A stretch of DNA of 64,000 bases from Phallusia mammillata (GCA_965637545.1 OZ281494.1:16368001-16432000); one strand, 5' to 3'; shown: positions 1 to 64,000, counted from the stretch's first letter. Numbers and translations: made by a program. Notes: a model not told the origin generated them from the sequence alone.

Positions 1-15
1 GGACAAATAATTTAC

Positions 16-1604
16 CTGCACTGGTGTATTGCTTTGTTGTTTTAGCGGAACATAGTTGGTTGTCCAGTTTACTCGAATGGTGTCAGGGTTGCAAGTAGAA
101 GGGCGGGCGTTTACTGTAACTAAAAGCAAGCAAATTTAATAAAAGAACGCTCGAAGTTTGAAAAACTTATCTGTTGAGCAACTTATATGAAAGAAACGGC
201 AAGCACTGTCTTCAGCAGCTTTTTTTTCGATAACTACTAATTGAGTAAACAATATTAGGAACTGAGGATACGTAAAACAAATTAGCTAACTGTAACTTAC
301 AACCATCGATTATATATTATTATACGTCTTGCAAACAAACACCAGACAGAAGATTGTTTCGGGGATTCGCAAGAAAAGGGTTTAAGACCACTGTATCACA
401 GCGTAGGGAAGTATTATCTTTAGTATCATGGTTCATTGTAACTTACATTCTAACTGACACGCATAATACCCATATACACCAGCACACTTCTTTGAGGTAT
501 CTACCCAAGCTTGTTTATATTGCAGTGCGCTTTGCATGCAATCCGCTGAATCAGGCTGTGTTGCTTGATAAGTTTCCACAAAAACTCTAAAAACTGAAGA
601 AAAAAACAATTATTTTATTTTAGATGTTTTAAATTTATTACTAAAGAGTTTCAACAAAACAATTGTGAGTTGTATTCACAATAACGCTAAGATCTTTTCT
701 ACTCTTGAACTTACCAGGTAAGAACAAAGATTCCCATCTTATATAATACGGCATCGAATTGTTGTCTGTGCTTTTCAACATCGAAGAATGATCGTTTGCT
801 CGGTAATTAAAAACTTCCTTAAATTTTGTTACATCATTCCCTGTTCCACCATACAAAGCAAATCCCTGAGACCATCCTGGTGCAGAAAATTTTTGTTGCA
901 AAAATAGGCGGTTTTCAAAACGTGTTATAATTCACCTCCTTCATCATTGCAATTTGTTTTTGATGTTATCCACCACCTTTTATTTTGTATGTGGTCCTGT
1001 ATTCTGCAAAATTTTACCGGCTTCAATCCCGTACCACTTCTGTAACAATGGTAACTTGTTATGATGTCTGTAGTAATTTTAACTTAATGCTTACGTTTTA
1101 TACAAATGAATAACTTTTGTAAAGTTCTGGGGTTGCGTGGTAAAATACCCCAGTTTTGCTCCACCAATGTTTGATATCCATACATTCTGTACATCTACAA
1201 ATAATCATGAAATAATATGATTCTACAAATAATACAAATAAAACAATTTACGCCTTGTTTGTTAAGGGCGACAGAACAACCTGATTTCAACTATTTAAGC
1301 GTCTACACCAACCTCCTAAATACATTTTAGTTGCAGTGCTGATGAGGCTTTCACGAACGGTTGGATTGGAAATATTGGCAATTCGACCTCCTTTTTCAGC
1401 ACATCTTAATTTTGCTGTGTTTCCATCGACAACTTCTGTTGACAATTTGAACACATGATTTCCAACACTGAACCCGGAGTTGCACGTTTCTGGTGAAGCA
1501 AATGATTAGTTTACTTATTTTCTTAATAAAACCTAATTTAAGTTTGATATACCTTGAGCATGTGCCCCATAACCTATCATTAACAAAAGCAGAAGGATTT
1601 CCGT
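16..1604 (-). CDS. Gene Y1 (5' part, runs off the window's left edge): CTLD-like/FN3 type-I receptor, near-identical to Y2; start codon is ACG instead of ATG
   Basis: Hand-spliced exons: signal peptide (T)EILLLLLMIGYGAHAQG; ETCNSGFSVGNH...CAEKGGRIAN; DVQNVWISNIGG; exon 936-1039; GWSQGFALYGG...LFLP; exon 447-593 QPDSADC...[20 protein letters not shown]; FN3 start exon 16-119. All junctions are GT-AG and phase-compatible. Confidence 0.8.
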
Positions 1605-3327
1605 TGTACCAGTTCTGTAAGCAACTTAGCACCTAAGCCTCTTATCCATATTCATAACAAGGAAATGCAGTTCTAAATGATGCTGAAAATTTTGGCAGCC
1701 TCACTTATTCTTTAGTGCTACTACATGCGTCACCTTTGGGAAAGTATTGTTTCTCCTTCACGGAAGCATCGGTTTCACGACGTCATTAAATGATGAATCA
1801 TTAAAATGTGGTGCGCCACTTTCATAAGAGTAGTGGCAACTTTTATCATAACACTTACTGTTTAAGAAACCTTTTATCTGATCCTCATACCGTTACAAGG
1901 AAAATAGGCATAAGGAATGCTCAAGATTTCGGCTGGGCTGCGACTTCAAACTTACTTTCGCCCCCTTCTGGAAAGTTTTAGCACATGCTTGATGGCAATT
2001 TAGAATAAAACCAACTACTGTTAGTGACTACAATGTGCCTTAACATTTATTCTGGTAAGACAAATAATGTGTTCACTTATTTTCTTTACAAAACCCTCAG
2101 TTTTTATCTTGCGAAATAATAATAACAAAGGCAGAATATTTATGATTGCAACTACTTTCTTTTGATTTGCTCTAAGAAACCGTACATCTATTTCTTAAAG
2201 CATCAACAACAAGGAAATGCAGTCAAGGGGAATGCCAAACATTCCCGTTTGACCATGTTTGGCGACGATGCAGCAATGTTTTGTGGTGCGTCATGTCATT
2301 GTCATTCATACCTTGAAGTAGACACAAGCGGAAAATGGTTTTAAGTTGGTACATAAACATCTTACTTATAATCACACATTCCTGGTAAATTTGGAAACTA
2401 GACCCAACCGAAATTTAAAATAAAATTGACTACCAAGTTGGTGAAAAGCGTTTGGCTTGACAATAGCCATGACAATAAGTTGGAGTTCAAAAAGTTTATT
2501 TAACTTTTGGTAAAACTTGCTTTCAGACTACGCTAGAGGTATAGCAATTGTCAGAATGACACGATTGTTGTTTCTACTATCTTTACGGCAAACTTTTTTT
2601 GCTTCTGATACCTTTCAGTAAACATTTTTAAGTCGTCTTCCTTTTTTTGTTTGTTTATACTCTAAGATTTGAGGGATACATAAAACCTTTAAACGAAGCC
2701 AGTATCTTTAAATAAAGTTGACAAGTTTTAATGCGAGTAAAAAAATTGCAACTGCTTGGTGGCGTTTTATAACAAATCATTTTCTGGCATTTCGATATTC
2801 TGCTTAAGCGCAGACCACGAAGTCAATTTTTAAACTTCCAAGACATTGGCTACCACACAATCTTCCACAGCAGTTGTTAACCATTTCTTTTCACTGGCAA
2901 TTTCCAAACATAAATTGTTTGATCTCTTTAGTAGCACAACACCTCCGACTGTGTGTGAATTCAATTGTAAGTTATTGGTTGTTATTCGAATTTGATGCTG
3001 CCAAGATTTCATGTTAAACGTACTGAATTTTATTCACGTTATTTTACTTTCGACAAACAGTTTAATGATCAATTAATATAGATTCTTTGTTCCAAAAGAG
3101 TAAAACAGAGATATTTTGAAAGTTGTTGATAACTTATTCTTTATTTTCATAATTTTAGTGCTGCTTATAATTATTAACAAATACAAATTCAAAACATAAT
3201 TGTTTTGTCGTTTTGACAATCATAATAATAAAACATGCTGACGTTTCGTTCAATTTCAAATTGAAGGAAAAGTTGTAGTAAAGTGATACATTTATGGATA
3301 AAATAGCGATGATAAAAAGCGTCACAC

Positions 3328-6300
3328 TTAATAATTTTCATACACAAAAACTTTGTTAGGTTCTTCGTAATGATGGCAGTAATCTGTAAAACAACATGTC
3401 GGTAATGGGTTCTGAGGCTTTGGTAGGTGGCGCAAAGGGTTCAATTATTGATTACCAGCCATACATGGGTGACGATTTTAGGTTAGAAACTAAATGTTTA
3501 AAGTTAGTTTAATGCTAGTTAAATATTAATATATGCAAACTGATTAACTATATGCGCTAGTATTTTTTGAGTAATATCATTTTAAATGTGTTTTAGTCGT
3601 CTTTGCACTACTTACCGAAATTAAGCAAAATATGAGGCTGCCGCGACGTACGGTGATATTACAATTTTGGTACCTTAGCCAAAAATTGATAAGCTAAAAA
3701 ATGTCACAGAGAGCGGAATAACCAAATTACCAGTAAGACAGCGGTTGGGAACTTATTTTATAGAAAATTTAAAAGTATGCTTACAAATAGGAGCAAGTGC
3801 TCTTTACAATAAAACATATTGGTATTTAGTAAATTTGCACGGTTTGGTGTTGTTGTATTTTCTTTACTAAAGGCACATATGTGACAAAACACCGCACAAT
3901 TTGTAGGTATATACTTATACCTTTGTTGTCTGGTGCTGTGTTAATATATTCAGGTTGCCTGATGTCGACAGTCTCATATCCATCATCCCCTACATACGAA
4001 AAATATTTTAAAAAGAATTATAGTTAAAAAGTAAAAATTATTAGAAAGTAAAGTCTACAACAATGAAATGCTGATGTTTAAAAATCAAATTGGGCAAAGT
4101 AAAAACGTTTTACAAAGGGTTGCTGTATGATAAGTCAAGTAAGTTATATCGTTTTGGTAATATACTTGTAATTTCTCATTTAACCGGTAGGCCTATGTTT
4201 TGTGTACAAAACAAATTTGTGTTTTTTATTTATTAAAACCAAATACTATTTACCTTGAACGGTTTGCGGTATTATGGTGGGAGTTACTTGATTTCTTTTT
4301 CTAAAACAGATTTTTGTAATCGTTTGTAGCTTGAGGCTATATTGTTCAAGTTTGTTACAATTGCATTAAAATATTGCGGAAATACAGTTAAAAAATGAAA
4401 ATTTGCTTACCTGGTCAATATACAAACAACAACCAAAAGTAAAATGATCAGGACTAATCCAGCGACAGCACTTACTGCGTAAATGTACGCAGGCGTTTCT
4501 ACAATAAATGTTTGAGATACTCTCAATGTTTTTGAGTTTCGATCCCGTAAAAAATATTTAGAAAGTTTTACCAGTAACGTTTTTGCTTCCCGAAATGTTG
4601 ATGCCACAACTTCCTTGCATCAAACGTGCATTACTTTCTTTACCACACATGGTAATTGCGGATATCTATAAAATGTAAAGTACAAATGGGCTATGTTTGT
4701 TGAATTAACAAAAATTAAAAACTGTAGTTATTGAGCACTTGCCGCACAAAACGTATTAATAAAATAGAGTCGCCGCTTTTATAATACGAAATATAAAGTG
4801 GGAAGATTTTTGCGTAGGTGGCAATTCAGGCCTTTGGCGCACGCACGTTCTAGCACCAAAGTGAAATTACGAAGCAACTGTGCCATAGCTGGAAAGACCA
4901 GCCAGAGCTTCTGGCAGTCAATGGTCGGTACACATTTTTGCATTGCGCAAAATGGCAATATTATCCTGCACTTCGGTATGTAGGCCCAAATCATATTCGG
5001 TGAAAAGTAGACGTGCCTCTTTCTTTCGTAACAGAAGAATGAAAAATATTGGGAAGGGTAAATACACAGGGTGTAACTGCTTTGTAGGAGAGAATTCTAC
5101 CAACCGCTCGAAATGACCAGGGGTTAAACTGCATTTTAAGATTTACCTCAAATGGTCTGTCAAACTTGTTCCCTTGTATCGTCAATTTAATTAAATGATG
5201 TGGAATGTAAGGCATCACCATTGAGTCATTTGTTCCATTCCCTTGTGAAATGCCGTAAATCTAGAAAGTCAAAAGTTAGTTGACAAGATTAGACATAAAA
5301 TGTCGTGTTATGCCCTTGACTTATTGTACCTAATTTAAATGTTCTAAACATTAGGCTACATGCAGCGGCTGTGTCACATTTCAACAGTTGTCTTTTTTTT
5401 GTTTCATGGGAGTCAAACAGTAAAATAATCTATCTTTTTCTGTAGTTAAATTTCAGACAAACTGCATTTACTTCATTCTGAGTTTTATTACCCTGAAATG
5501 GAAAACCGAAGCAAGCTGCATCTCGTCGTGATTAAGAATCTCAAGTGAACAATTTCCGATTTTGGATACTTTAGCCAAAACAAATGGAGGCGGCCTTTTT
5601 CGCTTGATTGTTTTCCCGGGTATAGTGTTTGATCGTATTTCAGTACAAGCGTCCAAACGCAAAATTGCCTGAAAAATATTTTTTGTACTGATACTAATTT
5701 TGTAAACAATTTGTTTTGCAATAGACACGCGCCGCGTAGGCCTACCGTTATATTGTATTGTTTTCCTGGTGACAAACTTGCCAAACCTGCACGAAAATTG
5801 TTGTAAGGTTGAGTAAAGGCCCCGTACGAAGTCGTATCTTCCGCAGCTCTGATCTGTGACAGAAAAGTTAAATTTGTTTACATTGCAACTCATGTTACAC
5901 CAAACTTGTCTCGAAAGGTTCAAGCTTATAAACAAATTCGGCAAATTTGGTCTAAGAAAAATACCCGGCAGAATGGAACTATGTACGTATTATATGCATG
6001 TAAACTCGTTTCTGACATTGTTGATATTGGGTAATGCATAAACTGTAACAATCATAAAAATTGCAGACCCATTGCTCGATTTTCGTAGAGAAGATGATGA
6101 ACGTTGTATAAAATCGCCTGTGTATAAACCTAGTAGTGGGACGAGATGTAATCGAAAGTTAACTTTACCTCAACCCTGGAGCTCTTGTTTCCTGGAAACA
6201 TGAAGTGGTTCCATTTGATTAGAACAGTTTCCGGGTTACATTTTGTCGACGTTGCATTAATTGTGACTGGGGACAGATAAGATTTGAAAGTTTTTGTGGT

Positions 6301-8794
6301 CTTTACAGCATGGTTCACTTTTAAAAAGGCTGGTTCCTTTATGTCAGGGGTGGGCAACCTTTGTCACTGTGGGGCCAAATGCAATTGCCAAAATTAGATC
6401 GCGGGCCCCACCTTTATATAACACAAGGTGATTTTACTTCGTTGCATACTAAAAATGCCTTACTACAAGTAAAATTCGCATTTGATTCTAGCAGCATATT
6501 GTCTGGTCGCAGAAAAATAGCACCGGGCGCACTAATCTGCTCAGAAAATATAACAATTGGACTCCTTTGCCAGTACATTTGAAACCAAAAAGTGTCTCTG
6601 CGGGCCGCACAACTTTAAACAATTGGCCGCAGGTTGCCCACCCCTGCTTTATGTTGTCCGTTAAAAATCCGTCATATTTCGCATGATTGCGCTATACTCT
6701 AAATTTACCAAAAACTCTTGAAATATTTTCACTTTAGTTGGTTTGTGACAAGGCAACGTTTAGGGAAGAATGACTTACATTGCAGTTGACAAACGTAGTA
6801 AGCTAATTTGCCATTGCAAGGGATGCTTTCCATTTTCCATGTGCTCCCATAGTGAAGCACTGCTTGCTGGCAGCCGTTCTGCTTGGCCGGTATCGCCAAA
6901 TAAGCACGAGATGTGTTACTCCAGCGCCAATTCTTTGTTTGTACATTGTACCTTGCTCCGAATATGACGTTGACCACTGTGAAATAAAAGTTTTATAAAA
7001 CATGGGCTTACTGGGCAACCGGACATTTTGTAAAAAAAACTTGAATTTACATATGTGTCATATTTAAAAAAAAGATTTTGCCTAATTGTTATATTAAGTT
7101 GGTTAACAATGTTTGGTTCTATTACCTGGAGTTAGAAATGGCAGAACAAGAGCGTCCTTTACAAATGTCTCGTTTACAGCTTTCCTGTAAAGTCGTGTTG
7201 AATAGTCTTTTTGAGGTACGACATAAAGTTTCTCGACGTATTTGTTCTCCTGTGTTGCCCCGTACATACTGAAATCTTGTTTCCAACCTTGAAGATGGCA
7301 ATTGGTGTTGTATGAATTTTACTACAATACGTGCTATCAATTTTAGAACACTGCAATACGCACCAAAATCGCAACTTGTGCCGACAAAAATTGCAAATTT
7401 CTCATATTTTTCATGACAAAATGAGATCCGAATTCGACCTTTCGCCCATCTGCGTTCAAAATAAGATATCAGATTGCAACAGCAGTCCAGAGCTGATTAG
7501 GCATCATTAACAAATTCAATGAAACTAACTTTAAAACTTAGTTTCTCATGTCAATTTTGTTGAAAACCTACTTCCTATCCCTATACTCTTGATTGGCTAA
7601 AAAAATAATTTAGTTCTTACAGAAATACAATTTTGCATCACTTAAAAACAGTAAAAGAATTATAAAACTTGTGTCACCAACATCTAAGCAAAAAAGGTTT
7701 ACGTTTTGAAAAGTTTGAAAGAGGCAATATCCGACGAGTTAGTTACTCTGCTCCACTGCGAAACGTGAGACAGACGAGAAAAACGGTAGCTTCCCTTCGA
7801 ATTGTGATATACGTAAACAGTTTGAATTTCTGCATGAAAATATGTTTTTAGTCATACTTGTCAAAAGTGTTAACAATCAATGATGCACAGAGCCCCTTCA
7901 AAACGATAAAGAACATTCGCCTAAAAGAATTAAACATTTCAGCGAAATTTGTCATAGATCCATCGTGGTTGGTTTCGCCCCGATTCGCAGAATATTTAGG
8001 CCAAACATATCATTCTGCAGTTACCACAAAACAAAGCGCGCCACATCTACACTAAAAAGAACTATGGCATGTTTGCGCACCAATTTTAATATAAACGCCA
8101 CTGTTTTCTAAACGGCAGCGACATTTCATTAATTCTTATTAAAACACTGAAAGAAAGTTTAAAATCGGCCAAGTCTTGCTAATGCTTAAAAAAGTGACAT
8201 TGTCAAATCCTAGTATAATTTACCTTGGGCGTATTTCAAATTGCTGGCACGCACGACTGCCTGAGTAATTGAACGGTTATCCAAGAATGCTAAACTGCCG
8301 TTCATATTGGAGCATTTCTTTTCAGCTGTTAAAGCATCGCTCATGAAATCTGATAGAACAAAAAGCCTGTTCCCGATTGAAGTGATTCCTCGACTACAGC
8401 CAGAAGCCATTGTTTGGGCTGCAAAAAAATCAACATTATCATCATCTTTTAATTCCTTCAGTTTTACGCGAAACCAAGTAAAACAATATTTTCTTAACAA
8501 CGTTTATAATGAGTTTTCGTAGTGTTTATTTTGATCGGCAGTAGATGTCGTAGCAAAGACTGGCACTCAAAAGCAATTAAAACTTAAAAATGGCGTTCCG
8601 CAAAGAACACGGTTTAAAAATCCGACTGTTTTTAACATCCCGAGTCATAGTAACGACTCGCAAAACTTTAGGATATCCTCTTTAAGGAAACTTACGTTTA
8701 GCTTGATAAAAATCTGACATTTATACTCACCTAAAACAACTCGTCGACAAAAACATGCCAAAAACAGAAATGTGCATCTGAATATAAATTGCAT
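3328..8794 (-). CDS. Gene X1: 15-exon type-I receptor with divergent double CTLD-like and FN3-like ectodomain, TM and a short multi-tyrosine tail
   Basis: Signal MQFIFRCTFLFLACFCRRVVLG; CTLD halves GCSRG...KKCSNMNGSLAFL and IFGARY...WRWSN...GCQQ...WKMESIPCNGKLAYYVCQ; FN3 LASLSPGKQYNIT; TM exon 4411-4498 YIYAVSAVAGLVLIILLLVVVCILT; tail GDDGYETVDIRQPEYINTAPDNKDYCHHYEEPNKVFVYENY*. All phases close without stops; extra micro-exons in the tail cannot be excluded. Confidence 0.8.
6345..6646. mobile_element. hAT (Charlie-type) MITE in an X1 intron
   Basis: TIR CAGGGGTGGGCAACCT / AGGTTGCCCACCCCTG with a perfect 8-bp TSD CTTTATGT; also present in copy B. Confidence 0.9.
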
Positions 8795-8953
8795 GTTGAC
8801 TTCTGTAGCTAAATTTCTGTTCACTCCTTCATTGTACTTCAATCAAAAGTAAACACTCTACTGGCGTACAAAGTTCTTAATTTTAGTTTGTTCGTAATTT
8901 TTCATTACAGGCTTCGCGCTACAAGGCGTAAACCATCGTGTGCTGTGTCATAA

Positions 8954-8961
8954 TGACGTCA
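8954..8961. promoter_or_regulatory. Palindromic CRE (TGACGTCA) ~160 bp upstream of the X1 ATG; conserved at 43550-43557 for X2
   Basis: Exact CRE match in both copies; function untested. Confidence 0.35.
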
Positions 8962-9527
8962 CACGAACGAAACTTGCACATACCAGGGAACCATGTACGT
9001 TTCAACAAATTACTTGTACAAAACGTGCCATTCTGTGCATTAAAAACATCATCATCAAAAATCTGCTTTAAAACAATAATTCTCATAAAAAATATATCGA
9101 TGAAGCAAAGAAATATTCATGAAGACGGAAACGGAGACACAATGCCAAAACGTGATAAATCGCAAAAAGTAAAGGTTACAGTGTCTGATTCAAGGGCAAA
9201 TAGTTTGTAGCCATGCCATCGTAAGATAACGTTATATCACGAGAGTTTCACATTGATGCAAGGACGGAAAGAGAGTACATTGACAGATCTGGTCGGGCTA
9301 TGGTAAACCAACCGGTCGAGAAAATGTGTTTTGCGTCATATCGAATGTGGCGTAACCGCGTAAACAAAACTTGCACGTTGCAGAAAATCATGAGCTTACT
9401 AATAAATGTTCGTTGTTTAATTTTCCAATAGCATATATAGATAAATCAAACTTTCACCACAAAACAACGCACACAGCGAAAATAGAGTAACACAGTCAGA
9501 CCACGTTTGGGATTTTCTGCCACATCC

Positions 9528-12500
9528 TTATCGGTAGTTCGCGTATAAGTCGAATGAAGAAAGATAGCCCAAAACGACACGATAACAATACTTGTACAAG
9601 TTCTGCAAAACGACACATTATTCTGTAATTATTTGACTCTCAGTTTTCATGTTGTATACTTAATATGATTATTTGCTAACATACCTCATTGTCCACCATT
9701 TTTGGTCTCATATCCCTCAAGTCCTTCACTGTTCTGAACACATCCACTCTGTTCTCAGTCTTCAAGCGTTCAAGAATATTTACAAGTGCAATGAAGGTTC
9801 CTGTCCGGGTACATCCGTTGCTGCAAGAAGTTGGTTTTTAGATTTGGATAAAATGAACTTTGTTTTGACTTCATAGTATTTACCTGCAGCACGCTAGTAT
9901 ACTGCCTTCTTGTCGTGAAGGGTTTGTTGCCAAAGTCAAGTTTATTATTTCTATCATAGTGGAATCGCTGGGTGGCAACTCATCCTTCATCCACCCGGTT
10001 ACTTGTATCATAATCAAGTTTGAAACACCCTGTTGACGAATGGATTTAATAGCAAAATGTAACAATAAGTGTTCAAAAATACTTGTTATGCAATAATAGA
10101 AATTGCAAATTCCAGTAATCTCTTGATTTTCGATACTATTATTGTAAGCACGCCAAAAAGTTGGCATGCCTTGCGAGGGCCAGAGATCTATTTGTGTTTG
10201 GGGTAGTTTGATAATGTACTGTTCACGTACCAAATGTTTTAATTTGGATGAAACTGTCACTGGTACAACTTGATAACCGTTGTAGCTTTTTGATTTTCCC
10301 GAGGCCACTTGTATCTCTCCATACTGTATAACTTCGCCATCTCTTGCAACCTGTACGTAAACACCAAACAACTAATAGGAAATTGCGCTTCTAAAGAGTT
10401 TGTTTACCCTTTGGTTACTTCCTAGTGAAACGATGACTGATAGATTTTTGTTCAATACAATCATCCAAAACTCTTCATCATTAACGCCAGGTTGGTAAGA
10501 TGCAGAAATGAAACTCTTTGAACAACCAAGATCCTAAAATAAAACGGCGGAAATTTTGATTGACGAGCATCAAACGAAAGTTTACAGAGAAACTTTGAGC
10601 ATCAAGCGATTGTTCACACAAAAAACAATAGCGTATGTAAAGATCTCATCTAAACTTAGACAAGCTACTTTCGACAAAGATACGTACACCACTTATATAG
10701 CTGGGTGCACAAGTTGCTTGGTAAGTCGTGGGCCATTAGTAAGGCATTGTAATGAATGGCGATTGGTTTCGAGTGTAACCATAAAGTGTAACCATAATTT
10801 TTTCCTTAAAAACATACAAAACAATTCGTTTATTAACAGTTCTACTAACCTGAATATACGAACTGGTTGCCATCGTTTCCCCACTGCTTCCTGTTTTACC
10901 TGCAACAGGTAACATTAGTAAGCCCTTTAACGAACGCGTCGAATTCAATATTAATTGTCTACCTTTGTTACTTGCGTCGCTGCTGTACTGCCAAGAAGCC
11001 AGCTGCTTGTGCTCTTCTTTTGCTATTTTATTCCTAACCACAACGCCAGTTTTATTTAAAAAGCAAGTTAATGTCGTATATAGCTACTTACAGTTGATCA
11101 GTATTAAAGCTTTGCAATTCCGCAGCCGATCTGTCGCTGTTAGGGAGTGATATATGTTCGACAATAAGTTTGTGAATGAAGACAAACTGTTCCTGAGAGC
11201 AAAATAAATTTGGCTTTGAATTTGATTGCACCCTTTACTTAACAAATATATGTTTGATTTTACTAACCCACGATTGAACCATATCAGTTCTATTCCTTCT
11301 CATTGCTAGAACCGTATTTGGAACATTAACTTCCCTATTGGCATCAAGTTGATCAAAAAGAACGTCCATTGCAATGAAAGTTCCAGTGCGACCAACCCCA
11401 GCACTGGAAGTGAAAGCGGTACAATAACTAAGTGTCCAAAACAAATTAAAAGGTTTCAACAAACCTGCAATGAACGACAATCGGATGAATTCTATCGTGA
11501 ATTTTCTCCACCATTTCACGCAAGTATATCATTGTGGACGTTGTTACCGGGATTCCGTGGTCTGGCCAAGATATGTACTGCAGCTGAACTACAATGCGTT
11601 CCTTCTAGATAAGCCAAGTTCGTGGAAAACTGTAGGCTAACATGTGAGCAAATACAAACCTTTTTCTTGTCTGTTAGGATGAATTTTCGCTGAATGATGC
11701 CACTTAGTTTGTTTTCTTCTGTGGTGCGCAACGTGAGATTACCGTGTTGTTCAGCTTCCCCATGGTTTGGCCAGTATTTCTCGCACTTTTTCTAAACAGA
11801 ACACAACTTGACAAATATGGGTAGAACAAAGCTCTTTTGGCTTTAGGTTGTATTTTAATGAAGCGTTTTCCGGAAGAAAAAATACGTAAACAAACAGTCT
11901 TTACTATGTTTATTTAACATACTTATGATCATTGTACAAAACGTGTAGCAACTGAGTTACGAAAATTATATGTGTGTCTATACCTTTTCCTTTTCCTTTA
12001 ATCCTGTAAGCATAACGATGATCGATGTGTTTTGTTCCCAAATCATCAGCCAAAAGTCATCCAAGGTGCAATTTCTTGGTCCTTGTGTGGCTATAAATTT
12101 GTTTGGCTGATCAAAGCCCTGTTAGGAAAGTTTAGGTTATAATTAAAAACTAGCCTGTGCTTAAAGTTAATCCATTGATTACTCACATCAAGAAAAGAGG
12201 CGTTGATGTAGTCATTTTCAGGTGCAGTTTGCAGCACAACTCTAGCATGATCATCTAGAAACAACAACAAAAATAGATCTTTTGTTTGTTAAGAGCTTGT
12301 TAATACAAGTAATTGTAAGTTTTGCCCGTATAACAAAGCAATAATAATTGTCAAATAATTTTAAATTTAATAGTTTAGTGATAAAGAAATTTCATGTGAT
12401 CTTTCAGCGATAGCTAAATTTGTTCCAAGTTAAGCTGTTTATAGCTCCGTGTTATGTGCAAACGTTTCAATTCAACATGAAAAAATGTTTTGTAGAAGAA

Positions 12501-15500
12501 AATAATTTTCAATTAACCAAACACTACAGCAACCCCCTTTTCCTTTTCTGTGATTTGCATGCATTGCGGGTTGTTTGTAACCTGACTTACACGGAAATAT
12601 ATTTTTGTATCTGTTCCTTGCAGCGTTTGTTTCGAGTTTGGCCACCGCGTTAACTTTGCTTGCATCTGTTCCGTGTTTCGCGAGTTTCTGGAACGTTCCA
12701 AGAAAAGTTAAATACACAAACACAACAAACCAAGCGTGCCCGGAAGTGTTTAAGTTTACGCATACATACAAGCAACTGGCGAACTATTCTAACGTTGCTT
12801 CAATAAAGTATTTCTGTGTATATGTTTGGTAAAAAAGGGAAATACCTTACCTGTAATTTTTGAAGTGAAAAAATCAAGAATAAACACATCGATACGGTTT
12901 CGATTTTTAGACAGATTGCAAATGTTATAAAAAATTGTTTCCAGTGTTACCTCAAATTCTTGACGAAATGCAGCATAGTTATTGGCGCACTTTTTGAAGT
13001 AAATCCGTTCAAGGTTTTTCTTTGACGTTGAAGAACTGTTTCCGATATTTTGGTAGGGAGACACATTACCATATTTCACTGCCTCTAAATAAACAAAACA
13101 GAGCAATAATAATGTGTCAATTATTTTTGCTAAAATCGTTATGTTAACTCTTTTTTTTCTAAAATCTTTCATTTTATTGTCCTACCTGATTCGTTTTGCT
13201 CGAGTATTCCATTTGAAGAATCTCGGTTCTAAACAAACATACATATCATAAACATCACACGCAGGTATAACTTCAAGCGAAGATATAACTTTACATTTGA
13301 TGCCACTGCTGTGCTTGCAGTTGTCACTGTCACACGACCTTCAGCATTTTCCGAATCTTAGCAAAACAAACAAGTGTTAGACTATTTAAATCTTAAATAT
13401 ATGTCACTTAGCACTGCAACAGCAACAACTATTTCCATACCATTTGTTTGAAAAGTGGCTCCCCCGGAACTAGTTTTGTCCCTTTTGCGCCTAAAACACG
13501 TTTAGTAATTCTATAATTTTAGTGGTTATGTGTTACAGTTACATAGATTTTTAAATATAAGGCTAAATAAAGTAGCATAAGTTTGCTTTTCAAAATTTAA
13601 AGAAAATTACCTTTTCCAAACGATAATTACCAAGACCAGCAAAAGAATAAGTACAATGACACCTCCAACAGCACCTGCAATTATTCCGATTGGTGCTCCC
13701 TCGTTTTCTTGCGATATTAATTCTGATTTATTACAAAATATTGTTAGCGTTTTCAGGACCGAAAGCGCTAGAAATTATTCAGTTACCAGTTTCTCTTTTA
13801 GTTTGATTTGTTGTTATAGTTTGAACTGTTGTTGGAACGCGTACAACACAAAAACCAACTTCAACAGGACCGATAGTACGTTTGCAATGGATCACGTACA
13901 ACTGAAGCCAAATGCAGATTTAGTTACAAAAACCGTAATTAAAATTTTATATTTTTACCTGAAGTGTGTAGGTGTAGGGTACAAGTTCAGTCAGATTAAG
14001 TACTGTGTGTCCACTTGAAACATTTTGGGTTGCTATAGTAACATTTTCACGAATACGATTGAATCGTACCTAAAAATATAAACAATTTTGTATTGCCCAT
14101 CTCTAACCAGTTCTTAAATCACACAATTTCCTTGAATCAAATTTGTCCTTGAAAAAATGCATTCTGTGATCTTTCAAATACAATTATCGCAGTACACACA
14201 TGGTTCGTTTTGCTTAGAACAATTAATATTCATTGCGAATAATAAAATTCATTGCGAATGTATCAAATCTGAAAACATCTTTAAATGTATACGAGGACAT
14301 ACCTGGTAACCGTTGACTCCTTTACGATTATTTGATGATGGAATGTAAACAGCACATGGTGTTTGTTTTGTTATATTAGCACCAACCACTGATACAGGCG
14401 AAGAGGTTTTCACTGTCGTTTGGGCAACAACTGTTTCGCATACTGCAACTCTCGTCGTGAGCTGTCGTAAACAAATAACAATTAAAAATATATTGCATGT
14501 GACAAACCATAAGGTTCTGTAAAAAATATGTTAAAATAACTGCACGTTGATAAATTTCTGAAAGTATGTGGTATACCTCAATTCTGTACATTGTGTTGTA
14601 TTGTAATCCTCCGATTGAAGTTGAACCCGTCTCAAATATTGCATTTGTTACAGTCGAGTGATTGGTTGAGACAGCTTTCAACTGTAAGTAAAGCAACTGA
14701 TATGTAAAAAGCAGAAAAAGTAGTTTCATAGATTAAAATGTAAGATTTTGTGACAACTAAGGTACCTGCAGCTAACAAGGCCCATTAAAAAACTATTGTG
14801 TATAACTGAAAAACCATTTAACCGTTCCAGGCCAAATTCGGCATGATTATTGCAGAGGTTGATATTAAACATCCATTAGATTTTGAGGGCGTTTGCAAGT
14901 TTTGTTTTTGTAGGATAACAGTTTAAAAAAAGTTAAAACTTGGGCCTTAATACATACCTATGCTGTTAATTAAGCCCTACATTTTCATGTTTTTAAAAAT
15001 AGTCTAGAAACCAATCAGACTCATTTATACTTTGCTTCGGTCAAATAAAAGTTCAACAAGCAACGTTATTAACTCATATTACATATATACTGTTAACTAA
15101 GACATATAACTGTTAATCTGAAGGTACTAATGAAAAGAATAAACGACCCCTTGACATTTGGTAACCAAAAATACTAAATGAAACATTACTTCTACAAACA
15201 TCTTATTCGGACTTTTATCTCCCTAAGAAAGCAAAAAAAGCAAATTTTTTGCATATCAGTCGCCTTTAGTATAAAAGACACTTGAGAAAATGACAAATTA
15301 TCGTTGGGCCTTATTGCAAGCAATGGCTGACAAACAAAACCGTAATAAAATTCATTTGAAGTAATTATTTTTTCCAGATCGGATAATGCTCCAATAATTA
15401 AAGTAAAATGACCCCATTACTAATATATCTTAATAAGTTTTCATTTTGACAACACAACCTTTCCATTTTTGTTACCAATTTTAACAAAAAATAATAAAAA

Positions 15501-17466
15501 GTTGAAAATAAACACTTCTTAATTTGGATTGGTCATGATAATAATTACACATAACTTTCAGGTCCAAAACTTTGTAAATCATTTTAAGTACATATATATT
15601 TTAAAATTACATCAAAACGACAGCTTTTTTTCTGGCACATAAGACAATATGAGCAGTGGGCCTTAATTATTACCTTCCGGGCCTATATACCTTCAGGTAC
15701 CTTAATTTACCTGCACTGGAGTGTTGCTCTGTTGTTTTAACGGAATATAGTTGGTTGTCCAGTTTACTCGAATGGTGTCAGGGTTGCAAGTAGAAGGGCG
15801 GGCGTTAACTGTAACTATAAAAGCAAGTAAATTTATTAAAATAACGCTCAAAGTTGGGTTATAAGTGTTACGAGCTGCACTTATATGGAGAAAACGGTGT
15901 GCACTGTCTGCAGTAAGTTGTTTTTAGATAACTACTAATTAAGTAAACAATATATAAGAACTGAGGATACGTAAAACAAATTAGCTAATTATAACTTGCA
16001 ACCATCGATTATATTATTATTAGTCTTGCAAACAAACACCAGGCAGAAGACTGTTTTCACTTTCACGCCTCCTATGTCAGCGCTTACCAAACTGCTATGT
16101 ATTAGAAATTTTCAATTACCATAGGTTTTGACTATAAACGGAAGCTTTCGTTTTGATAAGTGAATCTAATTGCCTACCTCTGCTCAAGACCTTTTGTGCA
16201 AAATAATAATTTCATAGGGGGCGATTTTGATTCAGAGTCAAGGGGGACGATTCGCAAAAAAGGGTTTAAGACCACTGTATCACAGCGTAGGTAAGTATCA
16301 TCTTTAATATCATGGTTCTTTGTAACTTACATTCTAACTGACAAGCATAATACCCATATACACCAGTACACTGCTTTGTAGTATCTACCCAAGCTTGTTC
16401 ATATTGCAATGCGCTTTGCATGTAATGCGCTGAATCAGGTTGTATTGCTTGATAAGTTTCCACAAAAACTCTAAAAACTGAAGAAAAAAAAACAATAATT
16501 TTCATTTTAGATTTTTTAAATTAATTACTAAAGATTTTCAACAAAACAATTATGAGCTGTATTCGCCATAACGCCAAGATCTTTTCTACTCTTGAACTTG
16601 CCAGGTAAGAACAAAGATTCCCATCTTCTATGGTACGGCGTCGAATTGTTGTCTTTGTTTTTCAACTTCGAAGAACTATCGTTTGCTCGGTAATTAAAAA
16701 CTTCCTTAAATTTTGTAACATCTATACCGCTTCCGCCATACAAAACAAATCCCTGAATCCAACCTGGTGCAGAATTTCCTTGTTGCAAAATTAGGCGGTT
16801 TTCATAACGTGGTACAACTCACCTGATTCATCATTGCAATTTGTTTTTGATGTTATCCACCATCTTTTATTTTTTAAGTGGGCTTGTGTTTTGCAAAATC
16901 TTACCTGGTTCAATCCCGTGCCACTTCTGTAACAATGGTAACATGATATGATATATGTCGTAATTTAACAGCTATTTGCGTACGTTTTATACAAATGAAT
17001 AACTTTTGTAAATTCCTGGGGTTGCGTGGTAAAATATCCCAGTTTTGCTCCACCAATGTTTGATACCCATACTTTCTGTACATCTACAAATAAACAAAAG
17101 CAATTTACTCCTTCCTTGTTAAGGGCGACAAAACGACCTGATTCAATTATTCAAGCGTTTACACTAACCTCCCAAATACATTTTATTCGCAGTGCTAATG
17201 AGTTTTTCATGAACGGCCGGATTGGAAATGTTGGCAATTTGGCCACCTTTTCCAGCACATCTTAATTTTACTGTGTTTCCATCGACAACTTCACTCGACA
17301 ACTGAAATACTTGATTTCCTACATTAAAGATGGAATTGCAAGTTTCTGGTGAAACAAGCAATTGATTAAGTGTGAACCCTGCAAAACCCTGTTCGTTTTT
17401 ATCCTTACCTTGAGTATTAGCTCCGTAAAATAATAACATTAACAACAATAGCACAAATATTTCCAT
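9528..17466 (-). CDS. Gene P1: ~30-exon receptor-type protein tyrosine phosphatase (CTLD-like x2, FN3-like x2, TM, ITIM-like motifs, active D1, degenerate D2)
   Basis: Signal [20 protein letters not shown]; TM exon 13611-13722 [26 protein letters not shown]1 motifs: [46 protein letters not shown] (split 11465/11403), MVQSWEQF. D2 [12 protein letters not shown]-terminus [24 protein letters not shown] is typical of tandem-domain RPTPs. Confidence 0.92.
14760..15702. mobile_element. Non-autonomous TIR element inserted at TA in a P1 intron
   Basis: TA|AGGTACCTG...CAGGTACCT|TA with internal repeated GGGCCT motifs; absent from the homologous intron of Y2 (~34250) and P2 (~49285). Confidence 0.75.
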
Positions 17467-17516
17467 CACACCTCCAACTTACTGTAAAGAAACTCTAAGT
17501 CTCAAAACTGTATGTT

Positions 17517-17530
17517 CATAACAAGGAAAT
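17517..17530 (-). promoter_or_regulatory. Invariant 14-mer (CATAACAAGGAAAT on +, ETS-like GGAA core) ~50 nt upstream of the start codon
   Basis: Identical at 1653, 17517, 28991, 35898 and 51289, each 49-54 nt upstream of the receptor start codon, with diverged flanks. Confidence 0.6.
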
Positions 17531-17809
17531 ACTACAAAGGCGTCGGGCATGCTAGCAGTGTTTCGGTCGTCTTGCGTCATTGGACGACGCAACAATATTG
17601 TGTGGTGCGTCATGCACATTCAAAGACATGGCACAAACGGGTATGGTGACTTTTATTCATTGAGGTTGAGACATAAATAACTGTGATTCAGTGGAGTTGC
17701 TCAGTCACGTACTAGAATTTTTCAACCTCACTCATAGTGCCCACCTTTATTTATTGTAAAACAACATTAGAACTTGGCGGTGACAAGTTGCAATAACATT
17801 AGTTTTTAG

Positions 17810-18237
17810 TAGTGATGCACCGAAGTTTCGGTTGGCCGAAACATTTCGGCCGAATCCGCTGTTTTCCAATGTTTCGGTTTCGGCCCGAACTTTTTTGAAA
17901 ATTCGGCCGAAACCGAACTTTTTTGTTGCATGGAATTAAGGCCTTAAATTTCATTTACGCCCATACGAAACATCAATAATTAACTATTTGTTGTATCTAT
18001 GAAATACCAGCCACGTTGTCTGCAAAATATTAGATGTTTAGCAAAGTTTACCCAGTGTGAAAGTGATTTTAGTCTGTCAAAATTGAGTTCACTCGCATCA
18101 ACAACACAAGGTTCAGTTGAAACCATCCAAAAAACGGGGATTTTAGGTTCGGCCTGATTCGGCCGAAATTATTCGGCCTCATGGCCGAATATTCGGTTTC
18201 GGCCCGAACCTTTTTAGGCGGGTTCGGTGCATCACTA
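17810..18237. mobile_element. hAT-type MITE (TAGTGATGCACCGAA termini)
   Basis: 15-bp TIRs, TSD GTTTTTAG/GTTTTTAC (7/8), internal TTCGGCCGAA repeats; empty site in copy B near 51575. Confidence 0.88.
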
Positions 18238-18573
18238 GTTTTTACAGTTAAAATTTATTGGAGTGATCAAAACATTGTTGTTTGTTTGGATGCAAATCAA
18301 AAAGAAAAACTATCTGTCGTCGTTTGCAACAAAATAACTCATTTTTGTAATGTTTTTGACATCAATGATTACAAGCAGACTACTTCTTTTGTTGTTGTTT
18401 TGTTCGCATGTTTGTGGCCGCCACTGGAATTAGTTGTTTACAGATATGTAGAAAACTCGTTCAAACAAAACAAAATTATAAACACCATCAGATATATGCT
18501 TGGACACATCAATACATTACAGCATCAAAATTATTTGATTTTAAGAGCCACAGCATTTCTGCAACGTTAACAG

Positions 18574-19555
18574 CTACATAACATCGTAGCGACAAAGGGG
18601 AACGCCCCCGACAAATGTATCAAAGTTCCACATTCCAGTGAGAGTGATTGGGACATTCGGTTTTGTGGCAACCGTCCATCCAACATTTTCCCCACGAGAC
18701 CCAGGAAATCCATTGGCCCACTCTTCGTACACTGGTCCGCCGTTAAGACTTTGTAATTGCCCATTCTACACAAGAACTCATATTATTTGCCGGTTGGAAG
18801 CTTGTTGTTATTCAAAATTGAAGAGAAGGTTATGTAAATAGCTTCACCTGATAAGTTGACCCGAGCCAGACTTCAACGACATTGTTGGAGAGTTTGTCAA
18901 GATAGACATTCCATGTTTTTTGAATGTATGTGTACAGTACTTCATACATTTCTTGGTTTTCGATGTCAACCAGCGTTCCGCCCTGGTAACTGCAGAGATC
19001 AGCTGCTGCTTGCTTGCTTCCACCCGCATTATAGGAAGCAACAATTAGCGGCAGGTGGTAGCAATAACCATTGTAGACGATTCCAGAACAATTGAGCTTG
19101 GCTTAAAGTAGGGTGAAGTTTAGTGTGTGTAATATAATTAAAAACATGATGGCCCAGCTTTAAGGTCGGCTTTGAACTTTAGACTAATTGAGATGTTTTT
19201 GATCTATCGGCACCGGCTCCTTTTTTTTTGGGGGGGGGGGGGCTGGTTGAGAACCACTGTTATAGAGATTGGTCGCTATAATAAGACAACTACCTTGAAC
19301 GATCGATTCAATTCGACGATCTATTTCACTCCAGTCAGGTCGATTAGCTTGTCCTGGAGGTCCAACCGGTCCCTGTTTTCCAGGTGGGCCTTGGGGCCTC
19401 ACTGGACTACCGCCCGCGTTTCCACTTTGTCGGTTAAAAATGCTTTGCACTGATCGGCAGAACATGTAATTTCCATCATTCTGTCCTTTGACTACTACCA
19501 GACTGGTTGAAATTAACAGGCAATACGATAGTAGCATTTTAAAATGTAATCCCAT
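18574..19555 (-). CDS. Gene C1: secreted mini-collectin-like protein (signal peptide, one Cys, 5 Gly-X-Y triplets, neck, CTLD)
   Basis: Exons 19555-19294, 19101-18848, 18765-18574: MGLHFKMLLSYCLLISTSLVVVKG...GPPGKQGPVGPPGQA..DWSEIDRRIESIVQAKLNCSGIVYNGYCY...LCSYQGGTLVDI...EVWLGSTYQ NGQ...WANGFPG...GMWNFDTFVGGVPLCRYDVM*. Confidence 0.88.
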
Positions 19556-19611
19556 GGTTACCTTTAAAATATAAATTTTTTTAGGAACAAATCAGGACTA
19601 AAATGAAATGT

Positions 19612-19773
19612 CAAGTTTTACGAGCTCTTCTGGCAAATGTAATTTTTGTTCTGACGTTTCGACATCCTATACAGGTCGTCTTCATCAGGGTCACGTCGAA
19701 ACGTCGGAATAAAATTACATTTGCCAGAAGAGCTCTACAAACTTGATATTATGCCTGGCAGCAATAGCTTATG
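19612..19773. mobile_element. 162-bp Penelope-like terminal-repeat remnant (head-to-head halves) with a hammerhead core
   Basis: Flanked by a 13-bp TSD TAAAATGAAATGT (19599-19611, 19774-19786); matches the termini of the 24001-25376 element; absent in copy B (~52965). Confidence 0.85.
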
Positions 19774-21295
19774 TAAAATGAAATGTGTTTGAACTGCACC
19801 CCCGCGAAACGCACAGTTACAAGCTCGAGTTCAGACGATTTACGCTACATGTTTAATGATTTCTAATCAGTGTTTAACACAGTCCAATGGAAGATGTCCT
19901 GATTCAAAAACATGTTTTTGAGATTACTTTGCGCTTAAATAAATATTGTCCTCGATCAACTAACACAGATAAGAGAGGGTTCGTGAACACATCACGTAGT
20001 ACATAACAAATAAACAGATGCGCTGGATTGACTAAACGTTTTACTACTTGACTAGTTGACTTGCCTGACGACGGCGACAGTGTTTCACATAATAATTTTA
20101 CAACTGACCAGGCTGACTTTCCAAAAAGTGTTTGAAAGAGCCTGAATTTTATTGTAAGTTGCAAGAGGCTTGAAATTTGTCGGAAAACCTGCCTTTTTCA
20201 ATTGTTGGTAGGTAAAAGCTCTTTCGTACAGAATTCCATAGGTTCCGTTTAACAATAAATAATCGATTATTATAATCAGTTTAATTTTCACCAAACAGAA
20301 TACAAAAATCGCAAAACTACTGCATTAGTCTCGTTCACATTTTGACCTACATGTCAAACAAATCTAAAACTAATGCATAGGTCAAATTCGTAGTGGAGGA
20401 ACGCCAGTTTGACAATTGATCATACAAGATGAACATAAATTCCTTTCTGGGATCACCCTTGAAGCTCCCATGGAATTCGGTGATCATGGCACACTTATTT
20501 AGACTTTGTATACACCTGCAACATCTAACCCATAGTTTATCCTTGACGTTAACAAATTCAAATGTGTCTCTAATCCGGTACAATATGGAATTTCATCTCA
20601 TAAAAATCCCTCAAAGGCACACTAGAAACATTAACTGCTGGAAAACAAAAAGCGGAAAACATGACGCCACCGTAACTCAGTTGAAGCAAAATTTCCCACT
20701 CCTGTAGCTCTTAACCTTACCCTTACGAACCCCGATCAAACAGGGGGTACGAGAAAATTTTCGCGCCAGGCCATTCGGCCAAGTTCCTGCCCCCACCTTA
20801 TATAATCCTATCGATAATTTTAAGAACTGTGCCTGTTTAACGCCACCTAACGGTTTTGTTTTTTGAAATGTTGTTCGTTGTAGTTCTACCTATGGTGACA
20901 GTAGTTCTACCAATAAACAACTATTCTGTCTGCTACAACATCGGTTTAAGATCAACCATATAATGACAACATTAAACGTAAAACGTCGAACTTTTATGCT
21001 GCTGTTTAGTCCACTTTGCTAAAAAATGTTTTATAGGACTTAACGTCGATAATAGTTCGCTTGAAATATTTGATGACATATTGTTTATTGTTCATATGTG
21101 CAAGCTAGAATCCAAGCTTTCTGATCATTATTGAAAAGTGTTAAAGTCATTTAAGCAATACTGTTGTGCGTTAATGAAAGATGTTTCTTTCCCTTTTTCA
21201 GCCTAAAACATCTTTGTTTTGTGTGGTCATTACTGACAACTCTAGCTTGTCAGAACCATTGCTGTTTGTTGTTAGTGGAAAACACGCATCGCTGT

Positions 21296-21620
21296 AATTT
21301 ATTGTGAAAATTACATAGTAGTAACTTCATCGTGCCGAAGACATCCAGCAAGTTCATCGTGGTAAATTCATCGCACGGCAATTTAATCGTGGTATGTTAC
21401 ATTGCAGTAGTTTTATCGTGATAGTTTCATGAAAGCAATTTTATCGTTGTAGTTTTTCATAAGTTAATTTCACAACAGTATTTTCATCGTGATAATTACA
21501 TCGTTGTAATTTCGTTTTGGCAAGTTCATCGCATAGTAATTACATCGTAGCAATTGCTTCGTTATAATTTTTTCTCGTGGCAGATTGTTGCAATTCTATC
21601 GTGGTAATTTCATGACATTG
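21296..21620. repeat. Degenerate ~15-bp minisatellite (consensus near GTAATTTCATCGTG)
   Basis: Recurrent (A/T)TTCATCGT units; shorter homologous array at ~54350-54515. Confidence 0.7.
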
Positions 21621-22031
21621 CAGTAGGCTATAATAGCACAATTTTTTAACACAATTATTTGTGTACATTTTCGAAAGAGTTACTTGCTCCACCTATTTGT
21701 CGAACTTTGTTGGATGTAAGTTCCCGTGTTAATATGTTTTCGGTGATTTGGCCGTTTCTGGCCCCCGATTTACTCCATAAATCTTAGCAAGTAGAACCAT
21801 TTCATTCTTCCCTCCTCTGATCAGTCACATTACTTTTCTCCAATTTTGTGTAAGGTCCTGAATGTCAAACACATATAACAATCTTGGCGGTACAAAATTG
21901 GTAAATAAAATCGGTTACCATTGCTGATCAATTACAATTGTGGTTTAGTAAAAAGACAATTAACGTTGAGCAGTTGTTTTAGAAACAAAATTGTGTGAAC
22001 GCCAAAGTAAGACAATATTGGTCTTTATAGA

Positions 22032-22485
22032 AGTCGGCTCTCAAACTGGGGTCCGCGGTCCCGTAGGGGTCCGCCACACGACTTCAGAGGGACCACGAGA
22101 AGCCTAACGTATTTCTGCAATCATATGTAATATCAGCTCTTACGACTGCATACGCAAAAATTACATATATAAACGAGTATTCTTTGACAAAAAGTGGTAC
22201 ATTGCTTCATTTCCACTAACAAACACAGGCGATTGTTCGCGCACCATATTTATATTGTTTCATTCTTTTTTGTGACGTAATGAATTGCCCTTGAAAAAAT
22301 CCCACGCAAAGTGATGTGACAGCACTAAACTAAATTCTTTCGAAAGAAATAAACTAACTTTTAGTTTTTGACTCAACAGTTTTGTTTTGCCAAGATATAT
22401 TCAGTTGTATAAATATATTTAGCTTGGACCGCGAGTGCTCGAAAAAATGGGCAAGGGACAAAAAATTAAAGTTTGAGAACCGCTC
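22032..22485. mobile_element. Degenerate Charlie-type hAT MITE
   Basis: Ends GGCTCTCAAACT / AGTTTGAGAACCGC; not present at the homologous position of copy B; no clean TSD. Confidence 0.5.
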
Positions 22486-23057
22486 AGTACAGTTAATTGA
22501 GTGGCCATTTTTCTAACTAAGGCAATGATGGAGTAAACATGAATTTGTTCGATTTGAGACAACCTCACATGGAAATAGATCTATTGGACAAACATTTTGT
22601 AAAACTTTCACATACTAATCAAAAAAATCTAAATCAATTCTAAAAAGTGTACGCATTTTAAATGGTCACATAGTTAAACGTGTCCAAGATACTTATTTAT
22701 TGTTCAGTACACGATTTAGCCTATATGAACACATTTAAATACAACCATGTATGCAAATAACTTCTACCAGTTCCAAACATTTTTTAAAGCGTAGATACGT
22801 TGAAGAAGCACCATGCCCAGACGTAGTAGCTGCCTAGATGGTGTAATCACACGATTGCGTTGTTTTTAGCAAACCAACTAAGTCTCCCGAATTTCACGCT
22901 TTGTACTTCACCGGATATGCCCCTTTGTTAGCAATTAAACAGCTTCTGTAGACTAAGACGTGAGATAAGATTAGTTGGTCTTTCAACGCCAACGGAGCGA
23001 TAATTGGTTTTCGAATTGTGCCATTGTTCGCGTAGCAGTGAGAAAAAGGTTCTAGTG

Positions 23058-23546
23058 CAGGGGTGTCCAACTCGAACACACCGCCGTGCCAATTTTGGTT
23101 TTAAAAAATACTCGCGTGCCAACGTTTGGTACTTTTTCCAAATCATGTCTTAAACGTCTTAACGGTACGGGCACAATCCGAATATTTGGCCAACATGTAG
23201 AACCCTAATAAATAATTAGTAAAAAAATAGGTCGTGAAATGCGAGTAAACTTGTTTATGATACTCCAGAAACGTATTATTCAGTTTATGCGACATAAGAT
23301 ACAAATAGTTTGTGACGGGCCTTCAGTTTTGTCAAAAAACGAACAATTTAATTAGCGGATCGTGTAACTTTACTACCGATAACCTTTACTGAAGTTAGAA
23401 TAAAGGCCAAGAATAATCAATAGAAACAAATTTTAATGCGTGACAAATTCTAATGTTTACCATCTAAATGTGCAAAAGCTTGTGCGCCATTTTCAAATGC
23501 TCTGCGTGCCACTTTTGGCACGCGTGCCACGTGCTGGACACCCCTG
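23058..23546. mobile_element. hAT (Charlie-type) MITE
   Basis: TIR CAGGGGTGTCCA / TGGACACCCCTG with a perfect 8-bp TSD TTCTAGTG; empty site at ~56683 in copy B. Confidence 0.92.
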
Positions 23547-24029
23547 TTCTAGTGAGTCCTTCACACGCTTCGGTGATCACGTTGCAGCGAATTAAAAGCG
23601 TGAATGGCTTGAGGGCGGATGTCGCGAAAAGGGCGATATACTAACTACACTTCGACGCCGCAGGAGAAACGGCGAGGTTCCAGCATTGCAGTTGTTTCCA
23701 ACCAACCACTGTATTGGGCTAACGTTACAGTCTAAAAGATTGCTTAACTTTAGATTTTAGCGTTTGCTGTTGTGATTGATGACTGAATGACACATCCATA
23801 AGTCAGTGCTAAAGTTCAAAGCTGATTAGATAGAACATAACGACCCACTTGGCTTGTATAGCCATCACTGATAGTGGACTCGTTGCATTTGAACTAAAAC
23901 TCAATCGGTTGCTTTATGTTAAAATAAAAATGTGTGTATAATTATATTTATTACGGGCTATATGTTTGATATAAGCGGGTCGTAAACGTACACATTTAAG
24001 TTTAAAGAGCTCTTCTGGCAAATGTGATT

Positions 24030-24081
24030 TTATTCCGACGTTTCGACGTCCTATACAGGTCGTCTTCATCAGGGTAAATAA
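24030..24081 (-). ncRNA. Second, inverted copy of the minimal hammerhead ribozyme
   Basis: Reverse complement of 25263-25314. Confidence 0.78.
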
Positions 24082-25262
24082 CACTGAATGCGACTAGTAC
24101 AGTGCGCGATAAACAAAGGAAAAAAAGAATGGAACGCAAGCTTTTAACATTCAGGGGAAGCTTTTACCAGCAGGTTCAAGGCACAGCGATGGGTTCCCCG
24201 GTCTCCGTGGTTGTCGCAAACATGACAATGGAAGCGCTTGAGGAAAAAGCCTTATCAACATTTGCTAACCCACCAAGATTCTGGCGGCGATATGTTGACG
24301 ACATTTTTTGTGTCATTGCTAAGAACAAGGTTGAGGCATTTCTACGGCATCTCAACGAGGCGCAACCAGGCATTCAGTTTACCATGGAACTCCAATCGGT
24401 AAACTGTCTTCCATTTTTAGACGTTCAAGTCACAAGAACCGATGACGGTGTCTTGTACTCGAGAGTGTACCACAAGCCAACGAGTACCGGCAGGTATCTC
24501 AATTTTCGATCTCATCACCCCACATACCAGAAAAGAGGGTGGTTTGTTCCCTAAAAGATCAGGCACGACGCTTGTGCACTCATAGCGACGACTGCGAGGC
24601 GGAACTGGCTAAGGTTCGCAAAGCCTTGAAATATAACGGCTACCCCAACTGGATTCTCCGTGATGGACGGGCAACGTGTCCCAAACAGGTGACCCATCCA
24701 AAAACAGAGGGTTTTTGTGACACTTCCGTACATACCGAAATTGACGGATATTCTACGGCGTATGTTGCATGACTTCGGCGTAGCGGTTGGCGTTCAACCT
24801 GCTAATACTCTCCGCAAGCTACTGAGTCACCCGAAAGATCCAATCGACACCCTTGGACAACGTGGTGTTGTATATTCTATTCCCTGCGCCGAGTGTCCGT
24901 TAATATATATCGGGGAGACTGGAAGGTCACACAACACCCGCCGAAAAGAAGAAGTCGGCCCTGTCCAATCACGCGGTATCACAATGCCATCGCATTGATT
25001 TCAATGCGGCGTCTGTTGTGGGCCGGGAGCCTGACTACAGGAAAAGACTATTTCTTGAGTCATGGAATATTCACCAACGGGGCAACACAATAATGAACAT
25101 CAAAACAGACGTGATGCTTCCAGCGTGCTACAGGCACCTGCTTAAAGATTAGAGGGCCAATCATTTGTTATCGCGCGGTGTTTTTTTTGTTGCGTTGTGA
25201 CGTGCTTGCGTTCCATTCTTTTTTTCTTTGTTTATCGTGCACTGTACTAGTCGCATTCAGTG

Positions 25263-25314
25263 TTATTTACCCTGATGAAGACGACCTGTATAGGACGTCG
25301 AAACGTCGGAATAA
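25263..25314 (+). ncRNA. Minimal hammerhead ribozyme in the Penelope-like terminal repeat
   Basis: CTGATGA core (25272-78); stem II GAC..CCT-GTAT-AGG..GTC; GAAAC followed directly by GTC (palindromic ACGT in place of stem III); stem I TTATT..CC / GGAATAA. Confidence 0.8.
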
Positions 25315-25691
25315 AATCATATTTGCCAGAAGAGCTCTTTAAACTTGATACTATGCCTGGCAGCAATAGCTTATATGTACACATTTAAGACAGATTAAAA
25401 AGGCAGAACTTGTAAAATCATTAGAAGCTTTAAATGTAGCATAACTGACATACCGGATCCTTAGATTTTTTCTGCCAGCAAGACCGTAGATATTTTTTTC
25501 GCCTATTAATCATTGATTTCCAACAGATAAATAAACAGGTAGTGGCGAAAACAACTTTTACACTGGTAAGTCGCATTTCATCATTTGTGGTGCAGCAGTT
25601 CGTGGTGGCCAGAAATCAAGTTTAGCAAAACTTTTTTTGTATTACATTGACCTGAACACGTTTCAAAAAGCCCAGACATTTATAAATTCTC

Positions 25692-28600
25692 TTAGTGGCA
25701 TGGTGCTGTTTTCATGTATACAGTTCGCTTGATGTCGACACTCTCATACCCATCATCTCCTGCATATATTAGTTGTGTAGAAACATTTATAAAAGCGTTT
25801 CCAAAAGCATAAATTTTGAAAACAAAAAACGTTATATCGTACAAAGTTGATCAACAAGTGACGTGATAAACAATGTAAAAACTTGACCTTACTAAAAAGC
25901 ATTACTACTTATTCCAGCATACCTTCGGTTTTGTTGGTTACTGCCTCGGAACTGTTTTTCTTTTCGTTTCTGAAAAAACGTTTATTCGTAAGATTGGATA
26001 CGCAGGAGATTTTTTTACGTGCAAGTTCAAATGCAAAGGTCGCCAGGCCTATTAAAGGCGTAATACCGAATCAAGCCGGTCTTCCAGGCATTGCCATATG
26101 GCAAGGAACAGACTAGAAAAATACAGCCTGCGGTGGGATCCGAACCCACGACAGGAGTCGTTCCAGAAGTTGCGTTGTACCAACTGAGCAATACAGGCAC
26201 CGTTGTCTTCTTGTATGCTGTCAGCTACGTGTCAGCTTCGTAGTAGCAAAGGTAATTAAAGTTTATAATAAAACCTGCAACAGATTACCTTTTCCAAAAA
26301 TAATTACGCAGACGAGCACAATAATGAAAGCGATGGCACCTCCAGCAACACCTGCAATTATTCCGATAAAAGCTTGTGGTGTCAAATCTGTAATGACAGA
26401 ATAAATTGTGAGCATTTTAAAGAAGCAATAAACTTATTTCTATCACGTAGTTACTAGTTTCGTTTCCGTTTAAAGTTGTAGTTGTTGGGTGTTGTACAAC
26501 GCAAGAACCAATGTCAACAGGTCCGATAACACGTTCGCAATAAAACATGTACAACTAAAAACAAAATGCATGGTTTCAGTTACAAGACCCGGGGGTTATT
26601 AAAAAGTTTTATTGTTTCTACCTCAAAATTGTAAGTATAGGAGGCAATTTCAGCTAGATTAAGTACTGTAAATCCACTTGAAATGTTTTTGGTTGCTACA
26701 GTAATATTTTCAACCACGCGTTTCAATCTTACCTAGAAAACACGTGATTCAACGGACAAAAATTATCTCAAAAAGACAGAATATTCCAAAAATCGTACAT
26801 GCATCAGTAGCAACATTGGGTGTGTTTAGATTTTTAACAATTTTAGTTTTATTGCGATAGTTTTGTCGGTAAATCTAAACATATTTAGTGTTATGTTTTC
26901 ACATATGTTTTCATTCATTCGACAGGAACCTCGCACCAAATTCTAAAAAAACCTTTTAAGTAGAAATGTTTTCCTGTGCTCAATGAACATTGGGTTTTAA
27001 ACAATAAATTTGTCAGTTCTTACACTTTCTTTCAGCCCATCGCATCACACATTATAAACTCACATTCAGTTTTTTTCTTCTATATAATAGTTCAACTTTA
27101 ATTAAAAGGTTTTATTGGTTTACTTCTAAAACTTACCTGGTAGCCCCTAACTCCTTCACGGTCATTTGATGATGGAATGTAAATGATACATGGTGTTTGT
27201 TTAGCTACTTTGGAACCGACAACAGAGGCAGACGAAAAGGTTTTCACTGTTGTTTGAGCAACAACTAAACGGCAATCAGCAAATCGCGTCGTGAGCTAAC
27301 AAACGGACTACAGTTAAACGGAGTATTTTTGTTGTCTTTTGTCATAAAAACATAAGGTTAGGCTACAAACATAAGCTGAAATATTAACATTATTTGGACA
27401 AATATTGTACTTTTTGAATATACCTGTATTTGGTATGTTGTATCGTATTGTAAACCCTGTAAGGAAGCTGAACCTATTCCAAATGTTGAATTTATTTCTG
27501 CCGTTTGATAACCATCTGTAACAGCTGCCACCTACGTAAATCAATAAATTTGTTAGTGAAAATGCAAGCAACGTTTTTGAAACAAAAATTTGACATGCAC
27601 GAAAATAAGACCTCCACTGGTGTATTGCTCTGTTGTATTAACGGAACATACTTGGTTGACCAATTTACTCGAATGGTGTCAGGGTTACAAGTGGAAGGCT
27701 GGTCATCAATCGAAACTGAAAAGAATTGTTTCAAGTCAACCACCAACGCCATAACAAGAACATACGTTTTTTCACATAATGACATTTCAACATTATTCTG
27801 GTATAGCACTTTGACATAACTTACATTGATACTGACAGGCGTAATACCCGTATACACCAGTACACTGTTTTGCGGTGTCCATCCATGTATGCTCATACTG
27901 CATTGCGTTCTGGATGCAATTCGCAGAACCAAGTTGGGTTGCTGCATTGGTTTCTACAAACACTCTAAAAACTAAAATAAAATCACGTGTTATATTATTT
28001 TAAACAGTTCTGTTAAACTAAAACATCCGTTGATTAAGACCTTGTGAATTTAGTTTTACCTTACCAGGTAAGAACAAAGATTCCCATCTTCTATGGTACG
28101 GCATAAAATTGTTGTCTGTGCTTTCCAACATCGAAGAATAATCGTTTGCTCGGTAATTAAAAACTTCCATAAATTTTTTAACATCTCTCCCATTTCCGCC
28201 ATATAAAAGAAATGCTTGCATCCAGCCTGGCGCAGAATTTCTTTGTTACAATGATTGGTAAAGTTGCAAAATAGACTCACCTTTTAAAAAAAATAGACTC
28301 ACCTTTTTCATCATTGCATGTTGTTTTTGATGTTATCCACCACCTTTTATTTTGTACATCGTCTTTAGTTTTGAAAATCTTACCGGTTTTAATCCATCAT
28401 TATTTCTGTAAGAATGGTAGCATGTTATGATGTCTGTGGTAATTTTACAATTAATTGCTTACGTTTTATACAAATGAATAACTTTTGTGTAATTCTGGGG
28501 TTGCGTGGTAAAATATCCCAGTTTTGCTCCACCAATGTTTGATATCCATACTTTCTGTGCATCTACAAATAAACAAAATCAATCTACTTATTTCTTGCGA

Positions 28601-28937
28601 AAAAAACCTGATTTCAATTATTTCAGCGTTTACACCAACCTCCTAAATAAACTTCAGTCGAAGTGCTAACAAGTTTGTCACGAACGATTGGATTGGAAAT
28701 GTTGGCGATTCGACCTCCATTTCCAGCACATATTAATTTTGCTGTGTTAGCATCAAAAACTTCACTTGACAAACGAAACACTTCATTTTCTACACCGAAC
28801 ACTGACTTACAAGTTTCTGGTGAAACAAATAATTAGTTTACTTATTTGCTTAAATAAAACTTAATTTAAATTTTAGAAGTTATACCTTGAGCATTAGCCC
28901 CATAAATTAAAATTAACAAAAGCAGAGAGATTTGCAT
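25692..28937 (-). pseudogene. Gene Z: P/Y-type ectodomain + TM + shortened Tyr tail; one 1-nt deletion in exon 4
   Basis: Signal MQISLLLLILIYGANAQG; 14 exons homologous to Y2. Exon 4 (28303-28405) is 103 nt versus 104 nt in Y1, giving TAA at 28333-35. Tail GDDGYESVDIKRTVYMKTAPCH*. The deletion could be a sequencing error. Confidence 0.75.
26126..26198 (-). mobile_element. tRNA-derived SINE head in a Z intron (insertion extends to ~26035)
   Basis: A-box TTGCTCAGTTGG, B-box GGTTCGGATCC, perfect T-arm GTGGG/CCCAC, partial acceptor stem GCCTG/CAGGC, broken D and anticodon arms; absent from the Y2 intron. Confidence 0.7.
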
Positions 28938-29099
28938 TGCACCTGTTTCGTTTTGTTCGAAATCTATCGCCTTAGACTCTTACCTATACACATAACAAGG
29001 AAATGTGGTTGTAAAGAGTTTTCGGCTAGACCGTAAAGCCTTAATAACTTTGATTGTTTAGTGCTGCTGCATGCGTCACATTTTGCAACTTTCTCTGTA

Positions 29100-30668
29100 C
29101 ATGCTATTTCGAAGGCATTAGTTGCCTCGCGTCATCGAACAACAAATCATTATTTTTTGTGCGTCACTTTCATAGACGCGAACGAAAGGGGAATGGACAA
29201 AGTTCGCACCTTTTTCATTGCCCTTTTACTCTTTAAGAAACCTTTTCATCTTAAACCTATAACATTACATTTGTAACCGGGAAGAACGGGCATAACGAAT
29301 ACTCAGGACTGAGACGTCAAACGTTGGTCCTGGAAAGTTATATCACACGCTTGATGGTAACTTGGAACAAAGACGACCACTCTTAGTGACGAACTGTGTT
29401 ATATGAAAGCGATAAAAAGCACATGGGCTCATCAAATGGGTTTTGCGAAACTTTTACATTACAACTGTAAAACCTTGTTTCTGTATTGCGGTAACCCCCG
29501 ATTTGGCCCCACAGGTAAAAAATCTCTTTCTTAAAATAGTGTTTTTCAACTTTTGCGTCACAACCTCCAAGGCAAATTGCATTATCCGCAAGTGTGTTTT
29601 TGTTTCAACTACTTTTTATCAGTATTTTTGACTTACAACGGATTTTAAGAGAAAAAATGCCAATTAATGTGCCTTTGCTAGAAAAACCTCTTTTTTACAC
29701 CCGTGTTTTTTAAATATGTTTAAGTGCAATAAATAAAATTTTGTCAAACGGTAAATGCGTGGGAGGCTTTATGTGTTTGCTTTAACTGACCGAATAGTGT
29801 GTTTGAAGGGTGTTTTTGGTTAAAATTATAAAAATATTCACCAAAAGATTTCAGCATTTTTTTTTTCAATTTTCTATGGTAAGTTTTTAAAATGATGTGG
29901 TATACAGTCAACATTGTATAGACATAGTTCTCTGTTTAGAATAACTTTACAGTTACAGTTTTATAATTCTATTACTTTAAGAAGTCTTTCTTCTAGTAGT
30001 AATTCGCTATATGATAAACGCCAGGAACAAAAAAAAAAACTGTAATAACACCAACAAATGATCAGAATTTCTTACTGCAGAATGGGAATTGGCCAAAAAC
30101 GAGCTTTGTGATTCAATTAAACCTTCTACAACGTTTCCTACATGCTCTTTCGAAGGCATTAGTTGCCCCGCGTCATCGAACAACAAATCATTATTATATG
30201 GTGCGTCACTTTCATAGACGCAAACGAACGATAGAAGTGGCAAAGTTTGTACCTGTCTTCATTGCTCTTACTGTTTTTTTTAAGGAACCTAACTCAGCAG
30301 TGAAGAAATTGTCTCTGATGAATAAATGGCTGCGTAACATGAAAGCGATAAAAAACACACCATCGCAAAATAAGTCGGGCTTATAAAGTACATTTTGCGA
30401 AACAGTTACATTACAGCTGCAAAAATCTTGTTTTTGTATTGCGGTTGCACCGGTTTTTGTCACACAGGCAAAAATCTCTCTCTTAAAATAATGTTTTTCA
30501 TCTTTTGCGTCACAACCTCAAAGGCAAATTGCATAATCTGCAAATGTGTTTGTTTTTTGTTTCAAACACTTTTTATCAGTATTTTTGACGGATTTTAGGA
30601 GAAAACAAAGTGCCAATTAATGTGCTTTTTGCTGGAAAACCCTTTTTACGCCCGCTTTTTTAAATATG
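29100..30668. repeat. Direct duplication of the upstream regulatory block of Z (29100-29718 vs 30141-30668)
   Basis: Colinear sequence beginning CATGCT.TTTCGAAGGCATTAGTTGCC and containing several TGCGTCA motifs. Confidence 0.85.
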
Positions 30669-30893
30669 AATTTCTTACTGCAGAAAGGGATATATTTAGT
30701 GCAAGCAGTTATGATTCCACATTGGCCAAAATCCAGCTTTATGATTCAACTGCTGCGAATCAAATTAAATACACTTTTTACGACCATAAAGTAATGTGGC
30801 TTCTGTTGTGCTGAGTTTTAGTGTTTGTGTTGGAGTTAGTAAGTTGTTGCCATGAAGTGAAAAAGCTCAAGACTTTATTCCAATAGGTTAAGC

Positions 30894-31680
30894 CAGTGGT
30901 TCTCAAACTGTGCGTCGCGACGCCCTGGTGCGTCGTTTCAATTTTCCAAGGGCGTCGCAGAATATTTCCGTTTCGTGGCTGAACTCAGTTAATCTCATAA
31001 AAATGAGGTTTCAGTGCGGTTGACGTTCATCTACGTCCAAATACTTTTTGCGTAGAGTGCGGATTGACGTAAATTTACCCCAAAGGTTTTGATCAAAGAT
31101 GCGGCTGTCCGTTAATGTACGGCGAGACCAAACAGTACAAGCAGCAAGTGCGTGATAGGCGCGTGTCTGGGGCGACACTTGGCGGGCATTAAACTTGATT
31201 ATGTGAACGGAGTCTCGCTTCTTAACAATGTAACAAAGACGACTTTTGTAGCAAAGGCTTGAGGTAGTTATAACGTATAATTGTTAGCAAAGTTTAAAGT
31301 AATTATTGTGCATGAGTTGCAGCAGTAAATTTTTGTGCATCAGTTTATATTGTGCGTAGGTTGAAACATTACTTTCAATGTAATTCGTTATTGATGCTGT
31401 TAAAGCCTTGTAGCAGACAAGACAATGCAATTGTGCACAATAATTGAAACAATTAACAAAAGCCCGCACGTGATTGCCGGGTGCACTGAAAGTGTTGAGT
31501 GCAGTTTTATAACTCTGTCGAAAAACAGTTTGGCTAAAATTGTTCTCTAAGTGCTGTTTAATAGATTTAAATTAACTGTTTATTGATAAGTTTCCTCATT
31601 AACTTTTATTTGATGGTGCGTCGGAAGTCCAGAAAACTTTTCCAGAGGCGTCGCAACAAAAAAAAGTTTGAGAACCACTG
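30894..31680. mobile_element. hAT (Charlie-type) non-autonomous element
   Basis: TIR CAGTGGTTCTCAAAC / GTTTGAGAACCACTG; TSD GGTTAAGC/GTTTAAGC (7/8). Confidence 0.9.
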
Positions 31681-32572
31681 GTTTAAGCATTTTCAGATAT
31701 GCCTTGCTTACGATCGCGTGCCAGCTCAAGCCATGACTAATCAGTTTCCTTCTCTGCCTTACCTGAAGTTTCCAGTCAGTGACGCATAGAGCTATTCAGG
31801 GTTATCAGCAGGTCACCCAGTGCAAAGTTTTATTTACAAGTGTTTTTGCACTTTATCAACATCAAGTGGTATTTTTTTAAATCGCTGCAACATGTGTATT
31901 CAAACTTTTAGAATAGTGGTTTCCAATCGATTTGTAGTCACCCTTTTTATATCTTCTTAATCTGCGGACCCCCAACGTAATTTATTTTACGTTTCTTGAA
32001 TTATACGTTATTACGCTTTTGAAGCATTTTAATCCACTCGCACAGTACTTTAATTTCAATTTTTAATTTTCTGTACAGTGACAGTCAACGCAACAAAGCG
32101 ATTACATACATATCAATGCTATAAATATGCAAATATGATAATTTACTTTACATTTAAACATTAGTTAACAATTAGATAGTGGAAAACGTGATTAAAATGA
32201 TATACTGCCATTCAATTAGGCAAGTATTAAACAGTAATTTGTGAAAACATGAAAAAAACATGAGATGCCTCAGTTCATCTGTGGTTAATGCGTGAATCAC
32301 AAAAATGCAAATATTAGTGTGTTAAGTTGAAGAGAAGAGCTGACATGTCTCTACTAATATATCATTTTAAACATAGATAAAAAAATTAAGTGTACCCTAG
32401 ATATAGTATCTAATCTAAGAGCACAATCGGATAGCATTTTGACAAAAATTCTTGATCTTTTAAAAAAATGATAAATCTTATTCGTATCAGCACTAGGTTC
32501 AATATTCGCAAACATTTTTGGTGCAGCAGTTTGTGGTGGCCAAAAATAAAGTTTGGCAATGGTTGGCATTCT

Positions 32573-35500
32573 TCATAAAGTGAGGTTTTCGTAAGCTGAT
32601 ACTTTTTTCGGATCTTCGTAGTGATGAACAGTGTCTGCAATGTTTTAAAATATACGTATTGCATTCACTGATCCGATTACTTTTAAAAAGTTTAAAGATT
32701 TTGTTATTACCTTCGTGGCATGGTGCTGTGTTAATGTACACAGGTTCCCTAATGTCTACAGTCTCATACCCACCATCTCCTGCATATAAAGTTGTGTAAA
32801 CACAGTTTTAAATGCAATTTTAGAACAAAACACTTTTTAAAAACAGAAAAAGTGGAATTGTGTCAGAAAATGGTGTAAAAAGCGAATACAAAGAATACAA
32901 AAAACCTTCACCTAAAAGCATCACTACTTATTCCGTACCTTCTGTATTGTAAGTAGCTGCCTGAGAACTGTTTTTCTTTCTGTTTCTGAAAAAATGTTTA
33001 TCAATTTATTGTAAGATTGGATATGCAGTACATTGTTTTTCGTGCAAGTATTTATATTTATATTTTAACCTAAATATATTACCTTTTCCAAAAGATGATT
33101 ACACAGACCAGCACAAGAATAAGAGCGATGGCACCTCCAGCTACACCTGCGATTATTCCGATGGGTGCTTCCCCGTTTTCTTGCGATATTAATTCTGATT
33201 ATAAATATATTGTGGGCGTTTTCAAGATCCAAAAACCGTAGAAACTATTCAGTTACCACACTTTCTTTTACTTTGATTTGTTGTCGTAGTTTGAACAGTT
33301 GTTGGGTGACGTACAACACAAAAACCAATTTCAACAGGACCTATAGTTCGCGTGCAATGTATCACGTACAGCTAAAGCCAAATGCAGATTTAGTTACAAA
33401 ACCTGTAAATAGGATGTTTATATGTTTACCTGAAATGTGTAGGTGTAGGGTACAAGTCCAGTCAAACTAAGTACTGTGTGTCCACTTGAAACATTTTGTG
33501 TTGCTATAGTATCATTTTCACCAATACGATTGAATCTCACCTAGATAATTCGAGATTAGTGTTGTAGGACTGCAGGAGAAAAAAGCTTTTAGCTTGAAAA
33601 AAATAACAACTTTGTGTCGACCATTTGTGACCACTTTTTGAAACCCGAAATTTCCTTGCAGAAAAAAATGCTTTCTGCAATCTTTCAAAAACATTTATGT
33701 AGTACACATACGGTTGGTTTTACTTAAACAATTATAATAAAATGCATTGCGAATGTATCAAATCTCAAAATATTCTTGAAGGTATACGACGACATACCTG
33801 GTAACCGTTGACTCCTTTACGATTATTTAATGATGGAATGTAAAGGGTACATGGTGTTTGTTTTGTTATATTGGCACCGATCACCGATACAGGCGAAGAG
33901 GTTTCCACTGTCGTTTGGGCAACAACTGTTTCGCATCCTGCAACTCGCGTCGTGAGCTATCGTAAACAAATAACAAGTAAAAATATATTGTATACAAGTT
34001 CTGTTAAAAATTGGTTAAAATATTTACACCACTTTAATTTGAAGATATATAATTTTTTGAAGATATACTGTATACCTCAATTCGGTAAATTGTGTTGTAT
34101 TGTAATCCTCCGATTGAAGTTGAACCCGTCTCAAATAATGTATTCGTTACAGTCGAGTGATTGGTTGAGACAGCTTTCACCTGTAAGTAAAGCAATTGAT
34201 AAAAAAGCAGAAAAACTAGTTTCAAAGAATAAAATTTAGGAACTGTGGACAAATAATTTACCTGCACTGGTGTATTGCTTTGTTGTTTTAGCGGAACATA
34301 GTTGGTTGTCCAGTTTACTCGAATGGTGTCAGGGTTGCAAGTAGAAGGGCGGGCGTTTACTGTAACTAAAAGCAAGCAAATTTAATAAAAGAACGCTCGA
34401 AGTTTGAAAAACTTATATGTTGAGCAACTTATATGAAAGAAACGGCAAGCACTGTCTTCAGCAGCTTTTTTTCGATAACTACTAATTGAGTAAACAATAT
34501 TAGGAACTGAGGATACGTAAAACAAATTAGCTAACTGTAACTTACAACCATCGATTATATATTATTATACGTCTTGCAAACAAACACCAGACAGAAGATT
34601 GTTTCGGGGATTCGCAAGAAAAGGGTTTAAGACCACTGTATCACAGCGTAGGTAAGTATTATCTTTAGTATCATGGTTCATTGTAACTTACATTCTAACT
34701 GACACGCATAATACCCATATACACCAGCACACTTCTTTGAGGTGTCTACCCAAGCTTGTCTATATTGCAGTGCGCTTTGCATGCAATCCGCTGAATCAGG
34801 CTGTGTTGCTTGATAAGTTTCCACAAAAACTCTAAAAACTGAAGAAAAAAACAATTATTTTATTTTAGATGTTTTAAATTTATTACTAAAGAGTTTCAAC
34901 AAAACAATTGTGAGTTGTATTCACCATAACGCTAAGATCTTTTCTACTCTTGAACTTACCAGGTAAGAACAAAGATTCCCATCTTCTATAATACGGCATC
35001 GAATTGTTGTCTGTGCTTTTCAACATCGAAGAATGATCGTTTGCTCGGTAATTAAAAACTTCCTTAAATTTTGTTACATCATTCCCTGTTCCACCATACA
35101 AAGCAAATCCCTGAGACCATCCTGGCGCAGAAAATTTTTGTTGCAAAAATAGGCGGTTTTCAAAACGTGTTATAATTCACCTCCTTCATCATTGCAATTT
35201 GTTTTTGATGTTATCCACCACCTTTTATTTTGTATGTGGTCCTGTATTCTGCAAAATTTTACCAGCTTCAATCCCGTACCACTTCTGTAACAATGGTAAC
35301 TTGTTATGATGTCTGTAGTAATTTTAACTTAATGCTTACGTTTTATACAAATGAATAACTTTTGTAAAGTTCTGGGGTTGCGTGGTAAAATACCCCAGTT
35401 TTGCTCCACCAATGTTTGATATCCATACATTCTGTACATCTACAAATAATCATGAAATAATATGATTCTACAAATAATACAAATAAAACAATTTACGCCT

Positions 35501-35849
35501 TGTTTGTTAAGGGCGACAGAACAACCTGATTTCAACTATTTAAGCGTCTACACCAACCTCCTAAATACATTTTAGTTGCAGTGCTGATGAGGCTTTCACG
35601 AACGGTTGGATTGGAAATATTGGCAATTCGACCTCCTTTTCCAGCACATCTTAATTTTGCTGTGTTTCCATCGACAACTTCTGTTGACAATTTGAACACA
35701 TGATTTCCAACACTGAACCCGGAGTTGCACGTTTCTGGTGAAGCAAATGATTAGTTTACTTATTTTCTTAATAAAACCTAATTTAAGTTTGATATACCTT
35801 GAGCATGTGCCCCATAACCTATCATTAACAAAAGCAGAAGGATTTCCAT
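32573..35849 (-). CDS. Gene Y2: 15-exon receptor with P-type ectodomain and TM but a short multi-tyrosine tail
   Basis: Signal MEILLLLLMIGYGAHAQG; QPD at 34795-34803; TM exon 33083-33194 [25 protein letters not shown]; tail RNRKKNSSQAATYNTEGDGGYETVDIREPVYINTAPCHEDTVHHYEDPKKVSAYENLTL*. All junctions are phase-compatible. Confidence 0.88.
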
Positions 35850-37600
35850 TGTACCAGTTCTGTAAGTAACTTAGCACCTAAGCCTCTTATCCATATTCAT
35901 AACAAGGAAATGCAGTTCTAAATGATGCTGAAAATTTTGGCAGCCTCACTTATTCTTTAGTGCTACTACATGCGTCACCTTTGGGAAAGTATTGTTTCTC
36001 CTTCACGGAAGCATCGGTTTCACGACGTCATTAAATGATGAATCATTAAAATGTGGTGCGCCACTTTCATAAGAGTAGTGGCAACTTTTATCATAACACT
36101 TACTGTTTAAGAAACCTTTTATCTGATCCTCATACCGTTACAAGGAAAATAGGCATAAGGAATGCTCAAGATTTCGGCTGGGCTGCGACTTCAAACTTAC
36201 TTTCGCCCCCTTCTGGAAAGTTTTAGCACATGCTTGATGGCAATTTAGAATAAAACCAACTACTGTTAGTGACTACAATGTGCCTTAACATTTATTCTGG
36301 TAAGACAAATAATGTGTTCACTTATTTTCTTTACAAAACCCTCAGTTTTTATCTTGCGAAATAATAATAACAAAGGCAGAATATTTATGATTGCAACTAC
36401 TTTCTTTTGATTTGCTCTAAGAAACCGTACATCTATTTCTTAAAGCATCAACAACAAGGAAATGCAGTCAAGGGGAATGCCAAACATTTCGTTTGACCAT
36501 GTTTGGCGACGATGCAGCAATGTTTTGTGGTGCGTCATGTCATTGTCATTCATATCTTGAAGTAGACACAAGCGGAAAATGGTTTTAAGTTGGTACATAA
36601 ACATCTTACTTATAATCACACATTCCTGGTAAATTTGGAAACTAGACCCAACCGAAATTTAAAATAAAATTGACTACCAAGTTGGTGAAAAGCGTTTGGC
36701 TTGACAATAGCCATGACAATAAGTTGGAGTTCAAAAAGTTTATTTAACTTTTGGTAAAACTTGCTTTCAGACTACGCTAGAGGTATAGCAATTGTCAGAA
36801 TGACACGATTGTTGTTTCTACTATCTTTACGGCAAACTTTTTTTGCTTCTGATACCTTTCAGTAAACATTTTTAAGTCGTCTTCCTTTTTTTGTTTGTTT
36901 ATACTCTAAGATAGTTTTGAGGGATACATAAAACCTTTAAACGAAGCCAGTATCTTTAAATAAAGTTGACAAGTTTTAATGCGAGTAAAAAAATTGCAAC
37001 TGCTTGGTGGCGTTTTATAACAAATCATTTTCTGGCATTTCGGTACTCTGCTTAAGCGCAGACCACGAAGTCAATTTTTAAACTTCCAAGACATTGGCTA
37101 CCACACAATCTTCCACAACAGTTGTTAACCATTTCTTTTCACTGGCAATTTCCAAACATAAATTGTTTGATCTCTTTAGTAGCACAACACCTCCGAATGT
37201 GTATAAATTCAATTGTAAGTTATTGGTTGTTATTCGAATTTGATGCTGCCAAGATTTCATGTTAAACGTACTGAATTTTATTCACGTTATTTTACTTATG
37301 ACAAACAGTTGTTCAATTAATACAGATTCTTTGTTCCAAAAGAGTAAAACAGATATATTTTAAAAGTTGTTGATAACTTATTCTTTATTTTCATAATTTT
37401 AGTGCTGCTTATAATTATTAACAAATACAAATTCAAAACATAATTGTTTTGTCGTTTTGGCAATCATAATAATAAAACATGCTGACGTTTCGTTCAATTT
37501 CAAATTGAAGGAAAAGTTGTAGTAAAGTTATTTTTATTATTATTAAAGTTGTAGTAAAGTACATTTATGGATAAAATAGCGATGATAAAAAGCGTCACAC

Positions 37601-40600
37601 TTAATAATTTTCATACACAAAAACTTTGTTAGGTTCTTCGTAATGATGGCAGTAATCTGTAAAACAACATGTCGGTAATGGGTTCTGACGCATAAGCGTT
37701 ATACATGGTTTGGTTTTAATGGCGCAGCGTTTTACTTATGGTAAAGCTACTAACACCATATCCCACGGCAAACCAAAAAAATAAAAAGCTTTGGTAGGTG
37801 GCGCAAAGGGTTCAATTATTGATTACCAGCCAAACATGGGTGAAGATTTTAGGTTAGAAACTAAATGTTTAAAGTTAGTTTAATGCTAGTTAAATATTAA
37901 TATATGTAAACTGATTAACTATATGCGCTAGTATTTTTTGAGTAATATCATTTTAAATGTGTTTTAGTCGTCTTTGCACTACTTACCGAAATTAAGCAAA
38001 ATATGAGGCTGCCGCGATGTACGGTGATATTACAATTTTGGTACCTTAGCCAAAATTTGATCAGCTAAAAAATGTCACAGAGAGCGGAATAACCAAATTA
38101 TCAGTAAGAGAGCGGTTGGGAACTTATTTTATAGAAAATTTAAAAGTATGCTTACAAATAGGCGCAAGTGCTCTTTGCATTAAAACATATTGGTATTTAG
38201 TAAATTTGCACGATTTGGTGTTGTTGTATTTTCTTTACTAAAGGCACATATGTGACAAAACACCGCACAATTCGTAGGTATATACTTGTACCTTTGTTGT
38301 CTGGTGCTGTGTTAATATATTCAGGTTGCCTGATGTCGACAGTCTCATATCCATCATCCCCTACATACGAAAAATATTTTAAAAAGAATTATAGTTAAAA
38401 AGTAAAAACTATTAAAAAGTAAAGTCTACAACAATGAAATGCTGATGTTTAAAAAACAAATTGGGCAAAGTAAAAACGTTTTACAAAGGGTTGCTGTATG
38501 ATAAGTCAAGTAAGTTATATCGTTTTGGTAACGTACTTGTAATTTCTCATTTAGACCGGTAGGCCTATGTTTTGTGTACAAAACAAATCTGTGTTTTTTA
38601 ATTATTAAAACCAAATACTATTTACCTTGAACGGTTTGCGGTATTATGGTGGGAGTTACTTGATTTCTTTTTCTAAAACAGATGTTTGTAATCGTTGGCA
38701 GCTTGAGGCTATATTGTTCAAGTTTGTTACAATTGCATTAAAAAATTGCGGAAATACAGTTAAAAAATGAAAATTTGCTTACCTGGTCAATATACAAACA
38801 ACAACCAAAAGCAAAACGATCAGGACTAATCCAGCGACAGCACTTACTGCGTAAATGTACGCAGGCGTTTCTACAATAAATGTTTGAGATACTCTCAATG
38901 TTTTTGAGTTTCGATCCCGTAAAAAATATTTAGAAAGTTTTACCGGTAACGTTTTTGCTTCCCGAAATGTTGATGCCACAACTTCCTTGCATCAAACGTG
39001 CATTACTTTCTTCACCACACATGGTAATTGCGGATATCTATAAAATGTAAAGTACAAATGGGCTATGTTTGTTGAATTAACAAAAATTAAAAACTGTAGT
39101 TATTGAGCACTTGCCGCACAAAACGTATTAATAAAATAGAGTCGCCGCTTTTATTATACGAAATATAAAGTGGTAAGATTTTTGCATAGGTGGCAATTCA
39201 GGCCTTTGGCGCACGCACGTTCTAGCACCAAAGTGAAATTACGAAGCAACTGTGCCATAGCTGGAAAGACCAGCCAGAGCTTCTGGCAGTCAATGGTCGG
39301 TACACATTTTTGCATTGCGCAAAATGGCAATATTATCCTGCACTTCGGTATGTAGGCCCAAATCATATTCGGTGAAAAGTAGACGTGCCTCTTTCTTTCG
39401 TAACAGAAGAATGAAAAATATTGGGAAGGGTAAATACACAGGGTGTAACTGCTTTGTAGGAGAGAATTCTACCAACCGCTCGAAATGACCAGGGGTTAAA
39501 CTGCATTTTAAGATTTACCTCAAATGGTCTGTCAAACTTGTTCCCTTGTATCGTCAATTTAATTAAATGATGTGGAATGTAAGGCATCACCATTGAGTCA
39601 TTTGTTCCATTCCCTTGTGAAATGCCGTAAATCTAGAAAGTCAAAAGTTAGTTGACAAGATTAGACATAAAATGTCGTGTTATGCCGTTGACTTATTGTA
39701 CCTAATTTAAATGTTCTAAACATTAGGCTACATGCAGCGGCTGTGTCACATTTCAACAGTTGTCTTTTTTTTGTTTCATGGGAGTCAAACAGTAAAATAA
39801 TCTATCTTTTTCTGTAGTTAAATTTCAGACAAACTGCATTTACTTCATTCTGAGTTTTATTACCCTGAAATGGGAAACCGAAGCAAGCTGCATCTCGTCG
39901 TGATTAAGAATCTCAAGTGAACAATTTCCGATTTTGGATACTTTAGCCAAAACAAATGGAGGCGGCCTTTTTCGCTTGATTGTTTTCCCGGGTATAGTGT
40001 TTGATCGTATTTCAGTACAAGCGTCCAAACGCAAAATTGCCTGAAAAATATTTTTTTTGTACTGATGCTAATTTTGTAAACAATTTGTTTTGCAATAGAC
40101 ACGCGCCGCGTAGGCCTACCGTTATATTGTATTGTTTTCCTGGTGACAAACTTGCCAAACCTGCACGAAAATTGTTGTAAGGTTGAGTAAAGGCCCCGTA
40201 CGAAGTCGTATCTTCCGCAGCTCTGATCTGTGACAGAAAAGTTAAATTTATTTACATTGCAACTCATGTTACACCAAACTTGTCTCGAAAGGTTCAAGCT
40301 TATAAACAAATTCGGCAAATTTGGTCTAACAAAAATACCCGGCAGAATGGAACTATGTACGTATTATATGCATGTAAACTCGTTTCTGACATTGTTGATA
40401 TTGGGTAATGCATAAACTGTAACAATCATAAAAATTGCAGACCCATTGCTCGATTTTCGTAGAGAAGATGATGAACGTTGTATAAAATCGCTTGTGTATA
40501 AACCTAGTAGTGGGACGAGATGTAATCGAAAGTTAACTTTACCTCAACCCTGGAGCTCTTGTTTCCTGGAAACATGAAGTGGTTCCATTTGATTAGAACA

Positions 40601-43390
40601 GTTTCCGGGTTACATTTTGTCGACGTTGCATTAATTGTGACTGGGGACAGATAAGATTTGAAAGTTTTTGTGGTCTTTACAGCATGGTTCACTTTTAAAA
40701 AGGCTGGTTCCTTTATGTCAGGGATGGGCAACCTTTGTCACTGTGGGGCCAAATACAATTGCCAAAATTAGATCGCGGGCCCCACCTTTATATAACACAA
40801 GGTGATTTTACTTCGTTGCATACTAAAAATGCCTTACTACAAGTAAAATTCGCATTTGATTCTAGCAGCATATTGTCTGGTCGCAGAAAAATAGCACCGG
40901 GCGCACTAATCTGCTCAGAAAATATAACAATTGGACTCCTTTGCCAGTACATTTGAAACCAAAAAGTGTCTCTGCGGGCCGCACAACTTTAAACAATTGA
41001 CCGCAGGTTGCCCACCCCTGCTTTATGTTGTCCGTTAAAAATCCGTCATATTTCGCATGATTGCGCTATACTCTAAATTTACCAAAAACTCTTGAAATAT
41101 TTTCACTTTAGTTGGTTTGTGACAAGGCAACGTTTAGGGAAGAATGACTTACATTGTACTTGACAAACGTAGTAAGCTAATTTGCCATTGCAAGGGATGC
41201 TTTCCATTTTCCAGGTGCTCCCATAGTGAAGCACTGCTTGCTGGCAGCCGTTCTGCTTGGCCGGTATCGCCAAATAAGCACGAGATGTGTTACTCCAGCG
41301 CCAATTCTTTGTTTGTACATTGTACCTTGCTCCGAATATGACGTTGACCACTGCGAAATAAAAGTTTTATAAAACATGGGCTCACTGGGCAACCGGACAT
41401 TTTGTAAAAAAAACTTGAATTTACATATGTGTCATATTTAAAAAAAAGATTTTGCCTAATTGTTATATTAAGTTGGTTAACAATGTTTGGTTCTATTACC
41501 TGGAGTTAGAAATGGCAGAACAAGAGCGTCCTTTACAAATGTCTCGTTTACAGCTTTCCTGTAAAGTCGTGTGGAGTAGTCTTTTTGAGGTACGACATAA
41601 AGTTTCTCGACGTATTTGTTCTCCTGTGTTGCCCCGTACATACTGAAGTCTTGTTTCCAACCTTGAAGACGGCAATTGGTGTTTTATGAATTTTACTACA
41701 ATACGTGCTATCAATTTTAGAACACTGCAATACGCACCAAAATCGCAACTTGTGCCGACAAAAATTGCAAATTTTTCATATTTTTCATGACAAAAGGAAA
41801 TCCGAATGCGACCTTTTGCCCATCTGCGTTCAAAATATGATATCAGATTGCAACAGCAGCCCAAGAGCTAATTAGGGTAATGCAGATTGTTCGAGAAAAT
41901 GTTCAAATTAGTGTTGGTTAAGTGTTACCGAAAATCTACAACATCACACGGCGGCTCATATTTCGCAAAATTTCGATAGGTGGCGCGAAAGCACAAATAC
42001 TTATTTAAAACAATATATTTCTAAAACTGCAGACGATTAGAGGTATTATGGTTAAGGAAGGCTATTATCATTAATAAATTCAATGAAACCAACTTTAAAA
42101 CTTAGTTTCTTCAATTTGTTAAAAACTCAATTTTGTTAAAAACTATCCCTAACCCTACCTCTGTTTGGGTGAAAAATAAATAATTTCGTTCTTACAGAAA
42201 GTTTTGTTTTGTATCACTTAAAACCAGCTTTCATAGGGTAAAAATAATAATAAAGGATCAAAACTTATTTTACCAACAACTAAGCAAAAAGGTTTACGTT
42301 TTGAAAAGTTTAAAAGAGGCAATATCCGACGAGTTAGTTACTCTGCTCCACTGCGAAACGTGAGACAGACGAGAAAAACGGTAGCTTCCCTTCGAATTGT
42401 GATATACGTAAACAGTTTGAATTTCTGCATGAAAATATGTTTTTAGTCATACTTGTCTAAAATGTTAACAATCAGTAATGCACAGAGCCCCTTTAAAACG
42501 ATAAAGAACATTCGCCTAAAAGAATTAAAACATTTCAGCGAAATTTGTCATAGATCCATTGTGGTTGGTTTCGCCCCGATTCGCAGAATATTTAGGCCAA
42601 ACATATCATTCTGCAGTTACCACAAAACAAAGCGCGCCACATCTACACTAAAAAGAACTATGGCATGTTTGCGCACCAATTTTAATATAAACGCCACTGT
42701 TTTCTAAACGGCAGCGACATTTCATTAATTCTTATTAAAACACTGAAAGAAAGTTTAAAATCGGCCAAGTCTTGCTAATGCTTAAAAAAGTGACATTGTC
42801 AAATCCTAGTATAATTTACCTTGGGCGTATTTCAAATTGCTGGCACGCACGACTGCCTGAGTAATTGAACGGTTATCCAAGAATGCTAAACTGCCGTTCA
42901 TATTGGAGCATTTCTTTTCAGCTGTTAAAGCATCGCTCATGAAATCTGATAGAACAAAAAGCCTGTTCCCGATTGAAGTGATCCCTCGACTACAGCCAGA
43001 AGCCATTGTTTGGGCTGCAAAAAAATCAACATTATCATCATCTTTAAATTCCTTCAGTTTTACGCGAAACCAAGTAAAACAATATTTTCTTAACAACGTT
43101 TATAATGAGTTTTGGTAGTGTTTATTTTGATCGGCAGTAGATGTCGTAGCAAAGACTTGCACTCAAAAGCAATTAAAACTTAAAAATGGCGTTCCGCAAA
43201 GAACACGGTTTAAAAATCCGACTGTTTTTAACATCCCGAGTCATAGTAACGACTCGCAAAACTTTAGGATATCCTCTTTAAGGAAACTTACGTTTAGCTT
43301 GATAAAAATCTGACATTTATACTCACCTAAAACAACTCGTCGACTAAAACATGCCAGAAACAGAAATGTGCATCTGAATATAAATTGCAT
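37601..43390 (-). CDS. Gene X2: intact duplicate of X1
   Basis: Same 15 exons. Differences from X1 include synonymous changes in exon 5 (GAT/GAC, TAT TCA/TAC TCC), and the indels I checked fall in introns, supporting the chosen frame. Confidence 0.8.
40719..41020. mobile_element. hAT MITE, same insertion as 6345-6646
   Basis: Same TIRs (one mismatch) and CTTTATGT TSD. Confidence 0.9.
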
Positions 43391-44128
43391 GTTGACTTCT
43401 GTAGCTAAATTTCTGTTCACTCCTTCATTCTACTTCAATCAAAAGTAAACTCTCTACTGGCTTACAAAGTTCTTAATTTTAGTTTGTTCGTAATTTTTCA
43501 TTACAGACTTCGCGCTACAAGGCGTAAACCATCGTGTGCTGTGTCATAATGACGTCACACGAACGAAACTTGCACATACCAGGGAACCATGTACGTTTCA
43601 ACAAATTATTTGTACAAAACGTGCCATTCTGTGCATTAAAAACATCATCATCAAAAATCTGCTTTAAAACAATAATTCTCACAAAAAATATATCGATGAA
43701 GCAAAGAAATATTCATGAAGACGGAAACGGAGACACAATGCCAAAACGTGATAAATCGCAAAAAGTAATTAAGGGTACAGTGTGTGATTCAAGGGCAAAT
43801 AGTTTGTAGCCATGCCATCGTAAGATAACGTTATATGACGAGAGTTTCACATTGATGCAAGGACGGAAAGAGAGTACATTGACAGATCTGGTCGGGCTAT
43901 GGTAAACCAACCGGTCGAGAAAATGTGTTTTGCGTCATATCGAATGTGGCGTAACCGCGTAAACAAAACTTGCACGTTGCAGAAAATCATGAGCTTACTA
44001 ATAAATGTTCGTTGTTTAATTTTCCAATAGCATATATATATATACATCAAACTTTCACCACAAAACAACGCACAAAGCGAAAATAGAATAACACAGTCAG
44101 ACCACGTTTGGGATTTTCTGCCACATCC

Positions 44129-47100
44129 TTATCGGTAGTTCGCGTATAAGTCGAATGAAGAAAGATAGCCCAAAACGACACGATAACAATACTTGTACAA
44201 GTTCTGCAAAACGACACATTATTCTGTAATTATCTGACTCTCAGTTTTCATGTTGTATACTTAATATGATTATTTGCTAACATACCTCATTGTCCACCAT
44301 TTTTGGTCTCATATCCCTCAAGTCCTTCACTGTTCTGAACACATCCACTCTGTTCTCAGTCTTCAAGCGTTCAAGAATATTCACAAGTGCAATGAAGGTT
44401 CCTGTCCGGGTACATCCGTTGCTGCAAGAAGTTGGTTTTTAGATTTGAATAAAATGAACTTTGTTTTGACTTCTTAGTATTTACCTGCAGCACGCTAGTA
44501 TACTGCCTTCTTGTCGTGAGGGGTTTGTTGCCAAAGTCAAGTTTATTATTTCTATCATAGTGGAATCGCTGGGAGGCAACTCATCTTTCATCCAACCGGT
44601 AACTTGGATCATAATCAATTTTGAAACACCCTGTTGACAAATGGATTTAATAGCAAAATATAACAATTAGTGTTCAAAACTATTTGTTATGCAATAATAG
44701 AAATTGCAAATTCCAGTAATCTCTTGTTTTTGAATACTGTTATTGTAAGCATGCTACGCCAAAAGTTGGCATGCCTTGCGAGGGCCAGAGATCTATTTGT
44801 GTTTGGGGTTGTTTAATAATGTACTGTTTACGTACCAAATGTTTTAATTTGGATGAAACTGTCACTGGTACAACTTGATAACCGTTGTAGCTTTTTGATT
44901 TTCCCGAGGCCACTTGTATCTCTCCATACTGTGTAACTTTGCCATCTCTTGCAACCTGTACGTAAACACCAAACAACTAATAGGAAATTGCGCTTCTAAA
45001 GAGTTTGTTTACCCTTTGATTGCTTCCTAGTGAAACGATGACTGATAGATTTTTGTTCAATACAATCATCCAAAACTCTTCATCATTGACGCCAGGCTGG
45101 TAAGATGCAGAAATGAAACTCTTTGAACAACCAAGATCCTGAAAGGAAACGGCGGAAATTTTGATTGACGAGCATCAAACGAAAGTTTACAGAGAAACTT
45201 TGAGCATCAAGCGAATGTTCACACAAAACACAATGGTGTAAATAAAGATCTCATCTAAACTTAAACAAGCTACTTTCGACCAAAATACGTACACCACTTA
45301 TATAGCTGAGTTCACAAGTTGCTTGGTAAGTCGTGGGCCATTAGTAAGGCATTGTAATGAATGTCGATTGGTTTTGAGTGTAACCATAACGTGTGGCCAT
45401 AAATTTTCCCTTAAAAACATACAAAACAATTCGTTTATTCACAGTTCTACTAACCTGAATATACGAACTGGTTGCCATCGTTTCCCCACTGCTTCCTGTT
45501 TTACCTGCAACAGGTTACATTAGTAAGCCCTTTAACGAACGCGTCGAATTCAATATTATTTGTCTACCTTTGTTACTGGCGTCACTGCTGTATTGCCAAG
45601 AATCTAGCTGATTGTGCTCTTCTTTTGCTATTTTATTCCTAACAGCAAAGTCAGGTTATTTAAAAAGCCAGTTAATGTCGTATATAGCTACTTACAGTTG
45701 ATCAGTATTAAAGCTTTGCAATTCCGCAGCCGATCTGTCGCTGTTCGGGAGTGATATATGTTCGACAATAAGTTTGTGAATGAAGACAAATTGTTCCTGA
45801 GAGCAAAATAAATTTAGTTTCAAATTTGATTGCACCCTTTACTTAACAATGTATTTGTTTGATTTTACTAACCCACGATTGAACCATATCAGTTCTGTTC
45901 CTTCTCATTGCTAAAACTGTATTTGGAACATTAACTTCCCTATTGGCATCAAGTTGGTCAAAAAGAACGTCCATTGCAATGAAAGTTCCAGTGCGACCAA
46001 CCCCAGCACTGGAAATTAAAGCGAAACAATAACCTAACGTCCAAAATAAGTTAAAATGTTTTACAAACCTGCAATGAACGACAATCGGATGAATTCTATC
46101 GTGAATTTTCTCCACCATTTCACGCAAGTATATCATTGTGGACGTTGTTACCGGGATTCCGTGGTCTGGCCAAGATATGTACTGCAGCTGAACTACGGTG
46201 CGTTCCTGCTACACAAGCCAAGTTCGTGGAAAACTCCAGGCTAACAGGTGAGCAAATCCATACCTTTTTCTTGTCTGTTAGGATGAATTTTCGCTGGATA
46301 ATACCACTGAGTTTGTTTTCTTCTGTAGTGCGCAACATGAGATTGCCGTGTTGTTCCGCCTCGCCATGGTCTGGCCAGTATTTCTCGCATTTTTTCTAAA
46401 CAGAAATCAACTCGACAAATATGGGTAGAACAAAGCTTTGTGGCTTTAGGTTCTTGTTTTACAGCATTTCTCCGAAAAAAAAAAAAACACGTAAACAAGC
46501 AATCTTTAGTAGGCTATGTTTATTTCACATACTTATGCTTGTTATACGAAACGTGTAGCAAGTAAGTTAAGATAATTATATGTGTCTCTATACCTTTTCC
46601 TTTTCCTTTAATCCTGTAAGCATAACGATGATCGATGTGTTTTGTTCCCAAATCATCAGCCAAAAGTCATCGATGGTGCAATTTCTTGGTCCTTGTGTGG
46701 CGATAAACTTGTTTGGCTGGTCACAACCCTGTTAGGAAAGTTTAGGATGCAAATAAAAATTAGCCTATACTTAAAGTTAATGCATTGATTACTCACCTCA
46801 AGAAAAGAGGCATTTATATAGTCATTTTCAGGTGCAGTTTTCAGCATAACTCTAGCATGATCATCTACAAACAATAACAAAATTTAATCGTTTGTTTGTG
46901 AGAGCTTTTTAACAAAAGTTATCATAAGTTTTGCCTTTTTGACAAAGCAATTAATATTTATCAAATTAATGTTTAAATTGCACAAATTAAAGATGACCAA
47001 ATTTCATACGATACTTCATTCAGTGGCCCTTTAGTATCGAGTTAAGCCATCCATAGCTCAGTGTTCTGTGCACACGTTCAAATTTGACTAATTTCCAAAT

Positions 47101-50100
47101 AACCAAACACTATGTATAGTATACAACAACCTGCTTTTTTGATACTTGCGCTTGCATGCATTGCACGTTGTTGTAGCCTGACTTACAAGGAAATATATTT
47201 TTGTATCTGTTTCTTGCAGCGTTTGTTTCGAGTCTAGCCACCGCGTTCACTTTGCTTGCATCTGTTCCGTGCTTAGACAGTTTCTGAAATGTTCCAAGAA
47301 AAGTTAAATACACGAAAACAACAGATCAATCGTACACGGAAGTGTTTTGCCTTACGTATACATGCAAGCAACTATAGTTATCGCTATAGCGAACCATTCT
47401 AACCTTGCTGTAACAAACTTCATATTTTCGTACTGTTTCTGTGTATGTTTGGTAAGAAGGAAATACCTTACCTGCGGTTTTTAAAGTGGAAAAAACCAGA
47501 ATAAACACATCGGAACAGTTTCGATTTTTAGACAGATTGCAAATGAAATAAAACATTGTTTCCAGTGTTACCTCAAATTCTTGACGGAATGCAGCATAGT
47601 TGTTGTCGCACTTTTTAAAGTAAATTCGTTGAAGGTTTTTCTTTGGCGTTGAAGAACTGTTTCCGATATTTTGATAGGGAGAAACATTATCATATTTCTT
47701 TGCCTCTAAATAAACAAGACAGAGCAAAGATGTGTCATCTTTTTTTGCTAAAATCGTTATGTTAACTCTTTTGCTAAAATTATTCATTTTAATGTCCCAC
47801 CTGAATCAGGTGATGCGTTTTGCCCGAGTATTTCATTTGAAGAATCTCGGTTCTAAAAAACAATACACATTATAAACGTCAAACGCAGGCAAGACTTTAA
47901 GCCGAGATATAACTTTACATTTGATGCCACAGCTGTGCTTGTAGTTGCCACTGTCACACGACCTTCAGCAGTTTCCGAATCTTAGAAAAACAAACAAGTG
48001 TTAATCTTTAAATAGGTAACTTAGCACCGCAACAACTATTTCCATACCGTTTGTTTGAAAAGTGGCTCCCACTGAACTAGTTTTGTCCTTTTTGCACCTA
48101 AAACGCATTTAGTAATTCTATAATTTTAGTAGGTATGTTTTACATAGATTTTAAATATAAGTTGACCACATAAAGTATCGGTTTGTTTTTATAATTTAAA
48201 ATAAGTTACCTTTTCCAAATAATAATCACCAAGACCAGCACAAGAATGAGAGCGATGGCACCTCCAACGGCACCTGCAATTATTCCGATGGGTGCTTCAC
48301 CGCTTTCTTGCGATATTAATTCTGATTTATTATGAAATATTGTTAGTGTTTGCAAGATCAAAAAACGCTAGAAATTATTCAGTTACCAGTATTTCCTTTA
48401 CTTTGATTGTTTGTTATAGTTTGAACAGTTGTTGGTTGGATTAAAATGCAAGAACCAACTTCAACAGGACCAATGACACGTTTGCAATGCATCACGTACA
48501 ACTGAAGCCAAATGCATAGATTTAGTTACAATTACCGTAATAGGAAGTTTTATATGTTTACCTGAAATGTGTAGGTGTAAGGTTCAAGTCCAGTCAGATT
48601 AAGTATTGTGTGTCCACTTGAAACATTTTGTGTTGCTATAGGCCTAGTACCGTTTTTACCAATGCGATTGAATCTTACCTGAAAAATATAAACAATTTTG
48701 TATCGCCCATCTCTAACCACTTTTGGAATCAAAAAATTTCAAACACAAATGCATGATACAAAAAATTAGTTTTGCTTAGAACCATTCTAATAAATTAATT
48801 GGGAATGTATCAAATCTGAAAATATGTTTAAATGTATACGGCAAACTAAACCTGGTAACCATTGACTCCTTTACGATTATTTGAGGATGGAATGTAAAGG
48901 GTACAAGGAGCATTTTTTGTTATATTGGCATCAACCACCGATACAGGCGAAGAGGTTTTCACTGTCGTTTGGGCAACAACTGTTTCGCATCCTGCAACTT
49001 GCGATGTGAGCTGTCGTAAACAAATACCAATAAAAAATATTGTATGAAATATACGATGAAGTTCTGTTTGAAAATAGGTTTAGGTATTTGCACCACTTTG
49101 ATAAACTTCTGAAGATATGTGGTATACCTCAATTTGGTAAATTGTGTTGTATTGTAATCCTCCGATTGAAGTTGATGCTGCATTCGTTACAGTCGAGTGA
49201 TTGGTAGAGACAGCTTTCAACTGTAAGTAAAACAATTGATAAGTAAAAGAGCAGATAAAGTAGTTTTAAAGAATAAAATGTAAGAGAAATAATTTACCTG
49301 CATTGGAGTGTTGCTACCTGCATTGGAGTGTTGTTGTTTCAACGGAACATAGTTGGTTGTCCAGTTTACTCGAATGGTGTCAGGGTTGCAAGTGGAAGGG
49401 CGGGCGCTAACTGTAACTGAAAACAAGCAAATTTATTAAAATAACGCTAAAAAATAACGCAAAGTTGAGTTATAACTGTCACCAGCTGCACTGATAATAA
49501 CTTATATGGAGGATACGGTGTGTACTGTCTAAAGCAGTTTTTTTTTAGATAACTATTAATTGAGAAAACAGTATTTAAGAATTGAAGATACATAAAACAA
49601 ATTAGCTTACTGTAACTTACAACTATCGATTAATTATTCTTCTTGAAAACAAACACTAGGCAGAAGATTTTTTCGCTTTCACGCCTCCTATATGACAGCG
49701 CTTACCAAACTTAATTTGGTATATGTAGTGCAACTTTATGTGGAATGTATATATGGGATGTATTGTTTTCAACTCAAATGACAAAAGAAGGCGCTGGTTG
49801 CGCATAATCGCAATGTTATCTTGTCTATGACGTAACACATTCTCCTTAGATTACATTAGATAGATGTCATTTACGCTGCATGCATATTGCTGTAGCAATT
49901 AACCTAGGTTTTGACTGCTAACGGAAACTTTCGTATTGGTAAGTGAATCTGATTGCCCACCTATGCTTAATAGGCAAGACCTTTTGTACAAAGTGATAAT
50001 CTCATAGGGGGGCGATTTTTATTCAGAGTACCTAAAGGGCTAAAGCGATTCGAAAAAAAGGCCACTGTTTTACAGCGTAGGTAAGTATTATATTTAATAT

Positions 50101-51238
50101 CACGGTTCTTTGTAACTTACATTCAAACTGACATGCATAATACCCATATACACCAGTACATTTCTTTGTAGTATCTGTCCAAGCTTGTTTATATTGCAGT
50201 GCGCTTTGCGTACGACGCGCTAATCCGGACTGGTTTGCTGGATAAGTGTCCACAAAAACTCTAAAAACTAATATAAAAACATTTTTTTTTATTTAACATT
50301 TTTTTAATTTATGACTAAAGATTTTCAACAAAACAATTCACCAAAACTCTGAGATATTTTCTGACCTTAAACTTACCAGGTAAGAACAAAGATTCCCATC
50401 TTCTATGGTACGGCATCGAATTGTTGTCTTCGGTTTTTAATATCGAAGAATGATCGGCTGCTCGGTAATTAAAAACTTCCTTAAATTTTGTTACATCATT
50501 CCATGTACCGCCATACAAAACAAAGCCCTGAGTCCAACCTGGCCCAGAAATTCTTTGTTGCAAAAATAGGCGGTTTTCATAACGTGTTATAATTTACCTC
50601 CTTCATTGCATGTTGTTTTTGATGTTATCCACCACTTTTTATTTTTTATCTCGTCTATGGTTCTGCAAAATCTTATCGGCTTCAATCCCGCACCTCTTCT
50701 GTGAGAGTTATAACACATTATGATGTTTGTAGTAATTTAACAGCTATTTGCGTACGTTATATACAAATGAATAACTTTTGTAAAGTTCTGGGGTTGTGTG
50801 GTAAAATATCCCAGTTTTGCTCCACCAATGTTTGATACCCATACTTTCTGTACATCTACAAATAATCAAAAGCAACTTACAAATTCCTTGTTAATAATGA
50901 CAACAATCTGATTTTAGCTAATCATGCGTTTACACCAACCTCCCAAGTACATTTTAGTCGCAGAACTAATAAGGTTTTCACGAACGGTTTGATTGGAAAT
51001 GTTGGCAATTCGACCTCCATTTGTAGCACAAGTTAATTTTGCTGTGTTACCATCGACTACTTCACTCGACAACTGAAAAACTTGATTTCCCACATTGAAG
51101 GCGGAGGTACAAGTTTCTGGTAAAAAAAACAATTGATTGAAAGTGAAGTTTGCCAAAACCCTGTTCGTTTTAATCCTTACCTTGAGTGTTAACTCCGTAA
51201 AACAATAACATTAACAACAAAAGCACAATTATTTCCAT
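44129..51238 (-). CDS. Gene P2: receptor-type protein tyrosine phosphatase, paralog of P1
   Basis: Signal [20 protein letters not shown]; same exon set; RNRY, WPDHG and [11 protein letters not shown] intact; D2 [11 protein letters not shown]; same C-terminus. Confidence 0.92.
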
Positions 51239-51883
51239 CACGCCTCCAACTTACTGTAAATAAAGTCCAAGCCTCCAAACTGTATGTTCATAACAAGGAA
51301 ATACTGCAAATGCGTGAGGCATGCTAACAGTGTTACGGTTGTCTTGCGTCATTGGACGACGTAACAATATTGTGTGGTGCGTCATGCACATTCAAAGACA
51401 TGGCACAAACGGGTATGGTGACTTTTGTTCGTTGAGGTTAAGACATAAATAACTGTGATTCAGTGGAGTTGCTCAGACACGTACCAGAATGTTTCAACCT
51501 TACTCATAGTGCCCACCTTTATTTATTGTAAAAGGACATTAGAACTTAGCGGTGACAAGATGTAATGACATCAGTTTTCACAGGTAAAAAAATTGTTGGA
51601 GTAGTTTTATTTGTTTGGATACATTTCGTTTCCAACAACATAACCCATTTTTATTTAAAGATGCTTTTGAAATAAATGATTACAAGCAAACAAATATTTT
51701 TTTCGTTTTTTTTTTCGTGTTTGTGGCAGCCACAGGAATTAGTTGTGTACAGATATGTAGAAAACTCGTTCAAACATAACAAAATTATAAACACCGTCAA
51801 ATATATGCTTGGACACATCAATACATTACAGCATCAAAATTATTTGATTTTTATGAGCCATAGCATTTCTGCAACGTTAACAG

Positions 51884-52915
51884 CTACATAACATCGTAAC
51901 GACAAAGGGGAACGCCCCCGACAAATGCATCAAAGTTCCACATTCCAGTGAGAGTGATTGGGACATTCGGTTTTGTGGCAACCGTCCATCCGACATTTTC
52001 ACCACGAGACCCAGGAAATCCATTGGCCCACTTTACTTACACTGGTCCGCCGTTAAGACTTTGTAATTGCCCATTCTACACAAGAACTCATATTATTTGC
52101 GGGTTGGAAGCTTGTTGTTATTCAAAACTACAGAGAAGGTTATGTAAATAGTTTCACCTGACAAGTTGACCCGAGCCAGACTTCAACGACATTGTTGGAG
52201 GGTTTGTCAATGTAGACATTCCATGTTTTTTGAACGTATGTGTACAGTACTTACATTTCTTGGGTTTCGATGTCAACCAGCGTTCCGCCCTGGTAGCTGC
52301 AGAGATCAGCTGCTGCTTGCTTGCTTCCACCCGCATTATAGGAAGCAATAATTAGCGGCAGGTGGTAGCAATATCCATTGTAGACGATTCCAGAACAATT
52401 GAGCTTGGCTTAAAATAGCGTAAAGTTTAGTGTGTAATAAATAGTTAGATTAATTGAAAAGCATGATGGCCCAGCTTTAAGATCGGCTTTGAACTTTAGA
52501 CTAATTGAGATGTTTTTGATCTATCGGCACCGGCTTAAAGTCTCTTGGATATGATAAAGCCACCGGCTAACCTCAAACACGACGTTACAGTTTTGAGGGG
52601 CATGGGCCCTGGTTGATAACCACTGTTATAGAGATTGGTCGCTATAAAAAGGCAACTACCTTGAACGATCGATTCAATTCTACGATCTATTTCACTCCAG
52701 TCAGGTCGACTAGCTTGTCCTGGAGGTCCAACCGGTCCCTGTTTTCCAGGCAGGCCTTGGGGCCCCACTGGACTACCGTTTCCGTTTTGTCGATTAAAAA
52801 TGCTTTGCACTGATCGGCAGAACATGTAATTTCCATCATTCTGTCCTTTGACTACTACCAGGCTGGTTGAAATTAACAGGCAATACAATAGCAGCATTTT
52901 AAAATGTAATCCCAT
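51884..52915 (-). pseudogene. Gene C2: mini-collectin copy with a premature stop in the CTLD
   Basis: A 3-nt deletion turns ATG TAT GAA GTA (C1) into ATG TAA GTA (TAA at 52251-53); the rest is colinear with C1. Confidence 0.82.
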
Positions 52916-53553
52916 GGTTACTTTTTAAATGTAAAAATATTTTAAGAACAAACCAGGACTCAACTAAAATGAAATGTGTTTGACACTGCACCCGCGCGAA
53001 ACGCACAAGTTTGTGTTCAGACGATTTATGCTATATGTTTAATGATTTCTAATCAGTGTTTAACACAGCCCTATGGAAGATGTCCTGATTCAAAACATGT
53101 TTTTGAGATTACTTTGCGCTTAAATAAATATTGTCCTCGATCAACTAACACAGATAAGAGAGGATTCGTGAACACATCACGTATGGTACATAACAAATAA
53201 ACAGATGCGCTGGATTGACTAAACGTTTTACTACTTGACTAATTTCACCAAACAGAATACAAAAATCGCAAAAACTACTGCATTAGTCTCGTTCACATTT
53301 TGACCTACATGTCAAACAAATCTAAAACTAATGCACATGTCAAATTCGTAGTGGAGGAACGCCGGTTTGACAATTGATCATACAACATGAACATAAATTA
53401 ATTACTGGCAATTTCATCTGATAAAAATCCCTCAAAGGCACTAGAAACATTAACTTCTGGAAACAAAAACGGAAAACATGTCACCACCATAACTCATTTG
53501 AACCAAAAATTTCCTACTCCTGTAGCTCTTAACCTTACCCTTACCGTTTTTAT

Positions 53554-53783
53554 CACGGGGTTCGACGAATCCCGATCAGGGTTTTTATGTCTGTATTTGG
53601 GTCAGGTGCGCGGGACCATTCGGACAAGTTCCTGTCCACCTTATGTAATCCCTTTTTTTCACGGGGTTCGAACCCAGGACACTCCCGGGGACGAATCCCG
53701 ATCAAGGTTTTTTTTTATGTCTGTATGTGGGTCAGGCGCGCCAGACCATTCGGCCAAGTTCCTGCCCCACCTTATGTAATCCC
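53554..53783. repeat. Two tandem ~105-125-bp units (CACGGGGTTCGA...ATGTAATCCC)
   Basis: Units start at 53554 and 53660; only a partial related unit in copy A (~20725-20810). Confidence 0.7.
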
Positions 53784-54877
53784 ATCGATAATTTTAAGAA
53801 CTGTGCCTGTTTAACGCCACCTAACGGTTTTTTAAAACGTTGTTGGTTGTACCTATGGTGATAGTAGTTCTACTAAAAAAACAACTATTGTGTCTGCTAC
53901 ACCATCGGTTTAAGATCAACCATGAAATGACAACATTAAACATAAAACATCGAGCTTTTACGCTGCTGTTAGTCCACTTTGCTAAAAAAATTAAAGGTCT
54001 TAACGTCGATAATAGTGCACTTGAAATATTTGATGACATATTGAACAAGCGGTTTAACTGACGGCGTGATTGTTTGGTAGCAAATATTTAAGTTCAATGC
54101 ACTGAAATTGCTTTCTTTAATTTAACTATGCAACAACAAACCTATGTGTATTTGCAAGCTAGAATCAGAGCTTTCAGACCATTATTGAAAAGTGTTGAAG
54201 TAAATTGCAGCGATACTGTTGTACGTTAATAAAAAAAATTTGTTCCCTTTTAGCCTAAAACATCTTTTTTGTGTGTGGACATTCTAATGACTAACAACTT
54301 TAGCTTGTCAAAACCATTTCTGTTTGTTGTTAGTGGAAAACAGGCATCGCTTTAATTTTATGGTGAAAATTACATCTTAATAACTTTATCGTGCCGAAGA
54401 CATCCAGCAAGTTCGTCGTAGTATTCGAATCCCTGTAATTTTATTGTTGCAATGTGACCATGGTAATTTCATCGCAATCGTAGTATGTTACATTGCAGCA
54501 ATTTCATCGTGATATTGGCTCTGATTTTTTTGCTCAGATTATTCAAAACCGTGAATAGTGTACCTAAGTTCATCGACATTTTCGAAAGTGTTACTTGCGC
54601 CATATATTCGAACTTTTTATATCGAACTTCGTTGCAAGTAAGTTCTGGTGTTAATATATTTTCGGTGATTTGGCGGTTTTGGGCCCTCGGTTTACTCCAT
54701 AAAGTTTAGCAAGTAAACCATTTTGTTCTTTTCTTCGCTGATTAGCCACATTAATTTTTCCCCCTTTTTGTGTCACGACCCAAATGTCGAACAGATATAA
54801 CAATCTTGGAGGACTGGAGGTACAAAATTTGTAAATAGAATCGGTTACCATTGGTGAATTTGCAATTGCAGTTAAGT

Positions 54878-55968
54878 TAGGGTTGCCATTCGTCCGGATT
54901 TTCCCTGACGTGTCAGGGAATTTAGTGTTTAAATCTGCGTCAGGGAGAAATGTCAAAATGTACCTAAAAGTCCGGAATTCAAGAAAAATTATTTGTATAT
55001 ATTATAAAATTAATGTACCAACGGAGAAAGTTTCTAGTAGATAGCTACAACCGCGTCTATACCATGACACGATAAGAGGTAAACTGGCGGCGCGCAGGTT
55101 AACGTACCTGTTACTGTTTGATGTGTGTGCGCGCGTAACAATACCTGTTTGTTACTAGATATTTAACAATATGCGTTAAATACACAAATAAAAATCCGCG
55201 TCTCAAGAAAACACTGCATTCGAAGCTATGTGAGAACGTGGGAACTTTCATTTAACTGTGTACCTATTATGCAGGGAACTAACTCACAAAGTCGAATGCG
55301 TGAGACATCAGATTTTTTTACAGAGGCATTTTTCTTCAAATTTGAAAAGGTCCTTGTGACTCCCATCGTTTAATTTTTTTGGTTAAAAAAAAACTTAACT
55401 AAACAGAAGCCTGCGCAGAAAGTTAATTGACAAGGATCAGAGTATCGTATGTAACGTTTTCTCGTGTCGCCGTCCGTGTGACTTCCCAATATTCTAATTT
55501 ATTCCGGAATAGAAGTGTTTGGATCGCAAAAATGATCAACGCAGCGGTTCTCAGACTGGGGTCCGCGGTCCTTTAGGGCATTTTGCGGGGACCTCGAAAA
55601 GGTGGAAGTAATTCTATATCCTTATTTGGCGTCAGTTTGTGCAACTGGATAAGTTGAAATCAAAGTGAAAGTGAGAATCGACCGTCTCCATTGTTAAACA
55701 ATAGGCTTTATTTCATGACAACTAACAAAAATGCAATTGTTCGCGCACAATTGTAATGTTTTTGTCCTGTCTGTGATGTCAGATTTGGATCATTGTTATG
55801 CGCAATTTTGCATAACTAGCTAAAATCCTGCAATCAACTTTCGTTTTTCTGAAATACACATTCAGACTTACGTCAACACATTTAGACTTAAAGTTTGAGA
55901 AAAACTGGGTTCACGCAACCGAGATAAATTTTGTCAGGGATTGTGTTTCATAAAATATGGCAACCCTA
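54878..55968. mobile_element. hAT (Blackjack-like termini) element carrying a nested Charlie-type MITE (~55543-55907)
   Basis: TIR TAGGGTTGCCAT / ATGGCAACCCTA with a perfect TSD AGTTAAGT; empty site in copy A (~21945). The inner piece begins CAGCGGTTCTCAGACTGGGGTCCGCGG, like 22032. Confidence 0.88.
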
Positions 55969-57957
55969 AGTTAAGTGAAAAGACAATTACCGTTGAGCAA
56001 TTGTTTTAGAAACAAAATTGTGTGATGACTAAGAAAGACAATATTCGTCTTTAGCCGACAAAGTCCACTATTTAATGTACAAAGAGATACTATGTAAAGT
56101 ACACTTAATCGAGTGGTCATTTTTTAAAGGCAATGATAGAGTAAACATGAATTTGTTCGATTTGAGTTTAACTCACATGGAAATAGATCTATTGGACAAA
56201 CATTTTGTTAAACTTTCACATAGCCTACTAATCAAACAAAATCTAAATCAATTCTAAAAAGTGCATGCGTTTGGTCACATAGTTAAACGTGTCCAAGGTA
56301 CTTATATTAAACGTGTCCAAGGTACTTATAACAATAGTTCAGTACACGATTTAACCTATATGAACACATTTAAATACAACCATGTATGCAAATAAATTCT
56401 ACCAGTTCCAAACATTTTTTAAGCGTAGATACGTTCAAGAAGCACCATGCCCACACGTAGTAGCTGCCTAGATGGTGTAATCACACGATTGCGTTGTTTT
56501 TAGCGAACCAACTAAGTCCCCTGAATTTCACGCTTTGTACCTCACCGGATATGCCCCTTTGTTGGCAATTAAACAGCTTCTGTAGACTAAGACGGGAGAT
56601 AAGATTAGTTGGTCTTTCAACGCCAACGGAGCGATAATTGGTTTTCGAATTGTGCCATTGTTCGCGCAGCAGTGAGAAAAAGGTTCTAGTGAGTCCTTCA
56701 CACGCTTCGATGATCACGTTCGTGCGAATTAAAAGCGTGAATGGGTTGAGGGCGGATGTCACGAAAAAGGCGATATACTACACTGCGACGCCGCAGGAGA
56801 AACGGCGAGGTTCCAGCATTGCAGTTGTTCCAAACCAACCACTGTATTGGACTAATGTTACAGCATTTTAGTTTGGTTAACTTTATTTTTAGCCTGTGCT
56901 GTTGTGATTGAAGACTGAATGACACATCCATAAGTCAGTGCTACAGTTCAAAGCTGATTAGGTAGAACATAACGACCCACTTTACCGGATGTCAGGGCCA
57001 ACGCATCTACCCAGTAGTCAGCCACAACATACCTGAAGCCGCCAGCCACGTTAGATAATGACAGACTTTGCGTCAACGGAGGTACGCACAGTGTAATTTG
57101 GGCGCTTGCTCATAGCACTTTTCCGCTACTTAGTCTTATGGGTATGTGTTGAAAACTTTGTGTCACAGATTACAAGTTAATTGAGGATTGAGTTTGCTAG
57201 CAGGTCACAGTGTAATGAAAATTTATTCAATACCTCCTATTTATGCCATGTTATGTATGTTGCAGTAAAGGGGATGTTTGGATTAAATCAGTGTCATGTG
57301 CAAGAGATCAGAATCATTTATTATTACTTTGTCTGTCTTCTGTACCAGTGCTTTTTCGTTGAAGAGATGATGATTATGAAACGAAACAAATCATGTTTTT
57401 TAAAAAGCCTCGCATTCGTTGGATGCGCCGTCTACGTGTTTTAACATAACGATAAAACCTAATTGGAAAAGACGCTGTAAAAGTTTAAGCCAAAGCCCAG
57501 AGGATTCTTCCAGCTTATGTGTGGGCCCATGATCTATGGTTTAGTCACGATTTTACGTGTTAACCGACAGACAGATTTGCTTCTACCGTCACCCAGTTGT
57601 ATGACGTAGCAAGTAGCAACGTCTGACGCACCCTTGATCTGTCTCGAACATGTGGTCGCTTTTACTATGGCTATAAACGCGCCGAGCCGTTCGCTTTTAT
57701 CAGTGGCAGAATACCACTGACCACAAAGCCATAACCGCTTTTTTGTCGCAGGCATTTGTTGGCATGATTAATTTCGTCTCTAATTGACATAGCTTAGTGA
57801 GTTTTTAACGCTTTGACGATAATATACATTTATTGCTCATATATGAATACTTTTTTCTTAATTTCCAGTGAACATAGGAATTTAGGCATGGTTTCGGGTA
57901 CATACTAAATAAATAAGATAAAATCTGCGCAAAGGCTGATCTAGACTGCAATAAAGC

Positions 57958-60900
57958 ATGAACACAAATACTTCAAGCAACGTAAATGGCAGTACTGTGG
58001 TTTTCACCACTTTGATGTCACCATCGCAATCCGCCTCTTCTCTACAGTACCCACAAGTCGAGATCCCATTTCTAGTCATTGTCATCACTGCAGGTAAGTC
58101 AACAACAGAGTCTCATGTAAAGGAGCGTTGTATGTCTGTGTAAACATCTCAAGCCAATTTGATCATCGATATGGTGGTGATCGTATATCGTTTTAGTTGT
58201 TTGCAATGACAATTGCGTATAATTAATGTGAAGTTATTATATTCATTTGTAACAATTGACATTTTTAAAATTAATTTCTTCCGTATATTTCTCCTCACCG
58301 CTGCCACATTTAAAAAAAATCGAGGGTAACTTGATTACGTTTAAACCCGTGTAAACTTAGTGAGTTATTCAACGTAACCTTTTTCAATCCAGGAATTGTC
58401 GGCAACTTATTTGTGATCGGGGCTGCACTCACAGAAAAGCGACTTCGGAACATGGGCGTGGCTTTTATAATCAATCTGGCTTTCGCCGACCTGGTAATTA
58501 CAGCCTGGTATCTTCCGGTTGTGTTGGCCAATGTTATAAACGTAAGTCGGTGTAACTGATATTCATTGTGTTTGAAAGCCATAAAGCTCCGAAATGCACT
58601 TTTAATTTTATACAAACAAATCCTTACATTTGTGGCATACACTACCGATTCATTGTTGTAATGAAATTCTAAGTTTGGCAAACACATGTGACCAGTTGCC
58701 TTGCATCGCTAATTGAACATATCCTATTTGCTGTAGCTTCTCTAGAATGTTACTATTATAACCGACTATGGCTGTATGAAGACAGGTGCATGAAACAAGT
58801 TAAGTCAAAGCGCAACAAAGAATTGTAGCATATTAGTCTGTCATTTGAAACTGGTGCATTATATTAAAGAATTGATTGAAGTATATTTTTTTATGTGAAT
58901 AAACAGTGATTATTTAAACCTGCAGGAGTATATGAACGTCTTTGCAAATGTAACGTGGCTTTGTAGTCTGACCGGATTTTTGGCATCATGGTGTTGTCAA
59001 GTTTCTATGTCCACCCTTATGTTTATCGCCATTAATCGATATTGGAAAGTCACTCGAAATTCGACGTATCATCGATATTTCGGAAACAGGTATGTTTGTT
59101 GGTTTTTTTAATTGGATTTGTAATTGTCACTAAACGCCACCACCGAATAATCTGGTTATTTAAAATGTAAAGCTCGGCTAACGTATACCTTTAAACCTCC
59201 ATTATTACAATTTATAAAATTACAGAAGTCGAACGATTTTATTTTGCAGACAAATCGGTGCAATGATTGTTTTTGTTTGGATATATTGCTTTTTAGTAGC
59301 CCTTCCTTTGATCATTGGTTGGTTTGGTAAGTAAATTAACACAAATTCATTTTTTTATAATTGACTTTCAGTCTGTATGCTATGTAATCCTTATACTCAT
59401 CAGAATGTACTAGTAACTAGTAGGATTCTCGTGTAAGTGAAAAGGGTGTTTTATTCGTTCAATGAGCAAAACTTAGATAACATTGCTTTAAATGGTTGAT
59501 TTTGGGTCAAAACGCCCTTTCATTGTAACACAAATAGTCCATGAAATTTTTAACTATGGATTGAACAGGTCTGTAGTGTTAACAAATGTTTTTATGCACT
59601 TTGGTTTAACATTTTAGGAAGCGAACCGCTGATGAACTACGACACCAGAATGGTAGCATGTATGTGGAACGACACTGCTCAACCCGGCTACAACGTGTTT
59701 CTTGTGGTCGTCGCTATCTTTATTCCAATAGTCATAACCGCGATTCTTTACTATCGAATTTTCTCGTAAGTTATGATTCATTTTACATGTTTAATCGTTG
59801 CGTTTATTTTTAACGCAAACTTTGCAAGCGGTCGCTGCGGTTGATTAAAATACTGACTGATACTAAACGACTCGTATTTAATCACCTTTAGATAAATTTT
59901 GACCAGAATTGCTATTGCTAACCTGGCTCGATGTATTTTGCAGCCACGTGAAAAAAAATCGAAAACCGACCAGACAGATCGCTTCGCCCAACGCCAGCGC
60001 ATTAAGAGCAAACCAGGTAAGACTAAAATTACTACAGATTAACATTAACCGAGATATGACAAAATCAGGGGCCGTAATAACCCCTCAGAATATCACATTA
60101 TTCATGTGGTAAAGTTGCGACCGTGTCAGTGAAATGCTTTTAATCAATCAATCGTTCTGTTTTACCAGCGAACGCAAATTTTAAATTGAAAATAAACACC
60201 ACAGTAGGAAGGCATAGGGGGCAATTAAAATGCTTTACATCTACAATTCAAATCTAATTTGAGGCAGGAAAAATTGATATTTCCTAATCAATATGTTGAC
60301 ATTTTGACGTTTTGACGTTTAAAAATATTTATTATAACTCAGTGCGTATAGTAGCCAGACATGCAACACGCAATGGTTTATCGATTCGTGAGAATCAATT
60401 GAATGATTTTGACAGCTAATAAACATGCCGTAAAATCCAGTTTAAATACTTACATAGACGTCAGCTGAGGCGGTTTTAGTTGTAATTGTAACCGTTATCG
60501 CGCCAAACAACTTCTACTTACTTTGGTAGGATGCAAAATACGCACATGGCATCCTATGGATTTTGGCAATGTGTTTTAGAATGCATTTTAGTTTTATTAG
60601 TTAAATACAGATGAAGTTTGAATGCTACATACAAGTTATGCTTATCGGATTAATCATGGAAAAATATTTTTTTTTAGCGAAGCATGGGATCCAGTGTGGA
60701 CCATTCCCTAGCTGATGAAAACAGCACAGTGAGTCAGCAAAACGCAGTTCGGACTCACCATACGAGGCAAAGTTCAATCACAAATCACAAATCTTTACAT
60801 ACAAAGCGGGCAGAGGAACGTGAAAGAAGTTTGATGACCACCCTCGTCGTGGTGGTAGTCTTCTTTGTCCTCTTTTGGACTCCATACGCACTCATGACCT

Positions 60901-62250
60901 TGATTGACCCGAATGGAACTTCCCTTGCAAAACGCGCATGTGGTTGGCTGGCTTTGAGTAATAGGTAAGACGTTTTTGTATTGTACGTGTTAGGTGCTAT
61001 GCACGGGTTGTGGCTAAAATCTTTAGGATATCTTAAACTCCCAATTTGAACTTAATGTACCACTATCCCCGGGCTTTGTTAAATTTTAAAAAAATGTTTG
61101 CGATAAAAATATCCGTAGGCTATTTGGAAAAGGCAGGTTTGTGTCACCTGTCACCCACATTGCGTTTTTGTTGGCAATCGGTCCAATCGCGTTCAATAAT
61201 TCATATTTGGAAACAGGAACGCCATTTTAGTCACACGCTTCACTGCTGTTCCAACCGCAATCAATATTGACTATATTATAGGCCATAATTGTAAGCTCAA
61301 ACGGCATTAAGAACAATTTTGTTAAAACACATATAGCTCGGTTAAAAATAGTGATGACAAACGTAATATTGATGCTCCGTAATGTCGACAAACATATTAC
61401 CTCGAATTCACTATAATCAAAATTAGTGATTAAACCCTTGGGAGGTGTTATTGTTATCAAAATATCAGTGATGCTGTTTCCTAATCAATGTCAATTTCCC
61501 TTTTCCTGCCACATGGCGCCTGGTAAAGGAAGTACTGCGAAAATCAAAATAATAAATCCCTTCTGGTACACAGAATTCTAACCAGAAAAATCGTTGACGT
61601 CATAGTCAATTTCCCCTTTCCTACCACAAGGTGTTTTGGTCTTAGAGAGATAAAGATCAATTTTCATATTGCGGCTTAAGTTTCGACCTAAACATGTCCA
61701 GCGATCTGTCTAAACCTCATTGTGGTATAGTTGTTCTTGAAATGACCCTGGATGTGGTTACGTTTGCGCACTGTTTCTGTGTAACGTTGAAGTAAATATC
61801 TACGTTTCATGTAGAGATTGGTGGTTCCACTGTATGTTTGATTCAAACATATCTGTCATGCAGGTCTGTTGCACCCTAATGAGTTTGTCGCTGTTTGTTC
61901 GCCATTTTTGTGATGCAATTGTGATGTTGACAGCAGTACTGAACTCATACAAGAGCTGTAGAACATATGGTCTACTACTGCTTCCTTGATAAATACATGT
62001 TAAACAATCCAATCTGTTTCCACACAGCTCAGTGAACAGTATCATCTACGGCGTTCTCAATCGGCATTTTCGACGAGGTTACATCAACATTATACGTCGT
62101 ATGATGAACGCCGTTTGCTGTTGCCTGAAATCTCGATTGCTTGATCTAACCTTGTCAGGAAAGATCTCACAGGCGGACCCACGAAAAGTTGTACGAGTAT
62201 CGTCCGGGCCACAATCGGATTTTAAATCCCAAACAGTTAAGTTTGGTTAA
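57958..62250 (+). CDS. Melatonin-receptor-like class A GPCR, 8 exons, 418 aa
   Basis: Exons 57958-58093, 58393-58541, 58926-59089, 59250-59326, 59618-59765, 59944-60016, 60678-60964, 62028-62250 (1257 nt, all phases close). Motifs: GNLFVI, LAFADL, IAINRY, YDTRMVAC, FWTP, NSIIYGVLNRHFR. Confidence 0.9.
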
Positions 62251-62609
62251 CAACCTGGTTTGATTAGAGGTTGGACACTATTCCAGATCTCAGGTTTGCT
62301 AACAGCGCGATATTTCCGAAGTTCCCGATGAGCTTCAGATGTGAATAAATTATGTTTCGTTCAATTCGATTTGAGTACCCTCAAATTTGGGTACATGCGC
62401 TGCCTTAACCATTAACATGTTTAAGCTATCTACTGGTACTCTGTAACACCTCATTCTAGTCACATTGCCTACACAATGTATGTGCGGTTTGCGCTTGTAA
62501 TCACACGGTTACCTCACTGACGTCTCGGTTTTAATAAATAGGAAAAGTTGTAATCACATAACACAGCTAATTGAACATTCCCGCAGTATAATGCATTTTT
62601 GTTCTTTTA

Positions 62610-63618
62610 TTATGGGTCCCGTTCCCTGAAGGGGACGCATCTTGATTTCACTATGTTTGTTTGTTTTTCTTTTCTTTTTCTCCGGTGAAGTTTGTCCATG
62701 CACTTTTGGCATGAAATCTTTGGTGAATTTGGATGAAACTTTCACAGATGGTAGATATAGTTATGCAGATGTGCCATCTGCTTTGTTTGACTCGATAACC
62801 CCAGTATTTACCCCGCTAGACCCCAAAGTGTAAAACATTTTTGTATGTTGCTGCGCACCACAAACAAAATATTTCTGTGGTAGAATGGTATAATAAAGGC
62901 AACAGAACATATGCTACTTGTGTTTGTGCATTTCTAGGTGGGCGTTTTTGTAAATGCCAGTTAGAGGGGTCTTAACAGCCTTATGACGTCAGAAGCGTTG
63001 ACGAGTGTTGCTTATAGCACCTCTAGTGGCCAGAATTTTAAACATTGTCTGAATTGAATAAAATTTTACATGACTGTTGATTGGGTCATTGTGATTTCAT
63101 AGTTCATACGTTTGGGTGTTGAACCCCATCAGTTACCCCACTAACCCCTAAAATGGGTCAGTTTTTCAAACGGTGTCGGAATTAGATGAAATTTGGACAG
63201 CTTGTAAGTTAGAATTTGTCATTTATAGGTGTCAATTGTTGTGTTTAACCCTGCTAGAGGGGTATCTAGCCCCCTAAAATGGGTGAATTTTTTAAACATT
63301 GTCCGAATTGGATGAAATTTGGACAGCTTATAGAGTGTGCTATTTATAGTTGTTGTGAAATTTGCCATTAATAGGAGCCGATTATTGTGTTTTAGCCTAT
63401 TTTCTCACTATTTAACACTTTTTTCTCAGATAGACCATAAAATAGAAGAACCTTCAAAAATGTATTAATGGAATAAGTTTAAATAGTTTGTACTCCTTAT
63501 AACATATTTATTTATGTAAAGCACCGATCACTGTGTTTGACCTAACAATACCAAACTTTCTCATTGTTATCTCTTGAAATGCATTATTTACAACTTTGCA
63601 TGTGTGGGGGACCCATGA
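62610..63618. mobile_element. Possible non-autonomous DNA element with an internal 126-bp-period repeat
   Basis: Short inverted ends ATGGGTCCC / GGGACCCAT; CCCCTAAAATGGGT...GATGAAATTTGGACAGCTT repeated at 63145 and 63271; no TSD seen. Confidence 0.3.
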
Positions 63619-64000
63619 GTTTCTACTTGCAGAAACAACCAAGGTTATAAAAGACAGTGGATGATATGGGACCCAATATAAAATAAGTGTAGGAAATATA
63701 TTAATGTTTTAAAATAGGTTATAGTGTATATGCAAGGGAAATATGTGCTAAGCCACCCTTCTAGTTTATTGACTGGATTGCTGACGATTGTACAGATTTT
63801 ATTGTGTTGGGTGCTAATATATTCGTTTCATTGGTTACACTGGCAAAATCCAGTTCCCACTATTCCGAAAACTTCGAGCCTAGTGAATATCGTACACTGC
63901 AAGTTTTCACGCACAAAATCTCAACGAATGGTAATAACATACTTCCGCAGGAATGGTACATAACAAATAAACAGATGCGCTGGATTGACTAAACGTTTTA

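What the first reader, a model, noticed from the sequence alone, without database searches (positions are those of the whole stretch)
16..52915. Candidate paired lectin-receptor system: one ectodomain family wired either to a tyrosine phosphatase or to hemITAM-like tails, with a linked secreted mini-collectin
Seen: seven minus-strand receptor genes share the same exon plan through the TM (Y1 visible only as far as its first FN3 exon). P1/P2 continue into ITIM-like motifs plus PTP D1/D2. X1, X2, Y2 and Z continue into short tails with GD(D/G)GYE(T/S)V and other Tyr motifs. Y/Z ectodomains are close to P even in introns. Established: clustered receptors with near-identical ectodomains and opposing tails define vertebrate paired receptors (KIR, Ly49, SIRP, PILR), and DEDGYxxL is the Dectin-1/CLEC-2 hemITAM. 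Inference: this is an innate-immune or self-recognition locus whose inhibitory member carries its own phosphatase instead of only recruiting SHP-1/2. I do not recognise a CTLD-FN3-PTP receptor paired with a hemITAM-like CTLD-FN3 receptor as a described family, but cannot confirm novelty without a search.
Basis: partly seen in the sequence, partly recalled or inferred. Interest (0 to 1): 0.92.

Follow-up and report, generated by a model that had tools for sequence, protein, structure and literature searches.

The report
Lectin-like receptors: phosphatase or tyrosine tail
A twice-repeated gene cassette in this (reportedly sea-squirt) genome puts a lectin-like outer domain either on a built-in tyrosine phosphatase or on a short tail of tyrosine docking sites; the layout is real and apparently unstudied, but an on/off immune pairing is not shown, and three of the nine genes are broken.

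Summary
All genes lie on the minus strand, in the order collectin-like C, P, X, Y. This cassette occurs twice (C2-P2-X2-Y2, then Z, then C1-P1-X1-Y1).

- **P1 and P2** are intact (1051 and 1053 aa, 28 exons). They have a signal peptide, a divergent C-type-lectin-like head, two FN3-like modules, a transmembrane segment and a PTP-alpha/epsilon-type tandem phosphatase.
- **Y2** is intact (536 aa). Its outer part is 80-84% identical to P, and it ends in a 59-aa tail.
- **X1 and X2** (481 aa) share that tail, but their head is only about 30% identical to P. They are intact only if exon 2 joins exon 5.
- **Broken genes:** Z has two frameshifts, Y1 has lost its start codon, and the collectin-like copy at 52915 has two stop codons.

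Substitution patterns show purifying selection on P, Y2 and X.

No tail meets the strict hemITAM or ITAM definition. The "ITIM-like" sites in P are also Grb2-type YxN sites, and the tails carry YxN too. No transmembrane segment has a charged residue. Four small presumed RNA runs had no contig on any X1 exon.

This scan has already reported the same family at other places in this genome. No paper describing it was found.

The parts
9528..17466 (-). P1: receptor tyrosine phosphatase gene, 28 exons, 1051 aa, intact. Head exons E2-E6 17345..16331; FN3-like exons E7-E11 15808..13787; TM exon 13722..13611; D1 12687..11092; D2 11033..9528.
   Evidence: Manual model and translation; Pfam Y_phosphatase on exons; [13 protein letters not shown] and [10 protein letters not shown] read in the translation; one GC donor just after exon 5, which ends at 16602.
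44129..51238 (-). P2: second receptor tyrosine phosphatase gene, 28 exons, 1053 aa, intact, all splice sites GT-AG. QPD is replaced by NQSG.
   Evidence: Projection of the P1 exons. Best solved relatives of the D1 piece are PTP epsilon and alpha. Cytoplasmic part is 96% identical to P1, dN/dS 0.12.
32573..35849 (-). Y2: phosphatase-less receptor, 15 exons, 536 aa, intact. P-type outer part and TM (exon 33194..33083), then E13a 32985..32939, T1 32779..32711 (GDGGYETVDIREPVYINTAPCHE) and T2 32634..32573 (DTVHHYEDPKKVSAYENLTL, stop).
   Evidence: Outer part is 84% identical to P1 and 80% to P2; dN/dS 0.33-0.38. Similarity to P ends about 30 nt after the TM exon; T1 and T2 are 82-85% identical to X.
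3328..8794 (-). X1: phosphatase-less receptor with a different head, 14 exons, 481 aa if exon 2 (8418..8224) joins exon 5 (7287..7126). TM exon 4498..4411; T1 3989..3921 (GDDGYETVDIRQPEYINTAPDNK); T2 3383..3328 (DYCHHYEEPNKVFVYENY, stop).
   Evidence: Exon 6 piece looks like Lectin_C to the Atlas (58 of 60 hits). No RNA contig lies on any exon.
37601..43390 (-). X2: near-identical copy of X1 (99.1% in exons, 97.9% in introns), 481 aa, intact under the same model.
   Evidence: The coding sequences differ by 4 non-synonymous and 9 synonymous changes, binomial p = 3e-4 against neutrality.
25691..28937 (-). Z: decayed Y-type copy. One-base deletions in exon 4 (28405..28303) and in the TM exon (26387..26289). 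T1 25759..25691 ends in a stop and its donor is lost. T2 is deleted. QPD has become QLG.
16..1604 (-). Y1: copy of Y2 (about 99% in exons), seen only as far as exon 7. Its start codon ATG is changed to ACG.
   Evidence: first upstream in-frame stop at 1628, no ATG before it.
18574..19555 (-). C1: intact secreted collectin-like gene, 3 exons, 235 aa. Signal peptide, about six or seven Gly-X-Y triplets, a short neck, and a lectin-like domain without EPN/QPD.
   Evidence: local lectin-domain profile 27.7 bits; Pfam Lectin_C only E = 0.084 on the exon.
51884..52915 (-). C2: copy of C1 with two premature stop codons (pseudogene in this assembly).
   Evidence: QEM*VLY after a 3-nt deletion; GGPV*VKW.
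17517..17528 (-). Invariant 12-mer TTCCTTGTTATG about 50-60 nt upstream of the start codon. It also occurs at 51289-51300 (P2), 35898-35909 (Y2), 28991-29002 (Z) and 1653-1664 (Y1), but not upstream of X1 or X2.
   Evidence: 6 matches with up to one mismatch, five of them exact and upstream of starts, against 0.62 expected.

Best explanation
This is a tandemly duplicated cassette, C-P-X-Y, of a lineage-specific family of type I surface receptors.

P couples three things: a divergent, partly duplicated C-type-lectin-like head on two FN3-like modules; a juxtamembrane pair of YxN tyrosines; and a PTP-alpha/epsilon-type tandem phosphatase. D1 has all catalytic motifs. D2 is degenerate. The C-terminus, FDLYANYR, resembles the Grb2-binding end of PTP-alpha.

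Y carries almost the same head, stalk and TM as P. In place of the enzyme it has two small exons that encode a tail of four tyrosine docking sites (YETV, YINT, YEDP, YENL). X carries that same tail on a distantly related head. Y arose by joining a P-type 5' part to X-type tail exons, with the junction in the intron after the TM exon.

Likely working (inferred, not shown): Src-family kinases phosphorylate the tail, which then recruits SH2 adaptors of the Grb2 and Crk/Nck kind. Because P and Y have such similar heads, they would meet the same or related ligands. That would bring a phosphatase next to the docking tail and so set the gain of the signal. P could either erase the signal or, like PTP-alpha, prime the Src kinases.

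The gene structures, intact reading frames and selective constraint are shown here. The ligand, the cell type and the sign of signalling are not.
For: - Gene models with phase-compatible GT-AG exons and intact ORFs for P1, P2, Y2, X1, X2 and C1.
- Pfam phosphatase hits. Best solved relatives are PTP epsilon and alpha. [23 protein letters not shown] and the FDLYANYR end are read in the translation.
- Lectin-like head: the exon 2 profile hits only Lectin_C-rich proteins, over the N-terminal half of the domain. The X exon 6 look-alikes are 58 of 60 Lectin_C. Profile-profile comparison gives 67% probability, E = 5e-5.
- Identities: P1/Y2 84%, P1/P2 80.5%, X against P or Y about 30%, X and Y tails 68%.
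- Constraint: dN/dS is 0.12 for the P cytoplasmic part, 0.43-0.47 for the P outer part and 0.33-0.38 for P against Y2. X1/X2 differ by 4 non-synonymous and 9 synonymous changes, p = 3e-4. Exons diverge less than introns.
- Chimera junction.
- Motif scan.
- Ascidians are reported to have Src, Syk, SHP-1, Grb2 and Crk but no LAT or SLP-76 (PMC12582321).
Against: - No RNA support. No RNA run holds 32401-38400. Four presumed RNA runs have no contig on any X1 exon.
- X needs an unverified exon 2 to exon 5 junction.
- Pfam does not recognise single head or FN3 exons. The FN3 assignment rests on motifs only.
- Z, Y1 and C2 are broken, so the cluster also contains decaying copies.
- The docking-site readings are pattern matches from vertebrate SH2 specificities and were not tested here.
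- The alpha/epsilon subtype call rests on a small score margin over PTP sigma/LAR and on the C-terminal motif. No tree was made.
Confidence: 0.6

Rival explanations
1. This is a true immune paired-receptor system with opposite signs. P is the inhibitory arm with its own phosphatase. X, Y and Z are activating arms that signal through a hemITAM-like site to a Syk-family kinase. Together they serve innate immunity or self-recognition.
For: - P and Y have near-identical heads and different tails in one cluster.
- The variable patches lie in head exons 4 and 6, next to an almost invariant exon 3.
- GDDGY resembles DEDGY.
- Another ascidian uses ITIM and hemITAM receptors for allorecognition and has Syk and SHP-1 (PMC12582321).
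Against: - The strict hemITAM and ITAM patterns are absent. Position +3 is Val, and Y2 has one acidic residue.
- YxN sites occur in both P and the tails, and Y2 has an ITIM-pattern site.
- No TM segment has a charged residue.
- Alpha/epsilon-type phosphatases activate Src kinases in vertebrates (established knowledge).
- Outer-part dN/dS is below 1.
- No expression data.
Confidence: 0.15
2. Only the P genes matter. X, Y and Z are by-products of birth-and-death evolution in a duplicating cluster: truncated copies that are silent, or at most act as ligand sinks without signalling.
For: - Z has two frameshifts and has lost T2. Y1 has lost its start codon. C2 has two stops.
- X has unusable exon 3/4 remnants.
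- No RNA contig lies on X1.
Against: - X1 and X2 differ by 4 non-synonymous and 9 synonymous changes, p = 3e-4, and their exons diverge less than their introns, p = 0.002.
- Y2 is fully intact across 15 exons with dN/dS 0.33-0.38.
- The tail exons T1 and T2 are conserved between X and Y at protein level, although their outer parts are only about 30% identical and the intron between T1 and T2 has changed greatly in length, 537 against 76 nt.
Confidence: 0.15
3. The family serves cell adhesion, tissue or developmental signalling rather than immunity, as most receptor tyrosine phosphatases do. The head binds an endogenous matrix or cell-surface ligand.
For: - The canonical sugar/Ca2+ site is incomplete or absent.
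- The FN3-like stalk and tandem phosphatase are typical of adhesion-type receptor phosphatases (established knowledge).
- The phosphatase part is strongly conserved.
Against: - Copy number, turnover and pseudogenes fit a fast-evolving recognition family.
- A collectin-like gene is linked in each cassette.
- The head has variable patches.
Confidence: 0.1

Closest known systems
PTP-alpha / PTP-epsilon (R4 receptor tyrosine phosphatases)
   Same: Tandem D1-D2 with an active-looking D1 and a degenerate D2. The C-terminal tyrosine lies in an F-D-x-Y-A-N-[FY] context like the Grb2-binding Tyr789 of PTP-alpha (established knowledge). The best solved relatives of the D1 piece are PTP epsilon and alpha.
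   Different: Vertebrate R4 enzymes have a short, domain-less, glycosylated outer part. Here it is a lectin-like head plus two FN3-like modules of about 450 aa. The score margin over PTP sigma/LAR is small and no tree was made.
Vertebrate paired receptors (KIR, Ly49, SIRP, PILR)
   Same: Clustered, recently duplicated genes with very similar outer parts, introns included, and different cytoplasmic parts. Copies turn over and some are pseudogenes.
   Different: The short form has no charged TM residue and no adaptor logic; it carries its own multi-tyrosine tail. The long form carries an enzyme rather than ITIMs. Opposite signalling is not shown.
Botryllus fester co-receptors (FcoR), PMC12582321
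   Same: Ascidian surface receptors in polymorphic clusters whose tails carry ITIM, hemITAM or hemITAM-like and other tyrosine 'core' motifs (for example [A/D]VYxxV). The motifs are swapped between alleles and splice forms.
   Different: FcoR are immunoglobulin-superfamily proteins without lectin-like heads, and none carries a phosphatase. Their hemITAMs end in YxxL. No sequence relation was tested.
Dectin-1 / CLEC-2 hemITAM receptors
   Same: A lectin-like head, and a single acidic-patch tyrosine (D-D-G-Y here, D-E-D-G-Y there).
   Different: Those are type II proteins with an N-terminal tail and YxxL. These are type I with a C-terminal tail, YETV, and three or four further tyrosine sites. 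The strict pattern is not met.
Fugu 'PTP-GMC1' entry in the catalogue of lectin-like-domain proteins (PMC514892)
   Same: A predicted protein tyrosine phosphatase is listed among proteins with a C-type lectin-like domain, next to a 'CTLD and FN3' protein. A lectin-like domain on a receptor phosphatase therefore has a predicted precedent.
   Different: It is a table entry only, without description. PTP-GMC1 (PTPRQ) has a single phosphatase domain and many FN3 repeats (own knowledge). No tail-only partners are mentioned.
Collectins (MBL, SP-A/D) and ascidian collectin-like lectins
   Same: C1 has a signal peptide, an N-terminal Cys, Gly-X-Y triplets, a short neck and a lectin-like domain. Ciona is reported to have nine collectin genes (PMC514892).
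   Different: C1 has only about six or seven triplets, no EPN/QPD motif, and lacks one of the usual disulfides. Pfam support is weak.

Membership tests
Classical protein tyrosine phosphatase domain (Pfam PF00102), D1 | Profile match above the curated cut-off | tested here: met
   Single exons of P1 score 57 and 46.5 bits against a cut-off of 20.9.
Classical protein tyrosine phosphatase domain (Pfam PF00102), D1 | Catalytic motifs: HCX5R(S/T), WPD loop, KNRY pTyr loop | tested here: met
   [19 protein letters not shown] and [10 protein letters not shown] are present in P1 and P2.
Classical protein tyrosine phosphatase domain, D2 | The same catalytic motifs | tested here: not met
   D2 reads [11 protein letters not shown] (CX5R kept, His lost), WMKDE instead of WPD, and has no KNRY region. 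Pfam gives 18.6 bits, below the cut-off. It looks like a degenerate regulatory domain.
R4 subtype (PTP-alpha/epsilon) | Closest relatives are alpha/epsilon; C-terminal Grb2-type tyrosine | tested here: inconclusive
   The top PDB hits are PTP epsilon (78.5 bits) and alpha (77), but PTP sigma/LAR follow at 75-77. The C-terminus is FDLYANYR. No phylogeny was made.
R4 subtype (PTP-alpha/epsilon) | Short outer part without recognisable domains | tested here: not met
   The outer part is about 450 aa with a lectin-like head and FN3-like modules.
C-type lectin-like domain (Pfam PF00059) | Profile match of the whole domain | tested here: inconclusive
   Single exons give no Pfam hit, and a spliced protein could not be handed to Pfam. 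Indirect support: the exon 2 profile hits Lectin_C proteins at 4e-12 to 8e-4; Atlas look-alikes of X exon 6 are 58 of 60 Lectin_C; hhalign gives 67%; the local profile is weak at 10-20 bits.
Sugar-binding C-type lectin | Ca2+/sugar site: EPN or QPD, Glu before the Cys, WND | tested here: not met
   P1 and Y have QPD, but WVD instead of WND and Ala where the Glu should be. P2 has NQSG, Z has QLG, and X and C1 have none.
Fibronectin type III modules | Profile or fold match | tested here: inconclusive
   There is no Pfam or Atlas hit for single exons. The only support is motifs such as [25 protein letters not shown] and [12 protein letters not shown] read in the translation.
Paired receptors (KIR/Ly49/SIRP type) | Clustered genes with highly similar outer parts | tested here: met
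   P1/Y2 are 84% identical in amino acids, exons 88.4% and introns 86.0% in nucleotides, within one cassette.
Paired receptors (KIR/Ly49/SIRP type) | Activating member: short tail, charged TM residue, ITAM adaptor | tested here: not met
   The TM segments read APIGIIAG...VIIFWK and YIYAVSAVAGLVLIILLLVVVCIL and have no charged residue. The tail has its own tyrosine sites.
Paired receptors (KIR/Ly49/SIRP type) | Inhibitory member signals through ITIMs; opposite outputs; co-expression | not testable with these tools
   The ITIM-pattern sites in P are also YxN sites, and P2 lacks one of them. No expression data were obtained.
hemITAM | [DE][DE][DE]xYxxL, as defined in PMC12582321 | tested here: not met
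   X has GDDGYETV, Y2 has GDGGYETV, Z has GDDGYESV (out of frame). The strict pattern has no match.
ITAM | YxxL/I, 6-12 residues, YxxL/I | tested here: not met
   No match in any tail or in the P juxtamembrane region.
Collectin | Signal peptide, long collagen stalk, neck, sugar-binding lectin domain | tested here: inconclusive
   C1 has the right order of parts, but only about 6-7 Gly-X-Y triplets and no EPN/QPD. Lectin_C scores E = 0.084 on the exon and 27.7 bits with a local profile.

The most novel reading that the evidence does not exclude
This lineage is reported to lack LAT and SLP-76. In it, one fast-evolving lectin-like head may be wired in germline pairs to two outputs: a PTP-alpha-type phosphatase, or a LAT-like multi-docking tail. 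Ligand engagement would then be read as a ratio of phosphatase to scaffold at the contact. This would be an enzyme-coupled counterpart of vertebrate paired receptors, possibly used for non-self or microbial recognition.
Probability: 0.15. Interest if true: 0.8.

Novelty: new variant of a known kind. Interest (0 to 1): 0.5.

Why it matters
If the P and Y forms are co-expressed and see the same ligand, this would be a naturally occurring design in which the brake or primer of tyrosine signalling is fused to the receptor rather than recruited. It would be a useful comparison for how activating and inhibitory receptor pairs evolved in chordates. It also bears on kinetic models of phosphatase exclusion and recruitment at cell contacts.

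It also documents a clear case of exon shuffling: a P-type 5' half joined to X-type tail exons. And it shows a lectin-like domain that is partly duplicated or split by an insert.

Its weight is limited for three reasons. There is no expression or binding evidence. Several copies are broken. The scan has already reported the same family elsewhere in this genome.

Tried and rejected
1. Relic of tail exon T1 in the P intron between E13a and E13. A translated stretch ([12 protein letters not shown]) looked like GDDGYETVDIREP, but the DNA alignment is only about chance level and there is no AG acceptor. Rejected.

2. Use of the exon 3/4 remnants in X. Every phase-compatible path gives a stop: TGA at the junction, or a stop in exon 6 (and reasoning from it). 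Only exon 2 to exon 5 keeps the frame.

3. An extra small exon in P (13b, phase 0 to 1). It is not compatible with the phase-1 end of E13a. Dropped.

4. Finding full-length relatives.
   - The exon 2 profile against 1.8 billion proteins found only generic multi-lectin proteins and one 167-aa raw ORF from an ENA metagenome contig.
   - The word-index searches gave nothing useful because of their length window.
   - So 'shared with another sea squirt', as noted by an earlier agent, could not be checked here.

5. Pfam on single head, FN3 and collectin exons: no usable hits.

6. Atlas on two FN3 exons: no hit.

7. RNA.
   - The run search found no RNA holder.
   - Laying four presumed RNA runs on 3301-9300 gave only a dispersed repeat and one contig at 9098-9300, running on to about 9397.

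8. Poly(A)-signal scan: uninformative in this AT-rich DNA.

9. Rfam and tandem-repeat scans: nothing relevant.

10. Left out: Pfam, PDB search and structure prediction of the spliced proteins. A spliced protein has no reference and long sequences are not to be typed.

Full report
**What the window is.**
The 64-kb window is AT-rich (about 36% G+C) and has short introns. Earlier notes of this scan call the organism a sea squirt; I could not verify that. A self-comparison shows one large duplication. Bases 1-14745 match 34247-49285, at 98% over the first 7.5 kb and 89% over the rest. Bases 16113-23850 match 49896-56982 at 77-95%. Every gene discussed here is on the minus strand. In the direction of transcription the order is C2, P2, X2, Y2, Z, a LINE-type reverse-transcriptase fragment, C1, P1, X1, Y1. 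The unit that was duplicated is therefore a cassette of a collectin-like gene, a P gene, an X gene and a Y gene.

**How the genes were modelled.**
No gene finder or spliced aligner was available. I read the minus strand in three frames and fixed each exon by four criteria: splice sites, phase, comparison of the copies, and the pattern of substitutions. I then projected the exons onto the paralogues. One example of a frame choice: all three frames of exon 3 are open. The chosen frame is the only one that links in phase to exon 4, and it makes two of the five substitutions among copies silent and the others conservative.

**The P genes.**
P1 (17466..9528) and P2 (51238..44129) each have 28 exons and intact reading frames of 1051 and 1053 aa. 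All junctions are GT-AG except one GC donor in P1, just after exon 5 (which ends at 16602), where the intron begins GCAAGT. The parts, in order:
- a 19-aa signal exon;
- a head encoded by exons 2-6;
- two FN3-like modules and a glycosylated stalk (exons 7-11);
- a TM exon;
- a basic exon (E13a);
- an exon starting [13 protein letters not shown];
- phosphatase domains D1 and D2.

Pfam recognises the phosphatase in single exons (2.8e-15 and 4.5e-12). D1 has [17 protein letters not shown] and [13 protein letters not shown]2 is degenerate: [11 protein letters not shown], no WPD, no KNRY region, and a Pfam score below the cut-off. The best solved relatives of a D1 piece are PTP epsilon and PTP alpha, only narrowly ahead of PTP sigma/LAR. 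The protein ends FDLYANYR, close to the Grb2-binding end of PTP-alpha (AFSDYANFK, from my own knowledge). P1 and P2 are 96% identical in the cytoplasmic part, with dN/dS 0.12. They are 80.5% identical in the outer part, with dN/dS 0.43-0.47.

**The Y and Z genes.**
Y2 (35849..32573) has the same exons 1-12 as P, with the same phases, and an intact frame of 536 aa. Its outer part is 84% identical to P1 and 80% to P2, which is as close as P1 is to P2. Exons are 88.4% identical and introns 86.0%.

Significant DNA similarity to P stops about 30 nt after the TM exon. The basic exon E13a is still P-like in pattern. The two last exons are 82-85% identical to those of X. These are T1 (GDGGYETVDIREPVYINTAPCHE) and T2 (DTVHHYEDPKKVSAYENLTL, then stop).

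Y1 is about 99% identical to Y2 in the seven exons visible. Its start codon reads ACG, and there is no in-frame ATG before the upstream stop at 1628.

Z keeps every exon open in the expected phase apart from the one-base deletions in exon 4 and in the TM exon. The exon 4 deletion is followed directly by a stop. The TM-exon deletion puts a stop in E13a, ahead of GDDGYESV. Z has also lost the T1 donor and the whole of T2, and its QPD has become QLG. In this assembly Z is a pseudogene.

**The X genes.**
X1 (8794..3328) and X2 (43390..37601) share with P:
- the signal exon phase;
- exon 2;
- exons 5 to 12;
- a basic exon.

After these they carry T1 (GDDGYETVDIRQPEYINTAPDNK) and T2 (DYCHHYEEPNKVFVYENY, then stop). 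Remnants of exons 3 and 4 exist, but every way of using them gives a stop. Joining exon 2 directly to exon 5 gives an intact 481-aa frame in both copies. This junction is a prediction.

It is supported indirectly. The two copies differ by 13 coding substitutions, of which only 4 change the protein, where 78% would be expected to do so under neutrality (binomial p = 3e-4). Exons also differ less than introns, 0.9% against 2.1% (p = 0.002). The X outer part is only about 30% identical to P and Y. The close 'pair' is therefore P with Y, and X is a second specificity with the same tail.

**What the head is.**
Pfam does not recognise single head exons, and spliced proteins could not be handed to the tools. 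Indirect evidence points to a divergent C-type lectin-like domain:
- A profile of exon 2 from five copies, searched against 1.8 billion proteins, found 8 hits. The informative ones are multi-domain Lectin_C proteins, and the match lies over the N-terminal half of a lectin domain.
- The X exon 6 piece has 58 of 60 nearest Atlas clusters in Lectin_C.
- A profile-profile comparison of the P/Y head with lectin domains gives 67% probability, E = 5e-5.

The domain is unusual. In P and Y, exons 3-4 look like one C-terminal half (VWVSNIGG, then C...WW...C), and exon 6 looks like another (QPD...C...WVD...C...YYACQ). In X, a 54-aa insert encoded by exon 5 splits a single domain.

The canonical Ca2+/sugar site is incomplete in P1 and Y, and absent in P2, Z, X and C1. 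'Lectin-like' is therefore the safe word. The most variable exons among P1, P2 and Y2 are 4, 6 and 11, and exon 3 is almost invariant.

The FN3 assignment rests only on typical strand motifs. Atlas and Pfam gave nothing for single exons.

**The signalling motifs.**
A pattern scan of the modelled proteins finds no strict hemITAM ([DE][DE][DE]xYxxL, the definition used for ascidian receptors in PMC12582321) and no ITAM.
- X has DDGYETV.
- Y2 has GDGGYETV, with a single acidic residue.
- Position +3 is Val in both.
- The tails also carry YINT and YENY or YENL (YxN, the Grb2 SH2 type) and YEEP or YEDP (YxxP, the Crk/Nck type). These readings come from vertebrate SH2 specificities, from my own knowledge.

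The P juxtamembrane sites VKYGNV and SPYQNI fit the ITIM pattern, but they are also YxN sites. P2 has KKYDNV, which no longer fits ITIM. P ends in YANY, another YxN site. Y2's SAYENL fits the ITIM pattern too. None of the TM segments has a charged residue. The motifs therefore do not assign opposite signs to the two forms. What really differs between them is the presence or absence of the enzyme.

**Expression.**
The run search found no RNA run holding 32401-38400, which covers Y2 and the X2 tail exons. I laid four small runs labelled as probable RNA, from four studies, on 3301-9300. They gave no contig on any X1 exon. They gave only a dispersed repeat at 6344-6651, seen on both strands at 90-95% likeness, and one 300-nt contig at 9098-9300, running on to about 9397. 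That contig lies between the P1 stop and the X1 start. Earlier agents reported transcripts for family members in other windows; I did not test that.

**The collectin-like genes.**
C1 (19555..18574, 3 exons, 235 aa) is intact. Its parts:
- a signal peptide;
- a Cys;
- about six or seven Gly-X-Y triplets;
- a short neck;
- a lectin-like domain with weak profile support and no EPN/QPD.

C2, the copy at the finding's upper coordinate, has two premature stops.

**Comparison with what is known.**
The searches found no paper on a lectin-like/FN3 receptor with a tandem phosphatase in ascidians. Three comparisons are relevant:
- A Fugu catalogue of lectin-like-domain proteins lists a phosphatase (PTP-GMC1) and a 'CTLD and FN3' protein, without discussion (PMC514892). 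A lectin-like domain on a receptor phosphatase is therefore not wholly without precedent.
- Ascidian receptors with swapped ITIM and hemITAM tails are known in Botryllus, but they belong to the immunoglobulin superfamily (PMC12582321).
- The phosphatase part looks like the alpha/epsilon subtype, but it fails that subtype's defining short outer part.

The cluster meets the genomic criterion of paired receptors. It does not meet the criteria of a charged TM residue with adaptor use, or of ITIM signalling.

**Verdict.**
- Z and one collectin copy are broken, and Y1 lacks a start codon.
- X is a distant relative, not a near-identical partner.
- X depends on an unverified junction.

The architecture and its maintenance by selection are real. 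The hemITAM and ITIM labels and the immune role are not supported by anything tested here. The scan has already reported the same family in several other windows of this genome, so this locus adds a clean cassette structure and a clear P/Y chimera rather than a first sighting. I rate it a new variant of known kinds, with moderate interest.

I left out Pfam, PDB and structure prediction on spliced proteins, because such sequences have no reference and were not to be typed.

Noticed in passing
window 24102-24998 (+): Three overlapping, frame-shifted plus-strand ORFs in a G+C-richer patch (43%). The first has a weak reverse-transcriptase match (RVT_1, E = 2e-4). This is probably a decayed LINE-type retroelement lying between Z and the second cassette.
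   Followed up: partly
window 60684-60965 (+): An ORF with a rhodopsin-family 7TM match (7tm_1, 1.4e-7). A GPCR gene fragment or exon lies upstream of the cluster on the other strand.
   Followed up: no
window 6344-6651 (copy in X2 intron near 40720-41020): A dispersed repeat inside the X exon 6-7 intron. It appears in many contigs of all four presumed RNA runs, on both strands, at 90-95% likeness, with unrelated flanks. It is likely a SINE- or MITE-type element carried in many transcripts.
   Followed up: partly
window 9098-9300 (contig runs on to about 9397): One 300-nt contig of run X3, about 97.5% alike, lies between the P1 stop (9528) and the X1 start (8794). It could be a long P1 3' UTR or an X1 5' exon. 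It is the only hint of transcription found in this window.
   Followed up: no
window 17517-17528, 51289-51300, 35898-35909, 28991-29002, 1653-1664 (-): The 12-mer TTCCTTGTTATG is invariant about 50-60 nt upstream of the start codon of P1, P2, Y2, Z and Y1, although the flanks have diverged to about 75%. It is absent upstream of X. It is a candidate core promoter or trans-splice element shared by P and Y.
   Followed up: partly
window 16601-16602 (-): The donor after exon 5 of P1 is GC, not GT (the intron begins GCAAGT). All other copies have GT. It is probably a working GC-AG intron, but it could weaken splicing of P1.
   Followed up: no
L001 2311-2814 (ENA metagenome contig, 2965 bp): A raw 167-aa ORF (P0004) in an unrelated metagenome assembly carries an exon 2-like stretch that is 46% identical to P1 and Y2 and runs into an intron-like GKL... 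continuation. It is probably host DNA of a related animal in that sample.
   Followed up: partly
window 29425-29718 and 30377-30668: A pair of direct repeats, 80% alike, in the 3.6-kb spacer between Y2 and Z.
   Followed up: no
window 7501-7503 / 41876-42067: Identity between the two cassettes drops from 98% to 89% at a point inside the X exon 2-5 intron, where X2 has about 190 extra bases. Yet X exon 2, on the 89% side, is 100% identical. This suggests gene conversion or strong constraint on that exon.
   Followed up: no
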